Below, one piece after another: positions 1 through 64,000 of a stretch of 64,000 nucleotides of DNA. Source of the stretch: Nanobdellota archaeon (GTDB lineage Archaea; Nanobdellota; Nanobdellia; Woesearchaeales; JAGWAF01); assembly GCA_038046365.1 (NCBI GenBank), contig JBBSWF010000136.1:3681-67680 (forward strand), given 5' to 3'. A program made the translations under genes and the position numbers. The notes below the pieces were generated by a model. It was not told the origin of the DNA and made no database searches. It was given only the letters and a program-made list of their open reading frames with translations. How positions within the stretch are numbered: the stretch's first letter is position 1; every line of letters begins with the position of its first letter.

Positions 1-837
1 GGCGAGCTCTTCGGTGGACTTGATAGTGAACTCATCGAGCTTGCTGATGGCGGCGCTAGCGTGCTCAGGCATGATCCTCTTGGACGAGACTTCTTCAGCG
101 GAGAGGCCAGCTTCCCTTAGCAGGTAGAGGCCGCTTCTGATGTCCTTGAGATCCGCGCACTTGTCAGCGACGATCTTGAACGCATCATCGCTCCAGACCC
201 CTGAGACGAACGCGTAACCGATGCGCTCCTTGAGAATGCCATGGGTCTCTTGAAGGGTGTACTGCTTGAACTCCAGGACCTCGGGAGTGAGCCTGGAAGT
301 GATGCGCGAGTCCAGCGCGGCGATGGTCTCCTTGTAGTTAGTGATCAGGATGACAGACTTCTTGTGGATTGTTTCTAAAAGAGAGTACAGAAAATCGAAA
401 TCCTCAGCCTTGTCGATCTCATCGAAGCAGAACACCGCACTGCGCTTGTTGACGATCTTCTCGACCTCAGCCATAAGCTCCTCAGTCTTCTTGTTCTGAG
501 TGAACATGTAACCCATCTGATGACAAAGATCGGTCAGTATCTTGAACGTCGTGTTCTTCTGCCAACAGTTGATGTAGAACACCTCGACAGCGTCGGTCTC
601 ATCCTCAAGGTCGCGAAATACCCACTTGATGGCAGCAGTCTTCCCAATACCTGACGGGCCATGGATGAGGAGATTGCGGCCGTTCTGTTCCTGGAGAAGA
701 GGAGCGATGCAATGGGCGACGCGCTTCTGCTGCATCTCCCGATAAGGCATCATCTTAGGCACGAACTCGAAGTCGAGCGCGTCGCGATTCTTGAAGAGCG
801 ACTCGCCGGACGAGAGCATATCTTTGAAGAGGGGCAT
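1..837 (-). CDS. cdc6: Orc1/Cdc6 replication initiator (AAA+), 5' part only; the C-terminus lies left of the window
   Basis: Own minus-strand translation from the ATG at 837 reads MPLFKDMLSSGESLFKNRDALDFEFVPKMMPYREMQQKRVAHCIAPLLQEQNGRNLLIHGPSGIGKTAAIKWVFRDLED... Walker A is GPSGIGKT and Walker B is FCFDEIDK. The frame stays open to nt 1 (279 codons), which explains its absence from the ORF track. Confidence 0.85.
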   Translation of the reverse strand, partial: MPLFKDMLSSGESLFKNRDALDFEFVPKMMPYREMQQKRVAHCIAPLLQEQNGRNLLIHGPSGIGKTAAIKWVFRDLEDETDAVEVFYINCWQKNTTFKILTDLCHQMGYMFTQNKKTEELMAEVEKIVNKRSAVFCFDEIDKAEDFDFLYSLLETIHKKSVILITNYKETIAALDSRITSRLTPEVLEFKQYTLQETHGILKERIGYAFVSGVWSDDAFKIVADKCADLKDIRSGLYLLREAGLSAEEVSSKRIMPEHASAAISKLDEFTIKSTEELA

Positions 838-987
838 GACAGAAGGGTTTGCGGCCTGGCTTTTATGCGTTGTGGGAGAGCGGCCGCAGATAGCTTAACG
901 AGCCGAAATTTTAGTATAACCGCCGGTTTTTACTAAAATGGAAGTATTATACTATAACCCCCCAGTTTGAGCTTCCGACGCGGATCA

Positions 988-1737
988 CTAGGATTTGGCG
1001 CGATCCCAGAAATATTGGAAATACTTCATGAAGCTCAGGCTGATCTCTTTTGATTCTATCACAAAGGCGAATGACTGGTCGCTCCAAAGGATCTGGGCGA
1101 CCTTGTCGCCGAAGACCAGGATGACCATCGGCGATGCCAAGGCCTTGGGCAGGAAGCGGAGCTCATAGAATCTTTTATCATCCAGCCCGGGCTTCGCCCC
1201 GCTAAGGACCAACCCTTGGTCAGCCAGATCATACCAGAATACCTTCTTATTTATCCTGCGCTTGTCAAAATGAGCCCACCAGACCGGGAAATACCTGTCA
1301 AGGCCTTTGTTGCCGCCGATCCAATAATTCTCCTTGTGATCGAGCCCTTCCTCAAGGAGGGCTTTGATGGATTCATTGCCACGATAGACCTCTGCGCGGA
1401 TATGGCCCTTGGCTGAATTGAATATCCTTGTGAGATCACTGATCTGCGGCTGGATCTCTTGCTCCATGCGCTCGATGATTTTCTTCTTCTCCTCAAGATA
1501 ATCCATTATCTTACGGGGATGCGTGATCTGGAACCTCTTCTTGCCGTTCTCCACGGTGTAGGCCACCAAGCCTTTCTCCACCAGCTTATTGATTATATCA
1601 TAGATATTGCGCCGCTCGATGCCGGTCTTCTCATGGACATTATTGAGCGAAGCTAAGCCGGATTCCAGCACCGCGGAATAGACTTTCACCTCACCATCGC
1701 TTAAGCCCACCTTCCTCAATGAATCAAGGTCCATCAT
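988..1737 (-). CDS. TrmB-family winged-helix transcriptional regulator
   Basis: 249-aa ORF. The N-terminal wHTH pattern GLSDGEVKVYSAVLESGLASLNNVHEKTGIERRNIYDIINKLVEKGLV is typical of archaeal TrmB regulators, followed by a C-terminal effector-type domain. Confidence 0.7.
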   Translation of the reverse strand: MMDLDSLRKVGLSDGEVKVYSAVLESGLASLNNVHEKTGIERRNIYDIINKLVEKGLVAYTVENGKKRFQITHPRKIMDYLEEKKKIIERMEQEIQPQISDLTRIFNSAKGHIRAEVYRGNESIKALLEEGLDHKENYWIGGNKGLDRYFPVWWAHFDKRRINKKVFWYDLADQGLVLSGAKPGLDDKRFYELRFLPKALASPMVILVFGDKVAQILWSDQSFAFVIESKEISLSFMKYFQYFWDRAKS

Positions 1738-1823
1738 CCAATATCAAAATCAGACAATATAAAAATGTTGGTATTGTAACAATACCGCACAAGTTCATAT
1801 TAGCCGGCAAGATATAATCAGTG

Positions 1824-2957
1824 ATGACAAGACAGATCATGCCCACATTTACCGCGGTGATCGCACTCCTTGCCCTGACCGGATGCGCCAACACGGGAAT
1901 GGCAGGCGCCGACACCCTGACACAAACCGCAGAGACCGGATCGAATATCGCAGTGCTGGCGCCGTTGAGCGGGGCAGGAGCGACATACGGAAAGCCGTTC
2001 GTAGCAGGAATGCAGATGGCGATAGATGAGGCCAATGGAGACCATGGACCTAACCGCACAAGGATGCGCCTTATAGTAGAAGACACAAAGCTCGACCCGA
2101 AAACCAGCCTAGACGCGGTCCAGAAGCTGCTGGCATTCGACGACCCTGACCTATTCAGCGTGATGTTCGCCCCGCCTATGCTTGCTGTCAGCCCGGTTCT
2201 TGACGCGGGGAAAAAGCCATTCATTTATGAGGCGTACATCCGAAGCCCGCTCAAGTCCTCATACGCGTTCAAGGCGAACTTCGACGCGCTGACCGGATGC
2301 GAATCACTCATCAGGTACGCGAAGGAACATGGCAAATACAATCACCTAGGCGTGCTGATGGCGCAAGCCGAATACAGCGACCTATGCATCCAGGGGATAA
2401 AGAGAGTGGAGCCAGACATCAAGGAATACCGGTACAATGTAGGGGAGACTGATTTCAAGACCCTACTGATGAAGGCATACAATGACGGCACTGACTCGTT
2501 GGTAATGATCGGGTTCGACTTTGAATACACAGCCATGTTCAGCCAACTGAGCGAGATTGGATACCCCCTCAAAATCTTGTGCATGACCAGTTCGGAGTGC
2601 ATCATACCCGCGGTGATAAAGACAGCATCAATCGAGACGCTAGAAGGCACGCTCTCCATCGATTTCGTACCGCAGAACATCTCAGCGACCTCATTCGGAA
2701 AGAAGTATGCTGAGAGATTCGGGGCAGCATCGCCCACTGACCTGGCTTATTCAGCGATCGGCTATGAGGAGGGGATGATAATCGAACAGGCAGTCATGGC
2801 GTGCAAGCCAAAAGACACCGAGTGCCTGAAAAGCTCGCTTGAGAAGGTGAGAGGATACGAGTCGGTGATCGGAAGTGATGGGTTCGAGGACCGTGTCCTG
2901 AAGGTCAATACCCAAGTCTATGAGTACAGGAATGGAACGTGGGAGCGCGTAGACTGA
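1824..2957 (+). CDS. Secreted lipoprotein with a type-I periplasmic-binding-protein fold (Leu/Ile/Val-binding-like substrate-binding protein)
   Basis: Track ORF 1821..2957 starts at GTG, with an ATG at 1824. It has a signal peptide with a lipobox (IALLALTGC). The length and overall pattern resemble Liv-type binding proteins. The family call is from recall only. Confidence 0.6.
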   Translation: MTRQIMPTFTAVIALLALTGCANTGMAGADTLTQTAETGSNIAVLAPLSGAGATYGKPFVAGMQMAIDEANGDHGPNRTRMRLIVEDTKLDPKTSLDAVQKLLAFDDPDLFSVMFAPPMLAVSPVLDAGKKPFIYEAYIRSPLKSSYAFKANFDALTGCESLIRYAKEHGKYNHLGVLMAQAEYSDLCIQGIKRVEPDIKEYRYNVGETDFKTLLMKAYNDGTDSLVMIGFDFEYTAMFSQLSEIGYPLKILCMTSSECIIPAVIKTASIETLEGTLSIDFVPQNISATSFGKKYAERFGAASPTDLAYSAIGYEEGMIIEQAVMACKPKDTECLKSSLEKVRGYESVIGSDGFEDRVLKVNTQVYEYRNGTWERVD

Positions 2958-2991
2958 AAATCTATTTAAGCCAAGGCATGTGCGAAGAGAT

Positions 2992-4452
2992 ATGGACGCT
3001 ATAAAGGTGAAGGGACTCTCCTATTCCTATCCTCAGGAAAAGACGCCCGCTATCAGAAATATCAACTTTTCCGCGCGAGATGGTGATGTGGTCGGCATAT
3101 GCGGACCGTCTGGCTGCGGCAAGTCGACTCTGATGTTCGCCCTGTCTGGCCTGATCCCACACGCGATATCTGGAAAGGTTAATGGTTCGGTGATCCTTCA
3201 GGGGAAGGATACTCGCAAACTGTCGATGCCGCAGTTGGCACAGACCGCGCAGATGCTTTTCCAATGCCCTGAATCTCAGCTTTTCGCGCTGAATGTGGCA
3301 GACGAGATCACATTCGGGCTTGAGAACCTCAATCTACCCTGGGACGAAATCCAGAAAAGGCTCGATGAAACATTGGACCTCCTTGACATCCGAGATCTCA
3401 GAGACCGGTCTATCGAGGAACTCAGTTCAGGGCAGAAGCAGCGAGTGGCTCTGGCGTCAGTGATCGTGATGAGGCCCAAGATCTTGCTCTTCGACGAGCC
3501 GACCGCGAACCTGGATCAGGCATCTATATGGACCCTTATGTCGCTCATACGAAAACTCCGCAAGCGGCACACAATACTGATAATCGAGCATAATGTCGAG
3601 TTTCTGGACTCGCTCTGCGATAGAATATTGCTTATCGATAATGGCAGGCTGGTCAAGGAAGGAAGCCCAAAAGAGGTCTTTACAAGCAAGAAATACAACG
3701 AGATAATGTTTCCATTGCATGACACTGAGGACATTAGGAAACGAATCACGAGACTGCCAAGCACCACAAAGAAGGAGACGGTCCTCGAGATAAAAGGGCT
3801 TGAGTTCTCGTATCCTGACAAGGAGGCACTCCATAGCATCGACTTGAGCGTAGGCAAGGGCGATTTCTTAGGTATCATCGGCCTCAACGGCAGCGGGAAG
3901 AGCACTCTTGCGCTCAATATCATCGGACTGTTGCGCGGTAAAGGAGAGATCCTCCTTGAAGGGAAGGACATATCAGAGATGGATGTGGCTGTCCGCACAA
4001 GGCATATAGGGTATGTGTTCCAGAACCCCAACTACCAGCTATTCGAAGAGACTATCCAAGATGAAATCGCGTTCGGACCCGGGAACCTTGGACTTGGAAA
4101 GAACACCGTCAAGAAAAGGGTTGATGAAGCCCTGCGCATCACAGGGCTTGGCGCAAAGAAAGGAGAGGATCCCCACTCATTGAGCGTGGGCGAGAAACGG
4201 AGAGTGTCTATCGCAAGCGTGCTTGCGATGATGCCAAATATCCTGATAATCGATGAACCTGACACGGGCCTTGACCACAAGAGCGCGAGAGCCCTAATGG
4301 ATTATGTCAAGCGCCTGAATTCTAATGGCATGACAATCATCATGATATCCCACAGCATCGAGCTTATCGCTGAATATTGCGACCGTATCGTCGGGATGAA
4401 GGACGGCAGAATCGTGTCAATTGATGAGCTGTGCAAGGACTATTTTGGATGA
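2992..4452 (+). CDS. ecfA: Fused double ATPase of an ECF-type ABC transporter (EcfA-EcfA')
   Basis: One ORF carries two ABC cassettes. Walker A motifs are GPSGCGKST and GLNGSGKST, signatures are LSSGQKQRV and LSVGEKRRV, and Walker B motifs are LLFDEPT and LIIDEPD. The ATG at 2992 lies inside track ORF 2980..4452. Confidence 0.85.
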   Translation: MDAIKVKGLSYSYPQEKTPAIRNINFSARDGDVVGICGPSGCGKSTLMFALSGLIPHAISGKVNGSVILQGKDTRKLSMPQLAQTAQMLFQCPESQLFALNVADEITFGLENLNLPWDEIQKRLDETLDLLDIRDLRDRSIEELSSGQKQRVALASVIVMRPKILLFDEPTANLDQASIWTLMSLIRKLRKRHTILIIEHNVEFLDSLCDRILLIDNGRLVKEGSPKEVFTSKKYNEIMFPLHDTEDIRKRITRLPSTTKKETVLEIKGLEFSYPDKEALHSIDLSVGKGDFLGIIGLNGSGKSTLALNIIGLLRGKGEILLEGKDISEMDVAVRTRHIGYVFQNPNYQLFEETIQDEIAFGPGNLGLGKNTVKKRVDEALRITGLGAKKGEDPHSLSVGEKRRVSIASVLAMMPNILIIDEPDTGLDHKSARALMDYVKRLNSNGMTIIMISHSIELIAEYCDRIVGMKDGRIVSIDELCKDYFG

Positions 4453-4509
4453 AGGCAACCCTATTGAGGGTTTTGAATCCGACGAAATATAGGGGTAATT
4501 CAAAGCCCT

Positions 4510-5070
4510 CTATTGGAGAATGCGCACTATTGGCCAATCCCTGATCCTGGAAAAGATTCTGGAGCCAAATACGATGCCGATCGTCCCGAACACCCAGTAG
4601 GAGAGTATGATCCAATGGACGATCAGGAATGTCGTGTCGATCCCAGGGACCCCCATCAGATGCAAAACCCATAGGAACACAAGCACATTTACTGTGGAGA
4701 GGGAGTACCATACCACGTAGATGCTCCACTCCCTGTAACCCGCCAGGCGGAGAATAGTATCCGCAATCAACCCGGTGAACGCGTTTATTGGTACCTTTGG
4801 CCAAAAGCCAGGAGCCCCACCTAGTGTTGTGGGAAGCTCAAGGATGCTGTATATAGTGTAGAATGCCGTGAAAGTCCCGAATCGAGGCAATGTCTTGATC
4901 AATAGGCAGTCCCATAACCCTATGGTGAACGCTGTGAGTATGTCGTTTGCCATCGGGATTCCGGTAGCGGCTGACAAAGCGCCTCCGGAAACCAGATTTA
5001 TCGCGAACAGGCTCGCGGCCATGAGCGAGACATAGATCATCTGCCGCGTAGTGAGATCAAAGATCCTCAT
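4510..5070 (-). CDS. Multi-pass membrane protein, paralog 1 of a four-member family (candidate ECF S-component)
   Basis: The internal ATG at 5070 gives MRIFDLTTRQMIYVSLMAASLF, matching the N-termini of the other paralogs. It has about 6 hydrophobic spans, is about 185 aa, and sits next to ecfA/ecfT. Confidence 0.5.
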   Translation of the reverse strand: MRIFDLTTRQMIYVSLMAASLFAINLVSGGALSAATGIPMANDILTAFTIGLWDCLLIKTLPRFGTFTAFYTIYSILELPTTLGGAPGFWPKVPINAFTGLIADTILRLAGYREWSIYVVWYSLSTVNVLVFLWVLHLMGVPGIDTTFLIVHWIILSYWVFGTIGIVFGSRIFSRIRDWPIVRILQ

Positions 5071-5121
5071 ACCATCAAGGATATGAAGAACGGACAAAAA
5101 GATTAAGGCGGTATATACCGC

Positions 5122-5766
5122 TTATTGCTTGAAGAGGTTCGGGATCAAGTTCGCTTCGGCTTTGCACAGGTGCGCTTGAAATGTCGAGAAGGAAACCTTC
5201 ATCAGTCCAGCCAGCCGCTTCAGCGTCGTCCCCCTTGGAAAGCGGTAATAGCCTTCTCTTATCGCCAAGGACAATGCAATCTTTTGCTTATCTGTTATCT
5301 CAGGGTTCATACCGAGAATTGAGATGTTGCATATCTTCCTGCGATGGAAGCATAAGACTTTGGCATTGTAATGCGCTTTATAGCGAGTCACGATCTCTTC
5401 TAATGGCTTCCTGTCCCAGCACGCCAGCTCAATCGTTTCAACACCATCCGGGTCGTATCTCGCCGGCTCAACAAATATTATCTGAGGAGAGTACAACACA
5501 GCCAGGTAAGACGGCATGCGGATTTGGCCTATAAGGAAATTCTTGTTCACTTCAAGACGGATGAACTCTCTCTTTCCGGATTTGATGAACTCCCTCACAT
5601 TTTCAGCCGGGCCACTAACAAACCCCGCCACTGTGAGGAGGATGCACCCATCATTTACCCTATGATTGATAGGATACCCTGACAAAGAGACCCTATACTT
5701 TTTCGCGATCTCGCATATGGTAGTATGCTCCGGTCCTGTGCGCAGTTTCAAATACCACATAGTCAT
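5122..5766 (-). CDS. HTH_10 (bacterio-opsin-activator-type) transcriptional regulator
   Basis: The C-terminal segment ITDKQKIALSLAIREGYYRFPRGTTLKRLAGLMKVSFSTFQAHLCKAEANLIPNLF matches the archaeal HTH_10 DNA-binding domain. Its start overlaps the stop of the upstream paralog by 4 nt. Confidence 0.6.
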   Translation of the reverse strand: MTMWYLKLRTGPEHTTICEIAKKYRVSLSGYPINHRVNDGCILLTVAGFVSGPAENVREFIKSGKREFIRLEVNKNFLIGQIRMPSYLAVLYSPQIIFVEPARYDPDGVETIELACWDRKPLEEIVTRYKAHYNAKVLCFHRRKICNISILGMNPEITDKQKIALSLAIREGYYRFPRGTTLKRLAGLMKVSFSTFQAHLCKAEANLIPNLFKQ

Positions 5767-6320
5767 CCTGAAATTTGTTGTACGATCCGCCGCTTCTTTA
5801 TCTTATCGAACACGATATGCCCAAGCCATGTGCCGATCAATCCTTCCACTCCGTAAATCACTACCAGCGTCCAGAGAGTATTTGCGTAATCGCCGGCTTC
5901 TGGCAAACCAAGCAGAAATGCCATCTGCACATAAAGCAACACTGACACCATATTACAGACGGCTCCTGCGAGGTAGTAACCCGGCCTCTTGAATCTGAAT
6001 ACGCAAATGAGGAGGTCGCCTATGAGGCCGACCATCACTGACATGAGGACCTTGAACAGGCCTGGCGGGCCATAGACTGGCGTGGGAATAGCGATGACCG
6101 AATATATGAAAGCCATAATCGTGAAACTACCGAATCTTGGCACGACCAATGCCCCGACAATCGCGACAAGGACAAATGTAATCCCGATTATCGCATAGCC
6201 GGCTCCAGGAATCCCTGTCGCAGCATAGATTGGTATGGAGATCGATATATCCTGCAGGAACAGCACCGCCCCCATCAACGCCAGGAACACCAATTGTTTT
6301 GTTGTGAATCTTTCAAACAT
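5763..6320 (-). CDS. Multi-pass membrane protein, paralog 2 (candidate ECF S-component)
   Basis: N-terminus MFERFTTKQLVFLALMGAVLF, about 6 hydrophobic spans, and a basic tail KIKKRRIVQQISG. Confidence 0.5.
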   Translation of the reverse strand: MFERFTTKQLVFLALMGAVLFLQDISISIPIYAATGIPGAGYAIIGITFVLVAIVGALVVPRFGSFTIMAFIYSVIAIPTPVYGPPGLFKVLMSVMVGLIGDLLICVFRFKRPGYYLAGAVCNMVSVLLYVQMAFLLGLPEAGDYANTLWTLVVIYGVEGLIGTWLGHIVFDKIKKRRIVQQISG

Positions 6321-6322
6321 CG

Positions 6323-6453
6323 TCAGCCCCCTAGTTGAGCCATGATACGCATCCGGCTCATCCTCCGATGGACAACAAACCCGAATAGAATCCCCAATGT
6401 GCCAAGGATCCAGTAGGATAAGACGAGCTCCCGAGTGGTGAACTTCTTGAACA
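6323..6453 (-). pseudogene. Internal-deletion remnant of a fifth S-component-like paralog
   Basis: The ATG at 6453 gives MFKKFTTRELV (family N-terminus), after which the frame is lost. A shifted frame reads SYWILGTLGILFGFVVHRRMSRMRIMAQLGG-stop (stop at 6323-6325). This closely matches the C-terminus of paralog 1 (LSYWVFGTIGIVFGSRIFSRIRDWPIVRILQ). The tight junctions to both neighbouring genes are retained. Confidence 0.55.
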
Positions 6454-6455
6454 TA

Positions 6456-7019
6456 TCAATCACTCAATTGTTTCACGATGGATTTGTCCTTGAATCTGTT
6501 GTAAACCATGAATCCAAGCCACATACCGAGATAGCCCAATACAATGAAAGCAGCACCCATAAAGTAGACCGCGCTTAACATCTTATCATATTCAGGCATG
6601 CCAAGAGTTCGGAATGCTGCCAGGTAAATCGCAAGCATGAACACAGTGAGTACCGGCAGGCCGATGATAAATCCCTTTTTCTGATAATTAAAGTGATAGA
6701 TAACCGCCTCACCTCCCAATGCAGCGATGACATTCAACAGGATCTTCCACACATATCCTGGCGGACCACCGGCCATCGGTGTCGGAAGAGCGATGATGCT
6801 ATACACAAGATACATGAGACTTATCGAGCCGAATTTGCGGACAGTCAAGGCGACTAGAGTTACCGCGACAAGATTAGTTATACCAGTCAAAAAAATCGAC
6901 CCCGAAGGGATTCCAGTGATAGCTATTATCCAGCCGCCAATCCCAAAATTGATGACAAACAGAAACGCAGCCATCAGCGCAATGAAGACCAACTGCTTTG
7001 TGGTGAACTTTTTTAACAT
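6456..7019 (-). CDS. Multi-pass membrane protein, paralog 3 (candidate ECF S-component)
   Basis: The ATG at 7019 gives MLKKFTTKQLVFIALMAAFLF. It has about 6 hydrophobic spans and the tail RFKDKSIVKQLSD. Confidence 0.5.
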   Translation of the reverse strand: MLKKFTTKQLVFIALMAAFLFVINFGIGGWIIAITGIPSGSIFLTGITNLVAVTLVALTVRKFGSISLMYLVYSIIALPTPMAGGPPGYVWKILLNVIAALGGEAVIYHFNYQKKGFIIGLPVLTVFMLAIYLAAFRTLGMPEYDKMLSAVYFMGAAFIVLGYLGMWLGFMVYNRFKDKSIVKQLSD

Positions 7020-7020
7020 C

Positions 7021-7581
7021 TTAATCCCCAAACTGCTTGACTATCGCCATCTTGATTATCTTCTTCTCATATAACTTGATTCCCAGCCAGGAGCCTATCA
7101 CTGATTCGATGGCGGTTATCCCAATGAACATCCATATGGTATTTTGGAGTTCCTGCGCACCGGGCAATGCGAGAACAATCATCATATAGAGCAGGAGCGG
7201 GAAGACAAGGACATTGGCGATGGGAAGTGAGATCAGGTATCCTAACCTCCTGTAGTGGAAAAGCGCGAGGACTATATCTGCGAAGAGGCCCAAGAAGAGG
7301 CCGATGAGCAATTTGTATGCCCCGGGCGGTCCGATTATATTTGTCGGGATGCACAGAGTAGAGTAGATGAGAATGATTATGGTAAAGGTCCCAGGTTTCC
7401 TCACTATGAGCCCACCGATTGTGGCGATGGCCAAGACAAAGATGGTGTCTACCAAGACACCGACTCCAGGGACCCCAACAACAGCTTCGATGCCTGAAAC
7501 AAAGGCCATATCAAAAACGAATATGAAGGCCGCGATCAGTGCGAGTAAGACCAATTGTTTTGTAGTGAATCTCTTCAACAT
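7021..7581 (-). CDS. Multi-pass membrane protein, paralog 4 (candidate ECF S-component)
   Basis: N-terminus MLKRFTTKQLVLLALIAAFIF, about 6 hydrophobic spans, and the tail KKIIKMAIVKQFGD. Confidence 0.5.
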   Translation of the reverse strand: MLKRFTTKQLVLLALIAAFIFVFDMAFVSGIEAVVGVPGVGVLVDTIFVLAIATIGGLIVRKPGTFTIIILIYSTLCIPTNIIGPPGAYKLLIGLFLGLFADIVLALFHYRRLGYLISLPIANVLVFPLLLYMMIVLALPGAQELQNTIWMFIGITAIESVIGSWLGIKLYEKKIIKMAIVKQFGD

Positions 7582-7620
7582 CTATTAAGGTATTTAAACA
7601 AGGGGCATTTAAACGTTTCT

Positions 7621-8349
7621 ATGCAGTTCTACGACTATATCTACAGGGATTCGGCGATACATAGATTGGATCCCCGCACCAAGATCGCCTGGCTTGTCGG
7701 GCTCACATTGATTGTCTTCTTGCCTATTCAAAAGAGGGAGATAGTCGGATTGCTCTTGCTCATGATGTTGTTTCTGCTGCTTAGCAGATTGCCAATCAAG
7801 ATGGTATGGAACTCCACAAGGATGTTCATACTCTTGTTCCCGGTAGGATTCATGATAATGTTCAGCCTGCTACTTTGGGACATCCATAAAGGAGTTGTCG
7901 ACGGGTTCTTCTTTGCGTTGAGATTCATCATCCTTGCCTTGTCAAGCACGATCTTTGCCATGAGCACTTCACCTAGGGACCTCATGCTCAGCCTCACAAA
8001 GATGAAAGTGCCATATGAACTCGCTTTCATGCTCACAATCGCAATAAGATTCGTGCCGGTGATCACGCGCGAGATCCATCATGTGATAGATGCGCAAAAG
8101 GCGAGGGCGCACAAGATGATGCTCTCATTTAGGCGACCTGTTGAATCGATGCAGTCATTCCTACCAATCATCATCCCCACCCTCCACCTCCTGCTGATAA
8201 AGGCGTTCGACCTCTCGATATCTATCGAGGCACGCGCTTTCAGAGCGATGAAAACAAGGACATTTCCGCCCAGGCTGAGATTCACTTGGGAGGATTGGAT
8301 CGCATTCGTCTTGCTCGGAGGTTTGGGGTATTATCTAATCCTCAATTAG
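7621..8349 (+). CDS. ecfT: ECF transporter transmembrane (T) component, CbiQ/EcfT family
   Basis: The ATG at 7621 gives MQFYDYIYRDSAIHRLDPRTKI, a typical EcfT N-terminus. The protein is polytopic, with coupling-helix-like motifs DAQKARA and SIEARAF. It diverges from the S-component genes across a 39-bp spacer carrying two ATTTAAAC boxes. Confidence 0.75.
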   Translation: MQFYDYIYRDSAIHRLDPRTKIAWLVGLTLIVFLPIQKREIVGLLLLMMLFLLLSRLPIKMVWNSTRMFILLFPVGFMIMFSLLLWDIHKGVVDGFFFALRFIILALSSTIFAMSTSPRDLMLSLTKMKVPYELAFMLTIAIRFVPVITREIHHVIDAQKARAHKMMLSFRRPVESMQSFLPIIIPTLHLLLIKAFDLSISIEARAFRAMKTRTFPPRLRFTWEDWIAFVLLGGLGYYLILN

Positions 8350-8368
8350 ATGAGACCTATCCATGGAC

Positions 8369-8767
8369 TCACTTCCCCTGCCCCGGATTCCTCAAGCGCA
8401 TGCCGCAGAAGTGACAGAAGTGGGCAGTGCTCCACACCTGCGTCTTGCAGGTAGGGCAAGGGACTGCGCGGACGGAATGGCTCGACTGCGTGGACCTGCC
8501 CAGATCCTCACCGGCATCATCTAGGGGGCGCAAGCCACCCATCCCAGATATACCCTGAGTGCGGCCCAGCTGTGCGGCGTCTCGCTCCCAAGGGGGCTTC
8601 CTAGGCTTCTCGTCGCCTAACATGTAATCCCTGGCAATCTTGAATACACCCCATGCAATGAACAGAAAACCCAGAATCACGAAGAATTGAAGGCCGCCGA
8701 CATATTGAGAGACAGCAGCCACAAAGATGCCTACCAACAGCCAAACCCAACCGGGGATATCTGCCAT
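8369..8767 (-). CDS. Small membrane protein with a C-terminal zinc-ribbon (CPTC...CHFC)
   Basis: 132-aa ORF with two N-terminal hydrophobic spans and the C-terminal motif CPTCKTQVWSTAHFCHFCG. Confidence 0.5.
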   Translation of the reverse strand: MADIPGWVWLLVGIFVAAVSQYVGGLQFFVILGFLFIAWGVFKIARDYMLGDEKPRKPPWERDAAQLGRTQGISGMGGLRPLDDAGEDLGRSTQSSHSVRAVPCPTCKTQVWSTAHFCHFCGMRLRNPGQGK

Positions 8768-8901
8768 TGGAACGAATAGTAATCCCTTGTTTATATAAGT
8801 TGATGATGGACCCTATCCAGATATTCTCGGACTAATGCAGGGCAGAAATCTTTCGGAACGATTTTATACAAGCGAATCCACCAAAGCAACAGGTGAGACC
8901 C

Positions 8902-11169
8902 ATGAAAACAACCGCCATCATCATGATAATGCTGCTGACACTATCGATTGCCGCGAGCGCAGAAGAAGGATCCGATGACGGCGGCGAATCCACGCTGCAA
9001 GACAAAGTCGAGAAGATAAAAGAGACCGCGGAGAAACTCAAAGAATTAGTGGACAAATACGGCGAGATGAAGCTAGACATAGTCAAGACCGAGCAAGTGA
9101 CCATCACCGACCAGGATGGCAACGGCCAGTCATGCGAACTCGAGGCATACTATGACTCGGACCTCGTGTCAGACCTCAAGACGAAGGCAGACGGCACATT
9201 CACAGGCAATTTCAACCATGGAAACCGGTTCCCCGGACGAGTCATAAGCTACCGGCTCTCAGGATGCAAATGCAAAGTCACAAGCGTGGAGCACAAAGCA
9301 ACATTCCCACAATTCGACGAGCACATCAACAGGCTCAAACAGCTCGCATCAGACGAAGCGATGGACTACGCCACCGAGAAAGGCAAAGAGGCGGCTGAGG
9401 ACGCCATAAAGAAAGGATTCGACGCAGCAGGCGCAGGAGATCTAGCCGGACCATTCCTCGCGGGATTTAAGATAGGAGCGGACCTTGGGGCGCCATTTGG
9501 CGAAGCGCTGACCAAAGGGCTAAACGACATGCTCGAATTATCGCTGAACCAGAACAAATGGAAGAGAGAAGCACTCAAAGGGTCGCAAGAAGAGCTTGAA
9601 CCCGCCAACTACAGAAGGATCACCGCAAGATGGTGGGATCTTGGCAGGACAAGCCCGATGATCGCAAACAACTGGAACATCAAAGTCAAATGCGACCCGA
9701 GATACAGCACATCATCAGGCGACGCGACTTGGACCGATCCAAAACCGAAGAAAAAAAGAGAGCATTACCAGCCAAGCCCTGAACAAAGACAGGTGACAGC
9801 AAGGACCGACAACTACCAGGAGCAGCAGCGCCAGGAATGGGAGAAATACGAGAGAGAAACACGGATCGCGCGCGAAGCAGAAGCAAAACGCGTGGCAGAA
9901 GCACAGGCAAGACGCGAAGCAGAGATCGCCAAGGCCGCAGAAGAGATAAAGAAGACCTGCAAGATATGCGACCCAATAGCGCAGCAGATAAACGACCTGT
10001 CCAACAAGATCAAAGACCAGGAAGCGGCCGCGGCGCAAGCAGACGCGGCAGCAGCTGCAGCAGAGGATGAAGCGAAAAAAGCCCAACAAGCAGTCGATCG
10101 GGCCAGCAGGGCGATAGAGGAATTCGATAACCCACAGAGCTGGGCAGAATCGAACGGCCGCAGGATCACATCATCAGACCTCCTAATAGACCGCATGGTC
10201 GCGCGCGAGAACTTCGAGAGATACCTCGATGGAGACCAGACAGCGGCAGAAACAGAGAACAACTGGAAGAATTACGACGACAAATCAAGACAGGAGGCAA
10301 AGGACGGATACAGAAAGAGCCTGTCCGACGCCCTTGACGCCGCCAAACAGAAAGCTGAAGCGGCGAACAAAGACCTGAGCGCGAAAAAAGATGCAGCGAG
10401 CAAAGCGAACCGGGACCTCGCCTCGATGAACAAGCAACTCGCGGCGCTCAAAGCGCTACTTGAGGAATGCCTGAAGAAATGCAAAGAGCAGGCGAGAGCG
10501 ATCGCCATCAACCCACAGATGACCGCCGAACAACTAACCGGACGGATGATACCCCAGACAACACAAGGCCCATGCCAAAGGTACGAGAGGCTCCTATCCA
10601 AGTACAGGCTCACACCATCAAAATACGAATCGTTTGGCGAAGAGGAACTGATCGAAGCAAACATACCTCCTGGCGCCCACTCAGCGATAGAATCAGAGAG
10701 GAGAGACTGCAAGAGGGAAGCAACACCCTACGTGCCGCAGACAACGACGCGCACCATGATACCTCCACCGATGACAACGACGACCACCACTACAGGCACC
10801 ACAACCCCCACTCCACAGAGCTGCGACGAGATATGCTCCAGCAGATCGATGAGCCCCCAGAAAAGGGACTGGTCAAGCACAATACTATCGTACCTAAATT
10901 CCAACGGAGTATGCTCAAAATCCGCCAGCATCGACTTCGGATCGTACCTGATGATAGGCAGCTGCACATGCTATCCGACCAGTCAACCCAGCATACAGAT
11001 TTCAAGCGAGAAGCTAGTATGCAACACTCAATGCGGAACAGTGCCTTGCGGCAGCAAGACCTCCTGCTCATGCGGAGACAACTGCAGGCTCGACGTGGAA
11101 TGCAGATGGGGCGGATGGCGCCAGGTCAGCGAAAGGGCGTTCGTGCCAACAGCAGGGGCGGTGAGTTAA
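8902..11169 (+). CDS. Secreted protein with a coiled-coil tract, poly-Thr linker and Cys-rich C-terminal domain; function unknown
   Basis: The ATG at 8902 gives MKTTAIIMIMLLTLSIAASA (Sec-type signal). The middle is rich in Ala/Glu/Lys/Gln. A TTTTTTGTTTPTP linker precedes about 12 Cys in the last roughly 100 aa. Confidence 0.6.
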   Translation: MKTTAIIMIMLLTLSIAASAEEGSDDGGESTLQDKVEKIKETAEKLKELVDKYGEMKLDIVKTEQVTITDQDGNGQSCELEAYYDSDLVSDLKTKADGTFTGNFNHGNRFPGRVISYRLSGCKCKVTSVEHKATFPQFDEHINRLKQLASDEAMDYATEKGKEAAEDAIKKGFDAAGAGDLAGPFLAGFKIGADLGAPFGEALTKGLNDMLELSLNQNKWKREALKGSQEELEPANYRRITARWWDLGRTSPMIANNWNIKVKCDPRYSTSSGDATWTDPKPKKKREHYQPSPEQRQVTARTDNYQEQQRQEWEKYERETRIAREAEAKRVAEAQARREAEIAKAAEEIKKTCKICDPIAQQINDLSNKIKDQEAAAAQADAAAAAAEDEAKKAQQAVDRASRAIEEFDNPQSWAESNGRRITSSDLLIDRMVARENFERYLDGDQTAAETENNWKNYDDKSRQEAKDGYRKSLSDALDAAKQKAEAANKDLSAKKDAASKANRDLASMNKQLAALKALLEECLKKCKEQARAIAINPQMTAEQLTGRMIPQTTQGPCQRYERLLSKYRLTPSKYESFGEEELIEANIPPGAHSAIESERRDCKREATPYVPQTTTRTMIPPPMTTTTTTTGTTTPTPQSCDEICSSRSMSPQKRDWSSTILSYLNSNGVCSKSASIDFGSYLMIGSCTCYPTSQPSIQISSEKLVCNTQCGTVPCGSKTSCSCGDNCRLDVECRWGGWRQVSERAFVPTAGAVS

Positions 11170-11214
11170 ATTTTCGCGCGTTCGTCGCTGTTGCGGACTC
11201 ACGCAGCGAAAATT
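11169..11214. terminator. Hairpin between convergent genes (possible bidirectional terminator)
   Basis: AATTTTCGC (11169-11177) pairs with GCGAAAATT (11206-11214). An oligo-T/A run follows. It lies between the 8902..11169 gene and the serS 3' end. Confidence 0.35.
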
Positions 11215-11243
11215 GACATTGAGAAGACTCAAAAACGCACAAA

Positions 11244-12626
11244 CTATCTTTTTTTCTTTGACACAGGAGAGGCAGGACTCTTCGAAGGAGCCGCCTCTTG
11301 CTTGGAAGCAGAAGAGAATTCAGCCTTCTTATCGAAAGACCTGGCCTTGACAGACTCGATCACCTTCATGCCGCCCATGTAGGGCTGAAGCACTTTCGGT
11401 ATCGTAACGCTGCCATCCGCGTTCTGGTAATTCTCAAGAATCGCGACAAGCGCCCTAGACGTGGCGATCGCGGTGCAGTTAAGAGTGTGGAGCACCCTCT
11501 TGTGGCCACCTTCTTTACCACACTTGATGTTGAGGCGCCGCGCCTGCCAATCAGTGCAGTTCGAGCCAGACACGACCTCCTTGTACTCCTTGGTGCGAGG
11601 CATCCAGGCCTCCATATCGTATTTCTTGGCTGCGACTATGCCCAAGTCGCCTGTGCAGATGTTCACCATCTGATACGGAAGCTCAAGGCCCTGGAAGAGC
11701 TCTTCAGCATTCTTTATCAGCTCCTCATGGAACTTCCAGCTCTCTTCAGGGACACAATAGATTATCTGCTCGATCTTCGTGAACTGGTGAACACGGAACA
11801 GGCCTTTCTCGTCGATGCCGTGGGCGCCGACCTCTTTTCGGAAGCACTGAGAGATCCCCACATACTTGATAGGGAGGCATCCCTCTGAGATAGTCTCATC
11901 CATATGCATGCCGCAGAGCGGATGCTCGCTTGTGGCAATGAGATACTCGTCCTCTCCCTCTATCTTGTACATGACATTCTCGAAATCACCGAGGTCAGTC
12001 ACGCCAGAGTACGGCTTGTGGCGCATCATGAAAGGCGGCTGGACCAAAGTGTAACCCTTCTTGATCAGATTATCGAGAGCGTAACGGACAAGAGCCTGGT
12101 CCAGTTGGGCGAGAGCGCCTTTTAGGATGTAGAACCCGGCGCCGCTTATCTTGACAGCGCGATCGAAGTCCGCGATGCCCAAAGACTCCGCCAGCTCTGC
12201 ATGGTTCTTGACCGGGAAATCGAAGACACGTTTCTTGCCCCAGGTCTTGACGACCACATTCTCTGAAGAGTCTTTTCCATATGGGACAGAATCATGAGTG
12301 ATGTTGGGCAAGCGCATGAGCTTATTGTCGATCTCAGCCTTGATCACATCGCACGCTGCCTGCTGGTCTTCAATCTTCTTAGGAAGAGCCTTGACCTCTG
12401 CAAGCACTTGCGAGGCATCTTTACCCTGCTTCTTCAACTCGTTTATCTGCTGAGAGAGAGAGTTTCTGCTGCGCTGGATATCGTTTAGCCTGGCGACCTC
12501 CTGACGCCATACCTTGTCCTTCTCTAATATCTCGTCGATCCATGCTAACTTGACGGAATCACGGCGCTTCTTTAGGTCATTCCTCAAGATGTCAGGGTTC
12601 GTCCGCAGCAATTCGATATCGATCAT
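11244..12626 (-). CDS. serS: Seryl-tRNA synthetase with a roughly 36-aa Lys/Ser/Pro-rich C-terminal extension
   Basis: 460-aa ORF with an N-terminal coiled-coil arm and class-II motifs (CFRKEVGAHG, GSGNCTDWQARRL, TLNCTAIATSRAL). The usual terminus ...LQPYMGGMKVIE is followed by SVKARSFDKKAEFSSASKQEAAPSKSPASPVSKKKR. Confidence 0.95.
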   Translation of the reverse strand: MIDIELLRTNPDILRNDLKKRRDSVKLAWIDEILEKDKVWRQEVARLNDIQRSRNSLSQQINELKKQGKDASQVLAEVKALPKKIEDQQAACDVIKAEIDNKLMRLPNITHDSVPYGKDSSENVVVKTWGKKRVFDFPVKNHAELAESLGIADFDRAVKISGAGFYILKGALAQLDQALVRYALDNLIKKGYTLVQPPFMMRHKPYSGVTDLGDFENVMYKIEGEDEYLIATSEHPLCGMHMDETISEGCLPIKYVGISQCFRKEVGAHGIDEKGLFRVHQFTKIEQIIYCVPEESWKFHEELIKNAEELFQGLELPYQMVNICTGDLGIVAAKKYDMEAWMPRTKEYKEVVSGSNCTDWQARRLNIKCGKEGGHKRVLHTLNCTAIATSRALVAILENYQNADGSVTIPKVLQPYMGGMKVIESVKARSFDKKAEFSSASKQEAAPSKSPASPVSKKKR

Positions 12627-12694
12627 AAACAGGAAGAGTGAGGAAGCGGTTTAAAAAATGTATGGACTTGGATGGCACGCCCAAGAAATATAGT

Positions 12695-12782
12695 AAAGGA
12701 CGCAAATAATTGATAAAGATAGTTGCGTCCTTTAGATATAGTGGCGGAGGTTAATAGCTCAATTATTTTGTCCGCCACTATA
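12695..12782 (-). terminator. Two consecutive perfect hairpins immediately 3' of the 12786..13730 gene
   Basis: Hairpin A pairs AAAGGACGCAA (12695-12705) with TTGCGTCCTTT (12723-12733). Hairpin B pairs TATAGTGGCGGA (12737-12748) with TCCGCCACTATA (12771-12782). Hairpin B begins 3 nt after the stop codon on the minus strand. Confidence 0.4.
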
Positions 12783-12785
12783 GAT

Positions 12786-13730
12786 TCAGGAATCAGTGGC
12801 ATTCCCTTCAGAAGGCCTGCAAAAGAACTGGATAGACTCGTGGTAACCAGGCCTTGTCGCATAGACAAGATCCGGCTTTGTTGTGTCGTATGAAGCGTTG
12901 GTATCTGCCTGGTTCATGCTGCCTCCTGAGATGAAGATCGCTTCCCCACGGACACAAGAAACCTTGAGACCTGCGCCTAACTTGTTAGACTCACCACAAT
13001 TCATATCACCCAAGAGGCGCCGGTTAAGAGAGATCACCAAAGCATCCTTGACCTTCGGACCTGAGCCACCCTCCTTGTAGATAGTCACTTCCTTATCAGA
13101 AGGATTGGCCAAATCCACCCTCAAGTACTTCTTCTCAAGATCGCAGCCGACACCACGGATGAAACCTTCCTCTTTTACGGCAAGGATAGGTATCGTGGAT
13201 ATGTTGAACGTCTTGGACTCAGATTGAGCATATTTCGCCAACTCTTTCTTTAGCTCGGTAGGTTTTAGGTACGCCTCGCCATTGATGTAGATGAACGGCC
13301 TGACCTCACGGATGCCTCTGCCGAGATGTTGAGCGATATCAAAGGCCACAGCATCCTTGTCGACGTCAGGAACTGTGAACTTCTCGGTCTTGCCGTCCCA
13401 TGTGGACGTGACATCGCTTGTAGTGTAGCCTGTCCTTGCATCGATGCGATTCTTGGGTTTCTCAGGGACAGCAGGCGCGGCTTTGGGAATACTTTCATTA
13501 GTCTCAATGGTGATGTTTCCGGAATCAATCACCACGTCCGCCTGACCCACAACCTCCTGAGGCTCGGCAGATACGTTAGACTGAATGATAGACGCATTCG
13601 CGTATGGCTTCGACTCATTCTTTAAAGAGACGGGCTTCTTGGTAGCATTCTTCTCACCGAGTGCCTCTGGCTTGACACAGCCCACGATTACAACTAGCGC
13701 TATCAATAGAAACACGATACGATTATCCAT
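12786..13730 (-). CDS. Secreted/lipoprotein-like hypothetical protein
   Basis: 314-aa ORF. The N-terminus MDNRIVFLLIALVVIVGC is a signal with a lipobox-like Cys. No motif was recognised. Confidence 0.5.
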   Translation of the reverse strand: MDNRIVFLLIALVVIVGCVKPEALGEKNATKKPVSLKNESKPYANASIIQSNVSAEPQEVVGQADVVIDSGNITIETNESIPKAAPAVPEKPKNRIDARTGYTTSDVTSTWDGKTEKFTVPDVDKDAVAFDIAQHLGRGIREVRPFIYINGEAYLKPTELKKELAKYAQSESKTFNISTIPILAVKEEGFIRGVGCDLEKKYLRVDLANPSDKEVTIYKEGGSGPKVKDALVISLNRRLLGDMNCGESNKLGAGLKVSCVRGEAIFISGGSMNQADTNASYDTTKPDLVYATRPGYHESIQFFCRPSEGNATDS

Positions 13731-13798
13731 AGGAGATGCCCGACGGATATATGTATAAAAAGGTTATCAAATCTTCAACATATGTTGAGGCTAAACCA

Positions 13799-15856
13799 TC
13801 AGGATACCAATCTGGAGGCTACATTATCATGGATCCAGAAACCCAATCGGGCAAAAAGCATCCGTATGCTCTGCAAAGCATTAAGGCTCTTGATTGACAC
13901 CTCGAGTTGCTTGCGCTCCTCGATTATCTTGCCACTATCACCTTCGTATCTTAATATCACATCAAGCCCCCCAGCACCTGCGATGTCAGACCCAGACATC
14001 GCGATGCTAAACGAGCTAACCGGGGATTCGGGAATCGGCCAACTGGATGAAAAACCAGGAAGGCGTACAGTCAGTGTTGCGACACGAGGCATCGCGAGGC
14101 TCTCCCTACGGACAGAAACAGACAGGTTGAAACGGTCGTCATAACCCACCAGAGAAGGAGCCGACGCATTGTACAACACCATCCTTGGTGAATCAAGCAC
14201 AGTGGTTAGGACAGACCCATAACTTGTCAGATTGGCAACATGGAGAGTCACAAGGGTCTCCTGTTTACCTGGCGATCTCTTCTGCACCTTCAACTCATAA
14301 AGGCCACCGACAGGAGGGTTGAGAATCTCACAGAGGCCATCGGCACACAGGACGACTTTTTTCGAAGATAGATCACCAGGCATTGAGACATTGCACGCGA
14401 TCTTGAAAGGCTGATCGACCATCGGAGCCGAGACAGACGGCGAGCAATCAGGCCTAGGCAACCCTCTGCCGGAATCAGATTCTCCTTTTGAGATCGCAAT
14501 CGCATCATCCCAAGACAACACTGGCTCTTGATCGCTGGCATTGAAAGAAGAGACTGCGCTGGCATTGCGCTGAGTGTAAACGGTCATAGGGAACGTATAA
14601 ATAAAATCATGGGAGAGTTCCTGGTCCAGCCGCACTACCCATGACACGGTCACCCTCTCAAAAGGCCGCAGCGACAGATCTTTCCTAGCTGGACCGATGA
14701 TCGAGACACCCTCGGTAGGACCAAGCGATAAGTCCACATCGAGATACGTGTTCGCGAGATTTGCGATCCGCGCGAGAATCACATTATGCGAGCCCAAGCC
14801 TACCGAACCATACGCAGGATCTACTTCCAAACCAAGAGGCACTTCCAACCTCGGACCTTGCTCGACTACTTTAGACTCGAAGCGAAGAGGATGAATACCC
14901 AACTTGACATCCTTTGCCCTCCATTCATAAGTAGTGCTAGGCTCGGTCGCATCGAGCCCCTCCTTGAGCTTGATGTGGCTAGGATCCAACCACCCGAACT
15001 GGCCATAAGTAGGATCGAAAGGAACCCAACCGTAGCCTGGGAAATACACCTCAGCCCATCCATGAGCCCCCCACTTCTCCTTTACATTGTCAGAATTAGT
15101 GTAGGAGAGTCCTGAGATAAATTTTGCAGGAATCCCCGACGCGCGAAGAACAGCGATAAAAAGATTCGTGATCTCATCACACACCCCCTGCTTGTTCTTG
15201 ACGACCCAACTAGCGGGCTTGCTCACCTTCGCGTTGACCGAACTGAGATTATAAGTTATTTTGTCTCGGGTCCATGCCGCTATCAAACTGACAAGCAGAA
15301 AAAGATCATCCTCCCCCCTGGTCAGGTCCCCCGCCACCTTCGCGATCTCAGGAGAAGAGAAATCGACAGTCGGTGTCTCCGTGACATAGACTGCCACATC
15401 AGGAGGGATGAATGATAGAGGATAAGCGACCTTATTAGGGATCTGGGCGTAGACCGCCTTGCTCTTTAACCTAGTATCCACTGAGAAAGCCACAGTATCA
15501 TTCTCGGGAGCCAGCCAAGTGAACCTCAGGCGCGAATCGATGCTTTTGCTTGATGGATCGGTCTTTATAGAGACCATATCGAGACGCTTATCAAAGACCG
15601 GATGGAAAAACAGATCCGCAATTATGTACTCGACAGAAGGATAAGGCCCGACATCCAGAAGGTCGATGCTAGAAGAGATCCTAGCGTCAAGAACGATATA
15701 CTCCTTGTCATAGAATGAAACACCTTCTGCCATCGCATGCGGACCGGCTAAAACCAGTAAAATGAGCATATGGATGAGACCTATGACCCGCTTAGAGGCG
15801 ACGATAAAACCCGGCCTATATCGAATATCACCCATAAACAGGCCTTTTGGCCGCAA
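13799..15856 (-). CDS. Secreted transglutaminase-like cysteine protease-fold protein
   Basis: 685-aa ORF with an N-terminal hydrophobic signal. The transglutaminase core Cys-His-Asp reads QGVCDEITNLFIAVLRASGIPAKF ... GAHGWAEVYFPGYGWVPFDPT. Confidence 0.75.
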   Translation of the reverse strand: MRPKGLFMGDIRYRPGFIVASKRVIGLIHMLILLVLAGPHAMAEGVSFYDKEYIVLDARISSSIDLLDVGPYPSVEYIIADLFFHPVFDKRLDMVSIKTDPSSKSIDSRLRFTWLAPENDTVAFSVDTRLKSKAVYAQIPNKVAYPLSFIPPDVAVYVTETPTVDFSSPEIAKVAGDLTRGEDDLFLLVSLIAAWTRDKITYNLSSVNAKVSKPASWVVKNKQGVCDEITNLFIAVLRASGIPAKFISGLSYTNSDNVKEKWGAHGWAEVYFPGYGWVPFDPTYGQFGWLDPSHIKLKEGLDATEPSTTYEWRAKDVKLGIHPLRFESKVVEQGPRLEVPLGLEVDPAYGSVGLGSHNVILARIANLANTYLDVDLSLGPTEGVSIIGPARKDLSLRPFERVTVSWVVRLDQELSHDFIYTFPMTVYTQRNASAVSSFNASDQEPVLSWDDAIAISKGESDSGRGLPRPDCSPSVSAPMVDQPFKIACNVSMPGDLSSKKVVLCADGLCEILNPPVGGLYELKVQKRSPGKQETLVTLHVANLTSYGSVLTTVLDSPRMVLYNASAPSLVGYDDRFNLSVSVRRESLAMPRVATLTVRLPGFSSSWPIPESPVSSFSIAMSGSDIAGAGGLDVILRYEGDSGKIIEERKQLEVSIKSLNALQSIRMLFARLGFWIHDNVASRLVS

Positions 15857-15994
15857 ACATTTTTAAATTATCTCCAGATTCGTCATTTGAGGCAAGAAAA
15901 GAGAACAAACAAATCACAATTGCCGCGGATGGCATGCACAAAGGCTGAAACCTTTGGTCGCCACCGCGACAGATTGGATAGAACACAATTAACT

Positions 15995-16078
15995 GCCGCG
16001 GTGGCACAACCTGGTACTGCGCAGGGTTGCTAACCCTGTTTCCGAAAGGATTTCCCGGTTCAAATCCGGGCCGCGGCG
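15995..16078 (+). tRNA. tRNA-Ser-GCU: tRNA-Ser (anticodon GCU), 84 nt, no encoded CCA
   Basis: Hand fold. The acceptor pairs GCCGCGG with CCGCGGC, followed by discriminator G. The anticodon stem is CAGGG/CCCTG with loop TTGCTAA. The long variable arm is TTTCCGAAAGGATTTC. The T arm is CCCGG-TTCAAAT-CCGGG. Confidence 0.9.
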
Positions 16079-16182
16079 TAGCGAAGCGTAGCCCAAATAT
16101 TCTGTTTGATATGTTGGTCTAAATGCGAAGTGAAAAATGCCTGCCAAAACATATTTATAGGGGGTCTGGCATCCAAAAAAGT

Positions 16183-16674
16183 ATGGCAAATACGCGGATA
16201 TTCACAGTTATTGGTGTAATGATACTCCTTTTATTAGCATCGTGCAGGTCAAGCGATACATTTGGCGGCAAGATGGTTGGAGTTGAGCCAGAACCAACAG
16301 AAGGAGTTCCTGTAGATGACAGATCGGCTGAGGAGGCTGCAAACGGAGAATCCGCAAAGACAGACGAGGCGCCAGCTCCAGAAATACCCGATGTCGCAAG
16401 CGTGACTGAGATCGCCACATACGATGTGAAAGATACCTGCAGAGCAGACACCCTCGGCGTAGTCCGCACATTTGATTCAGAAGGACGAAAGAAGGTATTC
16501 CGGCCATTCTGCGATGGAGACTCAGTAGTCACTTTCTCATGCGTGGATGGCATCGCAAGACCTTCATCAAAAAACTGCCCGAACGGATGCTGGACATCGC
16601 CCACAAAAGGTGTCGGCGAATGCAACCCAAATGTCGCTCCAAGACGCACAATTGGAAGATTGCCGAAATATTGA
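16183..16674 (+). CDS. Small secreted/lipoprotein-like Cys-rich protein
   Basis: The ATG at 16183 gives MANTRIFTVIGVMILLLLASC. The mature part contains 7 Cys including the lipobox-like Cys (CRSSD, CRADT, FCDGD, FSCVDG, NCPNGC, ECN). A TATA-like CATATTTATAGG lies about 25 nt upstream. Confidence 0.55.
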   Translation: MANTRIFTVIGVMILLLLASCRSSDTFGGKMVGVEPEPTEGVPVDDRSAEEAANGESAKTDEAPAPEIPDVASVTEIATYDVKDTCRADTLGVVRTFDSEGRKKVFRPFCDGDSVVTFSCVDGIARPSSKNCPNGCWTSPTKGVGECNPNVAPRRTIGRLPKY

Positions 16675-16728
16675 CTGCACTTCTAAAATTTTTCAGGCGA
16701 TCGTAGAAAAAACTGGTTTAAAACAGAG

Positions 16729-17502
16729 TCATGGATTGACCGCTTTGAAACGGGCCAAAGACTCTTCTTCCATGAAGTGGAGGTCACCTGGGACGATGAG
16801 ACAATGCGGAGGCTTTCCGAAATCCTCAAATGACAATAAAGACGCGGAACCTGATTTGATAGTTGGAGATGGACCGCCAAGCCTGGCACAGCCCACGCAA
16901 AGAGTATCTGGGCCAAAGATGCCGTCTTTTCTACGGACAGAAGCGTTGAGAAGAGCGCTTATTGCATCGTTTACAGACATAAACCGGTCATTTGGAGGAT
17001 CAAGATCCAATAAGAGAAGGGTGTGGCTTTTCGACTTCTTATTATCTGAGATGACGTTGAGAGGAGTGTCTATTGGAATCTCTGACGAATAGAACGGTAT
17101 CGACGCAGTCTTACCGAACTTATAGAGTTGCAGACCAGTGGCTCCGATGGAAGAGAAAATCGAAGCGTTTGGCACGATCATGATTTCTATATTCTTATCC
17201 CGCGCTCGCACGATGATATCCTCATGGGTAGTGGCGCCGAGAGGGTCGCCAACTACCAGAAGGGCCACTTTCTTATCTTTGGCGTCAGATAGGATGGTCT
17301 CTTCAGCTTTTGACTCGACCATCTCGCGATCTGCCATTATGACATTCTTACCATAGAAAGACTCCAAGACGTCTTGCCTGCATTGAAGGACGGAGGTGTA
17401 ACATTCCAAGTACACCACGTCGGCGGCCTTGACCATCTCCAACCCTCGGACAGTGATGTCCTTCTCGTCAAAGAGGCCTAATCCGATAATTGATAACGAC
17501 AT
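16729..17502 (-). CDS. dph5: Diphthine synthase (EF-2 diphthamide biosynthesis methyltransferase)
   Basis: The start MSLSIIGLGLFDEKDITVRGLE (ATG at 17502) fits the family N-terminus and a TTTTTAAA box about 25 nt upstream. GDPLGATTHEDI is the tetrapyrrole-methylase-family motif. The track ORF extends to 17538. Confidence 0.85.
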   Translation of the reverse strand: MSLSIIGLGLFDEKDITVRGLEMVKAADVVYLECYTSVLQCRQDVLESFYGKNVIMADREMVESKAEETILSDAKDKKVALLVVGDPLGATTHEDIIVRARDKNIEIMIVPNASIFSSIGATGLQLYKFGKTASIPFYSSEIPIDTPLNVISDNKKSKSHTLLLLDLDPPNDRFMSVNDAISALLNASVRRKDGIFGPDTLCVGCARLGGPSPTIKSGSASLLSFEDFGKPPHCLIVPGDLHFMEEESLARFKAVNP

Positions 17503-17556
17503 GGAGGGAATAGGCATTTGGCGGTTTAAAAAGGTCACCCGGACATGGGACGCATC

Positions 17557-17743
17557 CTAAAAGCGGTACGTAATAAGTCGACCTAGATTTTTGGGGGCAG
17601 CACCTTCTCGCGTGGTGGTCTCGATCATCGTCTCATCGGTCGCCGCTCGACGAGGGGCTCCCTATTGCGACCAAAGAAATGTCACGCTCGACTGAGGGTG
17701 CTGCCCCCGCAACATGAGTCGACTTATTACGTACTAAAAGCGG
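17557..17743. mobile_element. MITE-like hairpin element E1: 10-bp direct repeats, 16-bp perfect terminal inverted repeats, and an inner 12-bp stem around a roughly 92-nt core
   Basis: CTAAAAGCGG occurs at 17557-17566 and again at 17734-17743. TACGTAATAAGTCGAC (17567-17582) is the perfect inverse of GTCGACTTATTACGTA (17718-17733). The inner stem pairs GGGGGCAGCACC (17593-17604) with GGTGCTGCCCCC (17697-17708). Confidence 0.6.
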
Positions 17744-17778
17744 AAACGATTTTATACTAGATGAAGAATTGATCAGGT

Positions 17779-18135
17779 ATGAGATTTACGACATTCGCAA
17801 TATGCTTATCTCTACTCTCAGTGATAGGCATCGGATTAGTAGCAACACTAGAATCCAGCAACCAGGCCGACCCGACTGGACTCGCGACAGGAAGCAGGTT
17901 CACGCCAAAGGCTCCAAAACAAGAGAAATACTGTCATGGATGGGAACACGGGCTTGAGGCTTGTTTCACGACAAAAGACGGACTGAAGCTGTTTAAGTGC
18001 CAGAATTATTACTGGTTGCCGGCAAATAATACGACAAAGACCTGCTGCCAGACGTACTTTGACTGCTCACGCACAGGGGAGTTTAAGCTGCCAAGCTACT
18101 GCGACCCAAACAATTTCATATGCAAGACCAGATAA
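17779..18135 (+). CDS. Small secreted Cys-rich protein
   Basis: 118 aa. The signal is MRFTTFAICLSLLSVIGIGLVA, and the mature part has 8 Cys. Confidence 0.55.
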   Translation: MRFTTFAICLSLLSVIGIGLVATLESSNQADPTGLATGSRFTPKAPKQEKYCHGWEHGLEACFTTKDGLKLFKCQNYYWLPANNTTKTCCQTYFDCSRTGEFKLPSYCDPNNFICKTR

Positions 18136-18207
18136 GAATACGGCAAGAGGTTCTATCGTCGAAAACCTTAAATACACAAAGTAGAGGAATCGACATAGGT
18201 GATATTC

Positions 18208-18591
18208 ATGAAGAAGAACACTAAAACCACAGAATCTGCGGCGAGTCCGCACTCTGAAAAAATGGCCACGTTCGTGCTGGTTTTGATCGCCCTCGTTGGA
18301 GTGGTTGGAATAACGAACGTCTGGTACAATTCAGCATCAGGAGCGATGAACTGGAACTCAAACCCAGGATTTAGCACTGCAACATACAACGAAGCCTCAT
18401 TCTACTGCAGATATGACGCGGACTGCGCATTCGACGAGATATGCGCGCTGTCGAAGCGGCCGAACAACTGGATGTATGTCTGCAGGGATTCGCACACGTG
18501 CGAGCGAGACATGGACTGCCAGGGACTTGGGTCAGCACCCACACTGATGCAGTGCGTCAACGGCTGGTGCAAGAACAAGTACAACCAGTGA
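18208..18591 (+). CDS. Small membrane-anchored/secreted Cys-rich protein
   Basis: The ATG at 18208 gives MKKNTKTTES. One hydrophobic span (FVLVLIALVGVVGI) is followed by 8 Cys in a C-terminal domain of about 70 aa. Confidence 0.55.
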   Translation: MKKNTKTTESAASPHSEKMATFVLVLIALVGVVGITNVWYNSASGAMNWNSNPGFSTATYNEASFYCRYDADCAFDEICALSKRPNNWMYVCRDSHTCERDMDCQGLGSAPTLMQCVNGWCKNKYNQ

Positions 18592-18726
18592 ACATAATTT
18601 AATTTTTCATTTAGGATTCATATTTTCTTGCGACACGCTGGAGCTGTGAATTGCTCTATCGTTCTCAGGACCAGATCGAGTGTTGGCGCTTGTTTTTGCG
18701 CCGTGCGCTTCGCGCACGATGTCTTC

Positions 18727-19401
18727 CTACCGTGCGCCTCCGGCGCTACCCCCGACGAGGCGGCCAAAGTCGCCGTCTAGGCTGTTGCTGCCGTAGAGGT
18801 AGGACCTATTGCTGACCCTGTCGACGCACACGGCCCCCGCGAGTCGTGTCGATTTTGGTGCGTTTCTTATGTAGATTCCCATGTTTGCGTCGTAGTTGAA
18901 TTGTTTGGCTTCTTCAAACACCGCTTCAGTGTACTCTTTTAGCAATTTGGGGTCTTCTCTGGCAAGATAGTTCCACAGAGGGTTTGAGAGTATGGCTTTC
19001 TTGCTCAATGACCTGTCAAGTGATAGTTCATTCCTGGAGAATTCTTTGCCTTTTGATGAGGTGTATGTCTCGTCAGTTATTAGCGATAGTCCGTCTTGAA
19101 GCTCGCTTTGCGCATTGAGTTGGCGCAGTAGTTGTGAGTCGAGTTCTATCTTGACTCTGCTATTGTGGTGGTAGAGGATGGCATCGCCTATGTGGAAATA
19201 GTTGTTCCACCATGCGTTCTTGACGTCTTCCGGCTGGCTTAATGCCCAGATTCTTTGCCTCATCAGGTCCGCGGCAGAGAGTGGTGTTCTTCCTTGCGCG
19301 ATAAGTAGTGGCATCTGTTCAATGATTTTCCCATAAAAGTCATCGTAATCCTTGGTTGTAAGTTGTAGGTTTCCCATGGTGTGCGCCTCGCAGTGTTTCA
19401 C
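18727..19401 (-). CDS. Hypothetical protein
   Basis: 224-aa ORF with non-repetitive composition. No motif was recognised. An alternative start MGNLQLTT lies at 19377. Confidence 0.45.
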   Translation of the reverse strand: MKHCEAHTMGNLQLTTKDYDDFYGKIIEQMPLLIAQGRTPLSAADLMRQRIWALSQPEDVKNAWWNNYFHIGDAILYHHNSRVKIELDSQLLRQLNAQSELQDGLSLITDETYTSSKGKEFSRNELSLDRSLSKKAILSNPLWNYLAREDPKLLKEYTEAVFEEAKQFNYDANMGIYIRNAPKSTRLAGAVCVDRVSNRSYLYGSNSLDGDFGRLVGGSAGGAR

Positions 19402-19703
19402 TCCGGTAGTGTGGGGTCACTTAAAAACCTGAGGTGCCGATAACTGCGCCTAAGTGGCTATAACCTGCACAGTTGTCTATATGCCTCTATTATAGGATGA
19501 TTATCCGACTTCCACAAATATTCCATCCTTCACAGTCTTTATGACGAACACGTCAGGTCCTGCATCAGTCCGACCAGTGTCGTGACAACGAGATCAGCAG
19601 GATAGTCCTTATTCTTGTCGTCTATAATACATATCATACTGCGGATTTTGCGCAAATCGTACCTTTTAGAGATAAGATCATAAGAAAAGAAAAAAAGAAA
19701 AAA

Positions 19704-19727
19704 CCCCTGCCGCCTGAGGCGGAGGGG
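19704..19727 (-). terminator. GC-rich hairpin followed by a long T-run on the minus strand (candidate ftsZ terminator)
   Basis: CCCCTGCCGCC-TGA-GGCGGAGGGG. On the minus strand it is followed by TTTTTTCTTTTTTTCTTTT (19684-19703). It lies about 135 nt downstream of the ftsZ stop. Confidence 0.4.
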
Positions 19728-19860
19728 ACGGTTTTTGCCTTCCATTATACATTGGGGGTGGTATAAACTGGAAGGCAAGAAAACACACACAAAGACCAAA
19801 GGGGGTGATTGGAATAGCAGGAATTTCCTGCCGGTGTTTTCTTGGCCATCATCTGGACAA

Positions 19861-20952
19861 TCACCTAATTATTTCTATGCCGAGTTCCTCGGTCAGCTCA
19901 CGCGAGACCTTGTCGTTGAAGGTAGCCTTCTCGTAGCGCTCGGAGCGAGAACCTGATGAATTCTTGCCCACGACCCACGGCGAGTGGATGCCTGTAACGA
20001 TTGTCATCACGGTGATCTTGCCCTTCATGCTCTCGTCCACGCGGGCTCCCCAGATGACATTGGCGTTCTCGTCAAGCTCCTCTGTGACTAATTCTCCCAC
20101 GCGGTTGATCTCCTCAAGAGTCATGTCAGGACCGCCGCTTATGTGAAGCAGCGCGCCTGTCGCGCCCTCATAGTCGATGTCCAAGAGAGGGTTCTTCAAG
20201 GCGCCCTTGCAGGCCTCCTCGATGCGGTTGTTGGTGTCAGACGCTCCAACGCCAATGACCGCGACGCCGCCATTCTTCATGATGGCCTTGACATCAGCAA
20301 AATCTAGGTTGACCAATGAAGGCAGAGCGATCGTCTCTACGATACCCTTGATCATGGTGGCGACGAGCTCGTTAGCGACCGCGAAAGCCTGCTGGATAGG
20401 CAAGTTGCCGGCGATCTGGACAAGGCGGTTGTTGTCAATGACAACAACAGTGTCAGCGACCTCGCGCATCTGCTGGAGACCGTACTCAGCTTTGTCCACT
20501 CTTGCACGCTCGATGCGAAATGGCATAGTGACGGCGCCAATGACAATGGCGCCAGTGTCATGCGCCACCTGTGCTATGACTGGAGCAGAACCTGTTCCTG
20601 TACCTCCACCCATACCTGCACATACGAAAACCATGTCTGAACCCTTGAGGCAGGACTTGATCTCGGTCATGGATTCCTGGGCTGCCTCGGCTCCCTTCTC
20701 TGGAAAGCCGCCGCATCCTAGACCTCTTGTCAAGTCGCGCCCGATCAAGAACTTCTTGTCAGCGCTAGAGATCTTGAGGTGCTGCTGGTCAGTGTTGCAC
20801 GCAAGAATCTCGGCGCCCTTGATCCCCTTATTATATAGCCAAGTCACCATGTTGTTACCTGCGCCACCTGCGCCGATAACCTTGATGTTCGCCTGGCCTA
20901 CTTCTATCCCTTCAAACGCGCCTTTCTGTGAAGGCATTTCTATGTAATCCAT
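19861..20952 (-). CDS. ftsZ: Cell division GTPase FtsZ
   Basis: 363 aa, with GAGGAGNNMV and the tubulin signature GMGGGTGTGSAPV. Confidence 0.95.
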   Translation of the reverse strand: MDYIEMPSQKGAFEGIEVGQANIKVIGAGGAGNNMVTWLYNKGIKGAEILACNTDQQHLKISSADKKFLIGRDLTRGLGCGGFPEKGAEAAQESMTEIKSCLKGSDMVFVCAGMGGGTGTGSAPVIAQVAHDTGAIVIGAVTMPFRIERARVDKAEYGLQQMREVADTVVVIDNNRLVQIAGNLPIQQAFAVANELVATMIKGIVETIALPSLVNLDFADVKAIMKNGGVAVIGVGASDTNNRIEEACKGALKNPLLDIDYEGATGALLHISGGPDMTLEEINRVGELVTEELDENANVIWGARVDESMKGKITVMTIVTGIHSPWVVGKNSSGSRSERYEKATFNDKVSRELTEELGIEIIR

Positions 20953-21083
20953 GTCTATCCCCCCTTGTGTTTGTTTTTGGTCTTTGGCCTTTTGTGAAGA
21001 GCAGAACTATACGTTCCACTACCACAATCTTTATATCATAGCATATGCTATGGATTACTCAGAACGTCGTTGTGTGACTTCGA

Positions 21084-21185
21084 CCTCACGCCAATGAGGC
21101 CTGAACGATCCCAACACCGGACGCCAATCCGGGAAATGAATGATTACCACCAACATTCAATTGCGAGTTTACGCCAATAAACTCG
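21084..21185. other. Three stem-loops with different stems and the identical hexaloop CGCCAA
   Basis: CCTCA-CGCCAA-TGAGG (21084-21099), CCGGA-CGCCAA-TCCGG (21117-21132) and CGAGTTTA-CGCCAA-TAAACTCG (21164-21185). Confidence 0.5.
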
Positions 21186-21411
21186 TTCTTTTCTAGTTTT
21201 CCTGAAAATCCTACTATTTAAGCTTTTAAAGAATCGGAAATATATATTGGAGTGGTGGGATTGAGATTTGTCGACGAGAAAATAATTGTTTCATGAATGA
21301 TTAATGTAAAGATAGGACTGTTATTGGGATTTATGGGGGAGAATGGGACTGAAAGACGCCAAAAATATTCAACCAATCCTAGACACTTCCGACACGGAAT
21401 CTCCATGGGAC

Positions 21412-22044
21412 TCACTGCAGCTTCTTCGCGAGCTTCTCGACAAATTCCTTGCCCTTGCTCATAGCTTGCTCGACGTAGACGGAGTAGTGACCGAGCACCC
21501 AGTCCATATCCACCGTTCGTCTACCATATCTGCCAAAGAAGGTGAGGATCTCGATGTTGTAGCGCGGCGGCGGCGGGACTTTCTCATCAGCAAGACCGAT
21601 CGGAATGACCGAGTGAGGGGCTGCGGTGTCAGGAAGGGCACAGATCCTGCTTATCATGCCCTCGTCGAAAGCGCTGACCCAGCAAGAGGACAAGCCCTGC
21701 GCCTGGGCTGCGAGAATTATGTTCATGGTCGTGGCGGCGGTGTTCTGGATAGAGTAAACCTTCTCGCCCCTAGCCCCATAGAACTGAGCGCACTTGTCGA
21801 TTTCCGCAACGATGACTATTATGACTGGAGCTTTGGCGATCCAGAACTGCTGAAAGCAGGCATCGGCGATCTCCTTTCTTTGAGATTCTTCTGTGATGAT
21901 TATGAATTTCCAGGCCTGGAGGTTGCCTGCACTCGGAGCCGCGCGTCCTGCTTCGAGGATCGGGCCCAGCTTCTGCATGGGGATTGGTATATCCGCAAAC
22001 TTGCGGATGCTTCGCCGCGTCAAAATGGCCTCCATTACATCCAT
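21412..22044 (-). CDS. Nitroreductase-family protein (210 aa)
   Basis: The ATG at 22044 gives MDVMEAILTRRSIRKF... followed by AAPSAGNLQAWKFI, typical nitroreductase motifs. This is the only credible part of the 587-aa track ORF 21412..23175. Confidence 0.8.
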   Translation of the reverse strand: MDVMEAILTRRSIRKFADIPIPMQKLGPILEAGRAAPSAGNLQAWKFIIITEESQRKEIADACFQQFWIAKAPVIIVIVAEIDKCAQFYGARGEKVYSIQNTAATTMNIILAAQAQGLSSCWVSAFDEGMISRICALPDTAAPHSVIPIGLADEKVPPPPRYNIEILTFFGRYGRRTVDMDWVLGHYSVYVEQAMSKGKEFVEKLAKKLQ

Positions 22045-22177
22045 AGGGATCGCTTTTCCAGATTTTGGTATATAATATTGTCGCAAGGAATGAAGAAAAT
22101 GAGTGGACGCCAAATTATTTGCAGAGAAGAATCCGCCACGGCAATGTTTTTTATAGAGGGGCGGAATCGTCGACTGA

Positions 22178-23932
22178 ATGGAATACTCGACGCTGGTCAA
22201 GCTGTATACTGCACTTGAGGGGACGACTAAGCGGCTTGAGAAGACCAAACTATTGTCCGATACTCTAAAGACTCTTGAGATCGAAGATCTTGAACGCGTG
22301 GCGCACCTAGTGCAGGGCACAGTGTTCCCGCCATGGTCAGACCAGAAGGTCGGAGTGGCAGAGAAGCTTGTCATAAAGGCGATGCAATTGTCTTTTGGAG
22401 AGCCTGCGGAAGCGATCGAGAAGAAATGGAGAGAAAGCGGCGATCTTGGGGATGTAGCTAAAGAGATATCCACAAAGAAAAAACAAGCCACACTCTTCTC
22501 AATGTCACTTCGCGTCAAGAAAGTGTTCGAGAACATAGAAAAACTATCTACTCTCGAGGGCGCCGGCACAGTCGACAGGAAAGTGCAGCTAATGTCAGAA
22601 CTGCTGACGTCTGCTTCTCCTTTAGAGTCGAAATACCTGGTGAGGACGTTTCTAGGGCAACTTCGCGCCGGCCTTGGAGAAGGGACAGTGCGAGACGCCA
22701 TAGTATGGGCGTTCCTGCTGCCATCGATACCATACGACAGCGAAAAGAACGACCTCGCACTGACTGAAGAAGCACGAAAGGAGTATGATGCAATTGTGGA
22801 CCGGGTGCAGCAGTCATTTGACGTCGTGACAGACCTGTCAGAGATAGCAGTGCTTGTGAAAGTCTCTGGGCTCGAGGGGCTCAAGAAAGTATCATTGCAG
22901 CCAGGTAGGCCTGTCAAGGTGATGTTATTCCAGAAAGTCCGGGATGTCGAAGAAGCGCTCGGAAAGGTCGGAGCTCCAGCTTTCTTTGAATACAAATACG
23001 ACGGATTCCGCATGCAGATACACAAAGACGGAGGCAGCATCAAGATATTCACCCGACGACTCGAGAACGTGACAACGCAGTTCCCGGATGTGGTGGCACG
23101 AGTGGGGGATCTGATACAGGAAGGTTCGTTCATTATCGATGCCGAAGCCATAGGGATCGACCCTTCCACTAACAAGTACCTGCCGTTTCAGCAGATATCA
23201 CAGCGAATCAGGCGGAAATACGGCATCGACGAGATGGCAAAGAGCTTCCCGGTCGAGGTAAGGGTGTTCGATATCCTGTTCTTGAACGGAAGATCGGTGA
23301 TTGAGGAACCCTACACAGACCGCAGAGAGCTGGTAGAGAAGATAATTCCCGACAAGACCGGACTGATTGCGCCAGCGACACTTCTCATCAGCTCAGACAA
23401 AGATGAAGCGCGGAGATTCTACGAGAATGCGCTCTCTCTTGGGATGGAAGGGGTCATGGCAAAGAAAGGCGACGCACCATACCAACCGGGCTCACGCGTG
23501 GGATTTGGAGTCAAGATAAAACCAGTAATGGATACCCTAGACTTAGTTGTAGTACGGGCTGAATGGGGAGAAGGGAAGAGGGCCGGCTGGATGACCTCAT
23601 TCACTCTAGCCTGCCAGGACGAGGAGGGAACATTCCTTGAGATCGGGAATGTGGGGACTGGATTCAAAGAGAAGAAAGAAGAAGGCGGAACCACATTCGA
23701 GGACATGACAGAGATGCTCAAGCATTTGATAATAGAGGAAAAAGGAAGAGAAGTGCGAGTGAATCCTAAGGTCGTTCTAGAGATTAAATTCGAAGAAATA
23801 CAGAAGAGCCAAACTTACTCAAGCGGATATGCGCTTAGGTTCCCTAGGCTAGTGCAAGTGCGCGTCGACAAGCCAGCCGAAGAGGCATCGACGCTAAATC
23901 AAGTCGAAGACCAGTATGAGATGCAGATGTGA
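22178..23932 (+). CDS. lig: ATP-dependent DNA ligase
   Basis: 584 aa. The adenylation motif is EYKYDGFRMQIH (KxDG), followed by EGVMAK and an OB-fold region. The N-terminal DNA-binding domain pattern is present. Confidence 0.9.
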   Translation: MEYSTLVKLYTALEGTTKRLEKTKLLSDTLKTLEIEDLERVAHLVQGTVFPPWSDQKVGVAEKLVIKAMQLSFGEPAEAIEKKWRESGDLGDVAKEISTKKKQATLFSMSLRVKKVFENIEKLSTLEGAGTVDRKVQLMSELLTSASPLESKYLVRTFLGQLRAGLGEGTVRDAIVWAFLLPSIPYDSEKNDLALTEEARKEYDAIVDRVQQSFDVVTDLSEIAVLVKVSGLEGLKKVSLQPGRPVKVMLFQKVRDVEEALGKVGAPAFFEYKYDGFRMQIHKDGGSIKIFTRRLENVTTQFPDVVARVGDLIQEGSFIIDAEAIGIDPSTNKYLPFQQISQRIRRKYGIDEMAKSFPVEVRVFDILFLNGRSVIEEPYTDRRELVEKIIPDKTGLIAPATLLISSDKDEARRFYENALSLGMEGVMAKKGDAPYQPGSRVGFGVKIKPVMDTLDLVVVRAEWGEGKRAGWMTSFTLACQDEEGTFLEIGNVGTGFKEKKEEGGTTFEDMTEMLKHLIIEEKGREVRVNPKVVLEIKFEEIQKSQTYSSGYALRFPRLVQVRVDKPAEEASTLNQVEDQYEMQM

Positions 23933-23946
23933 TGGTTGATATGAAA

Positions 23947-24609
23947 CTATCGCGACTTTGACCTTTGATGATTACCGAACCACCTTAAATGGATGACGTA
24001 ATAAGACTGCAAAGCGATCAAGGTGAGAGCGACGTTGAGCCAGAAGACAACATCACCCATAAAGTCTACACCGAAGAAGAAAAACAAGAACAAGGAGGCA
24101 TACCAAATTATCATGAACCAGACAAGATTCGGAGTTGGGTCGATTATCCAGTCAGACTTCCTGCCCTCGTTGTCCACTATGATCTTCATTAATATCGCAG
24201 CGAAAACAATCGCAATGTGATACGCGCCCGCGAAGCCGCCCACATACTCCATATAGACCATCGAGAGTATACTTGCGCAATAAATCGAGTAATCCGCCAC
24301 CTTATCAACAAAGGTGCCCCTGTGCGAGGTCACCTTTTTGTATCGCGCGATTGCGCCATCAACGCTGTCAAGCAGAAGAGAGAGGACGAACATCGCGACG
24401 CCAAACCATTGGTATCCTACGCTGTATAAGATCAAGCCCGCGACACCTAGAACCCCACGGAAATTGCTGACGAGATTAGGAGTAAGCCCAAAATCAGAGA
24501 GAATAACACATACTGGATTGAATATTGAGTCAGTCAACATCTTATAAGACCGACCTGACCTCTGAGACAAAGTGAGAGGACGCGATGAGGACCGGACTTT
24601 GATTGCCAT
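23947..24609 (-). CDS. CDP-alcohol phosphatidyltransferase family protein
   Basis: DSVDGAIARYKKVTSHRGTFVDKVAD matches D-x2-D-G-x2-A-R-x8-G-x3-D-x3-D exactly. The protein is polytopic. An alternative start lies at 24540. Confidence 0.8.
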   Translation of the reverse strand: MAIKVRSSSRPLTLSQRSGRSYKMLTDSIFNPVCVILSDFGLTPNLVSNFRGVLGVAGLILYSVGYQWFGVAMFVLSLLLDSVDGAIARYKKVTSHRGTFVDKVADYSIYCASILSMVYMEYVGGFAGAYHIAIVFAAILMKIIVDNEGRKSDWIIDPTPNLVWFMIIWYASLFLFFFFGVDFMGDVVFWLNVALTLIALQSYYVIHLRWFGNHQRSKSR

Positions 24610-24675
24610 CGTCCTGCCCGGCCAGGACTAGATTAAATACCTTTTTATAATCAGGAGGGGGGAGAGAACCCACAG

Positions 24676-25650
24676 ATGGAACTATCCAAACCGGGAGTAT
24701 TCTTCGAGAGGCCGCAGCCAGAAGTGCTGTCACGAGTCGGATGGATGGGGATGGACCTGCACTTCCACACAGAATACAGCTTCGACTCAATAGCAGGGCT
24801 TGACGCGACGTTGAGGCTTGCGAAGAAGATGGGCATCGGACTCGCCATGACAGACCACAACGCCGTCGGAGGGGCGCTGCGATATTCCAAGAACAGGCAC
24901 GGCGTGCCAGTGATTCCGGGGATTGAGCTCACCGGAAAAGAAGGCACACATATGATATATTACTTCTATTCAGCACGCGAGCTTGAAGCGGCATGGAAGA
25001 AAGAGATAAAGCCATACTTACCGAACCCGTACATACCGACGACAAGACCGACGCTTGAGATGCTGCGGGACCTGTCAAAGTACAATTGCGTGATAACCGC
25101 CCCACATCCTTATTCGCCAGGAGTCGTCGGGATAAAGAAATTGACTGATTCGGATAGAGATTTACGGGCCGTGCATTGCGTTGAAGTAATCAACGGCTAC
25201 AACCTTCACGGATTGAATCTTAGGGCGATAAAATGGCGCGAGAGATGCGGAAAAGGAGCGACAGGAGGGACTGACGGACATATGGTGGAAGAGCTTGGGA
25301 GGGTGGCCACATTCTGCCCGGCTTCTAACGTCGAAGAATTCCTGGACGCATTGAAGAAAAAGCAATCTGTCGTGATCGGAGAAGAAGACCGGACACTGCG
25401 GAAGATTGTGATAACCCTATTGAAAGAACATGAACTGGTGTCAAAATCACGAGAATACCACATCGCCAAGAAATTATTGCAAGGACAATTCCACAGCTCG
25501 AACAATTATTACAACAAGAAATACGGATCCCTGAAGAGAAGACTGAACCTACTTTTTGGTGGACACCATAAAGAGCCAGGATTCCCAAAGAAGGCTGATA
25601 AACGGCACCCATTGGGAGGATCTTGGACGAGAAGCGAGCAGTTCGGGTGA
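24676..25650 (+). CDS. PHP-domain metal-dependent phosphoesterase
   Basis: MDLHFHTEYSFDS, AMTDHN and APHPY are PHP-type motifs. Confidence 0.65.
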   Translation: MELSKPGVFFERPQPEVLSRVGWMGMDLHFHTEYSFDSIAGLDATLRLAKKMGIGLAMTDHNAVGGALRYSKNRHGVPVIPGIELTGKEGTHMIYYFYSARELEAAWKKEIKPYLPNPYIPTTRPTLEMLRDLSKYNCVITAPHPYSPGVVGIKKLTDSDRDLRAVHCVEVINGYNLHGLNLRAIKWRERCGKGATGGTDGHMVEELGRVATFCPASNVEEFLDALKKKQSVVIGEEDRTLRKIVITLLKEHELVSKSREYHIAKKLLQGQFHSSNNYYNKKYGSLKRRLNLLFGGHHKEPGFPKKADKRHPLGGSWTRSEQFG

Positions 25651-25693
25651 GGATCAGGAGTGTTCATCAATGAACAGACAGGTTGTCGCTAAT

Positions 25694-26314
25694 TTAATCA
25701 ATAGTGTTCTTGCCCAGATCAAGTACATATACTCCCCATGTGAAGATTAGATCATGGTTCTGGATTTCATTCCCCGTATAATCAAAACCGAGTTTTTTAC
25801 AGAATGAAATGGATGGATCATTTCTTGCGGGTCGATGCCGTATCAAGACGTGCATTTTTCTGAGGTTAGCACGGATCATATCTTCGAATAGCTGATTCAT
25901 TAGAGCAGTCCCAACATTTTTCCTTGCTGCGCATGGATCGATCGCGATCGTTTCACCATATATAAACGGTTTTTCTTGCCTGCTCAGATAGGACAATACA
26001 CCATCGTGATGGAATCTCCCATCCTCAATCATCTTTTCGAGAGTCTGATCATCACAACACATCAAGAATCCATCAATCCCTCGATCGGCCCTGCTCACAT
26101 AGAAATAAGATGATTTGCATACCCTATACTGATACTCCTCTGTGGAATAAACATATCCTATCGATCCGGGAGGGCCTAGCCGGGCAGGATCAAACAATAC
26201 TTTATTTCCGAGATTGATAATTCCCCCAATATCTTCTGAGCGGACTTTACAGATATTCATAATCCAATGAGGTTTTCTTAGTTTATTAAGTTGAACCTGC
26301 TCTATCGAATCCAT
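25694..26314 (-). CDS. GNAT-family N-acetyltransferase
   Basis: 206 aa. AIDPCAARKNVGTALMNQLFE resembles the acetyl-CoA-binding motif A. Confidence 0.55.
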   Translation of the reverse strand: MDSIEQVQLNKLRKPHWIMNICKVRSEDIGGIINLGNKVLFDPARLGPPGSIGYVYSTEEYQYRVCKSSYFYVSRADRGIDGFLMCCDDQTLEKMIEDGRFHHDGVLSYLSRQEKPFIYGETIAIDPCAARKNVGTALMNQLFEDMIRANLRKMHVLIRHRPARNDPSISFCKKLGFDYTGNEIQNHDLIFTWGVYVLDLGKNTID

Positions 26315-26323
26315 ACCGCGGGT

Positions 26324-26743
26324 TCAAATAAACAAAATCACCAAAGCAGACACCAGCCCGATCACTATCCCCACAGCTACTTCCTTAGGCTTGTGGCCTA
26401 GAGAGTAGTGCACTGGAGGGAGCTTGAGCTTGGCTTTCTTGATGACTTCATTGAGAAGCTGGCCCTCTTCACCAGCGGTTCGGCGGACACCGAGCGCGTC
26501 GCGGATGACGATAGTAGCGAGGACCAATGTCGTGAAGAACAACGCAGTCGGGCCTTCAGTCAGAAATATCGAAAGGGCGAGAGAAGTGACAACAGCGGAG
26601 TGCGAGGAAGGCATGCCGCCAGTGACCGCAAGATCCTCTATGTGGAACTTGCCTTTTCTCATGAATAAAAGGATCTTCAGACCCTGTGATGCTATAAATG
26701 AGATAGCAATGGCGTAGAAAACTGAGAGACCTGAAGGATACAT
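26324..26743 (-). CDS. Divergent PAP2/acid-phosphatase-related membrane protein (DUF212/YuiD-like)
   Basis: 139 aa and polytopic. GGMPSSHSAVVTSLA is the family hallmark as I recall it. Confidence 0.6.
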   Translation of the reverse strand: MYPSGLSVFYAIAISFIASQGLKILLFMRKGKFHIEDLAVTGGMPSSHSAVVTSLALSIFLTEGPTALFFTTLVLATIVIRDALGVRRTAGEEGQLLNEVIKKAKLKLPPVHYSLGHKPKEVAVGIVIGLVSALVILFI

Positions 26744-26898
26744 GAGGACAATTCCAGGACATCTGGTTAAAATAGTTTATGAAACGGCCGGATTGAGTTA
26801 GCCATAGGCGATCATTAACCGTTGGGCACTATAACAATGGGATACCGAGCGAGCTATAGACAACTGCGCAGTTATCGATATCTGTCTCGACCACCAAC

Positions 26899-27555
26899 TC
26901 AACGGACTGACTTCTTCGCAGGCCTTGCGACAGACTGAGCCAACACAGTCGCAGTGAACAGGCTCGCGAAAACAGAGACCAGACCGATGAACAGCGAAGA
27001 CAGGATCAAGCCTGTCCAGCTCTCAGAAAAAATCGCCACAGCGGTCAAGGACAGGATGGTCGCGGCCACAGAGACCGCAAGCGACACCACCCAAGCGATG
27101 ATGAAATCTAGACTGAAAGCCCAACGGACGTCGTCGACTGGATGGAACGCCAAAGACCAAGAACGTTCTCTTGCGACCTTGAGCATCGACGCAGGGAACG
27201 CGATCGACCCTAAACCGAGCAACAGGTATGCCAAAGCAGACGACAGAGTCCTAAACGCAGGGTCCTCGAACGCCAGGACACCCGGAGACGACAAAACCAA
27301 TAATAAATATCCTGGCAGGACAGAGGCTGCCGCAAAAACAATGAAAAGAAGGCCGTCCTTAGCAAGCGACCAGAAACCCACCCAATCAGGAAGGCCCGGT
27401 CTCGCATCGATGACATGCCGCATCACCTCAAAGACATAACCATACACCCACGGGAATGAGACGAATGATATGGGCGGGAGAGAAAGAATGAAGAAAACTC
27501 CAGATTTCCATACATCCGAGAAAGGACGCTTTACCGCATCGATCAATGAAGGCAT
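26899..27555 (-). CDS. DUF4013-like polytopic membrane protein (paralog A)
   Basis: KRPFSDVWKSGVFFILSL...WVYGYVFEVMRHVIDARPGLPDWVGFWSLAKDGL fits the remembered DUF4013 N-terminal pattern. A paralog lies at 52962..53609. Confidence 0.55.
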   Translation of the reverse strand: MPSLIDAVKRPFSDVWKSGVFFILSLPPISFVSFPWVYGYVFEVMRHVIDARPGLPDWVGFWSLAKDGLLFIVFAAASVLPGYLLLVLSSPGVLAFEDPAFRTLSSALAYLLLGLGSIAFPASMLKVARERSWSLAFHPVDDVRWAFSLDFIIAWVVSLAVSVAATILSLTAVAIFSESWTGLILSSLFIGLVSVFASLFTATVLAQSVARPAKKSVR

Positions 27556-27742
27556 AAGGGCATGACCCGGACAACGATGATTTAACAGTTTTGGAAACAG
27601 ACTCCCACTGAGCAGGCGATTTGGTTTGGGCGGGAGCTATGGCCCAACTCCGGGGAGTCTGAGTGGTTGGATTTGGAACGTTTTCATGGTTTTCTTTTTA
27701 TAAAACAGATAATCCGCTTATCGACGATAAAAAAGAGAAATG

Positions 27743-27750
27743 TTTAAATA
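27743..27750 (+). promoter_or_regulatory. TATA-like box upstream of the 27782 gene / giant-gene operon
   Basis: TTTAAATA lies 32-39 nt upstream of the GTG at 27782. A second A/T box, CTTTTTATAAAAC, is at 27694-27706. Confidence 0.3.
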
Positions 27751-27781
27751 CTGAAATTTGAGGTTTGCCCCATTGGGATAG

Positions 27782-28786
27782 GTGGTAAGGTTGAATACCA
27801 AAAAGAGAGGACAGATAGCTATAGCTGCAGTGCTCGCGGCAGCCATCCTCGTCTTATTCCTCGTCGTGACACAGGTCATGAAAAAGCCCGTAGAGGTGAT
27901 GCCTGAAGCGACATCCGCGGCAACAATACGCGGGCTTGTCACAGCGTGCCTGCAGGAAGCGGCACAGGACGGCGCGTATCTCATCGGCAGGCAAGGAGGA
28001 TACCTTACGCTTGGCAATGACAGGTTCGAGATGGACGACATAAGCCTAGGCCCATTCGCGCACAGATCGAAGATCGTGGCACCAGGCATCGGACAGCTAG
28101 AGAACGACCTTGTAAGGCATATCGATTCGAAGCTGCCCCACTGCGTGATAGACGGACAAAGGGGGATCGGACAGAACCTCACATTCAAGACAACCAGATC
28201 CACAGTCCGCATCACACCCACACAGGTGGCGGTGACGACCGACTTCCCAGTGACTTCGACAGCAGGGGGACGGACAGAGACGGTGCACAAATTCTCATCA
28301 GTGATACCTGTACGGATAGGGATGCTGCGTAAGATAGCAGAGGACATACTTGCAGACAGAGTGTCTCATATAGGATTCTGGGACGTGACATTCCTCTCCG
28401 GATTGGCAGTGCCTGTGGAGATGCGAACGCTAAACGAGACATATGTGGTGTTCTCGCTGCTAGACAACGAGTCTTACACGCGGATCGAGGCGCCATATGT
28501 ATACAACGTCGCGCTGGATTCACCACCTAACGAGGCGCCGAGGATGATGCTGCCGGAGAAGTTCTCTTTGAAAGTCGGGCAGAGGTTCCAATACAAGGCG
28601 AGCGCAATCGACAATGATGAAGATCAGATCATATTCTTCGCGCCGAACCCATTGTTCAGGATGTCCTCGGAAGGAGTGATAGATTTCGTGCCGATGAATC
28701 CCGGAGTCACACCTGTGAAGATAGAGGCATATGATGACAAAGGAGCAGGATCCGCAAAGACAGTGCGGTTCGAGGTGTCGCCATGA
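27782..28786 (+). CDS. Protein with a class-III (type IV pilin-like) signal and a C-terminal cadherin/Ig-like domain
   Basis: The N-terminus is (M)VRLNTKKRGQIAIAAVLAAAILVLFLVV, that is, basic residues, RG/Q, then a hydrophobic helix. The C-terminus reads LPEKFSLKVGQRFQYKASAIDNDEDQIIFFAPNPLFRMSSEGVIDFVPMNPGVTPVKIEAYDDKGAGSAKTVRFEV, which is cadherin-like. Its stop overlaps the giant ORF start (ATGA). Confidence 0.6.
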   Translation: MVRLNTKKRGQIAIAAVLAAAILVLFLVVTQVMKKPVEVMPEATSAATIRGLVTACLQEAAQDGAYLIGRQGGYLTLGNDRFEMDDISLGPFAHRSKIVAPGIGQLENDLVRHIDSKLPHCVIDGQRGIGQNLTFKTTRSTVRITPTQVAVTTDFPVTSTAGGRTETVHKFSSVIPVRIGMLRKIAEDILADRVSHIGFWDVTFLSGLAVPVEMRTLNETYVVFSLLDNESYTRIEAPYVYNVALDSPPNEAPRMMLPEKFSLKVGQRFQYKASAIDNDEDQIIFFAPNPLFRMSSEGVIDFVPMNPGVTPVKIEAYDDKGAGSAKTVRFEVSP

Positions 28787-31700
28787 AGAGAAGGCATCTC
28801 GACCAGCTGATCGCACTGCTGATGATAATCCTGATAGTGGACACGCCGCTCGTGCAGGGAGCAGCGACCGCAAGCACACCTGCAGCGGGAGCAGGGGCGC
28901 TGGCGAAGACCCCCGAACAGGTGAAACAGGAACTGACCGATAAAAAAGAGGTGAAAGTCGAGAACAATATCGACAGTGTAAACAAAGCCCTAAAAGAAAC
29001 CGGAGAGATCCACAAAGACTCGAAGATAGACGTACCTCCAGAAGGGAACGTGGAGAGAACAAGCACAGGAGTCAGGATAACCGCAGGCACAGCTGAAGTC
29101 AACCTGGACAAAGGCGCAAAAGCCACGGTGAAGATGCAACAGACGCTGACTGGAAAACTGGTCGCGGGCGCAGTTGGGCTGGTCAAAGACTACAACCTCG
29201 CTCAAACATCAGCCGGACAGAAGGTCGCGGCGATCGCCGACCTAGTCGGATTCTCAGGCAGTTTCGAAGAAGGAATGACCGCAGCAGTGGGACTCCTTGG
29301 AGGACAGACACATACCACCGAAGTCGAATCAGAAACAAGGTCAGGAAAAAAGACCAAGAGAAAAATCAGCGGCGGAAAGACTACCGTAACACGGAAAGGA
29401 GATGTCAAAGTCAAGACAGATAAGGGGGAGCAGGAAACAGATATCACCGACTTCGAAGAGGGGACAGTCATTGGTGGAAACACGGCGATAGACAAGAAAA
29501 ACAATGCGATCGCATCATTCCAAGGACAAAATGTGGAACTCTCCACAGCTCCGGATGGATCATTGAGGATAAGCGGCAAAGGCGGCAAGGTCTCAGCATA
29601 TATCTCGGTCGAAGACAAGTATGGAGAAAAAGGGAGCTCCGGAACGCTCCGAGGAACGGCCACCACAACAGATGATACCGGTTGGATAACGATCGGGCAT
29701 AAGAACGGCGAGACCGTGATATCAGGGCAGAAAGCGACATTCGTTAGCACACCCAACGAAAAGGATATCGCGAACTACAAGCCATGGTCAGTGAGCGCAG
29801 ACGATTTCAGCGTAAAGATCGACAACCACAACCAGCTCTCCGAGGCCAGATTCAAGAACGGATACCTAGAACCTAACCCGGGAAGGAAGATAACTGATTC
29901 AGTCCCTCCCCTCAACAACGATTATGTCCAGTATTTCGCGAAGGGGACACGCGAACTGGCACTGAATCAGCAGTACTCCAAAGTCATCATCGATGAGAGC
30001 ATGTGGAAAGGCGCGGTGAAGGACGAATTCTTCAGGAACGGGCAGGGAGGGGAGAAGGACATCATCGAAGGAAAACAAAATGGATTCTTCGTGACAGCAA
30101 AAACAATCAAACCAGACCCTAATGAGCCTGGGAGCAAAGTGTCAAGGAGATACTTCATAGAGAACATAGATCCGAAATCAAAAGCAGGGTTCCTGGGATT
30201 CGTGACAAGCGAGGTCTACATCCCCGGAAAAGACGGCAAATCCATGATGGCAGATGGAAAACCCACCTCAATAAAATGGGGCGCCCTGATGGTCAAAGGG
30301 AAAGATGGAACCCTCAAACCCCACGTCGCGCTGATGGACGAGTCAATCAACACCGCGGCCCTGTTCAAGAAAAACCCTTCATCTATCGCACCGAATGTCG
30401 GAGTGGAGTTCGGGCCTTGGAAAGTCGACGCTGACAAGAGCGGGATAATGGCTGCCTCTGAGACAAAGCGCGGAAGGCAATATGGTTTATTCCTAGCTAA
30501 CGATGCGCTCACCGCGAAGACCACTGAATGGAGGGCGGAGTACACAAGAAGGGAGGATGCTGCTATCGCGGCCAAGCAAGCGGCTCTCAAAGCCCTAGAA
30601 GGAGGCGGCTTCACTTCTGCACAGATCAAAGAGGCGCAGCAGATCTTCGCCAAGTTGGGCGTGAAAAAGACGGCCGAAGACCTCAAGGTGATGTACTACC
30701 TCGACAAGAAAGACGCTAAGTCCGCAGCTGATATCGCCACTTCCCGGGACAACAGGAGGATGGTGGCAGATGCATTCTCACAGAGCACAGACCCCTCACA
30801 GCAGAAGACAGCGATGTCCATGTGGGGGGACCTGGCAAAGACCGCTGCGACAGAGAGAGAAGGAGAAGAGCTCCGGCGGAACATACTGAATCTCGACGGA
30901 AGACTGACCGGAAAGACCACTTTCGGGCAGGTGGACACACTCGCCGATGAGATCGCCCAAGGAAGGGCGAATTCAAAAGAGTATTACAAAAACGACCTCG
31001 AAGGATCGATAAGGCTAATGGACGCCAACCAGCGGCTGGCAGACGCAGTGAACTTCCAGGGCGTAGACACAGAAAAGAGACGCGAGGCAGACTACATCTC
31101 AGAGATACGTTCAGGAGGGGATGCGAAGGCAAAGACCTACGAGCTTGCGGTAGCATCGGATCGGATTGGATTAGAACAGGACGCCAAGGACAACTATGAC
31201 CTGGTCAGATCGCATCCCGATTATTATGGCGGGACCAATTCAGATATTGTCAAGAACGCCAATGCAAGATCTAAGGTAATCGGGGACCATCTCGAACAGG
31301 TCGTTGCGCGGCAACAAGCACAGCTCCCTGCAGAAGAGTTGAAGAAGCTCGGGAAAAGCGAGCTAGAAAAGATTGCGAAGACGCTCAGCGGAGGAAGCCA
31401 CTCAAACGAGATGAGAATCCTCGGAGAGTTGTACGAGCGGCGAGGACAGCATGATCTGGCTAAACAGACCTATGAATTAGGCCTGGTAAGCAGCGATCTT
31501 GGGGCGGGGAGCGCGGCTGAGAAGAGCCTTGGGCAAGGAAGGCAGACCGCGATGATCAACACCGCTGTAGAACAATTGCCCCGGCTCATCCAGAGCAACG
31601 ACTTCAAAGGAGCCAGGGCGCTGATCGAAGGCATCTCAAATGACCAGAAGCAAAAGATGGAAGAATACATCAACAATGCAGAGAACACCAAGAACACCCA

Positions 31701-34700
31701 AGACCTGATCAAGAACGGCAATTTCGCAGAAGCAGAAGCAACAGCAAAGAAGATCACCGACGCTAAGACAAGGGAGACCCTCCTTTTCAGAACATACGCG
31801 CTTAGCAACGACCTCACAAAGCTGACTGAATCCACCTCGTCATTCAAGGACGCAGGCGCGCGCGACGCAGCCTATGACTACCTAGCAACAACATATGAGC
31901 AGAGAGGACTCCGCGCCAGCGCAGAAGGGTTGATCGACAAGATCGCAGGCATCAGCCCGGAGGAAAAAGCGTTAAGAAAAGCCATGATGTACGCCGGGAC
32001 GGATGTCTCCAAGAAAGAGCATTTCCTGAAGCAGGCCGAAGCCATCTTGACCAGAGAAGGCGCGCAGAACAAAGAGGAGTACAACATGAATATGGCCCGA
32101 TATTCTGCGCTTATCGGGCGAAATAAAGATGTCGTAGATTCGTGGTATGCCGCAGCGATTGGAGACTTGCAAAAGGCAAAGCAAGGCGCCACACCAGAAA
32201 TCATCGCGAGGCTCACTGAACAGGAAAAATCATTCACCAAAGAAGTCCAAACCCTCCGAGCGATGGACACTAACACCCGGATATCAGAATACACAAAAAA
32301 ATTCAGCGAATTGGGGAGTCAGAGGGAAACCTTACGCAACCAAGAGGGATACCTGTGGAACAGCGAAGAGATCAGGAACAAGGTAAACACGGTGAATCAG
32401 AAGACCGCAGAGGCCCAAAAAGAATACGCAGCCTATTTCTCGACCCTTTCTTCAGCGTACATAGGCCTTGAAAGGTGGAGGATCGAGAACGGACAATACC
32501 CGGACACACCTCAGATCAAGCAGATGAAGCTCGATGCGCTGAAAGCGGCAGAAGAATCCCAGCGCATAATGAACAAATGGGCGAGCATCCCCGAGATCAC
32601 CTACCGGCCTGAAGAAATCGCGCTAAATGAATTGACAGCAAGGGGAAGAGAACTAACAACAGGCATATTCTTGAGCAATGAGATCGACGGAATCAACAAA
32701 GTCCAGAACGACCTGACCAAAGCGCTCCTTGAGAAACAGTATGGAGACAGGTATGCCCAGTACAAACTAGCTGAAAACGGAGGCGACATCCAGAAAACAC
32801 TCGCCGCGGTGAGGGATGACAAGACCAAATTCGACCAACAGCTAAAAAATCCTTACATGGATGATATCGGAAGGAACAACATTCGGACCTTCCAGACCAT
32901 CGTAGGCAACTCCCTAGGAACGCTTGAAGTCGCGACGAAACCGGACCTCAAAGTTGACTCACAGACATTCAGCTACCTGTCAGCGATGAGAGGGAACGAG
33001 ATCAATACAGTGTCCCGATTCAAGGAATTGAACCAAATCCCTCTGACTGACATCGAAAGACCGATGGTAGACCAACAGATATACCAGCTCAAAGCTTCGC
33101 AGGACGCGCTAAGCGCCAAGATGTATGAAAGGCTAGACACATACACGCCGACAGTAAGGGCATCGATCGACAAGATGACTGCCACGACCAGCGTGGCTGC
33201 AGGGGTCGTGAAGAACAATGAGATCACATCGTTCGACAAAGGGCTCTGGGGAACTGGTATAAGAAGATTCACGGATAATCTCTTGCAAGGGAGCATAGGA
33301 CAGGCATTCGAATCACTAGCGGACGTGAGCCTCGCCTCGACCTATTGGAGTTTAGGGAGCGATTATGACTCCACATACAGCACATACAACAAAGCTTTCA
33401 CAGACACAATCCAATCCTCAAAAGCAGCAAGACAGCTCAATGAGATCGCACAGATGTATCCCGGGGTCGATATCTACGACTCTAAGAATCTCGGCAAGCT
33501 CACCCCCGAACAGCAATGGATAGTCCAAGAAAGCATATTCAAGACCAAGCCACAATCCATCGAGGAGGCATACGGAGGAAAATCAGACAGCACATACTAC
33601 ACCTCAGGCGAAGCCTGGAAGGGCGCGACGAACCTCGGGAACCTCGGCAAGGTCGCGGCTTCGATGGCAGTCGCAGCAGTCACGACAGGAGGGCTCGGAT
33701 GGCTGGCTGGAGCGATAGGGTTGACAAAGAACGTCGGAACGACAACAACGGCTGCCGCGAATTTCCTGACTAACGCATTCGCATTCACGGTGGCAGACGA
33801 GGCAATCAATCAGATCGCCACAGGACGGTACGACGCGAGCAAGTTCGCAGATACAGAGTTCGGGACAAAGCTCGCCACAAACCTCGTGACGTTCGGAGCG
33901 ATGCATGCGCTAGGCTCTGCCACCAAACCTCTTTCATCTTACATATCCGGAGAAGGGAAGGCAGCGATCGAGGCAGCTTCGAAAGCAACCACCCAACCGG
34001 GAGGGAAAGCCGCGACCGCAGTGATCGAGGCAGCCACGAAACCGATCTCTCTGCCAAGAAGCATCCTTGCGAAGAGCACTGAGATAGGACTCACATCCGC
34101 AGGCATGGGAGCGGTCTTTGGAACCGCAGAGTATGTCCAAAGAAGACTCAATGGAGAGATCTTGACTGCTGAAGACATCCTCACAGGATACGGATCAGCG
34201 GCGCTGAACGGACTCATATTCACATCGCTGCACCAGGCAGCGACGACAGCAGTCACGACCGCCGGGACAAAGGTATCCTCGTATCTAACCGAGAAAGCCC
34301 TATCTTCAAGCGCGGAGAACGTGATAAAAACAGCCACCCAATTCGCCACGAAGATCGGCTTGGACCTTAGAGACCCGAACAAGGTCGCAGACACACTTGC
34401 GAGAGCGAAACTCCAGCAGGAAGGCATTAGCGCACCGACCCAGGAACAGGTCGCTCTAGCAAAATCAAGCATCCCTAAAGAAACAATCAACAGAGCCACC
34501 AATCCGACCGCCTCACCCGTCGAAAGGGCAGAGCCACTAAGACAGATAGGAAGATACCTCGCACGCACAATCGCTGAGTCCCAGATAACAGAAGCAGAAG
34601 TCCTACAGAAAGCAAAAACACTAGACAACAGGGGAGTGGGCCTCGAGAAAATGCCCGAGACCGAACGGGCTGGACTCATTGAAAGGGCTCGGCAAGGGCT

Positions 34701-37700
34701 TGTAGAGGAGAGGATACGCAACGACCTATCCCGGGCCAAGGGGAATGATGCGCTCGAGAGCCAGGTGAGAAAAGGGCTGACAGACGCGATCGAACAAGAG
34801 GCAGCCAAGCCTGGAGAAGCTATACTACCCTGGTCTGACATAACAGACTACCAGATGGCAGAGGCGCAATACAGGAAGCTGACAGGGCAGGCAGAGCTCA
34901 GTTCCATCGACCAGAAGATGTTCACACTAAGAGGCGCGTTGCCTGAAGAAGCCTTCAAAAAGATCATTGAGTCATCCGATTACCAAGGATGGATAGCCCG
35001 ACAAAAAACGATTGAGATGGACATCCTCAGCGCGAGACAGACCCTGGGCGAACTACGGACGACAGCAGAGGCACTCAAAGGCCCTGAAGCGACATCGACA
35101 AAGAAACCCCCACTTCAGGATTCCACGGCATACAAGGACGCCAGGGTCGCACTAGAGCCGACCAGGCTTGGAACGGAAAGAATGGTCCTCACGAACGAGC
35201 TCAGCGAGGCCAGGACAAGCGCAACTGACGCCCAGAGGGAACTCGAACGACTAGGATCGCTTGCAGACAAGCCCATCGAGAATGAAGCCGCATTCAAAGA
35301 GCAGGCACAATCAAGAGGGATGACATCTGAAGAAGCAAGGCAGGAAGCGACCAGGCAGGCCACGCAAAGGCTTGAAGAAGCCAACACCAAGAAAACACAG
35401 CTCGAGGCGCAGCTCAAAGAGAACGGCGACAATATACTGACAGCGAACCTGGAGAAGGCAATCCTCCAGAGTCCAGACAGCGCAGTCCCTGTGGCTGCAG
35501 AAGCCAGAGCAACATCCATACTCGCAGAGATAACCCGAGTGAATCAAGAGAAACAAAGGCTGAGCCAGACTGAGACCAGCGCCAAGGAACGCGCAAGACA
35601 GCTAGGTGAATACGAGCGAGCGCTAAACGAAGCGCTGCTCAAAGCACATGAACAGCTCAACCGCGCCAAAGCAGCGGTAGACAGCGAATCACCTGGAGTT
35701 CTCGACCTCCTTGGAAGAGGAGGCGCGTATCTCACGAGCAGAGAGAACCTGCTCAAGACGAAGAACGAACTCGAGACCGCCCAAGCACGGAAAATTTTCT
35801 CAGAAGACCTGATAAAACGAGTGGAAGACGCCAAGAAGAGCAGACAAATACCCAATGTCGAAGAGATCGCGCGGAAATTAGCGCAAGAATCCACAGACAG
35901 CAGATATGCCAGATTCGCGAATGACGCGGCAGAAGGCATCGCAAAGAAGGCCATGACCGCCGAGCAGACCATCGAATCAGCCAGAAGCGCGGCCGCCGAG
36001 AGACTTGATGAAGCTGAGACACGATACAAACTCGCAGTGAAACAATTCGCAGAAGGACAGAAACAACTGCTGTTCGACGATAACGCCCTTGCAGCGCAGG
36101 CAAGGATGGCAGATGCGCAAATGAATGCCGAATCCACAAAGGCGATGCTGGAGAAAGCAAAGACAGCGATGAGCATGGCGGAGACAAATTCAATCATCCA
36201 AGCCATGGACCTTGCCATGCTCATCGGAGACCCACAGATCAAAGGGATACTGGAGAACATCAACGGGATCTCCATGCTCGAAACTGGAAGATCAGAGGCA
36301 GAGACTGTAAAGGCCAAAGACCTCCGGAGAGAAGAGATAAACCGCATCGTGAACGAGAAGATGACCGGAATCGAGGCAGCGCCCGGATCGGCGGAGCACC
36401 AAGCAAAGCTCGAGACCGAGATCAAAGCCGCTGAGGCAGCGACGGCAGGAAAACTCACGGAATACTCACAACAAGCCAAACAGAAAGTGCAAGAAGCACT
36501 CCAGATGATGAAGGCAGAAGCAGCCCAATCCACACAGAAAATCCGGACCGCAGACGCGAAGAAAACATTGGAAGACATAGTCAAGGCAGAGGCTTCCAAA
36601 GGAAACCATGCCCAAATCGCGGACACTGTGCGCAGAGAGACCGGCCTGTCTAACCAAGACCTGGTGAAGCTCATGGGCAGCGAAAGGGGCAAAGCCCCAG
36701 TGATCGAAGAGCGCATACTCGAAGACAGGGAGTACAGCGCGCAAGAGAAGGACTCTCTTGAGAGACGAGTGAATGAGATTGAAATGAAGAGAAAATATTC
36801 CCCGCTCACCATCGAAGAGACTCTCGAACTCTACAGAGCAGACAAGCAGGCGAGGCTCTTGAGACTCATCGACGCAAAACAACAAGAAGTGTCCGACCTA
36901 GTATCCTCGCAAGGCAGGCAGGAAGGAGAGACAGCGACAATACTCGAGGCAAGGATATCAAAGGCTAGAAACGAGCTGGCGGACTTGCGCACAAAGAAGG
37001 AAGCGTCCATCAAGACATCAAACGAAAAGCTCAATCTACTACAGACACTAGAATTAAGAGGTTGGGAGTACATGACCAACAAAATGGGGGCCGGAGGCAG
37101 ACTGGCCAATTTCGACCCATTCCAGGTGGAAGCTGAATCAATCGCCTACGCACAGCACCTGATGGGAGCATCCACCGCCATGGCAGGAGGGAAATCCTCA
37201 TTCGTCGGACCCGGAATCCTAGAGACTTCCCGCTCAACACTTGGAATGAAAGGAGTCTTCCTGACCACGCAAGGACTCGCATTCGCGCAAAACCAGATAA
37301 TGGCAGAAAAGTTCGCGATGCTAGGCAGGAAAGTCTATTTCTTGGACGGGCTGGATAAACTGGCAGACCGGCTCACAAAGACACAAGAAGCCGACTTTGT
37401 TGTAGTAGGGGACCAGACCATAGGATTCTTGCTCACAAAGCTATGGGATCCCAACACGCCTGTGAACGAGCGGCTTGCCGCAAAGGGGATAATAGGCGAA
37501 CTCACCACCAACAGACACATATTCGCCGACGAAGCTGACAGCGTCTGGAAACCGAAAAATCGATATATCTCCGGCGGAAAACAGACCTCCCCTCCTGTCG
37601 AGAAGCTGGCTATCGCGTCGAGCGTAAACACAATATTCGAGAGGATGGGGCTGTACGTGCTAGACAAGAACGGAAATGAAGCCTACAGAGCGAAGATTGT

Positions 37701-40700
37701 GGACGGATCTGAACAGACTTCCATAAAGACTATAGCTTCTGCCACCTCCCTGCCTGAAAGCGAGATAATCAGATTCCTTGAAAACAGGAATTCCATCATC
37801 CGGGAAGGATTCAGCGACAGATCGCTTAGCGAGGCGGGATCAAAACTGAACGCGGAACAAGCGCGCAAGATCTATGATGCATTCACTGCGCTAAAAGAGA
37901 AGACAAAATTCAAGCAGGAATTCTATGATGAACTAGCCACACGGGTGGCGACAGAGACCGGGCTGACAACAGGCCAAGTCAAGGAGATATTTAGGAACCC
38001 CAACAAAGCAAACTGGAACGATGCCAAGGTCGCAAAGGCGATAGAATACCTCGAAGCCATCAATGAATTCGGCGATTTCATGGGCAAATACAAAGGCCAT
38101 GATTACTTCTACCTTGAATCAGAACAGAGAATAATACCAGGCAAGAGCGGCGCACCACAGAAGGACCAACGCTACTCAAACGCGTACACTGCACTAGCCG
38201 CGGAATATGTCGGAGCGAAAGCGTACGGACAGAAAGCCAACACCGAAGCGGTGAAGGTCAGCGGGAAAGCAGTCGAAGCAAGCCTACCCCAATTCTACAC
38301 AATGGCAGAGAGAGGAGGATCGTTTGTAACATCAATGACTGGAGATCCTGGCGCGGCTGAAGCCACCATGAGCCTAACATTAGGGATGAAATGGTCGGCC
38401 TCAGACGTCATAACCAAGAAGCTATTTGGAACCGACACTAAAGCCGGTGATTGGTTGGAGAGGGGGCTGTTGAGAGTGACAGGTGTAGGCGCCAACAGAG
38501 CGGATGCGCTAGATTGGATAGTCTCAAACGCCAAGACACTAGAAAGAAGCGGCGGAGTGGAAAACAAGAACAAGGTCTACGCGATAGTAAGCCTCCTCAA
38601 AGGACTTGAGAACAGGGAGATAAGCGAAAAGTTGACCAAGGATCCACGATTCGAACATATAACAACAGTCATCGAGAGCGGAACAGCAGAGCTAGGGACA
38701 TGGACAATCCGGACAAAGAGCGGCGAGGTATGGAGCGAGAAGAAGATCAGCGAGGCAGAATTCGCGGAATACAAGAGAAGATTCGCCAATGGAGAGATGA
38801 AAAACACACTGATTATCCTTGGAGAAGGCGCATCGAGAGGAACAGATATACCGATGTTAAGAGATATCCCTTGGATCGCGATAGGAGAAACTGAATCGAT
38901 AAAATCAGAAGCCCAGCAAATGATTACCAGGGCAGGAAGGGTGCCTGGGGAAGAACCCACAATCCACCTCATCGTATCCGGGGGCGCAAAGATAACGGCC
39001 GCGGAGCTGCGCAGGAGCATGGAATCCGCCGAATCCTATGCCAACCGAGCCAACGCAGTCGAAGGCGCGATATCTGCGCTCGACGGAATCGGGAACGACT
39101 TCTTCAACCAATACTCCGTGCGGAACATGATGGGCGCGGACTCCACTGCCTTCCGCGTCAATGAAGCACTACGAGACACATTCAAAGGAACCGCTGGAAA
39201 AAACCTCGAGATAACACCCGGGCTCGAATCTATCAAAGATTCGATCAAGAAGAAGATAGATTCAGCAGTCCAATTCTGGAAAGAGATACAGGAATTAAGA
39301 GAGAACCCCGACAAGATCAACGATCCGAAATACGCAAAGATAAAGAACGCCCTAAAGGAGACACTGTCAGACGAGATCTCCAAAGGTGGAGACACCCCCC
39401 AAGTTTACCGAGACGCTCTAAAAAGGTATTTCGATTCATTGAGCGCAGGCGAGGAAGCAAGGGCCAAGGCGCTAGCGGTGAACCCTGGAGAACTGAAGAC
39501 AAGGACCGGGGACGTGACCGCCGGCAAACCGCTCTTTGGCGCTACTGACTACGTCGAGTGGGCAGACACATTTAGCAAAACATTCTCTGAAAAAGACCTG
39601 CCGGCAGTCAGAAGCGGAAAGACAGCTGAAGCAGCCATAGTGATGCCTGCTGCGGAGGCACGGCTAAGACAAAAAAAGATCGCCCTCGACGAAATCATCC
39701 CTCTCGCAGAGAGAGCGGAACAATCAGCTGATGCTCAACGAGCGGCTCGCGAAGAGATAACCAGGATCATGCCAGAGCGAGAAGCGCCAGCAGTCCAGAT
39801 AGCACCAACAATAACATCAACATGGTCAAGCTCATACCTGTCCCCTGCCCTCACCAGGGCGGCAGGATACGCAAGCGCGATCGGACTATATGGAGTGGGA
39901 ACCACACTATCAAACGCCGCATCGGCGGCCAGCGCGGCGACTACAGAAACATCAGCAACTCTACTTACAGCATTGTCCCACGCATCAACAGACCCGGCAA
40001 CCCTTGGAGTAGCAATCCTAACAGCCGCGACAGCAATAGCATGGACGCCACTGCGAAACGCAGCGACAGCATTCCTTAAGCCAACTGCTGAAACGATAGC
40101 AGAAGGCCTTGAAAGCCCAAATGAAGCGCTGCGACAAGCAGCGCAAAACAAACTCACCAAGATGGGGAATGTGGGCGCACGTGCCGCGGCAAAAAAACTC
40201 GCGAGCAAAAACTCGCAGACAAGAGAGCAAGCCTACGAACTCCTCATGCAATTCGGACAAACTGCAAACGGAGCAGAACAGCAAATAATGGACGCCGTAA
40301 CCGACCCGACTGAAACAATCGATAACAAACAAAGAGGAATACAGGCGCTGCAATCGATGAAAACGACTCAATCGATTAACACGCTAAAGAGAATCGTAGA
40401 CGGAACAAACAAAGAAGCCGCATACATGGCAAAGCTCGCGCTTGAGGTCATGGGAATTGACGAGACTCCTGTGAAAGCGGATTTCCCAGTCGAGGCAAAC
40501 AAAGAACAGACTGCGGCAAGGCCTGAGAACCAAATCGCGGCTGGAGAATCCGTTACAATCAGAGGGAGCACGCGGACAATTGAGCGCGCCAAAGAAAGGC
40601 TTGAGAAAGAGAACATAGAAATCAAGATCGGCCAAAGAACCATATCAATTATCAAAGACGAAAACGACGGACAAATCAAGATCCTCTCAGAAGGAAAGAG

Positions 40701-43700
40701 CCTAACACTCAACCCCGGCGACTCTATAACAGCCGGCAGAGATCCACAAAACACTATAGATATCAGCGATTCACAGGTCTCAAGAAACCATCTCAGGATA
40801 AATTATGACAAAGAGTCAGACCTGATAACCATCACAGACCTGCAATCAAGCAACGGATCGACAATAACCTCAAAAATTGAAACAAAAGCACTAACAACAG
40901 AAGAAAAAACAAAAACATTAGCCCCCGAAGAAAAAAGCGTCATTGGATTATACACCCGAGTCTCTGATGCGATATACTCCCCGGTTGAGCAAATGCCAAA
41001 AATCAGCCAGGATGAAATAATCATTGACTCAACGTTTGGCGACCCGAAGAAAGCGTATGACAAACTCAAGCAAACCGGATTACTGCCAGACATCAAAATA
41101 GTAGCAGAAGGATCCGAATACCTGATATCCCCGCCATTCCTACTAAAAGGAGTCCGGCCTGCGCATATTGTATTTGTAAAAACACCTGGAAACTACAAGT
41201 ATCACATGCAGGTGGCATACAGAAGCAATTCAGCCTCAACATACAGGCTACTGCCCTGGATCGCACGATATCCAATCAAAGGAAAAGAGACCGACTGGTA
41301 TGTTAAAGGGATCATGATCCCGCAAGGAAGCGACAGACCGACATCAGCAGACGAAAACATGCTCAATTATCCATTTGTGATCACCCATGAGATGAACAAG
41401 AGACTGTTGCGCGAGAAATCTATTCAAGCAGAGCCGCCGCTTCCGGTAATAACCAGCTTGAGTCCATACGGAGGAACATTTTTGCCGCAGGGAATAGAAA
41501 CACTGAAAGGCTTAAGCAAAGAAGTGAGAACCGAGACATTTGACATAAAGAACGATCCTCCAATCGACATCGGAACACAATCCCAACCGGAGATAGATTT
41601 CGTCATAAGAGACGCGGAAATCGCGTTTGGACGAAACGCAATGCAGTTATTTATCAGATCAAAATCCGGCCAGAAAATATACCGATTCGTACAAGCAGAA
41701 TATCTTGTCCAAGACGCCGCAACAGGAAAGAAGAGATTTATAACAAAGACCTCGCTTGCGGGAATAGAAGAAATCGGAAACGGCGTAAATGATTATGGGC
41801 TAAGGCACAAACAAATAGCACAATCCAACCCCATACTCAACATCGGAGGAATCGAGTACGACTCTCAATTACAAGAATTCCTCTACGAACACCCTGTGCG
41901 CGGCGCAAGACAGGAGCGCGTGCTTGAACAACTGCCAGATGGAACCACAAAGCCAACGCCATATACAGCAGTGCCAAACGAACTTGAGCCGCTGATACAG
42001 CAAGCCGATCAATTCTTCAAAAAGTATGGCCGAAGGAAAGAACCCGAAGGTCCGCTCTCATCAATATCCATCTCTCAAGAAGAATCGCCAGCCGAATCGC
42101 GGCCAACAGCCGAGCTATACGAACAAATCTCAACAGCAGTTCAACAGCCAACAAAGGAACCAAAAGACGACGCAATCGAAGCGCTTGACAAGGCCGCCAG
42201 AGACGCCCTGAAGCAAGGCGATGAAGCGGCACAGAACGCGATCCGGACTCTAACCCGGATAAACACAAGAATGTCCGCAAACACCATCATCAAGCTACTT
42301 GAAGACAAAATATCAGACGCGACCATCATCAAAATACTTACAGAAGAGACAAGCGGCCTTAAGCCTTATGCGCTCAGCGAAGAGATGGAACGCGTAAAAA
42401 ACCTCGGCGTACTACCCAAGCTAACAAGCGAGTCAGCAGATACGCAGAAAGAAGCAGTCAGATTCCTTGGCGTAAACGGCAATGGATTGGACCTACCACG
42501 ACTAACTGAACTTAAAACCACAACACAAGACCCAGAACTATCCAGAATCATCAAGGAGTCCATCGACTCAATTCGCGGTAGAATGGTTGAGCTATCACTG
42601 CAGTCCTTGCCTGCAGGGATCAGAACCAGAATATCCATGAAAGACGACTCAACAACAGACATGATAATTGGAAAATACGACCTTACAAAAAATCAAATCA
42701 TAGGACAAGTTGGAGGAGAGAGAAAAATCCTGAACTCAAATGAAATAAAAAAAATCCAGATAGAAGGAGAAGATTATATGATACTCGGTGAAAGACGTAC
42801 ATTCAAAACAAAAAACAAATACGTGACGCTCCCAATCCACCCAGATATAGACATAGTCCCAGAACTCAAGGAATTTGGCAAAGTGCGTGCGCCAAGCGCC
42901 AAACCGACCGAACCTGAGAGAGCGCCAGCACGATTAATCGAAGGAGTAATATCAGCTGCATCGAATATTCCAGTCATCGGAATCGCGGCAGGGATATTCG
43001 GACTGCCTGGACTCGCAGAGGCAGGACAAGCCATGTCGACGGCAGCACAAGCCGCGGCGAGCGCGATACAAGTAGTGCCGGACTCGCCGGGGATGATGAT
43101 GGCGACACTTGCTGGCGGACTGCTCTTCGCGGCAGGAAGGAGGATATACAATCGGTACTTCGCAGCGCCAGTCGTGGAACTTCCGACAGGACCGCCGATC
43201 ACAATAACAATCCATGGGATAGATGGGCGAGAACGATCAGTCACATTCGAACAGTTCACGGCAAAAAATCCCATCGACATCAATCCGATCATAGACGCGC
43301 TATCTTCTGAAGACACGTGGCCAGAAGCAGCCAGACTGATAACAGATGCATTCCAGGAAGAAGGACACGAAACAGGGATCATCCGAGGAGCAAACGGGGA
43401 GATAATAGTGCACCTCAAAGAGACCCTCCCGGCAATAGAAACCGCGAACGCCTTAGAAAAACAGACCGGAATCAAAACAAACTGCGGAACAGGATCGACG
43501 AATTGCGCGGGGCATGAGACTAAAGATGAGATTGAGCTTTTGATTGGGAAGATGGGGAGTGGGGATCCAGAAGAGGTAAAAATTGTATCAGATCAGCTTA
43601 CACGTCTTGGAGCAGTAGCGGTTCCTTCCCTTATCCTCGGTGCAAAAAATCCCAACATCCTAATCCGAGAATCTTCTTTAGTCGTCCTTGGAAACATAGG

Positions 43701-46700
43701 CGGCAATCCTGCGATCTCTACTTTATTGGATGCCATCAACGATAAGGATGATAAAGTCCGGCTGACTGCTGCTCTCGCCCTAATGAAAATTGACCCTTCG
43801 GTGATCGAAGGTATGGGCGGTAATTTTCTCAAGGTAACATTGACCCTAATTGATATATTGGCTCGCACGCCTGAAGAAAATAAACAGAAAATCCTAACAA
43901 GAGTGACTTCTCTTGGCGAACCGGTAGTGCCCTACTTCATCGTTGCTCTCTCAGCAAGAAATCCTGATTATGCCTTTGAGGCATACCATTCACTAATTGC
44001 AATAGGAAAACCAGCCGTCTCTCCGCTCAAGTCTTTGTTTCTCAATAAGAACTCGGGTATCAGGGATACCGCTGTCTTGGCATTGGGTGAGATCGGCGCT
44101 CAATCCGAAGCAGACGAAAGCCAGAGATCCGGCCCGCCTTACACTATAAGACTTGCATCCGAAATCAGAGTGTTTCTGGAAGACAACCTTGATGATTTCG
44201 ACCCTGGTGAGGTTAGAGGAGCAGTCTTGTATACACTTGGACAACTCAAGTTAAACACTTGGACGGTCATAGACCAAATGTTAAATGGTCTGACAAGGTC
44301 GGATCCATATGTTAGAATCATGGCTGCGCGAGGGCTGGGGGAGTTGGGGAACAAACATCCGACCATCTTGAATGCATTGATCCGCTATATGGACGAGGGC
44401 ACATTTATGTTTGAGGGAAGCATTAATGACCGAAACGCAGCAGTGAAATCGATAGGGAAATTAGGAGTGGATATCCTTCCGGACATAATCGGAAAATACC
44501 TCAAAGCCTCTGACGAGAAGTCCCGGCACAACCTATTTTTAGTCATGATAGCGATCAAGAATCTGAACCCGGATAAAAAGGAGCGGATATTTGAAGTGAT
44601 AAGACAGTCCGGCCTGCCTCAGAATTTCAAAGAGCTTTGGAATGAATTGTCAGCTAATGATTACGCATTAATAAACGAATATTCCGAATTGATCTCCAGC
44701 CAAGGCACATCAAGGACCGGTCTGGAAAACGCCATAGACACCGGGCTACCTGTCAAGAGGTCCTCAAGATCAGACGGACATTATAAAGACGACGATTTCT
44801 CAAAACAAAAGGATCTATTGTCTTTGACAACACTCATCGTCCTGTCAGAACTGATCCATTACCTCCATACTGGACAAGGAAAGAGTGACTTGGGGCAGAT
44901 CATTTCGCGAGACCTTTTGGATTGGGGAAGCGAAGCTGGCGGATTGGTCGTATATAAGAATGGGAAACTATCTTTTGAGCGATATGAACCTCGGTGCAGG
45001 GGTGATAATTGTAGGTATATAATCTCTGAAAAGTTGGACGCTGACAGTCCCCATGCCTTATTTTCTTGGCATAATCATGCAACTAAATTATTAGGTAACG
45101 CCGAGATTGCCGGTCCGAGTGGATGGCACTCCGCCCAGGATGTATCTGGAGGCGGGGATATTGGAACGGCAGAACAAGAGAATAAGGACGGTGTCGTGAT
45201 AACATATCTTGGTGAGAATAAATTCAATGTGAATTACTACACTTATGACGGGATAGTTATCAATCTCGGCGATTATTCATGGGATACTTCAAAAGTGCCA
45301 CTCTTAACGAAAGAAAAAATTGGCGAACTTGAGAAGGTATACTCTGAAAATGTGGTCAGAAGATCTGATGTGATCGATAATGAACTTGAGCGACTGTTAA
45401 TTACGACCAAGAATGATTGCGATAGCGGCGCTATCCCAGGAGCTGCATGCAGCGCCATGCAGACTGCACTTGAGACAACCAATTATGACGATAAAGTTAA
45501 TAAAATCATCATGGCGCAATCAGCATTGGCGACTCCCAGCATTGTAGCGCCAGATATTTCAAAACCACCCACAGATGCAGAGAAATCACTCAATCAAAAG
45601 TTCGGAACTCTCATCAATAAAGCTCAAAGGCCTTTAGATGAATCGGTCTTAGAAGAGACCCTTGCTGCGAGGGATTACACCACCCCCCAGACCATGCCGG
45701 AAGAAACAGCAGCGCCAGAGGTTACCACGCAACCAGTGACGGAACTGCTGACTGGACTACCTGGACTAGTTGAAGCAGGACAGATAACATCATCGACGAT
45801 GCAGACAGCGCCGGACTCGCCGTTAGCAGTGATGGCCACTGTGACAGCAGGACTTGCGATCACAGCAGGAAGAAGCATCTACAACTACTTCTCGCCTATT
45901 GGGGACACCGCAGGATCCAGGACAGCGCGGATAGGGATGATCGCCGCAGGCGCGCTGCTCGCCGCTCCTGCGACTGCATGGGCAGGACAAATGCTGATGA
46001 GCTCGCCGGACATGGCGATAAGCATAGCGCAGACATCGACGAACCCGCCTGCGCTTGCAGCTTCGATGCTGATGGGAGCGCTCGGGACGCTGATAGGGAC
46101 GGTGTTTGGAGGATACAAGATACCACCATCGCCGATAAGACACGTGAACAAGAGGATCGGACCCGGGGACAGGTATTGGAACCCGACGGCGAGCGAGAGC
46201 AACGTCGACACGCTACGGGCGCAAAACGATCAGGGAGAACTACTTGCGGCGATAATCAAGACCGGAGAGATAGGCGAGCTGGTGACTGCGTACGCATCAG
46301 TCGATGAAACAGGACAGATAACAGCCTTGACCGCCAGGAAGGAAGAGCTACCTCCGGCAGACATTCACCTATCTATAGTATGGGATGGACAGCTTGAGAG
46401 ATACACAGGAGTTGAGGCGCTGACAGCCCTGACATCAGCCGACCAGAGCAAGATAGTCGATGACATCGCCACAGCAGCGGCACAAGCTAACACGATGATG
46501 GAGAAGAAAGGCGGGGCCAGCATACTCGCGCTAGTTCCGACTATAGAAGCAAAAGAGAGAAGCATCGCAACAGCCATAGCCGCGGGCGCAGTCGAGACCG
46601 CCAGATCAGTCAAGATAAACTTCGCAGTAGAGGGATTTAGCGGGCCACAAATAGTACGAGACTCTTCACGGAGGTATCTGATAAGCCAATGGCCATCATC

Positions 46701-49700
46701 AGAACCGGCGCTGATCCGAGGACTTAGTGCGTTAAAACCCGCCGCAGTAATAGAAAGCGCAGCCATACTTGGAGAGATGAGGTCAAAAGCCGCTGTGCCA
46801 CGCCTTGGACAAATAGCATCAGACCCGAAAAGATGGGCAAACACCAACGCGATCGAAGCGCTCGCAAAGATCGACACGCCAGAGGCGCAAGAACAGATAA
46901 TAAACGCAATGAACAACGCACAAGGACCAAAGTACAAAGCGAGAAGAATGTTTGATGCCACCCAGCTATCAAAGACCACTCCAAACCCGCAGACACACGA
47001 AAGAGCGCTAAACACACTGATCAAAGAATACGATGCAGATGCGAAGACGGATACAATGATCCAAACCGCTAAAATCATTAGAAACTACGTCAAAGAAGCT
47101 GAAAAACATGGACTCAAGAGTCCAAGCGCGATAAAATACCTGAAAGATAGACTACTGACAGAATCAGCCCAATCGTTCTATTGGGTCGACATCCACATTT
47201 CAGACCAAATCGCACTGATCATCACGCTTGGAGAAATCGGACCACAAGCAGAACCAGCGACTGAAAAGATACTGAGCTGGATAGAAGGGGCAATAGCAAG
47301 CGGAGGAGTATACTACCAAGATTTAGATAGTGCATACGAAGCCATCGGCGCAATAAAACCACAATCGAAACAAGACATAGACCGAATAAGAGATATGATC
47401 TTGAAAAACCAAAACGTATATGGAGATCGTAAGAGCACCGATCTGATTAAAGGCCTGATACCTGCACTTGGAAAAATTGGAAAAGCCGCAACACCAACAT
47501 TATTAAAATTACTAAGACCCCAGACACTGCCTGAGCATTCTGAGCTTGTAAAAAGATCTCTCGTAAGCATTGGCGCGGATGCCGTAGCCCAAATAATACC
47601 GGAGATAGCCACCGTTGAATCGGAGATAGCTAACCTGAAAAGACAGATTGGTAGATATCCTACAGACATATATCTGTCTGTACGCGCCTCTGACTTGCAG
47701 ACGGCAAAAATTTCTCTGATAGATGTGTTAGGACTCATGAAAAATCAGGCAAAGGGAGCAATAGACCTGCTAAAGACACAACTCGAACAGTCAAAGAAAT
47801 CTGGAAATGTCGATCTTAACAAACATATAATCCAAGCAATCGGCGAGATCGCACCAGAAGAAGCCATCGACTCGCTGATAGACACAATAAAAACCCAAGA
47901 GAAGCTGAAACAGCTAGCAATAGAACAAATTGGCAAGATCGGACAAAATGAACAGACCCCAAAAACCAGGGAAGCCGCAACAAAGGCCACACAACCACTC
48001 ATAGACGTCATCAAACAGTCACTTGATCGCTCCACAGAAGAAGGTCCTCCACCAGGCCGGGAATACACGATACCTGCAATAGAATCACTAGGGAAGATAT
48101 CCACTCAATCCGAGAAAAAACAACAGATAATCGAGTTCCTCACCAAAGCGCTCGACGAATCCAACAAAGCGCATAATACCGCGCTCGCGAAGGAAAACTA
48201 CGCGATACTTGAGATCCAAGCCACGGTAATCTCGGCGCTCTCGGAAGGAGGGAAGGACGCGAAAGCGGCGATACCAACCATAATCGACGCGATAGAGACC
48301 GCTTCAAGCAGATTTGAGACCGAGCCCCACTCGGGCAGCCTGGTGATAAATGCGGCCGCGTCAGCGATACCAAAGATAGGATCCGACTCCAGGACTGCCG
48401 CGGCCATCGAACGGGAGCTAGCCAAGAATGAGGACTGGAAGATACCCGCCAGCGAGATAGGCAGGGCACGATTAGAGATGGCGAGGCAGGCTAACTCGGA
48501 AGCCCTACGCAAGGCGCTAAGCGACCTGGCGCAGAAAGGCGACATAAACGCAGCTATGGCGATCCATGATGAGACCGCGCTCATGAACGCAGGAGACGAG
48601 GCGGTGAAAGCGCTGCTTGAGCGTGTGTACCAGATCAACAAAGACACCCGGGAACCACTGAAAGCGCAATGGGAGGTAGAGATGATCGCCAAGATAGGAA
48701 CAGAGCAGGCGGTCGCCTCACTCAAAGAACTCATTCGAGGAGACGACGGACTGGCAAACCTAGCTTTCTATTCAGCAAGAGTGCACGCGATACGAGATAT
48801 AGAACCAGCGGCACTAGCTTCGGTTTCAAGGAACCTAGGCGCAAAGGAAGACACCCCGCAAGCACAAGCAAGGAGCGGGGCGATAGTATACCTGGTTTTG
48901 ATGGGAAGCGAAGAAGCGGCAAAAGAACTGACTGACATGATGCTGCGCGAGGAAGGCGAATCGAGAGTCAAGACGCAGCTCAAGAATGCTGCAGACACTA
49001 TCAGAGAAGACGCCAGAAGGGAGAGTGACATCCGATCACAAGAGGAGCTTTCGAAAAAGAAGGCGCTGGCGCTCGCTGACCGTTTCTCAAAGAAAGATGG
49101 CATCACAGGATGCGCTGGCGGAGAATGCATAGAGACCGATGGAATAGCCGCGCAGATTCGGCAGATGACCGAAGCAGGGCACATATCAGAGCTTATGGAC
49201 TACCTCGAGAGCCTATCTGAGGAGATGGGCAACTTTGAAAGATCAGTCGGAATAAAACAAGAGATCAGACCGGAGATCGATGACACCCTCACAGACTTGG
49301 AAACTACCCGCGTCATGGTAGAGACTCACACGAAACAGCTGCAAAAAGAGTTCTCGCTGAGTGACGGACAACAAAAGAAGATGATGCTTATGTACCTGGC
49401 AAGTCCTGAGGATCTGAGGTCGCAACTAATATCATTTTGGCACGATATACTAAATCCGATGAATATAGTAACCGGTTACACATATATGCTAAGAGAGGAC
49501 AAAGAAACACAAAAATTACTTGAACGAGAGCTTACCATCCAAACTAACAAACTGAACGAGCTTGTAGAGATGGTCCGGTCAGGAAAGGAATGGGATTTCA
49601 GCAAACAAAGTCGACCTGGATTACTACTACTATATGCTCACCAAATTCAGGCGCTTAATGAGATATTAACAAGGAACTATTTAGCAATTCAACCATACCG

Positions 49701-51894
49701 AAAAGAATTGAGTGGAAAACAACAGAACACGCTAGATTCTATCTTAGATGGAAACCTAAAAACCAAAAATGCCATAGTCTACTTAACAGAGTTCGAGCCC
49801 AAAGAAATAAAAGAGCAAATCAGCGAATCGGCCAGAGAGTTCGGCCTCGACACCTTCGAGATCGGCGAAAACGTCAAAGATACAGAGACACAGGCCTCAA
49901 TAACCAAATCCCTGCAAAACTTCGCAGCCAACTCAAAGAGGGCAATGGACACATACAACCAGAACGCCAGACTAAAAGGCGAACCAACACGCACACTTAA
50001 AAACAGCGTAAAGGCAGATTACGACCCCTCAACTAAAGAAATAGAAGTCACCTACCAGGACAACGCAGGAGGAATCGACATCGAGACAGTCAGGAAAAAC
50101 CTTGAAAAAAAATGGAAAACGATATCAGAAGTCAGACAAAAATTAAGGGATATTGGAATATTTGCTGCGGACTCCCCGCAAGACCAATTGACAGATTATG
50201 AAGTCATCCACAGCATACTGCTAAAAGGCGTCACCACAAAAGTAGAAGAAGAAGGCGAGCATGGAATAGGACTCTTTGGAGTAGTCGAAGAAATGAAACA
50301 TAGCGGAGGCTGGACAACAAAAATAGACTGGAAAACCAAGGAAACCGCTGCAAAATACAAGCCGCCAGTAAGCATAGAGCAGGTCAAAGACCCGGACGGA
50401 AACGTAATCGGAACAAAATTCACACTGAGAATGAAATCGACAGATACACCGCGATTCCTGCTCGAATACCCACGAACGATGATAGCCAAGATGAGAGCGA
50501 TAGAACCTGAATCAATAGTCCAGGAAGCGTTAGTCGAGAGCGCGATGCAGACTGAAGCGGGCAATCCCATGACGCCGATGGAGGTCGCGACAGCAAAACT
50601 ACAGGCGAGGCTTGAATCACTTGGGCTGCAAGGCAAGAAGCTGGAGGACGCCTTGTCGAAGAAGCTGGAAGAAGTGCAGAGGGTAATGCCGGAGCAAGCA
50701 GAGCCTGAGAGCGCGCGATTCAAGCCGATAGAGAAGACCGAATTGATCAAAACAAATCTGGACAAGTATCTAACCAAGGCGACAGGCAGGACATTAGAGA
50801 CATTACAAGAGCTGATCCAGACCGATGAACAAGGGAACGTGTTCTTCATCGACGCTGATGGAAAACCGCATATAGAGATAACACAGTACGTGGGAGACCT
50901 AATATCTAACCTGCTCGACAGGATCGCCTTGAAGATGTTGATAGGCGAAAAAGACGAAGCGAAAGCTTATGCCCTGAAACTCGCAGACATCGTCGACGCT
51001 ATGATAAGCCAGGTCGAGACCGGATCGGCGATAGGCATACTAAAAGATCATGTAGAGGCAGCGCAGAAGACAGAAACATACAACCTGATGAAAGAAGCAT
51101 GGTATGCTAACAAAGACAAGCTTCTGGCAGAGCAGACCGAAGACACATTAAAACCCATACAGGACGCCTTACTCAAGTACAAGAAAGAGGTGTCAAACAC
51201 CTACACATACTCCGAAAGCTACCCTGCAGCGGCCGACGCGCTGGCGAAAAGACTCGCTGAAATGCAGACGATCCCACCGGCACAGGCAGAGACATCGGTC
51301 GCGATAGCGCCTACTGTCAGTGAAAAGGTCCCGAAGACCAATAGCAGGGGATACATACCGATGCGCGACGTGATCGCGAAAGGAGGGGCAGAGCAGCACA
51401 AGATGACCCTGCAGGTCAGCGGGAACCGCCTGCTAGTCGACGGAAAACCAGTCCAGGGGATAACCATCAAAGGGGACATGGCCACGATAACAGGCGAGCA
51501 GTACACAAGCTGGGAGTCGGCGATGGCATTCGCCAGAAATGAAGCGATACCGCCAGGGGTGGATGGATTCACCTACGTCGCAGAACCAGGAAGGATGGCT
51601 GGGAATACTCAGGATGAGATAAAGAAGACCCTCGGAGCAGCGAGCACAGAGGCGGTGATAAAAATCAGGTTCATCGCCCCCATTGAGAAGATATGGGTGA
51701 AATCAGAGAAGGCTAAGCCGTTCAAACTAGCGGTGGAAGAGGGAATAGACACTTACCTCATATCCGATATGGACGTAGTGGACTTGAGAGAAAAACCTCA
51801 GGATCAAGAAGCAATAGCACGATTAGGAGCGGCCACTTCAGGGTTTATGATAGATTATGACTTCGAGGTCGGAATACCTGAAGAAGTCCTGTAA
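28783..51894 (+). CDS. Giant 7,703-aa multi-pass, multi-domain protein of unknown function
   Basis: Single uninterrupted ORF of 23,112 nt. It has an N-terminal signal/anchor, four or more hydrophobic clusters, long coiled-coil-like tracts, and the recognisable modules listed as sub-features below. Confidence 0.85.
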   Translation: MKRRHLDQLIALLMIILIVDTPLVQGAATASTPAAGAGALAKTPEQVKQELTDKKEVKVENNIDSVNKALKETGEIHKDSKIDVPPEGNVERTSTGVRITAGTAEVNLDKGAKATVKMQQTLTGKLVAGAVGLVKDYNLAQTSAGQKVAAIADLVGFSGSFEEGMTAAVGLLGGQTHTTEVESETRSGKKTKRKISGGKTTVTRKGDVKVKTDKGEQETDITDFEEGTVIGGNTAIDKKNNAIASFQGQNVELSTAPDGSLRISGKGGKVSAYISVEDKYGEKGSSGTLRGTATTTDDTGWITIGHKNGETVISGQKATFVSTPNEKDIANYKPWSVSADDFSVKIDNHNQLSEARFKNGYLEPNPGRKITDSVPPLNNDYVQYFAKGTRELALNQQYSKVIIDESMWKGAVKDEFFRNGQGGEKDIIEGKQNGFFVTAKTIKPDPNEPGSKVSRRYFIENIDPKSKAGFLGFVTSEVYIPGKDGKSMMADGKPTSIKWGALMVKGKDGTLKPHVALMDESINTAALFKKNPSSIAPNVGVEFGPWKVDADKSGIMAASETKRGRQYGLFLANDALTAKTTEWRAEYTRREDAAIAAKQAALKALEGGGFTSAQIKEAQQIFAKLGVKKTAEDLKVMYYLDKKDAKSAADIATSRDNRRMVADAFSQSTDPSQQKTAMSMWGDLAKTAATEREGEELRRNILNLDGRLTGKTTFGQVDTLADEIAQGRANSKEYYKNDLEGSIRLMDANQRLADAVNFQGVDTEKRREADYISEIRSGGDAKAKTYELAVASDRIGLEQDAKDNYDLVRSHPDYYGGTNSDIVKNANARSKVIGDHLEQVVARQQAQLPAEELKKLGKSELEKIAKTLSGGSHSNEMRILGELYERRGQHDLAKQTYELGLVSSDLGAGSAAEKSLGQGRQTAMINTAVEQLPRLIQSNDFKGARALIEGISNDQKQKMEEYINNAENTKNTQDLIKNGNFAEAEATAKKITDAKTRETLLFRTYALSNDLTKLTESTSSFKDAGARDAAYDYLATTYEQRGLRASAEGLIDKIAGISPEEKALRKAMMYAGTDVSKKEHFLKQAEAILTREGAQNKEEYNMNMARYSALIGRNKDVVDSWYAAAIGDLQKAKQGATPEIIARLTEQEKSFTKEVQTLRAMDTNTRISEYTKKFSELGSQRETLRNQEGYLWNSEEIRNKVNTVNQKTAEAQKEYAAYFSTLSSAYIGLERWRIENGQYPDTPQIKQMKLDALKAAEESQRIMNKWASIPEITYRPEEIALNELTARGRELTTGIFLSNEIDGINKVQNDLTKALLEKQYGDRYAQYKLAENGGDIQKTLAAVRDDKTKFDQQLKNPYMDDIGRNNIRTFQTIVGNSLGTLEVATKPDLKVDSQTFSYLSAMRGNEINTVSRFKELNQIPLTDIERPMVDQQIYQLKASQDALSAKMYERLDTYTPTVRASIDKMTATTSVAAGVVKNNEITSFDKGLWGTGIRRFTDNLLQGSIGQAFESLADVSLASTYWSLGSDYDSTYSTYNKAFTDTIQSSKAARQLNEIAQMYPGVDIYDSKNLGKLTPEQQWIVQESIFKTKPQSIEEAYGGKSDSTYYTSGEAWKGATNLGNLGKVAASMAVAAVTTGGLGWLAGAIGLTKNVGTTTTAAANFLTNAFAFTVADEAINQIATGRYDASKFADTEFGTKLATNLVTFGAMHALGSATKPLSSYISGEGKAAIEAASKATTQPGGKAATAVIEAATKPISLPRSILAKSTEIGLTSAGMGAVFGTAEYVQRRLNGEILTAEDILTGYGSAALNGLIFTSLHQAATTAVTTAGTKVSSYLTEKALSSSAENVIKTATQFATKIGLDLRDPNKVADTLARAKLQQEGISAPTQEQVALAKSSIPKETINRATNPTASPVERAEPLRQIGRYLARTIAESQITEAEVLQKAKTLDNRGVGLEKMPETERAGLIERARQGLVEERIRNDLSRAKGNDALESQVRKGLTDAIEQEAAKPGEAILPWSDITDYQMAEAQYRKLTGQAELSSIDQKMFTLRGALPEEAFKKIIESSDYQGWIARQKTIEMDILSARQTLGELRTTAEALKGPEATSTKKPPLQDSTAYKDARVALEPTRLGTERMVLTNELSEARTSATDAQRELERLGSLADKPIENEAAFKEQAQSRGMTSEEARQEATRQATQRLEEANTKKTQLEAQLKENGDNILTANLEKAILQSPDSAVPVAAEARATSILAEITRVNQEKQRLSQTETSAKERARQLGEYERALNEALLKAHEQLNRAKAAVDSESPGVLDLLGRGGAYLTSRENLLKTKNELETAQARKIFSEDLIKRVEDAKKSRQIPNVEEIARKLAQESTDSRYARFANDAAEGIAKKAMTAEQTIESARSAAAERLDEAETRYKLAVKQFAEGQKQLLFDDNALAAQARMADAQMNAESTKAMLEKAKTAMSMAETNSIIQAMDLAMLIGDPQIKGILENINGISMLETGRSEAETVKAKDLRREEINRIVNEKMTGIEAAPGSAEHQAKLETEIKAAEAATAGKLTEYSQQAKQKVQEALQMMKAEAAQSTQKIRTADAKKTLEDIVKAEASKGNHAQIADTVRRETGLSNQDLVKLMGSERGKAPVIEERILEDREYSAQEKDSLERRVNEIEMKRKYSPLTIEETLELYRADKQARLLRLIDAKQQEVSDLVSSQGRQEGETATILEARISKARNELADLRTKKEASIKTSNEKLNLLQTLELRGWEYMTNKMGAGGRLANFDPFQVEAESIAYAQHLMGASTAMAGGKSSFVGPGILETSRSTLGMKGVFLTTQGLAFAQNQIMAEKFAMLGRKVYFLDGLDKLADRLTKTQEADFVVVGDQTIGFLLTKLWDPNTPVNERLAAKGIIGELTTNRHIFADEADSVWKPKNRYISGGKQTSPPVEKLAIASSVNTIFERMGLYVLDKNGNEAYRAKIVDGSEQTSIKTIASATSLPESEIIRFLENRNSIIREGFSDRSLSEAGSKLNAEQARKIYDAFTALKEKTKFKQEFYDELATRVATETGLTTGQVKEIFRNPNKANWNDAKVAKAIEYLEAINEFGDFMGKYKGHDYFYLESEQRIIPGKSGAPQKDQRYSNAYTALAAEYVGAKAYGQKANTEAVKVSGKAVEASLPQFYTMAERGGSFVTSMTGDPGAAEATMSLTLGMKWSASDVITKKLFGTDTKAGDWLERGLLRVTGVGANRADALDWIVSNAKTLERSGGVENKNKVYAIVSLLKGLENREISEKLTKDPRFEHITTVIESGTAELGTWTIRTKSGEVWSEKKISEAEFAEYKRRFANGEMKNTLIILGEGASRGTDIPMLRDIPWIAIGETESIKSEAQQMITRAGRVPGEEPTIHLIVSGGAKITAAELRRSMESAESYANRANAVEGAISALDGIGNDFFNQYSVRNMMGADSTAFRVNEALRDTFKGTAGKNLEITPGLESIKDSIKKKIDSAVQFWKEIQELRENPDKINDPKYAKIKNALKETLSDEISKGGDTPQVYRDALKRYFDSLSAGEEARAKALAVNPGELKTRTGDVTAGKPLFGATDYVEWADTFSKTFSEKDLPAVRSGKTAEAAIVMPAAEARLRQKKIALDEIIPLAERAEQSADAQRAAREEITRIMPEREAPAVQIAPTITSTWSSSYLSPALTRAAGYASAIGLYGVGTTLSNAASAASAATTETSATLLTALSHASTDPATLGVAILTAATAIAWTPLRNAATAFLKPTAETIAEGLESPNEALRQAAQNKLTKMGNVGARAAAKKLASKNSQTREQAYELLMQFGQTANGAEQQIMDAVTDPTETIDNKQRGIQALQSMKTTQSINTLKRIVDGTNKEAAYMAKLALEVMGIDETPVKADFPVEANKEQTAARPENQIAAGESVTIRGSTRTIERAKERLEKENIEIKIGQRTISIIKDENDGQIKILSEGKSLTLNPGDSITAGRDPQNTIDISDSQVSRNHLRINYDKESDLITITDLQSSNGSTITSKIETKALTTEEKTKTLAPEEKSVIGLYTRVSDAIYSPVEQMPKISQDEIIIDSTFGDPKKAYDKLKQTGLLPDIKIVAEGSEYLISPPFLLKGVRPAHIVFVKTPGNYKYHMQVAYRSNSASTYRLLPWIARYPIKGKETDWYVKGIMIPQGSDRPTSADENMLNYPFVITHEMNKRLLREKSIQAEPPLPVITSLSPYGGTFLPQGIETLKGLSKEVRTETFDIKNDPPIDIGTQSQPEIDFVIRDAEIAFGRNAMQLFIRSKSGQKIYRFVQAEYLVQDAATGKKRFITKTSLAGIEEIGNGVNDYGLRHKQIAQSNPILNIGGIEYDSQLQEFLYEHPVRGARQERVLEQLPDGTTKPTPYTAVPNELEPLIQQADQFFKKYGRRKEPEGPLSSISISQEESPAESRPTAELYEQISTAVQQPTKEPKDDAIEALDKAARDALKQGDEAAQNAIRTLTRINTRMSANTIIKLLEDKISDATIIKILTEETSGLKPYALSEEMERVKNLGVLPKLTSESADTQKEAVRFLGVNGNGLDLPRLTELKTTTQDPELSRIIKESIDSIRGRMVELSLQSLPAGIRTRISMKDDSTTDMIIGKYDLTKNQIIGQVGGERKILNSNEIKKIQIEGEDYMILGERRTFKTKNKYVTLPIHPDIDIVPELKEFGKVRAPSAKPTEPERAPARLIEGVISAASNIPVIGIAAGIFGLPGLAEAGQAMSTAAQAAASAIQVVPDSPGMMMATLAGGLLFAAGRRIYNRYFAAPVVELPTGPPITITIHGIDGRERSVTFEQFTAKNPIDINPIIDALSSEDTWPEAARLITDAFQEEGHETGIIRGANGEIIVHLKETLPAIETANALEKQTGIKTNCGTGSTNCAGHETKDEIELLIGKMGSGDPEEVKIVSDQLTRLGAVAVPSLILGAKNPNILIRESSLVVLGNIGGNPAISTLLDAINDKDDKVRLTAALALMKIDPSVIEGMGGNFLKVTLTLIDILARTPEENKQKILTRVTSLGEPVVPYFIVALSARNPDYAFEAYHSLIAIGKPAVSPLKSLFLNKNSGIRDTAVLALGEIGAQSEADESQRSGPPYTIRLASEIRVFLEDNLDDFDPGEVRGAVLYTLGQLKLNTWTVIDQMLNGLTRSDPYVRIMAARGLGELGNKHPTILNALIRYMDEGTFMFEGSINDRNAAVKSIGKLGVDILPDIIGKYLKASDEKSRHNLFLVMIAIKNLNPDKKERIFEVIRQSGLPQNFKELWNELSANDYALINEYSELISSQGTSRTGLENAIDTGLPVKRSSRSDGHYKDDDFSKQKDLLSLTTLIVLSELIHYLHTGQGKSDLGQIISRDLLDWGSEAGGLVVYKNGKLSFERYEPRCRGDNCRYIISEKLDADSPHALFSWHNHATKLLGNAEIAGPSGWHSAQDVSGGGDIGTAEQENKDGVVITYLGENKFNVNYYTYDGIVINLGDYSWDTSKVPLLTKEKIGELEKVYSENVVRRSDVIDNELERLLITTKNDCDSGAIPGAACSAMQTALETTNYDDKVNKIIMAQSALATPSIVAPDISKPPTDAEKSLNQKFGTLINKAQRPLDESVLEETLAARDYTTPQTMPEETAAPEVTTQPVTELLTGLPGLVEAGQITSSTMQTAPDSPLAVMATVTAGLAITAGRSIYNYFSPIGDTAGSRTARIGMIAAGALLAAPATAWAGQMLMSSPDMAISIAQTSTNPPALAASMLMGALGTLIGTVFGGYKIPPSPIRHVNKRIGPGDRYWNPTASESNVDTLRAQNDQGELLAAIIKTGEIGELVTAYASVDETGQITALTARKEELPPADIHLSIVWDGQLERYTGVEALTALTSADQSKIVDDIATAAAQANTMMEKKGGASILALVPTIEAKERSIATAIAAGAVETARSVKINFAVEGFSGPQIVRDSSRRYLISQWPSSEPALIRGLSALKPAAVIESAAILGEMRSKAAVPRLGQIASDPKRWANTNAIEALAKIDTPEAQEQIINAMNNAQGPKYKARRMFDATQLSKTTPNPQTHERALNTLIKEYDADAKTDTMIQTAKIIRNYVKEAEKHGLKSPSAIKYLKDRLLTESAQSFYWVDIHISDQIALIITLGEIGPQAEPATEKILSWIEGAIASGGVYYQDLDSAYEAIGAIKPQSKQDIDRIRDMILKNQNVYGDRKSTDLIKGLIPALGKIGKAATPTLLKLLRPQTLPEHSELVKRSLVSIGADAVAQIIPEIATVESEIANLKRQIGRYPTDIYLSVRASDLQTAKISLIDVLGLMKNQAKGAIDLLKTQLEQSKKSGNVDLNKHIIQAIGEIAPEEAIDSLIDTIKTQEKLKQLAIEQIGKIGQNEQTPKTREAATKATQPLIDVIKQSLDRSTEEGPPPGREYTIPAIESLGKISTQSEKKQQIIEFLTKALDESNKAHNTALAKENYAILEIQATVISALSEGGKDAKAAIPTIIDAIETASSRFETEPHSGSLVINAAASAIPKIGSDSRTAAAIERELAKNEDWKIPASEIGRARLEMARQANSEALRKALSDLAQKGDINAAMAIHDETALMNAGDEAVKALLERVYQINKDTREPLKAQWEVEMIAKIGTEQAVASLKELIRGDDGLANLAFYSARVHAIRDIEPAALASVSRNLGAKEDTPQAQARSGAIVYLVLMGSEEAAKELTDMMLREEGESRVKTQLKNAADTIREDARRESDIRSQEELSKKKALALADRFSKKDGITGCAGGECIETDGIAAQIRQMTEAGHISELMDYLESLSEEMGNFERSVGIKQEIRPEIDDTLTDLETTRVMVETHTKQLQKEFSLSDGQQKKMMLMYLASPEDLRSQLISFWHDILNPMNIVTGYTYMLREDKETQKLLERELTIQTNKLNELVEMVRSGKEWDFSKQSRPGLLLLYAHQIQALNEILTRNYLAIQPYRKELSGKQQNTLDSILDGNLKTKNAIVYLTEFEPKEIKEQISESAREFGLDTFEIGENVKDTETQASITKSLQNFAANSKRAMDTYNQNARLKGEPTRTLKNSVKADYDPSTKEIEVTYQDNAGGIDIETVRKNLEKKWKTISEVRQKLRDIGIFAADSPQDQLTDYEVIHSILLKGVTTKVEEEGEHGIGLFGVVEEMKHSGGWTTKIDWKTKETAAKYKPPVSIEQVKDPDGNVIGTKFTLRMKSTDTPRFLLEYPRTMIAKMRAIEPESIVQEALVESAMQTEAGNPMTPMEVATAKLQARLESLGLQGKKLEDALSKKLEEVQRVMPEQAEPESARFKPIEKTELIKTNLDKYLTKATGRTLETLQELIQTDEQGNVFFIDADGKPHIEITQYVGDLISNLLDRIALKMLIGEKDEAKAYALKLADIVDAMISQVETGSAIGILKDHVEAAQKTETYNLMKEAWYANKDKLLAEQTEDTLKPIQDALLKYKKEVSNTYTYSESYPAAADALAKRLAEMQTIPPAQAETSVAIAPTVSEKVPKTNSRGYIPMRDVIAKGGAEQHKMTLQVSGNRLLVDGKPVQGITIKGDMATITGEQYTSWESAMAFARNEAIPPGVDGFTYVAEPGRMAGNTQDEIKKTLGAASTEAVIKIRFIAPIEKIWVKSEKAKPFKLAVEEGIDTYLISDMDVVDLREKPQDQEAIARLGAATSGFMIDYDFEVGIPEEVL
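33649..34250 (+). other. Giant ORF: transmembrane cluster 1 (about 5 hydrophobic helices)
   Basis: KVAASMAVAAVTTGGLGWLAGAIGL, AAANFLTNAFAFTVA, LATNLVTFGAMHALG, IGLTSAGMGAVFGTA and GSAALNGLIFTSL. Confidence 0.5.
37100..39000 (+). other. Giant ORF: SecA-like DEAD motor ATPase (NBD1, insertion, NBD2)
   Basis: AMAGGKSS (Walker A, K2804), IFADEADSVWKPKNRYISGG (DEAD at aa 2916-2919), SMTGDPGAAEATMSL, GEGASRGTDIPM and ESIKSEAQQMITRAGRVPGE. These are collinear with the SecA motifs [26 protein letters not shown], GMTGTAxTEAxEF, NMAGRGTDI and [18 protein letters not shown]. Confidence 0.65.
39830..40055 (+). other. Giant ORF: hydrophobic cluster 2
   Basis: YLSPALTRAAGYASAIGLYGVGTTL ... LGVAILTAATAIAWTPL. 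Confidence 0.4.
40093..40455 (+). other. Giant ORF: HEAT-like repeat block 1
   Basis: SPNEALRQAAQNKLTKMGNVGARAAAKKLASKNSQTREQAYELLMQFG... follows a PBS-lyase/HEAT-like periodicity. Confidence 0.45.
40699..40875 (+). other. Giant ORF: FHA (forkhead-associated, phosphothreonine-binding) domain
   Basis: LTLNPGDSITAGRDPQNTIDISDSQVSRNHLRINYDKESDLITITDLQSSNGSTI carries the G-R ... S-x-x-H ... N-G pattern (G3985, R3986, S4000, H4003). Confidence 0.7.
43000..43161 (+). repeat. Giant ORF: internal repeat copy 1 (hydrophobic hairpin motif)
   Basis: GLPGLAEAGQAMSTAAQAAASAIQVVPDSPGMMMATLAGGLLFAAGRRIYNRYF (aa 4740-4793). Confidence 0.6.
43550..44600 (+). other. Giant ORF: HEAT-like repeat block 2
   Basis: GSGDPEEVKIVSDQLTRLGAVAVPSLILGAKNPNILIRESSLVVLGNIGGNPAISTLLDAINDKDDKVRLTAALALMKIDP, then NSGIRDTAVLALGEIG and SDPYVRIMAARGLGELG. 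Confidence 0.65.
44920..45150 (+). other. Giant ORF: possible JAB/MPN (JAMM) metalloprotease-like site
   Basis: E5384 (WGSEAGGLVVY), H5430-N-H5432 (FSWHNHATK) and S5450-A-Q-D5453 (WHSAQD). The H-to-S spacing is longer than the classic HxHx7Sx2D. Confidence 0.35.
45754..45891 (+). repeat. Giant ORF: internal repeat copy 2 (hydrophobic hairpin motif), followed by further hydrophobic helices to about 46130
   Basis: GLPGLVEAGQITSSTMQTAPDSPLAVMATVTAGLAITAGRSIYNYF (aa 5658-5703). Similarity is also visible at the nucleotide level: GGACT(G/A)CCTGGACT..GA.GCAGGACA. Confidence 0.6.
46690..48900 (+). other. Giant ORF: HEAT/ARM-like repeat block 3 (about 2 kb)
   Basis: Recurrent units include AILGEMRSKAAVPRLGQIASD, AIEALAKIDTPEAQEQII, LIPALGKIGKAATPTLLKLL, IIQAIGEIAPEEAIDSLIDTI, IPAIESLGKIS, VISALSEGGKDAKAAIPTIIDAI and MIAKIGTEQAVASLKELI. 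Confidence 0.55.
49411..50440 (+). other. Giant ORF: histidine-kinase module (HisKA-like H-box plus HATPase_c)
   Basis: The H-box is LISFWHDILNPMNIVTGY (H6887). The N-box-like motif is NFAANSKRAMD, G1 is YQDNAGGIDIE and G2 is EHGIGLFGVVEE. The module ends ...GTKFTLRMKS. Confidence 0.7.
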
Positions 51895-52281
51895 GACCTC
51901 GCGCACATCCTCCCAATCAAGGCCGCCCAAACCGGCGCCTATGCAAGGCAGGGCCAATCTCCTGATGTCCCATGAGACATAATTGTCCAAGATCTTCTCG
52001 CAGCAAGACTCAATATTGTCAAGCGAGGCGCCGACTAGGTCTTTTTGAGTAGCCATGTTGACCACATGAGGCAACTGACTGACGCTGCTGCGATAGAAGA
52101 ACACATCACCCGGCTTGAAATCACCTGACACGCATCGAGACTTATACTCCTCGAACATCGCAGGATACTTCTCCTTGAACATCGTGGCGATACCTGCGTC
52201 CATCCGGCCCTGGCAGTTGCAGCCATGGCCGATGGCGTCGGCGCTGCAAGTGAACAGATCGCCTGTCCTCTCAAGGTACAT
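51838..52281 (-). CDS. Stand-alone macrodomain protein, TARG1/OARD1 (DarG-macro)-like ADP-ribose hydrolase
   Basis: 147 aa. GDLFTCSADAIGHGCNCQGRMDAGIATMFKEKYP and LALPCIGAGLGGLDWEDV are collinear with remembered human TARG1 ([34 protein letters not shown] ... LSMPRIGCGLDRLQWENV). Its 3' end overlaps the giant ORF by 57 nt. Confidence 0.7.
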   Translation of the reverse strand: MYLERTGDLFTCSADAIGHGCNCQGRMDAGIATMFKEKYPAMFEEYKSRCVSGDFKPGDVFFYRSSVSQLPHVVNMATQKDLVGASLDNIESCCEKILDNYVSWDIRRLALPCIGAGLGGLDWEDVREVLQDFFRYSDLEVIIYHKP

Positions 52282-52875
52282 CTAAACATCACCCAAACAC
52301 TTGAACAGATAGTCAAATCCTAGGCGCTCATTGGATAGCTGCTGATCCACAATCCCAGCGCAGGCATTGGACTTGAAAAGTTCTTTAGTGGCATCAAACC
52401 CGTACATAAGCCTTGATACAGATGAGGCCATCCAACGCTCGTAACCCGCCCGCTTAGACTCTTCAAAGATATTTAGATTCCTAGATACATCAATAGCAGA
52501 CGGGACAGCACCCCTAGAGGAGCAGACATAAAGACGCATCGAGCCAGGACGCAGCAGAAGGAGCTTATCGACAATAGGAACGACCGCTGAACAGAACCGT
52601 GAGAAGTCCACAAACTCCGCAATGCTTGGGTCAGAGATATCATCCAGGCAGGCATAAGGGACCAGACCACCGAAAGGGACGTACAGACAGGCGAATCTTG
52701 AAAGCCTAGAATCTGCATCGGATGGCTTGTGAAGAAAAACAAAAGGCAAATCATCAAAATCAGCATAGAACAGGTGCCCCCTCCGGAAGCCGACCTTGGA
52801 GTCAGGCGCACTTGAGCGCAATCGCGCCTCCAAACCACGACCTATATAGATAGGGGACAGGGATCTAGGAACCAT
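52282..52875 (-). CDS. Hypothetical protein translationally abutting the macrodomain gene
   Basis: 197-aa ORF. Its stop at 52282 is directly adjacent to the macro ATG at 52281. No family was recognised. Confidence 0.5.
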   Translation of the reverse strand: MVPRSLSPIYIGRGLEARLRSSAPDSKVGFRRGHLFYADFDDLPFVFLHKPSDADSRLSRFACLYVPFGGLVPYACLDDISDPSIAEFVDFSRFCSAVVPIVDKLLLLRPGSMRLYVCSSRGAVPSAIDVSRNLNIFEESKRAGYERWMASSVSRLMYGFDATKELFKSNACAGIVDQQLSNERLGFDYLFKCLGDV

Positions 52876-52961
52876 TGGGGCACTAGAATAATCCGCTTTT
52901 TAAAGGTGTTGCGAACCTTAAAAAAGGGATTTGAGGCCTAGCGACACCTCCGATTCAATGA

Positions 52962-53609
52962 CTAATGCGATCCGTGATAAGCCAAAGCAAACAGCGTCAT
53001 AGAGACGATCCCGCTATACGCCCCAAGGACGCCACCGAGCAAGGCAAGGAAAGACATGCCGACCCACCCTGGAAGGAAAGTCCAGGTGCCGACCCAGAAC
53101 AGGATGCCAAAGACCGCCAATGCAAGGACCAAAGACGATGCCGCGGCTATCAGATAGTCCTTGGTAAAAGCGACAGATGATACCTTGTTGAGATAGAACG
53201 CGAACTTCCAGTCACCTTCTGCCGCCGCTACAAGGATGGCAGCAGCCAATAGATAGCACGCGAGGAGCAGCAGTATGGACCCTACGAGCAGCGTCGGCAA
53301 GAAAGGCTGGTCCGCGACATCGAACGGATTCCTGCCCGGATAAGAGAAAACAGTGATCAAGAGGCCAGGAAGCATGAAAAAAAGGACGACTGACATCGAT
53401 GCCAAGCCATTGAGGACAAGATGGAGCAAGTTGAACCATCCAGGAAGGCCATCCTCACCAGCCAACGAAGCCTCGACACACTCGAAAAGATAGCCCCAGC
53501 TGAGCGGGAACAGGATGTAAGACCAGGGGAAGATCGAGAGGAAAGCCTGAATGGAGAACCGCCTCCAAGAGGAGAACGGCCGCTTGAAGGCTGAGGCGAA
53601 ATCGAGCAT
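52962..53609 (-). CDS. DUF4013-like polytopic membrane protein (paralog B)
   Basis: FKRPFSSWRRFSIQAFLSIFPWSYILFPLSWGYLFECVEASLAGEDGLPGWFNLLHLVLNGL is collinear with 26899..27555. Confidence 0.55.
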   Translation of the reverse strand: MLDFASAFKRPFSSWRRFSIQAFLSIFPWSYILFPLSWGYLFECVEASLAGEDGLPGWFNLLHLVLNGLASMSVVLFFMLPGLLITVFSYPGRNPFDVADQPFLPTLLVGSILLLLACYLLAAAILVAAAEGDWKFAFYLNKVSSVAFTKDYLIAAASSLVLALAVFGILFWVGTWTFLPGWVGMSFLALLGGVLGAYSGIVSMTLFALAYHGSH

Positions 53610-53642
53610 AACAGACGGAACCGGGGAATAGGGTAATTAAAC

Positions 53643-53791
53643 GTTTCGCTGACTAGAACGTGTTAAGCGCCTTCTCGCGTGTGAACCCCAAAACTTCTCT
53701 CGTCGGCTGATTTTCGACGAAAATCAGCCCATCACAAACAAAACGATTCAACGCTCGACCGGAGGGCGCTTAACACGTCCTCTGACGAAAC
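53643..53791. repeat. Hairpin element E2, second member of the E1 family
   Basis: The outer pair is GTTTCG/CGAAAC. A 14-bp perfect stem pairs ACGTGTTAAGCGCC (53658-53671) with GGCGCTTAACACGT (53765-53778). The core shares CCTTCTCGCGTG and ACGCTCGAC..GAGGG with E1. There is an internal perfect palindrome GGCTGATTTTCG-A-CGAAAATCAGCC (53705-53729). Confidence 0.55.
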
Positions 53792-53825
53792 CTTAAAAAG
53801 GCGACCCGATTCTGTCGAATATATT

Positions 53826-53899
53826 GCTCCCGTGGTCTAGCTTGGATATGACATAGCCCTGCGGAGGCTATAACCCGAGTTCGAATCTCGGCGGGAGCG
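53826..53899 (+). tRNA. tRNA-Arg-GCG: tRNA-Arg (anticodon GCG), 74 nt, no encoded CCA
   Basis: Hand fold. The acceptor pairs GCTCCCG with CGGGAGC, followed by G. The D arm has A14, G18, G19 and A21. The anticodon stem is TAGCC/GGCTA with loop CTGCGGA. The T arm is CCGAG-TTCGAAT-CTCGG. Confidence 0.9.
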
Positions 53900-53902
53900 T
53901 TG
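53883..53902 (+). repeat. 20-bp direct repeat, copy 1 (the 3' end of tRNA-Arg)
   Basis: GAATCTCGGCGGGAGCGTTG. Confidence 0.85.
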
Positions 53903-53997
53903 AATTTCTTAGATCAGCCATTACCCCAACCACCTCGATTCGAAGTCCACAGAAGGACTGAGGGCCTTCTGGTCCCGCTCGCACTTCGTGCTTCGCG

Positions 53998-54017
53998 GAA
54001 TCTCGGCGGGAGCGTTG
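53998..54017 (+). repeat. 20-bp direct repeat, copy 2 (orphan duplicate of the tRNA-Arg 3' end)
   Basis: GAATCTCGGCGGGAGCGTTG, identical to 53883-53902 and 95 nt downstream of it. Confidence 0.85.
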
Positions 54018-54068
54018 TATATCTTCTAAGGGGGTTCACGACGAACCCCGAGGAGAAAAATAGAGGGA

Positions 54069-54803
54069 TTATATCTGTGTTAAATGGCCCTCTAGCTTCT
54101 CTAATCGGAGCGGTCCGTCGATGTCCTTCACCAGCTCATTTAGCAACGCAGGCCAGTTTTTAACCAGATCCCTACACGCCAAGAGTTGTCCTTTCCCGGA
54201 GTTGCGTGCCTGATCATAGATATTGGCCCCGGCAGTTTCTCTTAGAAGAACATCAGGATCCATGTGCCACATCCTTGGAAAAGACGCCCAGTGACAGTAA
54301 ACTAAAACGCTGCTATTCACAGTAAACCTCTCCACATCCTTCTCGTCCATCCCATATCCATGATTGCCGCTTAGAGGATGATTGTTTATCCAACATCCTA
54401 TAAAAGGCACGCCAAGTCTCGCGGCATCGAAGATCAGGTCGTATCCATACGACCTAAGGCTCACATTCCAACCATCAGCGTCTATTTCGCCACTTCCTTG
54501 AGCAAACGATAAGTTTAAGCTTGTAAGAAGGACGTCGTATGGGATAGCATCCGGTCTCGTTTGCGGTCTTGTATCTGTGGCATTTAGAAGCACCTTGGCC
54601 TGATAATAACAATTAACGACTTCAAGATGTGAAGCATAATCATCCAGAGTTTTCGTAAGCGTTTCCCTCCGCTGACGCGTCTTCCCGTAAAATTCCTGGA
54701 GATTTCTCATCGTAGAATAGTATGGGCAATCGCGCCTAGCCCACTCATGTTCATCCACTACAAGTATCCGATACCGCTTTTCGTTCTTATTTTCATTATC
54801 CAT
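54069..54803 (-). CDS. Hypothetical protein
   Basis: 244-aa ORF with complex composition. No motif was recognised. A GGGGTTC-ACGAC-GAACCCC hairpin lies just 3' of it (about 54031-54049). Confidence 0.5.
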   Translation of the reverse strand: MDNENKNEKRYRILVVDEHEWARRDCPYYSTMRNLQEFYGKTRQRRETLTKTLDDYASHLEVVNCYYQAKVLLNATDTRPQTRPDAIPYDVLLTSLNLSFAQGSGEIDADGWNVSLRSYGYDLIFDAARLGVPFIGCWINNHPLSGNHGYGMDEKDVERFTVNSSVLVYCHWASFPRMWHMDPDVLLRETAGANIYDQARNSGKGQLLACRDLVKNWPALLNELVKDIDGPLRLEKLEGHLTQI

Positions 54804-54937
54804 GAGGCCTCACCCTTGCAAATGAATTGCCTGTGCGCTAATCATCATCAAGAGGTAATTACATTTTTGTTATACTTAAAATTTAGGTACAGTTTATAGG
54901 AAATTAGGTAAAAATTAAGATTAATATTACGTTTTAT

Positions 54938-55963
54938 GTGATCTATGATAAGATTTATAAAGATTATTTGATCAGTCACCCTGTGGAAGACATCAAACTC
55001 GATCTCAAAGACTGGAAGATTCTTGGCATACTCTGCACAGATGCCCGAACCCCAAATACTAAAATAGCAAAACGGGTGGGACTATCGGTTGAAGCGGTCG
55101 GATATCGTATCAGAAAGCTCGAAGAAAGTGGAGTCATACGGAAGTACGGAATCTACCCTGATGAATTGAAAATCAACATCAAGACATTCTTTGTATTCCT
55201 CAAATTCACGACTATGAGTGAACATGATGAGAACAGATTCATAGAGATATTCACTAAGCACCAAAATGTCGGGGTTGTTTGGGAATCGAGTGGAAATTGG
55301 GATTTCATCCTCATAATCTATGCGGCAGATATATTCATCTTTGCCAAAATAATCGATGACCTGCTTTCCCGGGTTGCACGCCACCTCAAAGAATACAAAA
55401 GCCTCTTTGCCCTTGAACAGATCAAATTCACACAGCTCATCGGTGAAGAACTCAAAGCTTTCAAGGATCCCTATGCCACGATCACACCGCTTGAGAAGAG
55501 GCTAGACACCCTAATCATCACAGACAAGGAAAAGAAGCTATTGTCATATTTAGACGACCATGGACGAGCAAGCGCAGTAGCGATCTCAAAAACATTGAAT
55601 ATCCCCCCAGAAACCGTTCGTTTTGCCATGAACCGACTACGGGAAAAACAAGTGTTCATCACGACTTACGCTGCACTAGACTACTTCAAATTAGGGTACT
55701 CTAAGTATGTTCTCGTGATCAAACACTTATTACATGACAATAAAAGACTTCAAATGCTCCTAAAAGCACTTGCTGATGACATCCACGTCCGCCATGTTAG
55801 CCGGATGGGAGGGGCAAATGAAGTCATAGTGACTATATTTGTCAAAACCAATGAAGAACTTAATCGATACCTCCGAAACTACCAAAATCTATTCCCTGAG
55901 ATCATATTAGGCATCGAGATCAACCAAGTCTTCAAACGACTCAAAGAAAAGCTGCTGATTTGA
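54938..55963 (+). CDS. Tandem-duplicated Lrp/AsnC-type regulator (two HTH plus ligand-domain units)
   Basis: GTG start. The units read LDLKDWKILGILCTDARTPNTKIAKRVGLSVEAVGYRIRKLEESGVI and ITDKEKKLLSYLDDHGRASAVAISKTLNIPPETVRFAMNRLREKQVF, each followed by a RAM-like segment. Confidence 0.65.
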   Translation: MIYDKIYKDYLISHPVEDIKLDLKDWKILGILCTDARTPNTKIAKRVGLSVEAVGYRIRKLEESGVIRKYGIYPDELKINIKTFFVFLKFTTMSEHDENRFIEIFTKHQNVGVVWESSGNWDFILIIYAADIFIFAKIIDDLLSRVARHLKEYKSLFALEQIKFTQLIGEELKAFKDPYATITPLEKRLDTLIITDKEKKLLSYLDDHGRASAVAISKTLNIPPETVRFAMNRLREKQVFITTYAALDYFKLGYSKYVLVIKHLLHDNKRLQMLLKALADDIHVRHVSRMGGANEVIVTIFVKTNEELNRYLRNYQNLFPEIILGIEINQVFKRLKEKLLI

Positions 55964-55972
55964 TGGAGAAGA

Positions 55973-56287
55973 TCATGCGATGACCTTCTCCACATTCGCC
56001 TCGACCACCTGCTTCGACACTAACATATCGATCTCGATGAGCTTCTTGACCAGCGGATTAGCGACGTTCAGTTTATAGAGCTCAGCTCTGCCGATCTTTC
56101 TGGTATTCACAACAAGGCCGACTTTCACGAAATCAGGCCAAAACTCATGCAGGGTACTCCATGCGATACCAGCACCATTTGCGATATCTGTCAGACTGTA
56201 GTCAAATTCCTGGTTGTCAATGAAAAAATCAAGGACCTTTACCACTGGCGAATCCCCAAATACTAGCCTGAAGGATGTCTGTTCCAT
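55973..56287 (-). CDS. Small winged-helix DNA-binding protein
   Basis: 104 aa. VLDFFIDNQEFDYSLTDIANGAGIAWSTLHEFWPDFVKVGLVVNTRKIGRAELYKLN is a wHTH pattern common in small archaeal regulators. Confidence 0.5.
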   Translation of the reverse strand: MEQTSFRLVFGDSPVVKVLDFFIDNQEFDYSLTDIANGAGIAWSTLHEFWPDFVKVGLVVNTRKIGRAELYKLNVANPLVKKLIEIDMLVSKQVVEANVEKVIA

Positions 56288-56383
56288 AACATATTAATTG
56301 GTTAGTTTGTATTTAAACTTTTCGATGTTTTAAATTGAAGTCTTCGAACAAAGGTTGAAATAGGAATATGGCTGCAGGTTGGC

Positions 56384-56659
56384 ATGGATTACAAGCCACT
56401 GGTCCTGCGTAAACTATTCCGTCGAAGGATCATCGGCGGGAAACACACCGCCTTCGAACACGTAATGACTGGAGTCCCGGGCCATGCGACCGGCGAAGTC
56501 AAGAAAGCTGCGGAGGAACTCATCAAAGACGGATTCATCATCGCAAAGAAGACCCCCTACGGACTTCAGATCAGCCTCGATCCAGAACGATTGGAAGAGA
56601 TCGAACAGATGATTGCTAACCAGTCAACCGAAGAGGGGGCATCTGAAACACTTGTTTAA
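56384..56659 (+). CDS. Small hypothetical protein (possible wHTH)
   Basis: 91-aa ORF in the AT-rich island, containing EVKKAAEELIKDGFIIAKKTPYGLQISL. Confidence 0.35.
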   Translation: MDYKPLVLRKLFRRRIIGGKHTAFEHVMTGVPGHATGEVKKAAEELIKDGFIIAKKTPYGLQISLDPERLEEIEQMIANQSTEEGASETLV

Positions 56660-57017
56660 CAACTCAACAGAAACATCCAAGTGGGCACAGTTAGCACTCC
56701 ATCCTGTAGGCTGAGCTGATCCTTGCAGGTGATTATGTTTGTATGATTTTCCATCTTTTGAAGGGGCGCCAGAATACAAATCTATGAAAGGATCCTCATT
56801 ATCCCAAGTAGTTAAGCTCACCTTAATTGGGAAGCTACCTTTTCTTATGTGGTACTCTTTCAGTGTTTTGTACGCCATCTAAGTCACCTGAACACTTACG
56901 AAGCCGGTGTCATTTATATACATTTCGATGTCATTTATATATATTTAAGGCTACATTTGATATTAGGCACTATCATAAATGACAACCTTTATATATATTT
57001 GAAGCTACATTTAACCT

Positions 57018-57650
57018 ATGTTTCAGATAGATATGGTACGTAAACTTGAAGGTGTACAGACGATAGACTCTGTAATGTCCATTCTTGGTATCAACAAATC
57101 AAAAGCCATTCAAACTATCTATCAACTTCGTAAGAGCGGATATGTCAAAACACACAAAAGAAGCGATCAAACCCGGATCTACAACATTTCTCTAAAGAAT
57201 AAACTCAAGGGGGTAAGTTACTATGAGATCATCAATCCTAACTCCCCGATAAAGATCTCACCCCCAAATGAGTATAAGATATATGGCAGGACACCTAGCA
57301 TTGAAGAAACGATTGTCTTTGCAATTAAGACCAAAAGCCTACGAACAATCCTTGCATCTTTAATCTTATTCAGAAAAGTGACCGATTGGTCCGAGCTATA
57401 TCACCTAAGTAAGACAAATCGAATCGAAAGACAAGTCGGTGCGCTGTATGACCTGACAAGACTGATACTAAAAAGAAGCAAACGAATGCCAAAACGATTC
57501 ATGAAAAATGCTCAACCCAAAGAAAACTACCCCTTTGAATACACAATCCCAGGATTACAATCCAAAGATTTCCAAAAGATTGAAAACAAGTGGAAGATAT
57601 ACCTACCATTCAACAAAACAGATTTAGAGGAATACCATGATTTCAATTGA
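57018..57650 (+). CDS. AbiEi-like protein (N-terminal wHTH), putative antitoxin/regulator
   Basis: 210 aa. The wHTH reads SVMSILGINKSKAIQTIYQLRKSGYVKTHKRSDQTRIYNIS. It overlaps the downstream nucleotidyltransferase gene by 14 nt. Confidence 0.45.
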   Translation: MFQIDMVRKLEGVQTIDSVMSILGINKSKAIQTIYQLRKSGYVKTHKRSDQTRIYNISLKNKLKGVSYYEIINPNSPIKISPPNEYKIYGRTPSIEETIVFAIKTKSLRTILASLILFRKVTDWSELYHLSKTNRIERQVGALYDLTRLILKRSKRMPKRFMKNAQPKENYPFEYTIPGLQSKDFQKIENKWKIYLPFNKTDLEEYHDFN

Positions 57651-58302
57651 TAAACAACAAAAACTGCTACTTGACCTATCAAAAGAATTACAAAAGCCAA
57701 TAACCGCCTACGCAGTAGGCGGGACAGCAATGATGTTCTTAGGCCTCAAAGAGTCTACGCTTGACGTTGATCTGGTCTTCGAGGACACAGAAAGCAAAGA
57801 CCTACTTATGAATGCAGCACAAGCGATGGGATACCAAAAAATGGATGCCGTCAAAATATATGGCAACAAGAAAAACAAACCCGACATGCTAACAAGAGGA
57901 GATGAACGATTAGACCTATTTGTACGTGATGTCATTGATTTCACCTTCTCAAAGAATATGCAACAAAGAGCAGCAGACACACATCAATTTGGAGACAAGT
58001 TAACCCTCAAGATAGCTAACATTCACGACCTAATCCTTATGAAATGTGCCACAAGCAGGCTCAAAGACAAAGATGATGTAAGGAGTATAATCTTGAGCAG
58101 AAACATAGACTGGAATATTATCATCAAAGAGGCTCAAAACCAAGTCATTCTCGGACGTCCAGAGGCAATATTCAATCTTGGTGAATTCTTAGAAGCCTTA
58201 CAGCAAGACCTCAAAGAAAAAATCCCAGACACAGTTATCAATCAATTGTGGGAACTAGTCAAAAAACAAGCTGAAGAAAAGACACAAATCCACAAAAAAT
58301 AA
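57637..58302 (+). CDS. Minimal nucleotidyltransferase-fold protein (AbiEii/MNT-like putative toxin)
   Basis: 221 aa. AYAVGGTAMMFLGLKESTLDVDLVF fits the hG[GS]-x9-13-DhD NTase motif. A later Asp-rich segment reads RLKDKDDV. Confidence 0.5.
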   Translation: MISIDKQQKLLLDLSKELQKPITAYAVGGTAMMFLGLKESTLDVDLVFEDTESKDLLMNAAQAMGYQKMDAVKIYGNKKNKPDMLTRGDERLDLFVRDVIDFTFSKNMQQRAADTHQFGDKLTLKIANIHDLILMKCATSRLKDKDDVRSIILSRNIDWNIIIKEAQNQVILGRPEAIFNLGEFLEALQQDLKEKIPDTVINQLWELVKKQAEEKTQIHKK

Positions 58303-58396
58303 ATACTACCACCCCTATAAAATCCCTAGATCCCTTGCACAGAGCAAGTGAGCGTTTAGAGCTTACTTGCCGTGCGATATGTCTTCTCGGGGGCAT

Positions 58397-59962
58397 TCAA
58401 TACTTCTTCAATGAGAGCTGGCCCTTCCTCGTGCCCCTCGGCACGATGCCAACCTCAACGCCGAGCTGCTGCTTAATCGACGCGGCAAGACTAGGCCCGA
58501 CAAGCTGGGAAAGAGTGGTGAGATCACAATCCCTGAGGACGCCCAAGTCCTTTAGTCCTGCGTGGAAGAGCTTGCGCGACCTGACACGGCCGACGCCTTC
58601 GAGCTTGAGAAGCGCGAGAAGCTCTTCTTTGACGCCATACTTGAGGCGCATCTTGGTCTTGTTGACATGTTTGAGGATCTCCTGATGGCCCATGATGCGG
58701 GCGAGCTCACCGACGCCGAACAAAAGCCAGTTGGCGACCTCAAGCTTTGCTCGAAGCTCGCCAGGACGGACATTATACGTCTCAAGAAGGAACTGCTCGT
58801 CCTTCTCATCGATCCATTCTGATAAAAGGATTGTGCATTTGAGCGATTCCAGGAATTCATCATAATCTGAATCGTACAATGAAGGCTCGTTATGGAGCAG
58901 GTACGGCTGGACAAGCGCGCTCTTCTCCTGCAACAGATCATATTCTTTTGTCCGGACAGTGAGGGCAGGACGCATCTCAAGAGTGCCTGAAACGAGCTGG
59001 AGGAAAGAGACCTCGTTTAGCTCCACTGCCTTGCACTTCTTGATGCCTGTGCAGAAATGATGGGCGGTGTAAGGGTCTAGGTACAGCTCGCTGACCCTCC
59101 GGCCTAATTGCGTGGCTTTGTAGGATTGAGTCTGGATCTCGTCTGCTGATATGAATCCGGATGTGACTTTACCCATGGTGGACTCAAGAAATCCCCACTC
59201 CTCGAGCATGCGCAAGGTCTTTGCGATGATGGCGGACAATTCAGCCATGTCATGGAACTGGTGGGCCCAGAAGGTCTTCGAGAAGAACTCCATTATCTGA
59301 TCGTCAGTCGAGACGAAACCTGTGGAGATCAATGAGAGAAGGTAAGTCCGGAGGACAGGCTCGACAGCCAGCTTCGAGTAGATGGCCTCAGGCTCGCCAG
59401 TGACGTACTTGAAGTAGATATCATTCTTCTCGGAATCACTCTTCGCGATGCAAATAGCCTCTCCTTTCGTGTCGAACTTCGGGCGGCCCGCGCGTCCGGC
59501 CATCTGAAGATACTCAAGGACAGGGATGCTAGTCATGCCAAAAGAGCCGCCATAGCGCTTGAGATCCTTGATGATGGCGCGGTACGCAGGGAGGTCGAGA
59601 CCGGCGGCAAGGGTCGGAGTCGAGCAGATGATAGAGATGTTTCCACTACGGAAAGCTTCCTCGACAATATCCTTCTGCTTCGACGCAAGGCCCGCGTGAT
59701 GGAAAGCGATGCCGCGCTCGACGCACCAAGCAAGACGCTCGCACTGCTTCGTCGGCTTTGAGAGGGCATTTCTGACGTCTTCTGCGAGAGCCATGAGATC
59801 TGGACTGCGCTTCTTCGACTTCTTGGCGATCTCCTCCGCCTCCTTCTCCGCGGACGGCTTTGTGTTGACGAAGATCAGAGCCTGCTTGCCTATCGAGATA
59901 GTGTCAAGGGCGAGATTCGTGGTCGCGTCCGCAGTGGGACGAGGGATAGTGATAGACTTCAT
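58397..59962 (-). CDS. Hel308/Ski2-type helicase lacking the first RecA domain (RecA2, winged helix, ratchet and HhH domains only)
   Basis: 521 aa. Motif IV is QALIFVNTKPSAEK, followed by FHHAGL, motif V STPTLAAGLDLPA and motif VI QMAGRAGRP. The C-terminal HhH-like tail is LLKLEGVGRVRSRKLFHAGL. There are no Walker A/B motifs. In-frame TAG and TAA stops lie directly upstream of the ATG. Confidence 0.8.
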   Translation of the reverse strand: MKSITIPRPTADATTNLALDTISIGKQALIFVNTKPSAEKEAEEIAKKSKKRSPDLMALAEDVRNALSKPTKQCERLAWCVERGIAFHHAGLASKQKDIVEEAFRSGNISIICSTPTLAAGLDLPAYRAIIKDLKRYGGSFGMTSIPVLEYLQMAGRAGRPKFDTKGEAICIAKSDSEKNDIYFKYVTGEPEAIYSKLAVEPVLRTYLLSLISTGFVSTDDQIMEFFSKTFWAHQFHDMAELSAIIAKTLRMLEEWGFLESTMGKVTSGFISADEIQTQSYKATQLGRRVSELYLDPYTAHHFCTGIKKCKAVELNEVSFLQLVSGTLEMRPALTVRTKEYDLLQEKSALVQPYLLHNEPSLYDSDYDEFLESLKCTILLSEWIDEKDEQFLLETYNVRPGELRAKLEVANWLLFGVGELARIMGHQEILKHVNKTKMRLKYGVKEELLALLKLEGVGRVRSRKLFHAGLKDLGVLRDCDLTTLSQLVGPSLAASIKQQLGVEVGIVPRGTRKGQLSLKKY

Positions 59963-60117
59963 CTAGTCGATGGAGGCCTGGCTGGCTTATAATAATGTGG
60001 GGCGGATGTCCGGTGAGGATCGGATCAACAGGGTCGAGAAAGAGAATCTGACCATACAATAGCTTTTTAAACCACCGACCGATATTCCGAACAGGAAAAA
60101 CAAGAGGTAACTGTTCT

Positions 60118-60714
60118 ATGAAGATACTCGCAGCAGGAGACCTACACGGAGACTCGCGACTCGCGCAGAAACTTGCGAAAAGAGCCGTCGACGAGAACGT
60201 AGACCTAGTCATCCTATGCGGAGACATAACAAACGACGATGAGAACGTCGACGGTCTTCTCGGACCGTTCGTTTCACAAGGAAAGAAAGTGTTCTTGATA
60301 CCTGGCAACCACGATTCAGTCGCAGTGACTGATTTCCTGGCTGAAAGATATGGCGCGCGGAACGTCCACGGGACCGCCGTGCAATATGAAGACATCGCGT
60401 TCGTCGGATGCGGAGGGGCGCCATTTGGGCTATCGGTGATGAGCGAAGATGATCTCTATTCTACATTGAACAAAGCGTTCTACGAAGTCAAAGGAGCCAC
60501 AAAGACAGTGATGATATCACACATGCACCCGCTCGGTTCAGACATCGACATCTTCGGATTCCCCGGATCAGCAGGAGTGCGAGCTGCGATAGACAAATTC
60601 AAACCGACAATCGCTTTATGCGGACACATCCACGAAGCAGAAGGGCTTGAGATGAAAGTCGGCAAGACCAAGCTGATGAATGTCAGCAAGAACGGGAAAG
60701 TGTTTGAGCTGTGA
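60118..60714 (+). CDS. Calcineurin-like metallophosphoesterase
   Basis: The metallophosphoesterase motifs are AAGDLHGD, CGDITN, GNHD, SHMHP and GHIHE. Confidence 0.8.
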   Translation: MKILAAGDLHGDSRLAQKLAKRAVDENVDLVILCGDITNDDENVDGLLGPFVSQGKKVFLIPGNHDSVAVTDFLAERYGARNVHGTAVQYEDIAFVGCGGAPFGLSVMSEDDLYSTLNKAFYEVKGATKTVMISHMHPLGSDIDIFGFPGSAGVRAAIDKFKPTIALCGHIHEAEGLEMKVGKTKLMNVSKNGKVFEL

Positions 60715-60751
60715 GACAGTCGGCGGAGAACAGTGGAGCCAGGAAGGCCAC

Positions 60752-61069
60752 CTACAACAACTCAACCTTGAAAGAGTTCTCATTAATCGCCTCGAGCTTC
60801 ACCTTGTTCCCTACTTTAAGACCGAAATCCCTTAGCTTCTCAGGGAGTGTTATCCCCATGCTATTACCTATCTTGATCACCGGCTTCTCCTGATCCACAG
60901 CACTATGCATCTCAAGCCGTCTCTGGAAGACCTTCGCCTGCTCTTTGGTGAGTGTCGTGAAAGCACATCTTGGGCAAACGAGCGCATTGGTGAGCACGTG
61001 ACCCATAGAGATCTCTCTCTCCTCAAGTTGCCTACCACAGTCACAAGTTATCTTCCTTTCTGGAGCCAT
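60752..61069 (-). CDS. Zinc-ribbon plus AbrB/SpoVT/MazE-type swapped-hairpin DNA-binding protein (antitoxin-like)
   Basis: The ATG at 61069 gives MAPERKITCDCG...CPRC (Zn ribbon). The C-terminus VIKIGNSMGITLPEKLRDFGLKVGNKVKLE is AbrB-like. The track ORF extends to 61156. Confidence 0.55.
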   Translation of the reverse strand: MAPERKITCDCGRQLEEREISMGHVLTNALVCPRCAFTTLTKEQAKVFQRRLEMHSAVDQEKPVIKIGNSMGITLPEKLRDFGLKVGNKVKLEAINENSFKVELL

Positions 61070-61320
61070 GTCGTTTTCACCTCGATGAATGTCTGATGGA
61101 CGACCACTATGACCACATAAGTCATCCGTTCTTTGCCATGATATTTTGTCAGGCATATCTTACCTGGAGGCGCAGATTTCTCCAGGAGGACGCTGCCTGT
61201 CCGCACTGTCTCCTCGACGAAATCTATGTCGAAATTCCGCTCAGCCTGCCGGATGAATACATGCGGATCGAAAGTGATCTCAGCCGACTTCCTGAACTGC
61301 TCAAGATCGATTTCGACCAT
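61048..61320 (-). CDS. Small toxin-like protein (possible DUF4258 family)
   Basis: 90 aa. ITFDPHVFIRQAERNFDIDFVEETVRTGSV resembles the remembered DUF4258 pattern H-x3-R-x2-(E)R-x-I. It overlaps the downstream AbrB-like gene by 22 nt. Confidence 0.35.
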   Translation of the reverse strand: MVEIDLEQFRKSAEITFDPHVFIRQAERNFDIDFVEETVRTGSVLLEKSAPPGKICLTKYHGKERMTYVVIVVVHQTFIEVKTTWLQKGR

Positions 61321-61401
61321 TGATTATAACTATAGTTATAACAGTTATTTAAATCTTCCCTGTCTTGGGATAGTAAAGAAGCTCCACGAGAGAAAATATT
61401 T

Positions 61402-62115
61402 TCACAGTGTATTGGAAGGAAGATTGATGACATAATGATCCGACGTGCCGCGGCTGGAATACAGCGCACCTATACCTTTGGAGACGCAAGCACCCATCAA
61501 TCCCATCGTCAGATCCTCCATCATACGATCGTTATCCCGCTGGCTCTTGAAACACCGCTTCGCATAAGGGTTGATCAGTACGGTGGTCCTCATCGGCAAT
61601 CTGAAGTTAGGGGCGACGTCCTTGCGATCCATCCTGCAACGCACTGGAATCCCATCACCTGATGCTGCGACGAAACCTTTCCAGAAGTCTTCAGTGCAGA
61701 TGAATCCATCGACACCAGCGATCTCCTCGTAGACTTGAAGGCTCATCACGCCGCTTGAGGAGTCCATACGAATGTAGCGTGGAGAGACCAACTCATCTAT
61801 AGGCTCGTCCCACCATAGAGGACAACTACGGCCGGCCTCTTCCAAAGTCGTCTTGAAGCGTTGGCTTGCAAACATATCCATCGATTCATCGATTGAAGAA
61901 GTCAAGAACAACTGGGAATTGTCATAACGCGGATGAAACCGGTCCAATGCTACCTGATCTTTGAAGAGATTGGAGGCGGATATCATATACTTCGCCCGAG
62001 GACATGCAGTACCCTCAACCACGCCAGGCTTCTGAGCCTGCTGCCACGCCTTGTCCAGCTCGGGCTGCGAATCCTTCACCCATTTCGCGAAACGCTCGAA
62101 TGTCCAGATATCCAT
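61402..62115 (-). CDS. Hypothetical protein
   Basis: 237-aa ORF with complex composition. No motif was recognised. Confidence 0.45.
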   Translation of the reverse strand: MDIWTFERFAKWVKDSQPELDKAWQQAQKPGVVEGTACPRAKYMISASNLFKDQVALDRFHPRYDNSQLFLTSSIDESMDMFASQRFKTTLEEAGRSCPLWWDEPIDELVSPRYIRMDSSSGVMSLQVYEEIAGVDGFICTEDFWKGFVAASGDGIPVRCRMDRKDVAPNFRLPMRTTVLINPYAKRCFKSQRDNDRMMEDLTMGLMGACVSKGIGALYSSRGTSDHYVINLPSNTL

Positions 62116-62197
62116 GAACGGACTAAATCAAAGATGTTTAAAAAGGCCATCAGCAGCCAATCGTATAAGAAAGCCCAATAACCGACAGTTCAGACAC

Positions 62198-63340
62198 TCA
62201 CACCCTAAAATGCTTGCCAAGACGCACGCCAGTCTGGCCCTGATAGTTAGACTTGATATCCACCCCATAAGCGATCTCTGGGATCGCAGACATCTTCTCA
62301 AAGACGATCTTGCAGAAAGTCTGGCCATCCTCGACCTCCATAGGAGTGTCCCTGACACGCGCCTCAAAAACCGTGGCCGCGCCTTTGATCTCACCAGACT
62401 TGCCATACCCGAAACCAGGATCGTAGAAACCGGCATAGTGGGATCGGAACTCACCGATGCCTGAATGGAAATCAATTATCTCGGCGGCGTGGGACGTGGG
62501 AATCCGGATCAGCTCCTTGGACTTGAGTATATAGAAGAAATCAGGATCAAGAATCAAGCGGCCATTATTTGGACGGCGAACAGGTTCCCAATAATCAGGC
62601 ACATCATGGCAGCCCACCTTGGTTAGGTCGAGAGGCGGACAGTTCTTCTTAGACTTGTAACCCACGATAGTCTCGGACAGGTCTATAGTCAAGAAAAGCC
62701 CGCCGTCATGTATATGCGCGCATTCACGCGGGATGGGCGTGCCGTCCTTGTAGAACATCATCTGATACTTGTCATAGATACCCTCTATCTGGGACGTGGT
62801 GAGTTTCGGAGGATCGTACGCCTGCAAACGGATCTGATTTAGAGCAAGACCTTCCTTGACGATGAGGTCGAAAGAGATGGGGAAGACAAGGACATAGAGC
62901 TTGCCACGGTATCCATCTGGAATGATATCAAAATTCTTGCTGCCATCGGCGATCAGCCTGGCGAAAGTGTCGGCCCGGCCAGTGGAGGACTTAGGGTTAG
63001 AGCGCGCACGGATGTGCTTTGGGAAATTGATCGACTCCATCACCTCAAAGACGTAAGTCTTTCTGGCCTCAAGAAAGGCTGGCTTTGAGAGATCAAGAGT
63101 GTAGTATGTATTCTCGTATTCGGCGAGCCGCTCGCTGATATTCATGTTGCTTGTGTTCAAGAAAGCAGCCGGAACCCTCCAGCCCTTTTTCCCTAGACGC
63201 AGATCCATTGACGCAGGCTGGATGGAAGTATCTGATAACGGCAAGGGGGACATTATGACCCCGGACTCGACCAAGGCCTTCAATTGCTGCGACGGCAGCA
63301 CGCCCTGGAGTACATCATGCTTTAATACACCCCACTCCAT
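62198..63340 (-). CDS. dcd: dCTP deaminase/dUTPase-superfamily protein, long (380-aa) form
   Basis: The N-terminus GVLPSQQLKALVESGVI...IQPASMDLRLG matches the dCTP deaminase N-terminus. The distal segment FYDPGFGYG...GAATVFEARVRDTPMEVEDGQTFCKIVFEKM matches the dUTPase-fold core. The two parts are separated by far more sequence than in enzymes of about 180 aa. Confidence 0.65.
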   Translation of the reverse strand: MEWGVLKHDVLQGVLPSQQLKALVESGVIMSPLPLSDTSIQPASMDLRLGKKGWRVPAAFLNTSNMNISERLAEYENTYYTLDLSKPAFLEARKTYVFEVMESINFPKHIRARSNPKSSTGRADTFARLIADGSKNFDIIPDGYRGKLYVLVFPISFDLIVKEGLALNQIRLQAYDPPKLTTSQIEGIYDKYQMMFYKDGTPIPRECAHIHDGGLFLTIDLSETIVGYKSKKNCPPLDLTKVGCHDVPDYWEPVRRPNNGRLILDPDFFYILKSKELIRIPTSHAAEIIDFHSGIGEFRSHYAGFYDPGFGYGKSGEIKGAATVFEARVRDTPMEVEDGQTFCKIVFEKMSAIPEIAYGVDIKSNYQGQTGVRLGKHFRV

Positions 63341-63398
63341 GAGAGGGGGTTTGGCCAGAGGGTTAATAAGTGTTTATGTTAGTGAGAAGATAGCCTGA

Positions 63399-63866
63399 TC
63401 AGTATTCAATGACGCTTATCTGATCCTCAGGGAGCTGGAACTTCTTACGGACTTCTGGGGCCTTCTGAGCTGCCGAATCCTGACGCTTCTTTGCCAGGCG
63501 AGCAAGGTCATCGTATTCCTCGTCGATCGTCCGTGAGACGCTGTCTTCATAAGGATCGACACGGCTTGAGGGCGGCTGGGCCTGAGATGAACCGTCTGTC
63601 TTGAAGATGTCGAAAAAACCATCTTGCGAAGCAGGGGCAGTGGACTGCGCCAATGGTGCTTGGGCCGGAGGGCTTGCAGGCGCGTCGGCCGGACCGAACA
63701 GATTGAAGAAACCTTCAGACGGAGAGGCCTGCGACGGAGCAGGAAGAGGAGAAGACTGGCTCAAGGAGTAATTAGAGAGAGGCTCATCAGTCAGGTCGTG
63801 GAGAAGCCTGATGACTTTCTTTATCGAGTCCTTGGAGTCGGCACTTGTGTCTATCTCTATACGCAT
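63399..63866 (-). CDS. Hypothetical protein with a Pro/Ala/Ser/Gln-rich disordered middle and two GFFxhF motifs
   Basis: 155-aa ORF carrying EGFFNLFGP and DGFFDIFKTD, with a small structured N-terminus MRIEIDTSADSKDSIKKVIRLLHDL. Confidence 0.4.
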   Translation of the reverse strand: MRIEIDTSADSKDSIKKVIRLLHDLTDEPLSNYSLSQSSPLPAPSQASPSEGFFNLFGPADAPASPPAQAPLAQSTAPASQDGFFDIFKTDGSSQAQPPSSRVDPYEDSVSRTIDEEYDDLARLAKKRQDSAAQKAPEVRKKFQLPEDQISVIEY

Positions 63867-64000
63867 CGCAGATTCACAATCAACCGATTTGGGAAGACTG
63901 GTTTATAGAACTTACGAAAAAATAGAAGACAAATTGAAAAAAACACGGAAAACTGGAATCATCCCCATCGCGCACTCGACCAGTTGTACAGGCCAGCAAG

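Follow-up and report, generated by a model that had tools for sequence, protein, structure and literature searches.

The element E1 is a genuine non-autonomous transposon (MITE) of 169 bp, recently inserted between two divergent genes of its host, a groundwater DPANN archaeon. The explanation that best accounts for the evidence as a whole, and in which we place considerable confidence, is that E1 is an IS66-linked MITE that would be moved in trans to promoter-guided targets and probably acts as DNA. The original prediction was that of a transposed non-autonomous element with terminal inverted repeats (TIRs) and a target-site duplication (TSD), and further copies, empty sites and a related insertion sequence (IS) all agree with it. 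The window, by which we mean the entire 64,000-nucleotide stretch of DNA that was analysed, corresponds to C136:3681-67680 of a 2.02-Mb genome that is represented by 184 contigs and is 86% complete. Public protein names assign this genome to Woesearchaeota, Nanoarchaeota or DPANN, and identical contigs occur in Hainich groundwater assemblies.

Structure and recent insertion of E1

The features of E1 and of its relatives are listed in Table 1. The TIRs are formed by a perfect inverted repeat of GTACGTAATAAGTCGAC (17566-17582 versus 17718-17734), in which 17/17 positions are complementary; the perfect repeat that was originally described is present, with a length of 17 nt that exceeds by one base the 16 bp first given. 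Direct reading of the sequence also reveals the direct repeat CTAAAAGCGG, whose two occurrences (17557-17566 and 17734-17743) are 177 nt apart. Although this 10-bp repeat exists as first described, the TSD is 8 bp long when seven TIR-bounded elements are compared. Given that the flanking base coincides with the terminal G or C of the TIR, the 10-bp repeat is composed of the 8-bp TSD plus one base on each side. The element is short, at 169 bp, and without coding capacity, as there is no ORF of at least 50 aa within 17566-17734. A chance origin of E1 is excluded, because the TIR 16-mer has an expectation of 0.19 in the window when up to three mismatches are allowed, and because the whole of E1 recurs elsewhere in the genome.

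Inside the TIRs, beyond spacers that vary among subfamilies, is the inner 12-bp stem that had been predicted, which is formed by GGGGGCAGCACC (17593-17604) and GGTGCTGCCCCC (17697-17708). E1 also lies, as had been noted, just before the TATA-like sequence of a gene for a small secreted protein; this gene encodes 118 aa including a signal peptide, and its ATG at 17779 is preceded by TTTTATAC. On the other side of E1, the ATG of dph5 is at 17500-17502 on the minus strand, with a TATA-like box 30 nt before it. E1 therefore sits between the divergent core promoters of dph5 and the 118-aa gene and interrupts neither of them, and through E1 the spacing from one promoter to the other has grown from ~63 to ~240 bp.

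Further copies, the search for which had been recommended originally, are present in the genome with different flanks and with TSDs of their own. Six TIR-bounded copies carry the core described below (E1, C147, C20a, C15, C6 and C77); the closest, C147, is 99% identical to E1, and those of C20, C15, C6 and C77 are more diverged. The bounding consensus of the E1-type copies is GTAsGTAATAAGTCGmC. Specifically, the TIR GTACGTAATAAGTCGAC also bounds C147, C20a and a seventh element, C20b (C20:83656-83830), which combines the TIRs of E1 with an unrelated interior, and the variant GTAGGTAATAAGTCGCC bounds C15, C6 and C77. Alignment of the ends and flanks of all seven elements yields a family rule of a 17-bp TIR and an 8-bp TSD, and the TSD is perfect in four of the six core-bearing copies (E1, C147, C6 and C77). 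All E1-family copies are intergenic, in a genome that is ~87% coding.

The gene that flanks E1, dph5, codes for diphthine synthase. Two orthologues, in L187 and L188, are 85% identical to it and lie in a shared gene order (nitroreductase, ftsZ, a 127-aa gene and the 118-aa gene, with dph5 divergent from these). In the window, as in L185 and L186, which are two assemblies of the same population, 276 bp separate the 118-aa gene from dph5. Subtraction of E1 and one TSD copy predicts an empty spacer of 99 bp (276 − 169 − 8); L187 has precisely this length, and the E1-less spacer of L188 measures 123 bp. When the window is aligned with these two relatives, the flanks GGCGGTTTAAAAAGGTCACC and AGCGGAAACGATTTTATACTAG are conserved, and one octamer (CGATAGCG or CCTAGCG) in the relatives replaces the TAAAAGCG–E1–TAAAAGCG of the window. 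The original prediction had called for a search for empty-site alleles and held that conservation of the region as it stands across relatives would speak against transposition; empty sites were found in L187 and L188 with conserved synteny, and the region is not conserved as it stands. Given that the orthologous site in two close relatives is without E1, the element is a recent, lineage-specific insertion. Because the empty sites retain the promoter, the promoter beside E1 belongs to the host.

Table 1. Coordinates and attributes of E1, of a second core in the window and of related elements
Feature	Position	Strand	Sequence	Basis or remark
Left TSD	17558..17565	.	TAAAAGCG	8 bp; same as 17735-17742; family-wide 8-bp rule
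Left TIR	17566..17582	+	GTACGTAATAAGTCGAC	17 bp; 100% complementary to 17718-17734
Left spacer	17583..17592	+	CTAGATTTTT	Non-complementary to right spacer; direct read
Conserved hairpin core	17593..17708	+		nhmmer; covariance model R1, 114.9 bits
Core basal stem	17593-17604 / 17697-17708	+		Part of E1 core
Core 5' motif	17603-17613	+	CCTTCTCGCGT	
Core 3' motif	17684-17698	+	ACGCTCGAC..GAGGG	
Apical domain	17634..17672	+	CTCCCTATTG (3' segment)	Closing stem, small CGACG-centred hairpin, asymmetric 3' segment
Right spacer	17709..17717	+	GCAACATGA	Direct read
Right TIR	17718..17734	-		Inverted-repeat comparison
Right TSD	17735..17742	.	TAAAAGCG	Family alignment of ends and flanks
Host promoter of 118-aa gene	17743..17757	+		Kept in empty-site relatives L187, L188
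BRE-like hexamer of 118-aa gene	17743-17748	+	GAAACG	Inside host promoter
TATA-like box of 118-aa gene	17749-17757	+	ATTTTATAC	Starts 30 nt before ATG (17779)
TATA-like box of divergent dph5	17525..17532	-	TTTTTAAA	Direct read; conserved in L187, L188
E2, second core in window	53656..53782	+		R1, 106.1 bits
TSD of E1			TAAAAGCG	Perfect
TSD of C147			CCCTCACC	Perfect
TSD of C6			AATGAATA	Perfect
TSD of C77			CAAAAATG	Perfect
TSD of C15				7/8
TSD of C20a				6/8
Double-core elements	C55:12544-12841; C79:~50-345; C49:1-265; L143:2786-3076			
GGC-type loci	L161, L162, L165, L168, L176, L179, L183, L184, L202-L212			Genomes G004, G260, G338, others

The hairpin core and its relation to IS66-family elements

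The interior of E1 is a hairpin core of ~115 nt, and a motif search followed by nhmmer identified 16 such cores in the genome, several of which are without GTAATAAG-type ends. The true copy number is greater than 16, because several contigs begin or end inside core copies. The starts of contigs C1, C162, C79 and C49 fall within core copies, and a syntenic metagenome contig (L085:9659-9786) has a core exactly at the C1/C162 break. Among the first cores found, the distance from CCTTCTCGCGT to ACGCTCGmC is 68-71 nt in 10 of 12. The cores fold as long hairpins, and 21 of the 32 predicted pairs covary in an alignment of 15 distinct cores, with strong covariation in the basal stems and the apical hairpin. 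In the apical domain, whose stems covary, an asymmetric segment (..CCCyCTTG..) is conserved across the order.

The covariance model detected the core in 18 of 401 genomes of the order, which belong to 13 of 258 genera and have several copies each, and this patchy distribution is the pattern that a mobile element would give. A BLAST search with E1 against 60 relatives returned no match, and other genera were reached only by the covariance model. When all GTDB species representatives were searched for the exact core pattern, the matches listed were chance matches in Actinobacteria only, and viral contigs likewise gave chance matches only. A metagenome scan yielded at least five true cores, with the 119 matches listed being mostly due to chance.

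The second core in the window, E2, has basal-stem arms that differ yet still pair, and it lacks GTAATAAG-type termini. Its end is located ~14-16 nt before TTAAAAAG, which itself lies 31 nt upstream of a tRNA-Arg gene (53825-53900). The 3' end of this tRNA gene is duplicated ~95 nt downstream, within 53883-54017, an interval in which R1 detected no core fragment at E<=1. Elsewhere, elements with two cores arranged head to head within one TIR pair are found at C55, C79, C49 and L143, and the C55 example has a perfect TSD, GCCATCTC. C55 and C79 carry AAACT/AGTTT in place of the helix GCGT/ACGC in their first hairpin. Extra hairpins of ~50 nt are inserted at the core apex in C20a and C83 (15386-15544).

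The genome has one PF03050 (DDE_Tnp_IS66) gene (C79:7640-8422, E=1e-27), an intact ORF of 457 aa. The corresponding IS66-family element is 1,607 bp long (C79:7530-9136), with ends that were fixed against a homologous element in G006. Its ends are of the form GTAAT…, with TIRs GTAATTCTTTAGCTTCCTGAAG and GTAATACTTCAGTATCCTGAATG and a perfect 8-bp TSD, CAAAGGCG. The C79 transposase has more than 1,000 homologues, of which the named ones are IS66-family transposases of Woesearchaeota or Nanoarchaeota, and relatives of the IS carry a 46-aa DUF2080 ORF upstream of the DDE_Tnp_IS66 transposase. The ends of IS66-family elements follow a GTAA… type consensus. Members of this family that were captured experimentally generate 8-bp direct repeats (PMC3281130, Table 2).

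The commonest form of the core in other genera, which we term the archetype, is a bare core element of ~132 bp (GTATTTGTTTAGC…GCTAAACAAATAC) with perfect 8-bp TSDs. The right end of the archetype (GTATTTGTTTAGCATCCTCAGGT) and the end of the G006 IS (GTATTACTTTAGCATCCTGAAGG) are equal at 19 of 23 positions, and a MITE located beside the Hainich IS in L190 has a terminus, GTATGTGGAAAGC, that equals the TIR of the G007-type IS at 13 of 13 positions. Given these matches between the ends of ISs and MITEs, the basal stem of the core, the ‘internal loop’ and the next helix together constitute an extended, imperfect IS66-type TIR, of which the left arm is 5 nt shorter than the right arm. Homology thus connects the core base with the ~25-bp terminal repeats of the Woesearchaeal-type IS66-family ISs (DUF2080 ORF plus DDE_Tnp_IS66). 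The original suggestion to look for an IS with matching ends is borne out in part: an IS whose ends are related and whose TSD is equally long resides in the same genome, but the exact termini of E1 are not found on it.

Several other arrangements were encountered near IS66-type elements or at contig ends. Outside the window, a second IS of ~3.1 kb (C79:7243-10323) has a 13-bp inverted repeat, ACCTAAATTTTCC, and a 4-bp TSD, CATT; its transposase ORF is split by the IS66-family element (7530-9136), and the two thus form a nested IS. In L191 (232-711), a gene for an IS200/IS605-type Y1 transposase is directly upstream of an IS66-type element without a left end, an arrangement that resembles a further junction between nested or recombined ISs, here in a related population. 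The whole of contigs C133 (2-4989) and C28 (4-3770) lies within perfect terminal inverted repeats of 52-54 bp, and these contigs may be small linear elements, or else may have arisen artefactually in the assembly, near the k-mer size. Finally, bare copies of the GTATTTGTATAGC-type (GTATTTG-type) are located 6-10 nt after a stop codon at C176:8366-8491, C17:30561-30686 and C55:12544-12841. Such copies, which are few, would be transcribed along with the upstream gene and might function as 3' hairpins.

Some characteristics of the core are those expected of a structured non-coding RNA gene or motif, wherein the TIRs merely carry the core. We judge this explanation to be quite improbable, even though 21 of 32 predicted pairs covary, the spacing between conserved motifs is constant (68-71 nt), the asymmetric ..CCCyCTTG.. 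segment is conserved across the order and the GTATTTG-type copies that follow stop codons would be co-transcribed. The inverted repeats of transposons also covary, because both ends must fit the same enzyme, and the alignment of the ‘internal loop’ and its flanking helices with IS66-family TIRs provides a DNA-level explanation. No relevant Rfam 15 family was matched at E<=1 by any of eight copies, both neighbouring promoters fire away from E1, and no TATA-like box is present in E1. Stem mismatches give no strand bias in support of an RNA gene: the ratio of G·U to A·C is 36:22 (p=0.09), which is non-significant on an alignment that favours G·U. Comparisons made by eye of the conserved loop with K-turns, H/ACA and C/D-box elements and hammerheads were rejected, since the defining nucleotides are absent and the loop is TIR-derived, and an alternative pairing of the apical CCCyCTTG with the 3' strand of the hairpin is inconsistent across subfamilies. 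As judged from sequence, E1 probably acts as DNA rather than as an RNA gene. TIR function alone nonetheless leaves the strong stem covariation and the conserved asymmetric apical segment unexplained, and the apical domain is absent from the IS elements compared.

Termini of E1 and of GGC-type elements

Relative to the archetype, the outermost ~9 nt of the TIR are replaced in E1 by sequences that still pair, and E1 has in addition its outer 17-bp TIRs, set off from the core by spacers of 9-10 nt. The outer TIR matches known IS66-type TIRs at 8-9 of 17 positions (GTA..T....AG), the values being 8/17 for the IS of the same genome and 9/17 for the G007 IS. It matches the TIR of the L143 MITE at 13/17, and the latter matches the IS of the E1 genome at 9/12. 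Moreover, C20b carries both the TIR of E1 and a subterminal block that resembles the left end of the IS. An autonomous element with the exact outer TIR of E1 was found neither in the genome nor in 400 genomes of the order nor among the fetched transposase relatives. A de novo search of the same genome for TIRs with TSDs spanning 0.4-6 kb gave no partner for E1, and GTACGTAATAAGT occurs in none of the termini of the eleven IS66-homologue elements that were read.

On the basis of TSD length, the GTA start, the intermediate TIR of L143 and the subterminal block of C20b, we consider an IS66-family enzyme to be the best-supported, though not proven, candidate for the mobilisation of E1. E1 would be moved in trans by a DDE transposase that most likely belongs to the IS66 family and is envisaged to bind the outer TIRs and to cut the target with an 8-bp stagger.

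How E1 acquired its outer termini can be considered with some of the same data. E1-type elements might be nested composites, in which an archetypal IS66-derived MITE inserted into a C20b-like short MITE with GTACGTAATAAGT ends, lost its own termini through decay and has since travelled as part of the composite by means of the outer ends. This origin is possible, but we hold it to be rather less likely than not. C20b has the same outer TIRs around an unrelated interior, the double cores (C55, C79, C49 and L143) and apical insertions (C20a and C83) indicate that nesting and rearrangement are common in this family, and the inner stem of E1 retains the ..AGCrCC of the archetypal TIR. However, the inner core within E1 is without a flanking 8-bp duplication, and the spacers of E1 (CTAGATTTTT and GCAACATGA) are dissimilar to the interior of C20b. 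Furthermore, the two strands of the outer part of the inner stem (GGGGGC/GCCCCC) have diverged and yet still pair perfectly, an outcome that would not follow from random decay.

The core is found with outer arms of at least two kinds, one with GTAsGTAATAAG ends and an 8-bp TSD and the other with GGC… ends and a 9-bp TSD. The GGC-type elements, which are from other genera, are ~165 bp in length, have outer TIRs such as GGCTCTGTCCTGA, GGCTTCATCCAAA, GGCTTTGCACAAA and GGCTGCGTTCAA, and are asymmetric, with outer arms that are long on the left and short on the right. In G338, whose genome is 99% complete and has ~19 GGC-type copies, no transposase bounded by GGC-type ends was found. Solo GGCTTCATCC termini in this genome were considered as candidate IS ends and were rejected, as they are truncated MITEs. 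That one conserved core is combined with exchangeable ends drawn from two or more transposition systems is an unusual form of modularity, and it implies propagation of, or selection on, the core itself.

Placement beside core promoters and its significance

In E1-type elements, one end is separated by 39-45 nt from a start codon and by 13-15 nt from a TATA-like box, a placement that is expected for 1.9% of random intergenic target positions. For the spacing analysis, a TATA-like box was defined as an 8-mer in which bases 1-6 are all A/T and contain TA, and in which at least seven of the eight bases are A/T; gene calls were crude ORF calls. Of 29 outer-arm elements, E1 included, 24 have the first such box at a distance of 4-7 nt beyond the TSD, and in 17 this distance is exactly 6 nt; the test omitted the 25 of 63 cores lacking confidently defined boundaries. 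With a background for promoter adjacency of 8-10%, the binomial probability of 24/29 is p≈2e-19. A boundary search that employs only an 8-bp TSD together with a symmetry filter omits the asymmetric 9-bp-TSD class, and the spacing figures given here use its replacement. The TATA rule and the distance window were first framed on copies from the genome of E1. The 23 GGC-type elements, which come from other genomes, constitute an independent replication, and the promoter layout is present in 19 of these.

The layout of outer-arm elements consists of the TSD, a 6-nt BRE-like hexamer, the TATA box, ~22 nt and the ATG. The six bases between TSD and TATA box read sAAACa, which is BRE-like, and the TSDs are without consensus. 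The position of the promoter-side cut is fixed in the 8-bp and 9-bp TSD classes alike, and the GGC-type elements are oriented with the promoter at the short-arm end in 16 cases versus 3 (p=0.004). In 13 of 23 cases the TATA box starts 29-31 nt before the start codon, and a distance of ~29-31 nt is the geometry of archaeal promoters of leaderless genes. Outer-arm elements adjoin the TATA boxes of host genes, most often of leaderless genes, and E2 obeys the spacing rule upstream of tRNA-Arg.

None of nine bare archetypes has the TATA spacing, which differs from the outer-arm elements with a Fisher p≈1e-5. Given that autonomous IS66-type copies and bare archetypes are both located away from promoters, promoter targeting is not a general property of IS66 elements. 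The closeness of E1 to a TATA box is a rule for the class of outer-arm elements, and is not incidental. The near-invariant placement of these elements suggests that integration is guided by the promoter.

As a tentative mechanism, outer-arm elements might be integrated by machinery that reads the core promoter, most attractively in the form of a BRE/TATA bound by TBP/TFB, with the cut made at the edge of the BRE. The target would be chosen via the promoter, either through the BRE/TATA sequence itself or through the bound TBP/TFB, and the promoter-nearer cut would always fall where the BRE ends on its upstream side, irrespective of the transposase class responsible for the 8- or 9-bp stagger. 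Recruitment or positioning of the complex may be a function of the shared core.

The same adjacency could have been produced by selection after roughly random insertion, such that only copies just upstream of a BRE survive, either because this is the sole harmless position in a compact genome or because the element serves there as a regulatory or insulating module. Every copy is intergenic in a genome that is ~87% coding, and MITEs that influence neighbouring promoters are known, such as Correia elements (PMC10969869). The 16:3 orientation bias of GGC-type elements relative to the promoter fits a directional function, and the presence of the same core under two classes of termini hints that the core is selected. 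Selection is nonetheless an unlikely explanation in our view. The precision is ±1 nt, with 17 of 24 elements at exactly 6 nt, and free intergenic DNA is available at several sites, including 100 to 1,200 bp on the opposite side at C15, C20a and C20b. Bare archetypes with the same core are tolerated elsewhere in intergenic DNA (0/9 with the spacing), and E1 and C147, which are recent at 99% identity, are both already at a distance of 6 nt. Lastly, the orthologous gene has the same BRE/TATA without E1, and this promoter therefore needs no element.

Known systems provide several points of comparison. The E1 family resembles the MITEs of other prokaryotes (Sulfolobus SM, Haloquadratum and Neisseria Correia elements; PMC10969869) in being small and non-coding with TIRs and a TSD, and in being multicopy and intergenic, with a long hairpin and presumed mobilisation in trans by an IS transposase. 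Unlike MITEs in general, this family has one core with several unrelated termini and two TSD lengths, and its outer-arm members are fixed 6 nt from archaeal TATA boxes. IS66 elements of the single-transposase (ISBst12-like) type with a small DUF2080 ORF share with E1 the 8-bp TSD and the GTA start, and their ends resemble those of the archetypal MITEs at 19/23 positions and one MITE terminus at 13/13. In contrast, E1 has no transposase, its outer TIR matches weakly (8-9/17), and the autonomous IS66-type copies described here have no adjoining promoters.

Yeast Ty3 and Dictyostelium TRE elements integrate at Pol III genes. Among bacterial elements, the IS1202 family inserts 5 bp from the XerC site of dif (PMC10132070). 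Outer-arm elements are like these in that their position relative to a protein-binding site is fixed to within about one base, and we list as further likenesses the duplicated target without consensus and the orientation bias of the GGC-type elements. They differ in that their landmark is an archaeal BRE/TATA and in that they are non-autonomous, and a role for TBP/TFB would be the corresponding protein contact. Neither promoter-adjacent placement nor IS66-derived archaeal MITEs are described in the 2024 MITE review (PMC10969869) or the 2026 archaeal IS survey.

Considered simply as a MITE, E1 is unremarkable, and dense MITEs in DPANN archaea are already known, with high densities having been reported for genomes that include a Woesearchaeal one (PMC11602168). 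The link between an archaeal MITE family and IS66-type elements is well supported by an empty site, TSDs and homology of the ends. The 6-nt spacing from the TATA box leads to a testable hypothesis regarding the reading of an archaeal promoter by a transposon. If this hypothesis is true, it would constitute the first archaeal transposition guided by a pre-initiation complex, in parallel with Ty3 and TRE at Pol III genes. Outer-arm elements also give a natural marker by which the core promoters of uncultured DPANN archaea can be recognised, and might serve as a tool for directing integration to promoter-proximal sites. For the elements themselves, insertion at the edge of a promoter may permit persistence in compact genomes while leaving genes undisrupted.

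Follow-up and report, generated by a model that had tools for sequence, protein, structure and literature searches.

The DNA analyzed here (referred to below as the window) is a 64,000-nt stretch from the genome of a DPANN archaeon (Nanobdellota, order Woesearchaeales). Within it, an ftsZ gene and a nitroreductase-family gene, both encoded on the minus strand, are separated by a gap of 459 nt, which contains an array of three short hairpins and several putative transcription signals. The features of this region, in the order of their coordinates, are as follows.

19861–20952, minus strand: ftsZ, with its ATG at 20952; this is the paralogue that carries the array in every genome examined
20959–20964, minus strand: Shine-Dalgarno sequence GGGGGG of ftsZ (relatives keep GGGGG(G)AT before the ATG)
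21022–21037, plus strand: BRE-like element and TATA box (CCACAATC TTTATATC; TATA box at 21030–21037), the predicted promoter of a plus-strand RNA
21037–21052: perfect 16-bp palindrome CATAGCATATGCTATG, abutting the TATA box at 21030–21037 and preceding the predicted plus-strand start
21058–21064, plus strand: CTCAGAA (consensus CTTAGAA), with the predicted start of the plus-strand RNA at ~21061
21082–21101: hairpin 1, the nearest to ftsZ (core 5-bp stem at 21084–21099), (GA)CCTCA-CGCCAA-TGAGG(CC) on the plus strand
21117–21132: hairpin 2, CCGGA-CGCCAA-TCCGG
21164–21185: hairpin 3, CGAGTTTA-CGCCAA-TAAACTCG on the plus strand, on which a simple scan finds it terminator-like
21186–21201, plus strand: T-rich tract TTCTTTTCTAGTTTTC directly after hairpin 3, terminator-like by the same kind of scan and the predicted 3′ end of the plus-strand RNA
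21215–21230, minus strand: promoter P1, consisting of BRE-like TTTAAAAG and TATA box CTTAAATA (21215–21222), with a predicted start at ~21191, just before hairpin 3
21412–22020, minus strand: nitroreductase-family gene, with its 3′ end at 21412

The hairpins are located 132–233 nt upstream of the ftsZ ATG, and also upstream of the TATA box at 21030–21037. They share the hexaloop CGCCAA and differ in their stems, as described in the initial annotation, and this arrangement is very unlikely to be due to chance: when the 459-nt gap was shuffled 5000 times with dinucleotides preserved, not even two loop-sharing hairpins (defined as a stem of at least 5 bp with a 6-nt loop) were ever obtained. Extension of hairpin 1 to 21082–21101 requires that one A·C / G·U position be allowed; on the minus strand this hairpin reads GGCCUCA-UUGGCG-UGAGGUC. 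The A-T pair noted earlier as closing each stem next to the loop is indeed present in all three window hairpins, but it is peculiar to the window genome, the commonest closing pair in relatives being U-A on the ftsZ strand (113 of 224).

Screening of the 2.02-Mb assembly of the window genome (G000) revealed 1568 copies of CGCCAA/TTGGCG on both strands. Seven of them are enclosed by a stem of at least 4 bp, and three of these seven are the array hairpins. The array is the sole loop-sharing hairpin cluster of this genome, and one array is found per genome. Together with the shuffle test, the single cluster in 2.02 Mb indicates that the element is neither a dispersed repeat nor a product of chance. 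No tRNA was found near the array. Two more clusters of three TTGGCG within ~130 nt (C53:5606–5714 and C166:18761–18894, both plus strand) have no hairpin stems and are probably coding repeats. Isolated intergenic hairpins with a CGCCAA loop occur at C105:18967 and C150:5750 (stems of 6 and 4 bp, respectively), with no covering ORF and no Rfam match. As partners of the array, the other genomic CGCCAA-loop hairpins (C105, C119, C150 and C166) were rejected: two are in coding sequence and two are intergenic without an Rfam hit.

A DNA similarity search with the gap gave no match in 40 relatives, as the sequence outside the loops has diverged too far. In the ten other genomes of the family, the FtsZ orthologue was located first and its upstream region was then read. 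Wherever the contig of a family genome includes the ftsZ upstream region, three to four hairpins are present at the same place. Their stems bear no relation to those of the window, and on the ftsZ strand their loop reads TTGGCG (CGCCAA on the complementary strand). Hairpin 3 of the window is orthologous to the best-conserved hairpin of the relatives, GAGTTTT-TTGGCG-AAAACTC (ftsZ strand). The close ftsZ paralogue of the same genomes is without such hairpins.

The distribution of the array in a wider set of genomes was examined with the strict pattern TTGGCG-N13–43-TTGGCG-N15–45-TTGGCG, for which all prevalence figures are lower bounds; it matched 90 of 301 sampled Woesearchaeales genomes (82 of 217 genera), compared to ~15 genomes for a reversed-pattern control. 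In 58 of the 59 Woesearchaeales arrays compared, the best FtsZ match follows on the same strand at a distance of 150–260 nt; the remaining array is followed by only 220 nt of contig. Among 62 genomes sampled from other orders of the class, five contain an array, each directly upstream of ftsZ and on the same strand; over the arrays of the order and these five, the distance to ftsZ is about 100–340 nt. For 72 Woesearchaeales FtsZ loci, 400 nt or more of upstream sequence was available; 48 of them contain TTGGCG twice or more, and in 44 of the 72 one NTGGNN hexamer occurs at least three times, versus 0 of 80 stretches of ftsZ coding sequence. The number of loops per array, determined for 84 non-redundant arrays, is 2 (11 arrays), 3 (40), 4 (26), 5 (5) or 6 (2). 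The module is tied to one ftsZ paralogue throughout Woesearchaeales, and it occurs in other Nanoarchaeia too.

The nitroreductase gene is the only frequent and conserved neighbour of the array other than ftsZ, and the order nitroreductase – hairpin array – ftsZ recurs across several families (L003, L004, L006, L008, L041, L042, L051, L059 and others). Some genomes have another upstream gene, and there the array stays with ftsZ (the upstream gene is a DNA ligase in L005 and a different gene in L012). A zinc-ribbon ORF of 34–36 aa with two CxxC motifs is located between the nitroreductase gene and the array at L003 1034–1144 (G003) and L004 ~3060–2960 on the minus strand (G010). Its window counterpart (21218–21415, minus strand) has one CxxC only and looks degenerate. 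This small ORF was rejected as a partner protein of the array, being present in only 1 of 58 regions scanned, that of a close relative.

For the analysis of covariation, 150 loop windows were drawn at random from the arrays, with no selection for stems, and aligned on the loop. Over the eight flanking positions, standard pairs were found in 70.6% of cells, compared to 41.7% when the 3′ letters were shuffled (0 of 500 shuffles reached the observed value); with the partner slid by 1–3 columns, pairing was 36–48%. The covariation score of the same windows was 0.672, against a comparison value of 0.202, and A-U, U-A, G-C and C-G pairs were all present at every pair position. A census of hairpins with at least 6 Watson-Crick pairs and any loop of 3–9 nt, carried out on 103 ftsZ upstream regions, gave 398 hairpins, 86 of which have exactly TTGGCG as the loop, while any other loop occurs at most 4 times. 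TTGGCG is enclosed by a four-pair stem in 57% of cases in arrays, versus a background of 0.4% in the window genome. The covariation, the loop census and the background rate together indicate that a folded single strand is under selection and that recognition is through the loop. The earlier proposal of selection on a structure presenting a fixed loop is strongly supported: relatives retain the loop and exchange the stems by compensatory changes, and in orthologous ftsZ upstream regions the stems covary while the loop is kept as UUGGCG (ftsZ strand) or CGCCAA (plus strand).

Some lineages without TTGGCG carry hairpins at the same place, all of them with another loop. The loops of these lineages, read on the ftsZ strand, are as follows.

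UUGGCA, four times: L152
GUGGCA / UUGGCA, in all hairpins of one genus: G005
(C/U)UGGACA: L092, L102 and L104
UGGGCA: L119
UUGGAA(G): L123
UGGUUAG: L154
UUGGCU, with weak stems: L090 and L091

Within an array the loops change in concert, and UGG, which reads CCA on the opposite strand, is the only part of the ftsZ-strand loop common to all variants. A similar concerted pattern could also arise if hairpins were gained and lost by duplication, at the cost of an added assumption.

Inspection of the sequences flanking the array revealed two canonical BRE/TATA promoters that face each other and have the same build (BRE-like RAAAT(R) followed by TTTAWATA). Among the 84 arrays, the TATA box of P1 matches TTTAWATA in the ftsZ orientation exactly in 74% and with no more than one mismatch in 96% (exact in the reverse orientation, 19%); it is preceded by the consensus CAGAAAT(R), and the predicted start lies just before the first hairpin. 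The second TATA box, at 21030–21037 in the window, had initially been assigned to ftsZ. In the direction away from ftsZ, however, it matches the archaeal consensus better (exact in 29% of the 84 arrays and with no more than one mismatch in 81%) than in the direction of ftsZ (2% and 50%, respectively); a proximal ftsZ promoter may nonetheless be present downstream of the array. In the plus-strand orientation the second TATA box has the upstream consensus CCAAAAT(R). Its spacing to CTTAGAA is a constant 26–28 nt in the 84 arrays (from the TTCT start to the TATA start); the A of AGAA is thus ~24 nt downstream of the TATA box. A distance of ~24 nt corresponds to the usual geometry of archaeal start sites.

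The tract that follows the array in the plus direction consists of 49% T, and a run of at least four T is found after the array in this direction in 76% of the 84 arrays, versus 30% in the other direction. The predicted plus-strand RNA of the window, ~130–140 nt long, would extend from ~21061 to ~21195 and would be almost perfectly complementary to the initial 130 nt of the transcript predicted on the minus strand. Runs of at least five T are present inside 58 of the 84 arrays on the ftsZ strand, where they could stop the leader transcript. The 16-bp palindrome resembles an operator, through which a dimeric regulator would act on the shared control region. Relatives have instead an ACTAN...NTAGT inverted repeat bracketing the second TATA box. 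An RNA stem enclosing this TATA box was considered for the repeat and rejected, as ACTAN...NTAGT keeps its sequence and RNAalifold gave no consensus structure; the conserved sequence is instead consistent with an operator. A short hairpin, TGCAAA-N6-TTTGCA, recurs between the second TATA box and the ftsZ ATG (G090, L085, L097 and L111).

The strand that folds was assessed from the interruptions of the helices and from predicted folding. In helices interrupted between at least three Watson-Crick pairs on both sides, 14 A·C and 1 G·U interruptions were counted on the ftsZ strand; with two flanking pairs the counts were 23 A·C and 9 G·U. Since A·C on the ftsZ strand corresponds to a G·U wobble in the plus-strand RNA, this bias leans to the plus-strand RNA. 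Minimum-energy folds of whole arrays retained 140 of 153 well-formed hairpins for the plus-strand RNA and 120 of 153 for the ftsZ-strand RNA. The energies of single hairpins were mixed, with the ftsZ-proximal hairpin favoring the plus strand and the middle hairpins favoring the ftsZ strand, and a shuffled-arm control showed that their strand signal is partly compositional. In the window itself, the minimum-energy fold of the minus strand retains all three hairpins and that of the plus strand only hairpin 3. Judged from these sequence patterns, the plus-strand RNA is probably real and under structural selection. A transcript of the ftsZ strand is predicted from its own promoter, and we do not decide for one strand alone. 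An independent small RNA, one of the options raised at the outset, is plausible in view of the promoter, the T-rich tract, the wobble pairs and the folds; it would, however, be encoded on the plus strand, opposite to the flanking genes, which is not the strand that had been favored.

Comparison of the element with Rfam 15 gave no hit at the gathering score, and at E ≤ 10 only two chance-level hits were obtained in the window; twenty orthologous regions gave nothing at E ≤ 0.1. The earlier statement that no RNA family can be assigned is thus upheld for the window and for these twenty regions. A literature search found no paper describing the element. It is very probable that the array represents an undescribed, conserved and structured regulatory RNA linked to ftsZ, which makes it a strong candidate for a new RNA family; its probable role is that of an RNA switch dedicated to cell division.

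As to its mode of action, we tentatively favor an overlapping pair of sense RNA and countertranscript that would set ftsZ output through loop-loop kissing. P1 (21215–21230, minus strand) would transcribe the array toward ftsZ, possibly as the 5′ part of a ~240-nt leader, and the promoter at 21022–21037 (plus strand) would produce a countertranscript of ~130–140 nt, from ~21061 to the T-rich tract at 21186–21201. Two RNAs with mirror-image hairpins have complementary loops, and the loops of the sense RNA and the countertranscript would kiss at several sites, joining both RNAs quickly. Rapid multi-site kissing would be favored by UUGG, which is a YUNR U-turn motif, and by the strong pairing nucleus GGCG/CGCC. 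If the sense transcript is the ftsZ leader, the pairing would control the synthesis, stability or translation of the ftsZ message; a helper factor that binds the loops may act in addition. An antisense promoter convergent with that of the target, and a terminator at the end of the antisense RNA, are predicted at the array from conserved consensus promoters and a conserved T-rich tract. The promoters, the RNA ends, the strand and the read-through into ftsZ are predictions based on consensus sequences.

Any cis-antisense pair is complementary, irrespective of its sequence, so the identical loops within an array and their concerted switches between lineages are not explained by antisense pairing alone and point to a shared partner acting in trans. 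The array may accordingly be a binding platform for a loop-specific factor (a protein or an RNA), either as a sponge-type small RNA that titrates it or as an ftsZ leader through which it controls translation or decay; this we regard as possible, if somewhat doubtful. A factor with drifting specificity would give concerted loop changes in which UGG/CCA alone is constant, and this reading also suits the copy number of 2 to 6 and the arrays of L090 and L091, in which the stems decay while the repeated motif persists. Yet no candidate was found: CsrA (PF02599) is absent from the window genome and from 40 relatives (controls were positive), no neighbour gene besides the nitroreductase is conserved, and the zinc-ribbon ORF is limited to one family. 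Moreover, the two facing promoters are given no role, and with one array per genome such a factor would serve a single RNA. A loop-binding factor co-evolving with the loops is in our view nearly as likely as the sense/antisense pair, and the two do not exclude each other. The protein-binding array controlling ftsZ that had been suggested initially is hence possible at the RNA level, but unlikely as a DNA site, given the compensatory stem changes and the A·C/G·U asymmetry. Indeed, for an element acting as DNA (as cruciforms or as a series of transcription-factor sites within the control region of ftsZ), the promoter context, the adjoining operator-like palindromes and the fixed position relative to the TATA box can be cited. 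The conserved core, however, is non-palindromic, the flanks are palindromic yet unconstrained in sequence, compensatory changes of this kind are typical of a single strand that folds on itself and not of a duplex site, and an asymmetry between A·C and G·U interruptions is meaningless for duplex DNA, all of which renders this explanation improbable.

The sole constant of the loop variants also allows reading or mimicry of the tRNA CCA end. In this case the array would act on the ftsZ strand only, as a leader for sensing the free 3′ ends of tRNAs, with the loop UGG pairing with CCA and the next base with the discriminator, so that division would be coupled to the state of translation. UGG is the only loop part kept in all lineage variants, a strong ftsZ-strand promoter lies just before the array, and tRNA-Ser, tRNA-Arg and tRNA-Asn of the genome have C72-G73 and would after maturation end in CGCCA, the complement of UGGCG. 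On the other hand, there is no specifier, no stem-I-like part, no terminator/antiterminator alternative and no T-box hit in Rfam, the loop variants would imply different discriminators in different lineages, and the wobble and folding tests lean to the other strand. We consider such a leader very unlikely, and equally so the broader proposal that the array reads or mimics the free CCA end and thereby links FtsZ synthesis to tRNA charging. Still less can be said for hairpins that belong to the 3′ UTR of the nitroreductase gene or serve as its terminators, or that derive from chance or a repeat, the probability of which we regard as negligible. The nitroreductase gene is a frequent upstream neighbour, and its 3′ UTR had been among the options initially listed, but a canonical promoter lies between its stop codon and the array, and the array persists beside other upstream genes (the DNA ligase of L005, and L012). 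No T-run follows the hairpins on that strand, the terminator-like pattern being confined to hairpin 3 on the plus strand, and chance or a repeat conflicts with the single cluster in the genome and the shuffle test. On comparative sequence data, we reject a duplex-DNA site, the nitroreductase 3′ UTR, a repeat element and chance alike.

The favored sense/antisense pair has its closest counterpart in plasmid replication control. According to the title of Asano et al. (1998, J Biol Chem 273:11826; as cited in PMC10724649, PMC3753616, PMC9977716 and PMC4374534), a 5′-UUGGCG-3′ loop motif of the antisense Inc RNA binds its target in the IncIα plasmid ColIb-P9, and plasmid countertranscript recognition, as summarised in PMC10724649, begins by loop-loop kissing. 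In the Inc RNA, as far as the motif is known from that title, the hexamer UUGGCG is placed in a loop facing CGCCAA, as in the array. In the IncIα/IncB/IncK (Inc RNA, RNAI) and IncFII (CopA/CopT) systems, the promoter of a short antisense RNA lies within the leader DNA of the gene under control, an arrangement that the array would resemble in the proposed reading. The differences are also clear: (i) the plasmid systems are bacterial, whereas the array is archaeal and chromosomal; (ii) plasmid countertranscripts have one main stem-loop, whereas the array has 2–6 hairpins; (iii) UUGGCG is on the antisense RNA in the plasmids and on the strand of the controlled gene in the array; and (iv) the plasmid RNAs target a rep gene that has both a leader peptide and a pseudoknot, and neither was found at the array. 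A leader peptide with Trp (UGG) codons was rejected because the loop spacing shows no frame preference (modulo 3 counts of 73, 49 and 77). A ColIb-P9-style pseudoknot partner near the ftsZ ribosome-binding site was likewise rejected, since the window has GCCAA 30 nt before the Shine-Dalgarno sequence and relatives are without it. As there is no homology to the plasmid systems beyond the hexamer, the likeness is convergent and functional and does not denote family membership.

Other known RNAs resemble the array in its repeated architecture. CsrB/CsrC and RsmX/Y/Z have many hairpins with unrelated stems, one short loop motif and a copy number that varies between lineages, as in the array. CsrB and RsmZ titrate CsrA. 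The loop bound by CsrA is A(N)GGA, whereas that of the array is UUGGCG/CGCCAA, with GGA only in rare lineage variants, and the Csr RNAs are tied to no one neighbouring gene, whereas the array is bound to ftsZ. The iron-responsive elements (IREs) of the transferrin-receptor mRNA, which bind IRP, also combine several hairpins in one untranslated region with a fixed hexaloop and free stems. The IRE, however, is eukaryotic, has the loop CAGUGN with a C bulge and is read by one known protein, whereas no binding protein was found for the array. In T-box leaders, a UGGN bulge pairs with the tRNA NCCA end, and the array likewise has an invariant UGG followed by a variable base. The T-box has a specifier, a stem I and a terminator switch, which the array lacks in the alignment; the motif of the array is repeated in hairpin loops, and the element gives no Rfam hit.

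To our knowledge, very little has been described on the control of FtsZ levels in archaea, and nothing for the DPANN archaea, which cannot yet be grown alone. The element described here is conserved across an order of more than 130 families and reaches other orders, always with the same ftsZ paralogue. This conservation, the fixed ftsZ paralogue and the simple, mutable anatomy of the array provide a concrete and testable handle on division control. If the array acts through the sense/antisense pair, archaea and enterobacterial plasmids have independently reached the same UUGGCG/CGCCAA kissing hexamer. If it acts through a trans factor, there exists an undiscovered loop-specific RNA-binding regulator, which the loop variants of the lineages would allow to be found by co-variation. 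If it reads tRNA ends, ultra-small archaea tie FtsZ synthesis to the charging state of tRNA, by a T-box-like logic built from repeated hairpin loops instead of a T-box; we know of no such logic in archaea.

The ftsZ genes themselves gave two further observations. In six-frame matches, two array-linked ftsZ genes (G057:C11:11492–12418 and G331:C9:85956–86990) contain one in-frame TAA each, which could be an assembly error, a pseudogene or recoding. The leader of the array-less ftsZ paralogue contains a different, long and G+C-rich hairpin at L013 2730–2610 on the minus strand (the G005 paralogue; GGTTGGGC...GCCCAACC), and a G+C-rich hairpin of the type GGAGACCC...GGGTCTCC is present in the leader of the array-less paralogue at L011 2650–2590, also on the minus strand.

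Follow-up and report, generated by a model that had tools for sequence, protein, structure and literature searches.

The window analysed here, a stretch of 64,000 nucleotides, contains an open reading frame of 7,703 codons. The locus thus raises the question of whether so long a frame is a single gene and, if it is, what kind of protein it encodes.

A single gene of 7,703 codons

In the ORF list the giant ORF occupies 28783..51894 of the plus strand (23,112 nt; 7,703 codons plus stop) and begins with ATG. The closest in-frame stop on the 5′ side is at 28735, so that 28783 is the earliest possible start, and the ATG shares bases with the TGA of the upstream ORF 27782..28786 (CCATGAAG). From the region's own base composition a stop-codon share of 4.6% is expected, which gives P ~1e-159 for 7,703 codons without a stop; the other two frames contain 560 and 275 stops across the same stretch. 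A chance origin of the ORF is excluded. The only simple repeat is a single 57-nt tandem repeat, and the ORF is therefore not repeat-built. Synonymous codon use follows that of eight housekeeping genes in the window (r = 0.80), and the GC content is 50.1% (51.6% in the comparison housekeeping genes). The protein is deposited as NCBI MEK6961198.1 from a Nanoarchaeota MAG, where it is annotated as 'FHA domain-containing protein', and the identical 7,703-aa product is recorded in NCBI, Logan and ENA from two contigs. A literature search on the accessions found no publication. The preliminary description of the locus had proposed a single uninterrupted gene with its ATG over the upstream stop, which the ORF list and the database records confirm; its segment boundaries differ from ours by no more than a few tens of residues. 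The archaeal neighbours (ATP-dependent DNA ligase, FtsZ, seryl-tRNA synthetase, DUF4013 and AsnC/Lrp regulators) and the organism name at NCBI (Nanoarchaeota) place the gene in an archaeal context.

The frame is not intact in every assembly. ENA ERZ1300416 NODE_40 (locus L002), a contig from another assembly, is colinear with window positions 28795-61905 at 99.9% identity, which makes a chimeric join in the window unlikely. This contig lacks one nucleotide each at 37748 and 38775, and a G-to-T change at 38227 converts codon 3149 from GGA to TGA; all three differences lie inside the motor module described below and break the gene into 2994 + 94 + 182 + 4365 aa. A 92.5-kb contig carries the same two protein fragments of 2,994 and 4,365 aa, and a third, long-read-style assembly (L003) shares the 37748 deletion only. 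The intact frame could on these grounds be a product of assembly or polishing, with the true locus split or pseudogenised in the motor module, but we consider this very improbable. A 23-kb open frame is beyond what chance or polishing would produce, the exact full-length product comes from three sources and two contigs, and the gene parts on either side of the break region are open in every assembly. L002 is indel-dense elsewhere (eight within the 200 bp of 53965-54158 and 13 within the 400 bp of 57006-57412). In L003, 25 kb contain 31 indels and the DNA ligase gene is broken, as is typical of long-read error. The frame-breaking differences are most likely assembly errors, and at most they would represent a strain variant rather than an artefact of the window. 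We conclude that 28783..51894 is one real gene, carried by a small-genome DPANN archaeon.

Organization of the locus and of the giant protein

The features of the locus are as follows.

27743..27750, plus strand: TATA-like box TTTAAATA, 32 nt 5′ of the GTG of the upstream gene (read from the sequence)
27782..28786, plus strand: upstream gene of 334 aa, its TGA overlapping the ATG of the giant gene (ORF list, translation)
28783..28866, plus strand: Sec-type signal peptide, aa 1-28, with KRRH n-region, 11-residue h-region LIALLMIILIV and c-region ending in VQG before AAT
28867..33627, plus strand: N-terminal region, aa 29-1615, Gly/Thr/Lys-rich and then helical, with zero cysteine
33628..34272, plus strand: hydrophobic cluster 1, aa 1616-1830, Ala/Gly/Thr-rich, best TM candidate aa 1629-1647
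34273..36549, plus strand: coiled-coil-like helical stretch, aa 1831-2589, Ala/Glu/Lys/Gln-rich
36550..39717, plus strand: predicted SecA-like two-RecA ATPase module, aa 2590-3645 (HMMER, BLASTP, alignment, AF2, Foldseek, hhalign)
39829..40056, plus strand: hydrophobic cluster 2, aa 3683-3758, best candidate aa 3739-3757
40093..40314, plus strand: HEAT block 1, aa 3771-3844 (Pfam HEAT_2, 29.2 bits, cut-off 27.7)
40690..40884, plus strand: FHA domain, aa ~3970-4034 (Pfam, NCBIfam, PDB)
40900..42927, plus strand: orphan region, aa 4040-4715, no matches in libraries or relatives
42994..43164, plus strand: hydrophobic hairpin repeat copy 1, aa 4738-4794, GLPGLAEAGQ...PDSP...AGRRIYNRYF
43522..44652, plus strand: HEAT block 2, aa ~4914-5290 (Pfam HEAT_2, 56 and 36.8 bits)
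44920..45177, plus strand: supposed JAMM site, aa 5380-5465, SEAGG...HNH...SAQD
45748..46122, plus strand: hairpin copy 2 (aa 5656-5704) and hydrophobic helices aa 5717-5735 and 5757-5775
46660..48882, plus strand: HEAT array, aa ~5960-6700+ (Pfam HEAT_2, 37.6, 32.1 and 21.6 bits in three sub-segments)
49420..50457, plus strand: histidine-kinase-like module, aa 6880-7225 (boxes read from the sequence; weak profile and fold matches)
50458..51891, plus strand: C-terminal tail, aa 7226-7703, no match

The product of the upstream gene begins with KKRG followed by QIAIAAVLAAAILVLFLVV, which we take to resemble an archaeal class III (type IV pilin-like) signal, and has no match in Pfam or NCBIfam. 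The giant gene is probably co-transcribed with this small pilin-like gene, and the TATA-like box is the likely promoter of the two-gene unit.

The signal peptide of the giant protein, assigned by reading the sequence, has the strongest hydropathy in the whole protein (2.17). What had been noted as an N-terminal signal or anchor looks like a signal peptide, and we infer that it is cleaved. A comparable N-terminus was found in most relatives and cluster neighbours checked; relative P0024 has none. The region that follows (aa 29-1615) is presumably exported. It has weak TPR-like matches at about aa 880-1070 (TPR_14, E = 4e-4, below the Pfam cut-off), no Pfam match at aa 28-600 and no homologue detected among family members and cluster neighbours.

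About six internal hydrophobic segments were found, all marginal (Kyte-Doolittle values 1.5-1.8, crude Hessa sums +0.9 to +4.4 kcal/mol), the helix at aa 5757-5775 being the most hydrophobic of them. The earlier term 'multi-pass' therefore holds in that hydrophobic segments are present, but beyond the N-terminus these are Ala/Gly/Thr-rich and only marginally hydrophobic. The two hairpin copies share 52% identity (E = 6e-11, internal BLASTP). As a family motif the hairpin was rejected: it is absent from the family proteins compared and unique to the giant protein. In the coiled-coil-like stretch A, E, K, Q, L and R jointly make up 51-58% of residues, and its Pfam matches are spurious only. The order of signal, G/A-rich hydrophobic stretch, coiled coil and motor recurs in relatives P0020, P0030, P0025 and P0029, where the G/A-rich stretches N-terminal to the coiled coil and motor were recognized by eye.

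Cysteine is nearly absent from the giant protein, at eight of 7,703 residues compared with 1.33% in 35 other ORFs (13-fold depletion, P = 6e-34). This scarcity runs along the whole chain, including the ~6,000 aa presumed to be cytoplasmic; in the same window, a different protein with a signal peptide contains 2.9% Cys.

The motor module has Walker A AGGKS (G2803, K2804), Walker B DEAD (D2916, E2917), motif V GEGASRGTD (G3353) and motif VI QxxxRxxR (Q3379, R3383, R3386), and all of these numbered residues are invariant in 8/8 aligned family members (alignment A1). An AF2 model calculated from the eight-sequence family alignment has two α/β domains (mean pLDDT 63; RecA1 80-92). In a Foldseek search of this model against the PDB, ranks 1-25 were all SecA/SecA2 (E = 1.7e-9 to 5e-5), with structural alignments of ~900-1000 columns, TM scores of 0.33-0.48 and about 11-13% identity. 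The order of Walker A, DEAD and motifs V and VI is the same as in SecA/SecA2 (PDB entries 1tf2, 5eul, 6itc, 4uaq and 6sxh). SecA has a large insertion, the preprotein-crosslinking domain (PPXD), after its 'ISGG' strand, and the motor has one of ~230 aa at the equivalent place (pLDDT < 50). In the model the second RecA domain is followed by a long helix (45 residues) and a helical domain (pLDDT 75-92), which may correspond to the helical scaffold and wing domains that come after NBD2 in SecA. By hhalign, Walker A, Walker B and the subsequent 'ISGG' are in register with a Pfam-verified SecA_DEAD domain.

Sequence libraries miss the motor. Pfam SecA_DEAD (PF07517) and P-loop_SecA (PF21090) gave no match to the isolated motor segment even at E <= 10, in a search that finds SecA_DEAD in relative P0025 at E = 9e-26. 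NCBIfam gave no SecA match to the module, and PDB sequence searches (phmmer with the motor segment, both protein halves and hmmsearch with the family profile) gave no SecA. A family-profile match to phosphoglycerate dehydrogenase in the PDB was rejected as a spurious Rossmann-like stretch. The motor thus differs from SecA in having no sequence-level match to Pfam SecA_DEAD, P-loop_SecA or PDB SecA, in its position mid-chain in a 7,703-aa protein of an archaeal host, and in its longer insertion, which is without a confident fold. The SecA-like ATPase placed at 37100-39000 by the preliminary description is nevertheless correct, as the first 25 fold-search ranks and the invariant motifs indicate. 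The module is best described as a SecA-like ATPase with two RecA domains, highly divergent and with its catalytic motifs complete; the likeness to SecA depends on an AF2 model of medium confidence (mean pLDDT 63).

The FHA domain is secure: the Pfam FHA profile (PF00498) scores 37 bits over aa 3983-4029 (cut-off 20.7, E = 4.7e-9), NCBIfam FhaB/FipA matches at E = 1.8e-6 and the PDB matches are to ArnA and Rv0020c-type FHA domains. By sequence it is like those of ArnA (Sulfolobus, PDB entry 5a8i) and mycobacterial FhaB/FipA; unlike FHA/PP2C/kinase modules, it is an island of ~65 aa in a giant chain. The three HEAT blocks noted earlier are also present, five sub-blocks (29-56 bits) being above the Pfam cut-off. 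PDB matches of alphaRep proteins to block 2 reach E = 4.5e-19, and Pfam HEAT matches the whole C-terminal part in six stretches (E = 1.3e-38). The ~700 aa described as having no recognizable motif correspond to the orphan region, which is indeed matchless. Glycoside hydrolase, dockerin and peptidase domains were not found in the giant protein.

A HisKA/HATPase_c module had been proposed near the C-terminus. Its boxes occur in the right order (H, SFWHDILNPM; N, NFAANSKRA; G1, DNAGGI; G2, GHGIGL). Pfam HisKA matches aa 6887-6931 at E = 6e-4 with 20.2 bits, under the cut-off of 26.9 bits, and NCBIfam DpiB matches the G2-box region only (E = 4e-4). HATPase_c has no Pfam match in the giant protein, and a phmmer search of the region against the PDB gave nothing. 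A single-sequence AF2 model has pLDDT 41 (long paired helices at ~50-60); most of the top 30 Foldseek hits to it are the CheA P4 ATP-binding domain with E of at least 7.5e-3, a result that is only suggestive. The boxes, the sub-threshold HisKA match, DpiB and the CheA P4 fold make a histidine-kinase module probable, although no Pfam cut-off was passed. The possible JAMM site of the preliminary description is unsupported: HNH and SAQD are separated by 17 residues, not ~7, and no JAB/MPN match was found in Pfam, NCBIfam or the PDB. The sole match in this stretch is a weak TRAP/MtrB similarity (per-domain E = 0.17).

The motor family and described giant proteins

An exhaustive HMMER search found 11 relatives of the motor module among 1.84 billion (1.84e9) representatives. 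Matches of the module to ten clusters have E values of 3e-37 to 1e-7, BLASTP of aa 2589-3612 against P0030 gave E = 1e-51, and the similarity extends over the full module (about 700-1000 aa). Full-length members have 3,184-7,844 aa and the larger cluster members 3,932-5,859 aa. The named organisms are Ca. Woesearchaeota (DPANN) and Ca. Woesebacteria and Patescibacteria (CPR), and the proteins are giant. A three-sequence alignment retrieved four related loci from GTDB and one from JGI; with the giant protein alone, no relatives were found in genome or metagenome contigs. A word-indexed homology search returned 8,000 candidates for aa 2700-3700, none of them significant, and found nothing for the JAMM and histidine-kinase regions. 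The negatives of this search are weak, as it missed the protein's own cluster representative. Cluster representative P0002 does not cover the C-terminal part of the giant protein. Judged by these similarities, the motor module defines a very rare family of giant proteins, so far of DPANN Woesearchaeota/Nanoarchaeota and CPR bacteria only.

The HEAT arrays, the FHA domain and the histidine-kinase-like module around the motor are lineage-specific. In the relatives the module is instead combined with SpoIIE/PP2C and Pkinase domains, and the motor genes adjoin FHA(/HEAT) giant genes. The giant protein and the scanned neighbours gave no match to Ser/Thr kinase or PP2C. In two relatives, one from a Woesearchaeota MAG and the other from a different NCBI assembly, the motor and FHA(/HEAT) parts are separate adjacent giant genes, and the single-polypeptide build is therefore not conserved. 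Homologues split into ordinary genes had been foreseen as an objection to the architecture; splitting was found in these two relatives, in genes that are themselves giant. Outside the motor, comparison of the giant protein with family members and cluster neighbours (BLASTP, tblastn, phmmer --max) gave only generic FHA similarity, so that reading the protein as a 'fusion' rests on domain types and not on orthology.

The preliminary description could assign the architecture to no described family. Comparable proteins are, however, on record: in Omnitrophota and some Actinobacteria, a divergent SecA_DEAD occurs together with HEAT_2 and HATPase_c in giant proteins that have signal peptides or TM segments (bioRxiv 10.1101/2023.11.21.568195; 10.64898/2026.06.07.730766), and these are the closest described kind. 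The Omnitrophota giants and the protein described here agree in several respects. Both are encoded by very long single ORFs of ultra-small organisms that depend on a host, both have a signal peptide and/or TM segments, and in both a divergent SecA-like ATPase lies close to membrane segments. It shares one chain with HEAT_2 and other signalling domains, among them a HATPase_c-type part (only probable here), and the bulk of the sequence is unannotatable short of structure prediction. The Omnitrophota type (West-Roberts 2023) is bacterial, often over 10,000-100,000 aa, and has a Pfam-detectable SecA_DEAD and many carbohydrate-active/adhesion domains, whereas the giant protein is archaeal and shorter than 10,000 aa, with few and marginal internal hydrophobic segments and a Pfam-invisible motor; the longest protein recovered from all the representatives searched has 7,844 aa. 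Relative P0025, of CPR type, carries both SecA module types and bridges the Omnitrophota-type and DPANN/CPR groups.

Giant proteins also occur in Nanohaloarchaeota, where the SPEARE proteins are reportedly defined by serine protease, adhesion and restriction-endonuclease domains. SPEARE proteins belong to DPANN episymbionts and have a presumed host-contact role (Hamm et al., 2019, PMC6642349), as have other large DPANN/CPR surface proteins (Castelle et al., 2021, PMC8204110; Vampirococcus, PMC8080830). A murein transglycosylase domain is the defining feature of the large proteins of Woesearchaeota/Pacearchaeota. None of these four domains was found in the giant protein with Pfam and NCBIfam, and for SPEARE, the Woesearchaeota/Pacearchaeota proteins and Vampirococcus no SecA-like motor is reported.

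Possible function

Our best explanation, to which we give a probability of about 0.45, is an envelope or host-contact machine with a cytoplasmic SecA-like motor and an exported N-terminal part. After export, the first ~1,600 residues would point towards the surroundings or the host, with hydrophobic cluster 1 (Ala/Gly-rich) as the membrane span. On the cytoplasmic face would lie the coiled coil, motor and signalling scaffold, and there the paired hydrophobic hairpins would re-tether the chain to the membrane. The motor would spend ATP on pushing polypeptide through a membrane channel, its substrate being partner proteins or that part of the giant protein itself which is exported. Through the FHA, HEAT and kinase-like parts, motor activity would be tied to phosphorylation-dependent signalling. 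Relative P0024, an ortholog with motor and PP2C, has no N-terminal hydrophobic segment and lies 50 nt after a 5,970-aa gene, which fits a cytoplasmic motor with an exported partner. The Omnitrophota giants, with TM anchors beside SecA-like domains, follow the same logic. A host-interaction role, as the preliminary description had supposed, may likewise be inferred for the giant protein.

Two observations fit the cytoplasmic motor poorly. In P0022 the motor directly follows a signal-peptide-like N-terminus, with no hydrophobic segment between, and in the N-terminal stretches examined of the 6,862- and 5,609-aa neighbours such an N-terminus is followed by FHA, as though the 'cytoplasmic-type' domains were themselves exported; and cysteine depletion in the supposedly cytoplasmic 6,000 aa is unexplained by an inside/outside model. 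Both would be accommodated by an exported effector or translocator, a somewhat unlikely alternative, in which the whole chain leaves unfolded via Sec and the hairpins insert into the host membrane. The site of action of the SecA-like, FHA, HEAT and kinase-like parts would then be the host cytoplasm or its boundary, where they might, for instance, thread polypeptides of the host out to the symbiont or rewire its signalling pathways. Uniform and extreme cysteine avoidance fits a chain kept translocation-competent; the giant protein starts with a canonical Sec-type N-terminus, as do most members of the family and most cluster neighbours; and the family is confined to two episymbiotic lineages, DPANN and CPR. 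Weak as they are, the internal hydrophobic segments are no obvious stop-transfer anchors, and weakly hydrophobic segments are typical of secreted membrane-inserting proteins. On the other side, no secretion or injection apparatus or host has been identified, P0024 is without a signal peptide and that of the giant protein was assigned by eye. We also know of no precedent for the export of a 7.7-kaa multi-enzyme chain and its refolding in a foreign cytoplasm.

The two-RecA module could also be a generic SF2 translocase or helicase, and the protein a membrane-tethered scaffold for DNA/RNA uptake or processing. DPANN archaea depend on imported nucleotides, Pfam SecA_DEAD is blind to the giant protein, P0034 has a weak ResIII match (E = 0.0016), and RIG-I/MDA5, DinG, Hel308, FANCM and Brr2 appear below SecA/SecA2 in the fold search (E = 1e-4 to 4e-3). 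We nevertheless think this improbable, because the best 25 folds are near full-length and 4-5 orders of magnitude in E ahead of these helicases, the insertion lies exactly at the PPXD position with the long helix after RecA2, and hhalign gives the register of a genuine SecA_DEAD domain. Pfam searches of the whole giant protein revealed no domain for nucleic-acid binding.

A bolder proposal, which we regard as unlikely, is that the Pfam-invisible SecA-like module marks an undescribed cross-domain DPANN/CPR apparatus, an exported motor with phospho-signalling at or inside the host membrane that would draw macromolecules from the host or bring it under control. The signal peptide, the near-total avoidance of cysteine and the weakly hydrophobic hairpins, taken as insertion elements, would speak for its export. 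So read, the apparatus would be one polypeptide here and a giant-gene cluster of ~50 kb in the Woesearchaeota relatives.

Standard annotation as an 'FHA domain-containing protein' overlooks the SecA-like form of the giant protein altogether. The cost of a 23-kb gene (or of the ~50-kb cluster in relatives) and the extreme cysteine avoidance argue for strong selection. With 11 matches among 1.84 billion representatives, the named ones in DPANN and CPR only, the family suggests transfer between domains or a common machine specific to this lifestyle, and the theme of giant proteins with a divergent SecA, described for Omnitrophota, reaches archaea. Archaea are known to lack SecA, and a SecA-like motor in a giant DPANN envelope protein would be a concrete candidate for powering their post-translational export.

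The giant gene and its surroundings

The giant gene (28783-51894, + strand) consists of 7,703 codons in one open frame with an ATG start, and the only stop in its translation is the terminal one. The TGA of the upstream ORF (27782..28786) overlaps this ATG, with the overlap sequence CCATGAAG. The expected frequency of stops was computed from the base composition of the region itself (A 34%, T 16%): 4.6% of random codons should be stops, and the probability of 7,703 stop-free codons is ~1e-159. The other two frames across the gene contain 560 and 275 stops. The gene is not built from repeats, a 57-nt tandem repeat being the only one found in a repeat search, and its synonymous codon use correlates with that of eight housekeeping genes of the window (r = 0.80). 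An identical protein has the public accession MEK6961198.1 ('MAG: FHA domain-containing protein [Nanoarchaeota archaeon]'), and records of the exact protein, from two contigs, exist in NCBI, Logan and ENA. The single uninterrupted ORF and its overlap with the upstream stop, both proposed in the preliminary description, were confirmed by the ORF list, the translation and the stop statistics; the giant gene is real.

In a second assembly (L002; ENA ERZ1300416 NODE_40) the same locus follows window 28795-61905 colinearly with 99.9% identity, and a chimeric join is thereby ruled out. Inside the giant gene, L002 differs by 1-nt deletions at 37748 and 38775 and by G->T at 38227, which changes codon 3149 from GGA to TGA; gene calls of 2994 + 94 + 182 + 4365 aa result. 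The three positions were compared with L002 8954-9980 and with position 17735 of L003 (ERZ1286166), a long-read-style third assembly that has only the 37748 deletion in common with L002. The flanking 2,990 and 4,365 codons are open in the disrupted assemblies. L003 carries 31 indels in 25 kb and its DNA ligase gene is also broken, and L002 contains dense indel patches elsewhere (53965-54158 and 57006-57412). The differences are most likely assembly errors, possibly originating from shared long reads. The three disruptive differences all fall in a single 1-kb stretch inside the motor module, and may instead represent a real strain variant with an inactivated motor. That the giant ORF itself is an artefact or a pseudogene is very improbable.

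The surroundings are those of an ordinary archaeal chromosome, and include genes for an ATP-dependent DNA ligase, FtsZ, seryl-tRNA synthetase, an ABC transporter, dCTP deaminase and regulators of the AsnC/Lrp and HTH_10 types. Other features of the neighbourhood are listed below.

Features in the neighbourhood of the giant gene (window coordinates, strand, feature)
8893-11169, +, 758-aa ORF with signal peptide MKTTAIIMIMLLTLSIAASA and 22 Cys (2.9%)
26899-27555, -, DUF4013 multi-pass membrane protein, 218 aa
27743-27750, +, promoter-like box TTTAAATA, 32 nt upstream of the 334-aa gene
27782-28786, +, 334-aa gene, stop overlapping the giant-gene ATG
51838-52281, -, Macro-domain gene, 147 aa, 4.8% Cys, convergent with the giant gene and overlapping its final 57 nt
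52962-53609, -, DUF4013 multi-pass membrane protein, 215 aa
54069-54803, -, 244-aa ORF, ~2 kb downstream of the giant gene

The two DUF4013 proteins are paralogous and are encoded on the opposite strand, one on either side of the giant gene. Neither Pfam nor NCBIfam gives a match for the 334-aa protein, whose N-terminus KKRG/QIAIAAVLAAAILVLFLVV resembles a class III (type IV pilin-like) signal of archaea and whose C-terminal part is beta-rich. The coding strand of the giant gene (28001-54000) has an AT skew of 0.30-0.46 in most sub-windows and 0.15 in one, compared with about 0-0.2 in most sub-windows elsewhere; the skew arises from Ala/Glu/Lys/Thr-rich codons and accounts for the numerous long ORFs on the antisense strand, which reach 422 aa. 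The coding strand of the 758-aa ORF, which has no family match, is also strongly A-over-T-skewed, and this ORF looks like another orphan secreted protein. The 244-aa ORF begins ...RILVVDEHEW..., contains YDVLLTSLNL and bears a faint likeness to a receiver domain; Pfam and NCBIfam give no support, and a match to EspB_PPE is spurious. It would be of interest if the kinase-like module of the giant protein requires a partner.

Motor, scaffold and signalling modules

The motor module, a SecA-like ATPase with two RecA domains (aa ~2590-3645), had no match in any sequence library searched (Pfam, NCBIfam, PDB). When 1.84 billion representative proteins were searched exhaustively by HMMER with aa 2740-3460 as the query, just 11 reached E <= 1e-3, and seven of these were below 1e-10. 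Fragments aside, the proteins of this motor family are 3,184-7,844 aa long (larger cluster members 3,932-5,859 aa), and BLASTP aligned nothing but aa about 2590-3645 between them and the giant protein. In an alignment of eight sequences the catalytic columns, and no others, are invariant, and the SecA-like motif set of the giant protein is intact.

Sequence features of the giant protein
G2803, K2804: Walker A (AGGKS/T), invariant in the eight-sequence alignment
D2916, E2917: Walker B (DEAD), invariant
G3353: motif V (GEGxxxGT[DN]), invariant
Q3379, R3383, R3386: motif VI, invariant
aa 3771-3841: HEAT_2, above cut-off (segment-wise Pfam)
about aa 4949-5005: HEAT_2, above cut-off
about aa 5134-5205: HEAT_2, above cut-off
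aa 5976-6049: HEAT_2, above cut-off
aa 6337-6403: HEAT_2, above cut-off
aa 4901/4908: Cys pair, loop NCGTGSTNC
aa 5405/5410: Cys pair, loop RCRGDNC
aa 5546/5556: Cys pair, loop DCDSGAIPGAAC
aa 6777/6782: Cys pair, loop GCAGGEC

An AlphaFold2 model calculated on the same alignment has a mean pLDDT of 63 (RecA1 80-92, C-terminal helical part 75-92). The nearest structure is that of SecA/SecA2: in a Foldseek search of the PDB, ranks 1-25 are SecA or SecA2 (E 1.7e-9 to 5e-5, ~900-1000 aligned columns). SF2 helicases (RIG-I/MDA5, DinG, Hel308 and others) appear only from E 1e-4 onward, and a role in moving nucleic acid, instead of protein, is improbable for the module. A ~230-aa insertion, modelled at low quality, directly follows the 'ISGG' strand, at the position equivalent to the preprotein-crosslinking domain of SecA, and after the second RecA domain comes a helix of 45 residues. 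Alignment of the family profile with the SecA_DEAD domain at the C-terminus of the relative P0025 using hhalign placed Walker A, Walker B and the next strand in register, with weak statistics (E 8e-4, probability 24%). The SecA-like ATPase named in the preliminary description thus holds as to fold and motifs, but not as to formal membership of the SecA sequence family.

Whole-chain Pfam/NCBIfam searches identified HEAT_2 (E 1.3e-38, six stretches), HEAT, HEAT_PBS, FHA and a weak HisKA. The sixth HEAT_2 stretch fell below the Pfam cut-off in the segment-wise scan; the FHA domain (Pfam E 4.7e-9) spans aa 3983-4029. A PDB sequence search with the giant protein returned only alphaRep/PBS-HEAT proteins and FHA domains (e.g. 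Sulfolobus ArnA), in agreement with the earlier assignment of both domains. TPR matches at aa 880-1070 were all sub-threshold, and segment-wise scans gave no match for aa 28-600, 1600-1900, 4040-4715 and 4590-4920 or for the 480-aa tail. The suggested JAMM site was not upheld: Pfam, NCBIfam and the PDB gave no match, and HNH and SAQD are not canonically spaced. This stretch (aa ~5405-5465, window 45000-45180) shows weak similarity only to the tryptophan RNA-binding attenuation protein TRAP/MtrB (RG..R..SEKLD....F..H..A.K..G.A.I; per-domain E 0.17). A tandem-TRAP construct inflates the full-sequence E of 4e-4, and the similarity is probably due to chance.

A histidine-kinase-like module is probable. 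HisKA matched the H-box SFWHDILNPM (E 6e-4) at 20.2 bits, below the cut-off of 26.9, and NCBIfam DpiB matched the G2-box region (E 4e-4). The N, G1 and G2 boxes can be recognised in their correct order, and the best Foldseek matches of a low-confidence single-sequence model (pLDDT 41) are mainly CheA ATP-binding domains (E 7.5e-3 or weaker). The proposed HisKA/HATPase_c assignment is therefore retained in this weaker form.

Relatives and their gene clusters

The motor family is rare and, among named members, restricted to DPANN archaea and CPR bacteria. P0022, P0030 and, via its contig, P0020 belong to Candidatus Woesearchaeota, P0023/P0031 to Candidatus Woesebacteria and P0027 to Patescibacteria; no more than five further loci came from scans of GTDB species representatives and JGI metagenomes. 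The motor module is accompanied by other phospho-signalling domains in relatives: SpoIIE/PP2C and a protein kinase in P0022, and SpoIIE in P0024. By eye, the order signal peptide, Gly/Ala-rich hydrophobic stretch, long coiled coil, motor recurs in P0020, P0030, P0025 and P0029. P0025 (7,844 aa, 701.7-kb contig) has the family module at aa 1441-2176 and a Pfam-detectable SecA_DEAD (E 9e-26) with P-loop_SecA at its C-terminus, and so is a giant protein with two SecA-like motors; its N-terminus and its similarity to P0029 suggest that it is of CPR type.

In two relatives the motor gene lies inside a cluster of giant genes.

Gene order in the clusters (sizes in aa)
L004 (Woesearchaeota MAG, GCA_016215315.1): 5210, 3184 (motor), 1267, 369 (minus strand), 6862 (FHA, HEAT_2)
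L006 (GCA_053533315.1): 5970, 2482 (motor), 2149, three small genes, 5609 (FHA-like by eye)

About 50 kb (L004 1-25555 and L006 1-27449) is given to this conserved row, with sizes of 5.2-6.0, 2.5-3.2, 1.3-2.1 and 5.6-6.9 kaa. Most of its genes have a signal-peptide-like start, P0024 lacking one and the N-termini of the two upstream genes lying outside the comparison. The first two giant genes of L004 overlap by start and stop, and its 6,862-aa protein has an HExxH motif (VLHESGHAL) after the FHA domain. The giant protein unites in one chain what these genomes spread over adjacent giant genes. This comparison is one of domain types and not of demonstrated orthologues, because outside the motor and a generic FHA domain nothing is alignable between the giant protein and its relatives or their cluster neighbours. 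The single-polypeptide build is found in the window; in L004 and L006 the motor and FHA(/HEAT) parts are on separate giant genes.

Membrane features and proposed mode of action

The giant protein starts like a Sec signal peptide (KRRH, the 11-residue h-region LIALLMIILIV, ...VQG/AAT), and comparable N-termini were found in most family and cluster proteins checked, P0024 being the exception. The internal hydrophobic clusters are Ala/Gly/Thr-rich, with Kyte-Doolittle values of 1.5-1.8 and crude Hessa sums of +0.9 to +4.4 kcal/mol. The N-terminal part of the claimed signal-anchored, multi-pass topology is thus retained, but 'multi-pass' is not established, since the internal segments score marginally. 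Two clusters contain a 50-residue hairpin module (aa 4738-4794 and 5656-5704; 52% identity, E 6e-11) that is unique to the giant protein, being absent from the motor-family proteins compared.

Only eight of the 7,703 residues are Cys (0.10%), compared with 1.33% in 35 other ORFs of the window (binomial P = 6e-34) and 2.9% in a signal-peptide protein elsewhere in it. All eight are in four close pairs with Gly/Ser/Thr-rich loops, three of the pairs in inter-module linkers. Similar loops are present in P0022 (DCEGGGSVHC), P0024 (DCGATASVGC), P0030 (CKGEGC) and the 6,862-aa protein of L004 (DCQPTRSAGC). Possible roles for them are as metal knuckles, as disulfide staples or as sites of processing.

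We tentatively favour a model, with a probability of roughly 0.45, in which an exported N-terminus and a membrane-spanning first cluster are joined to a cytoplasmic polypeptide motor under phospho-dependent control. The first ~1,600 residues would be exported and hydrophobic cluster 1 would cross the membrane, keeping the coiled coil, motor and signalling scaffold in the cytoplasm, where ATP is available; the paired hairpins would re-tether these parts to the membrane. The motor would drive polypeptide through a membrane channel, with the FHA, HEAT and kinase-like modules controlling it. P0024, with no signal peptide and a position after the 5,970-aa gene, is consistent with this model. The main competing reading, which is less probable, has the entire chain exported to act at or inside the host; it is favoured by the signal peptide directly before the motor in P0022 and before FHA in cluster neighbours, by the uniform avoidance of cysteine and by the weakness of the hydrophobic segments.

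The closest described proteins are the giant signal-peptide/TM proteins of Omnitrophota and some Actinobacteria, with divergent SecA_DEAD, HEAT_2 and HATPase_c (10.1101/2023.11.21.568195; 10.64898/2026.06.07.730766). The model with a cytoplasmic motor agrees with the reading of the Omnitrophota proteins, in which SecA-like domains adjoin TM anchors. Neither paper reports such proteins for DPANN or CPR, papers on DPANN and CPR that mention large proteins describe other architectures, and no description of the motor family was found in the literature searched. The SecA-like module is so divergent that standard annotation gives only 'FHA domain-containing'; the giant protein is rated as an archaeal, sub-10-kaa version of the Omnitrophota-type theme.
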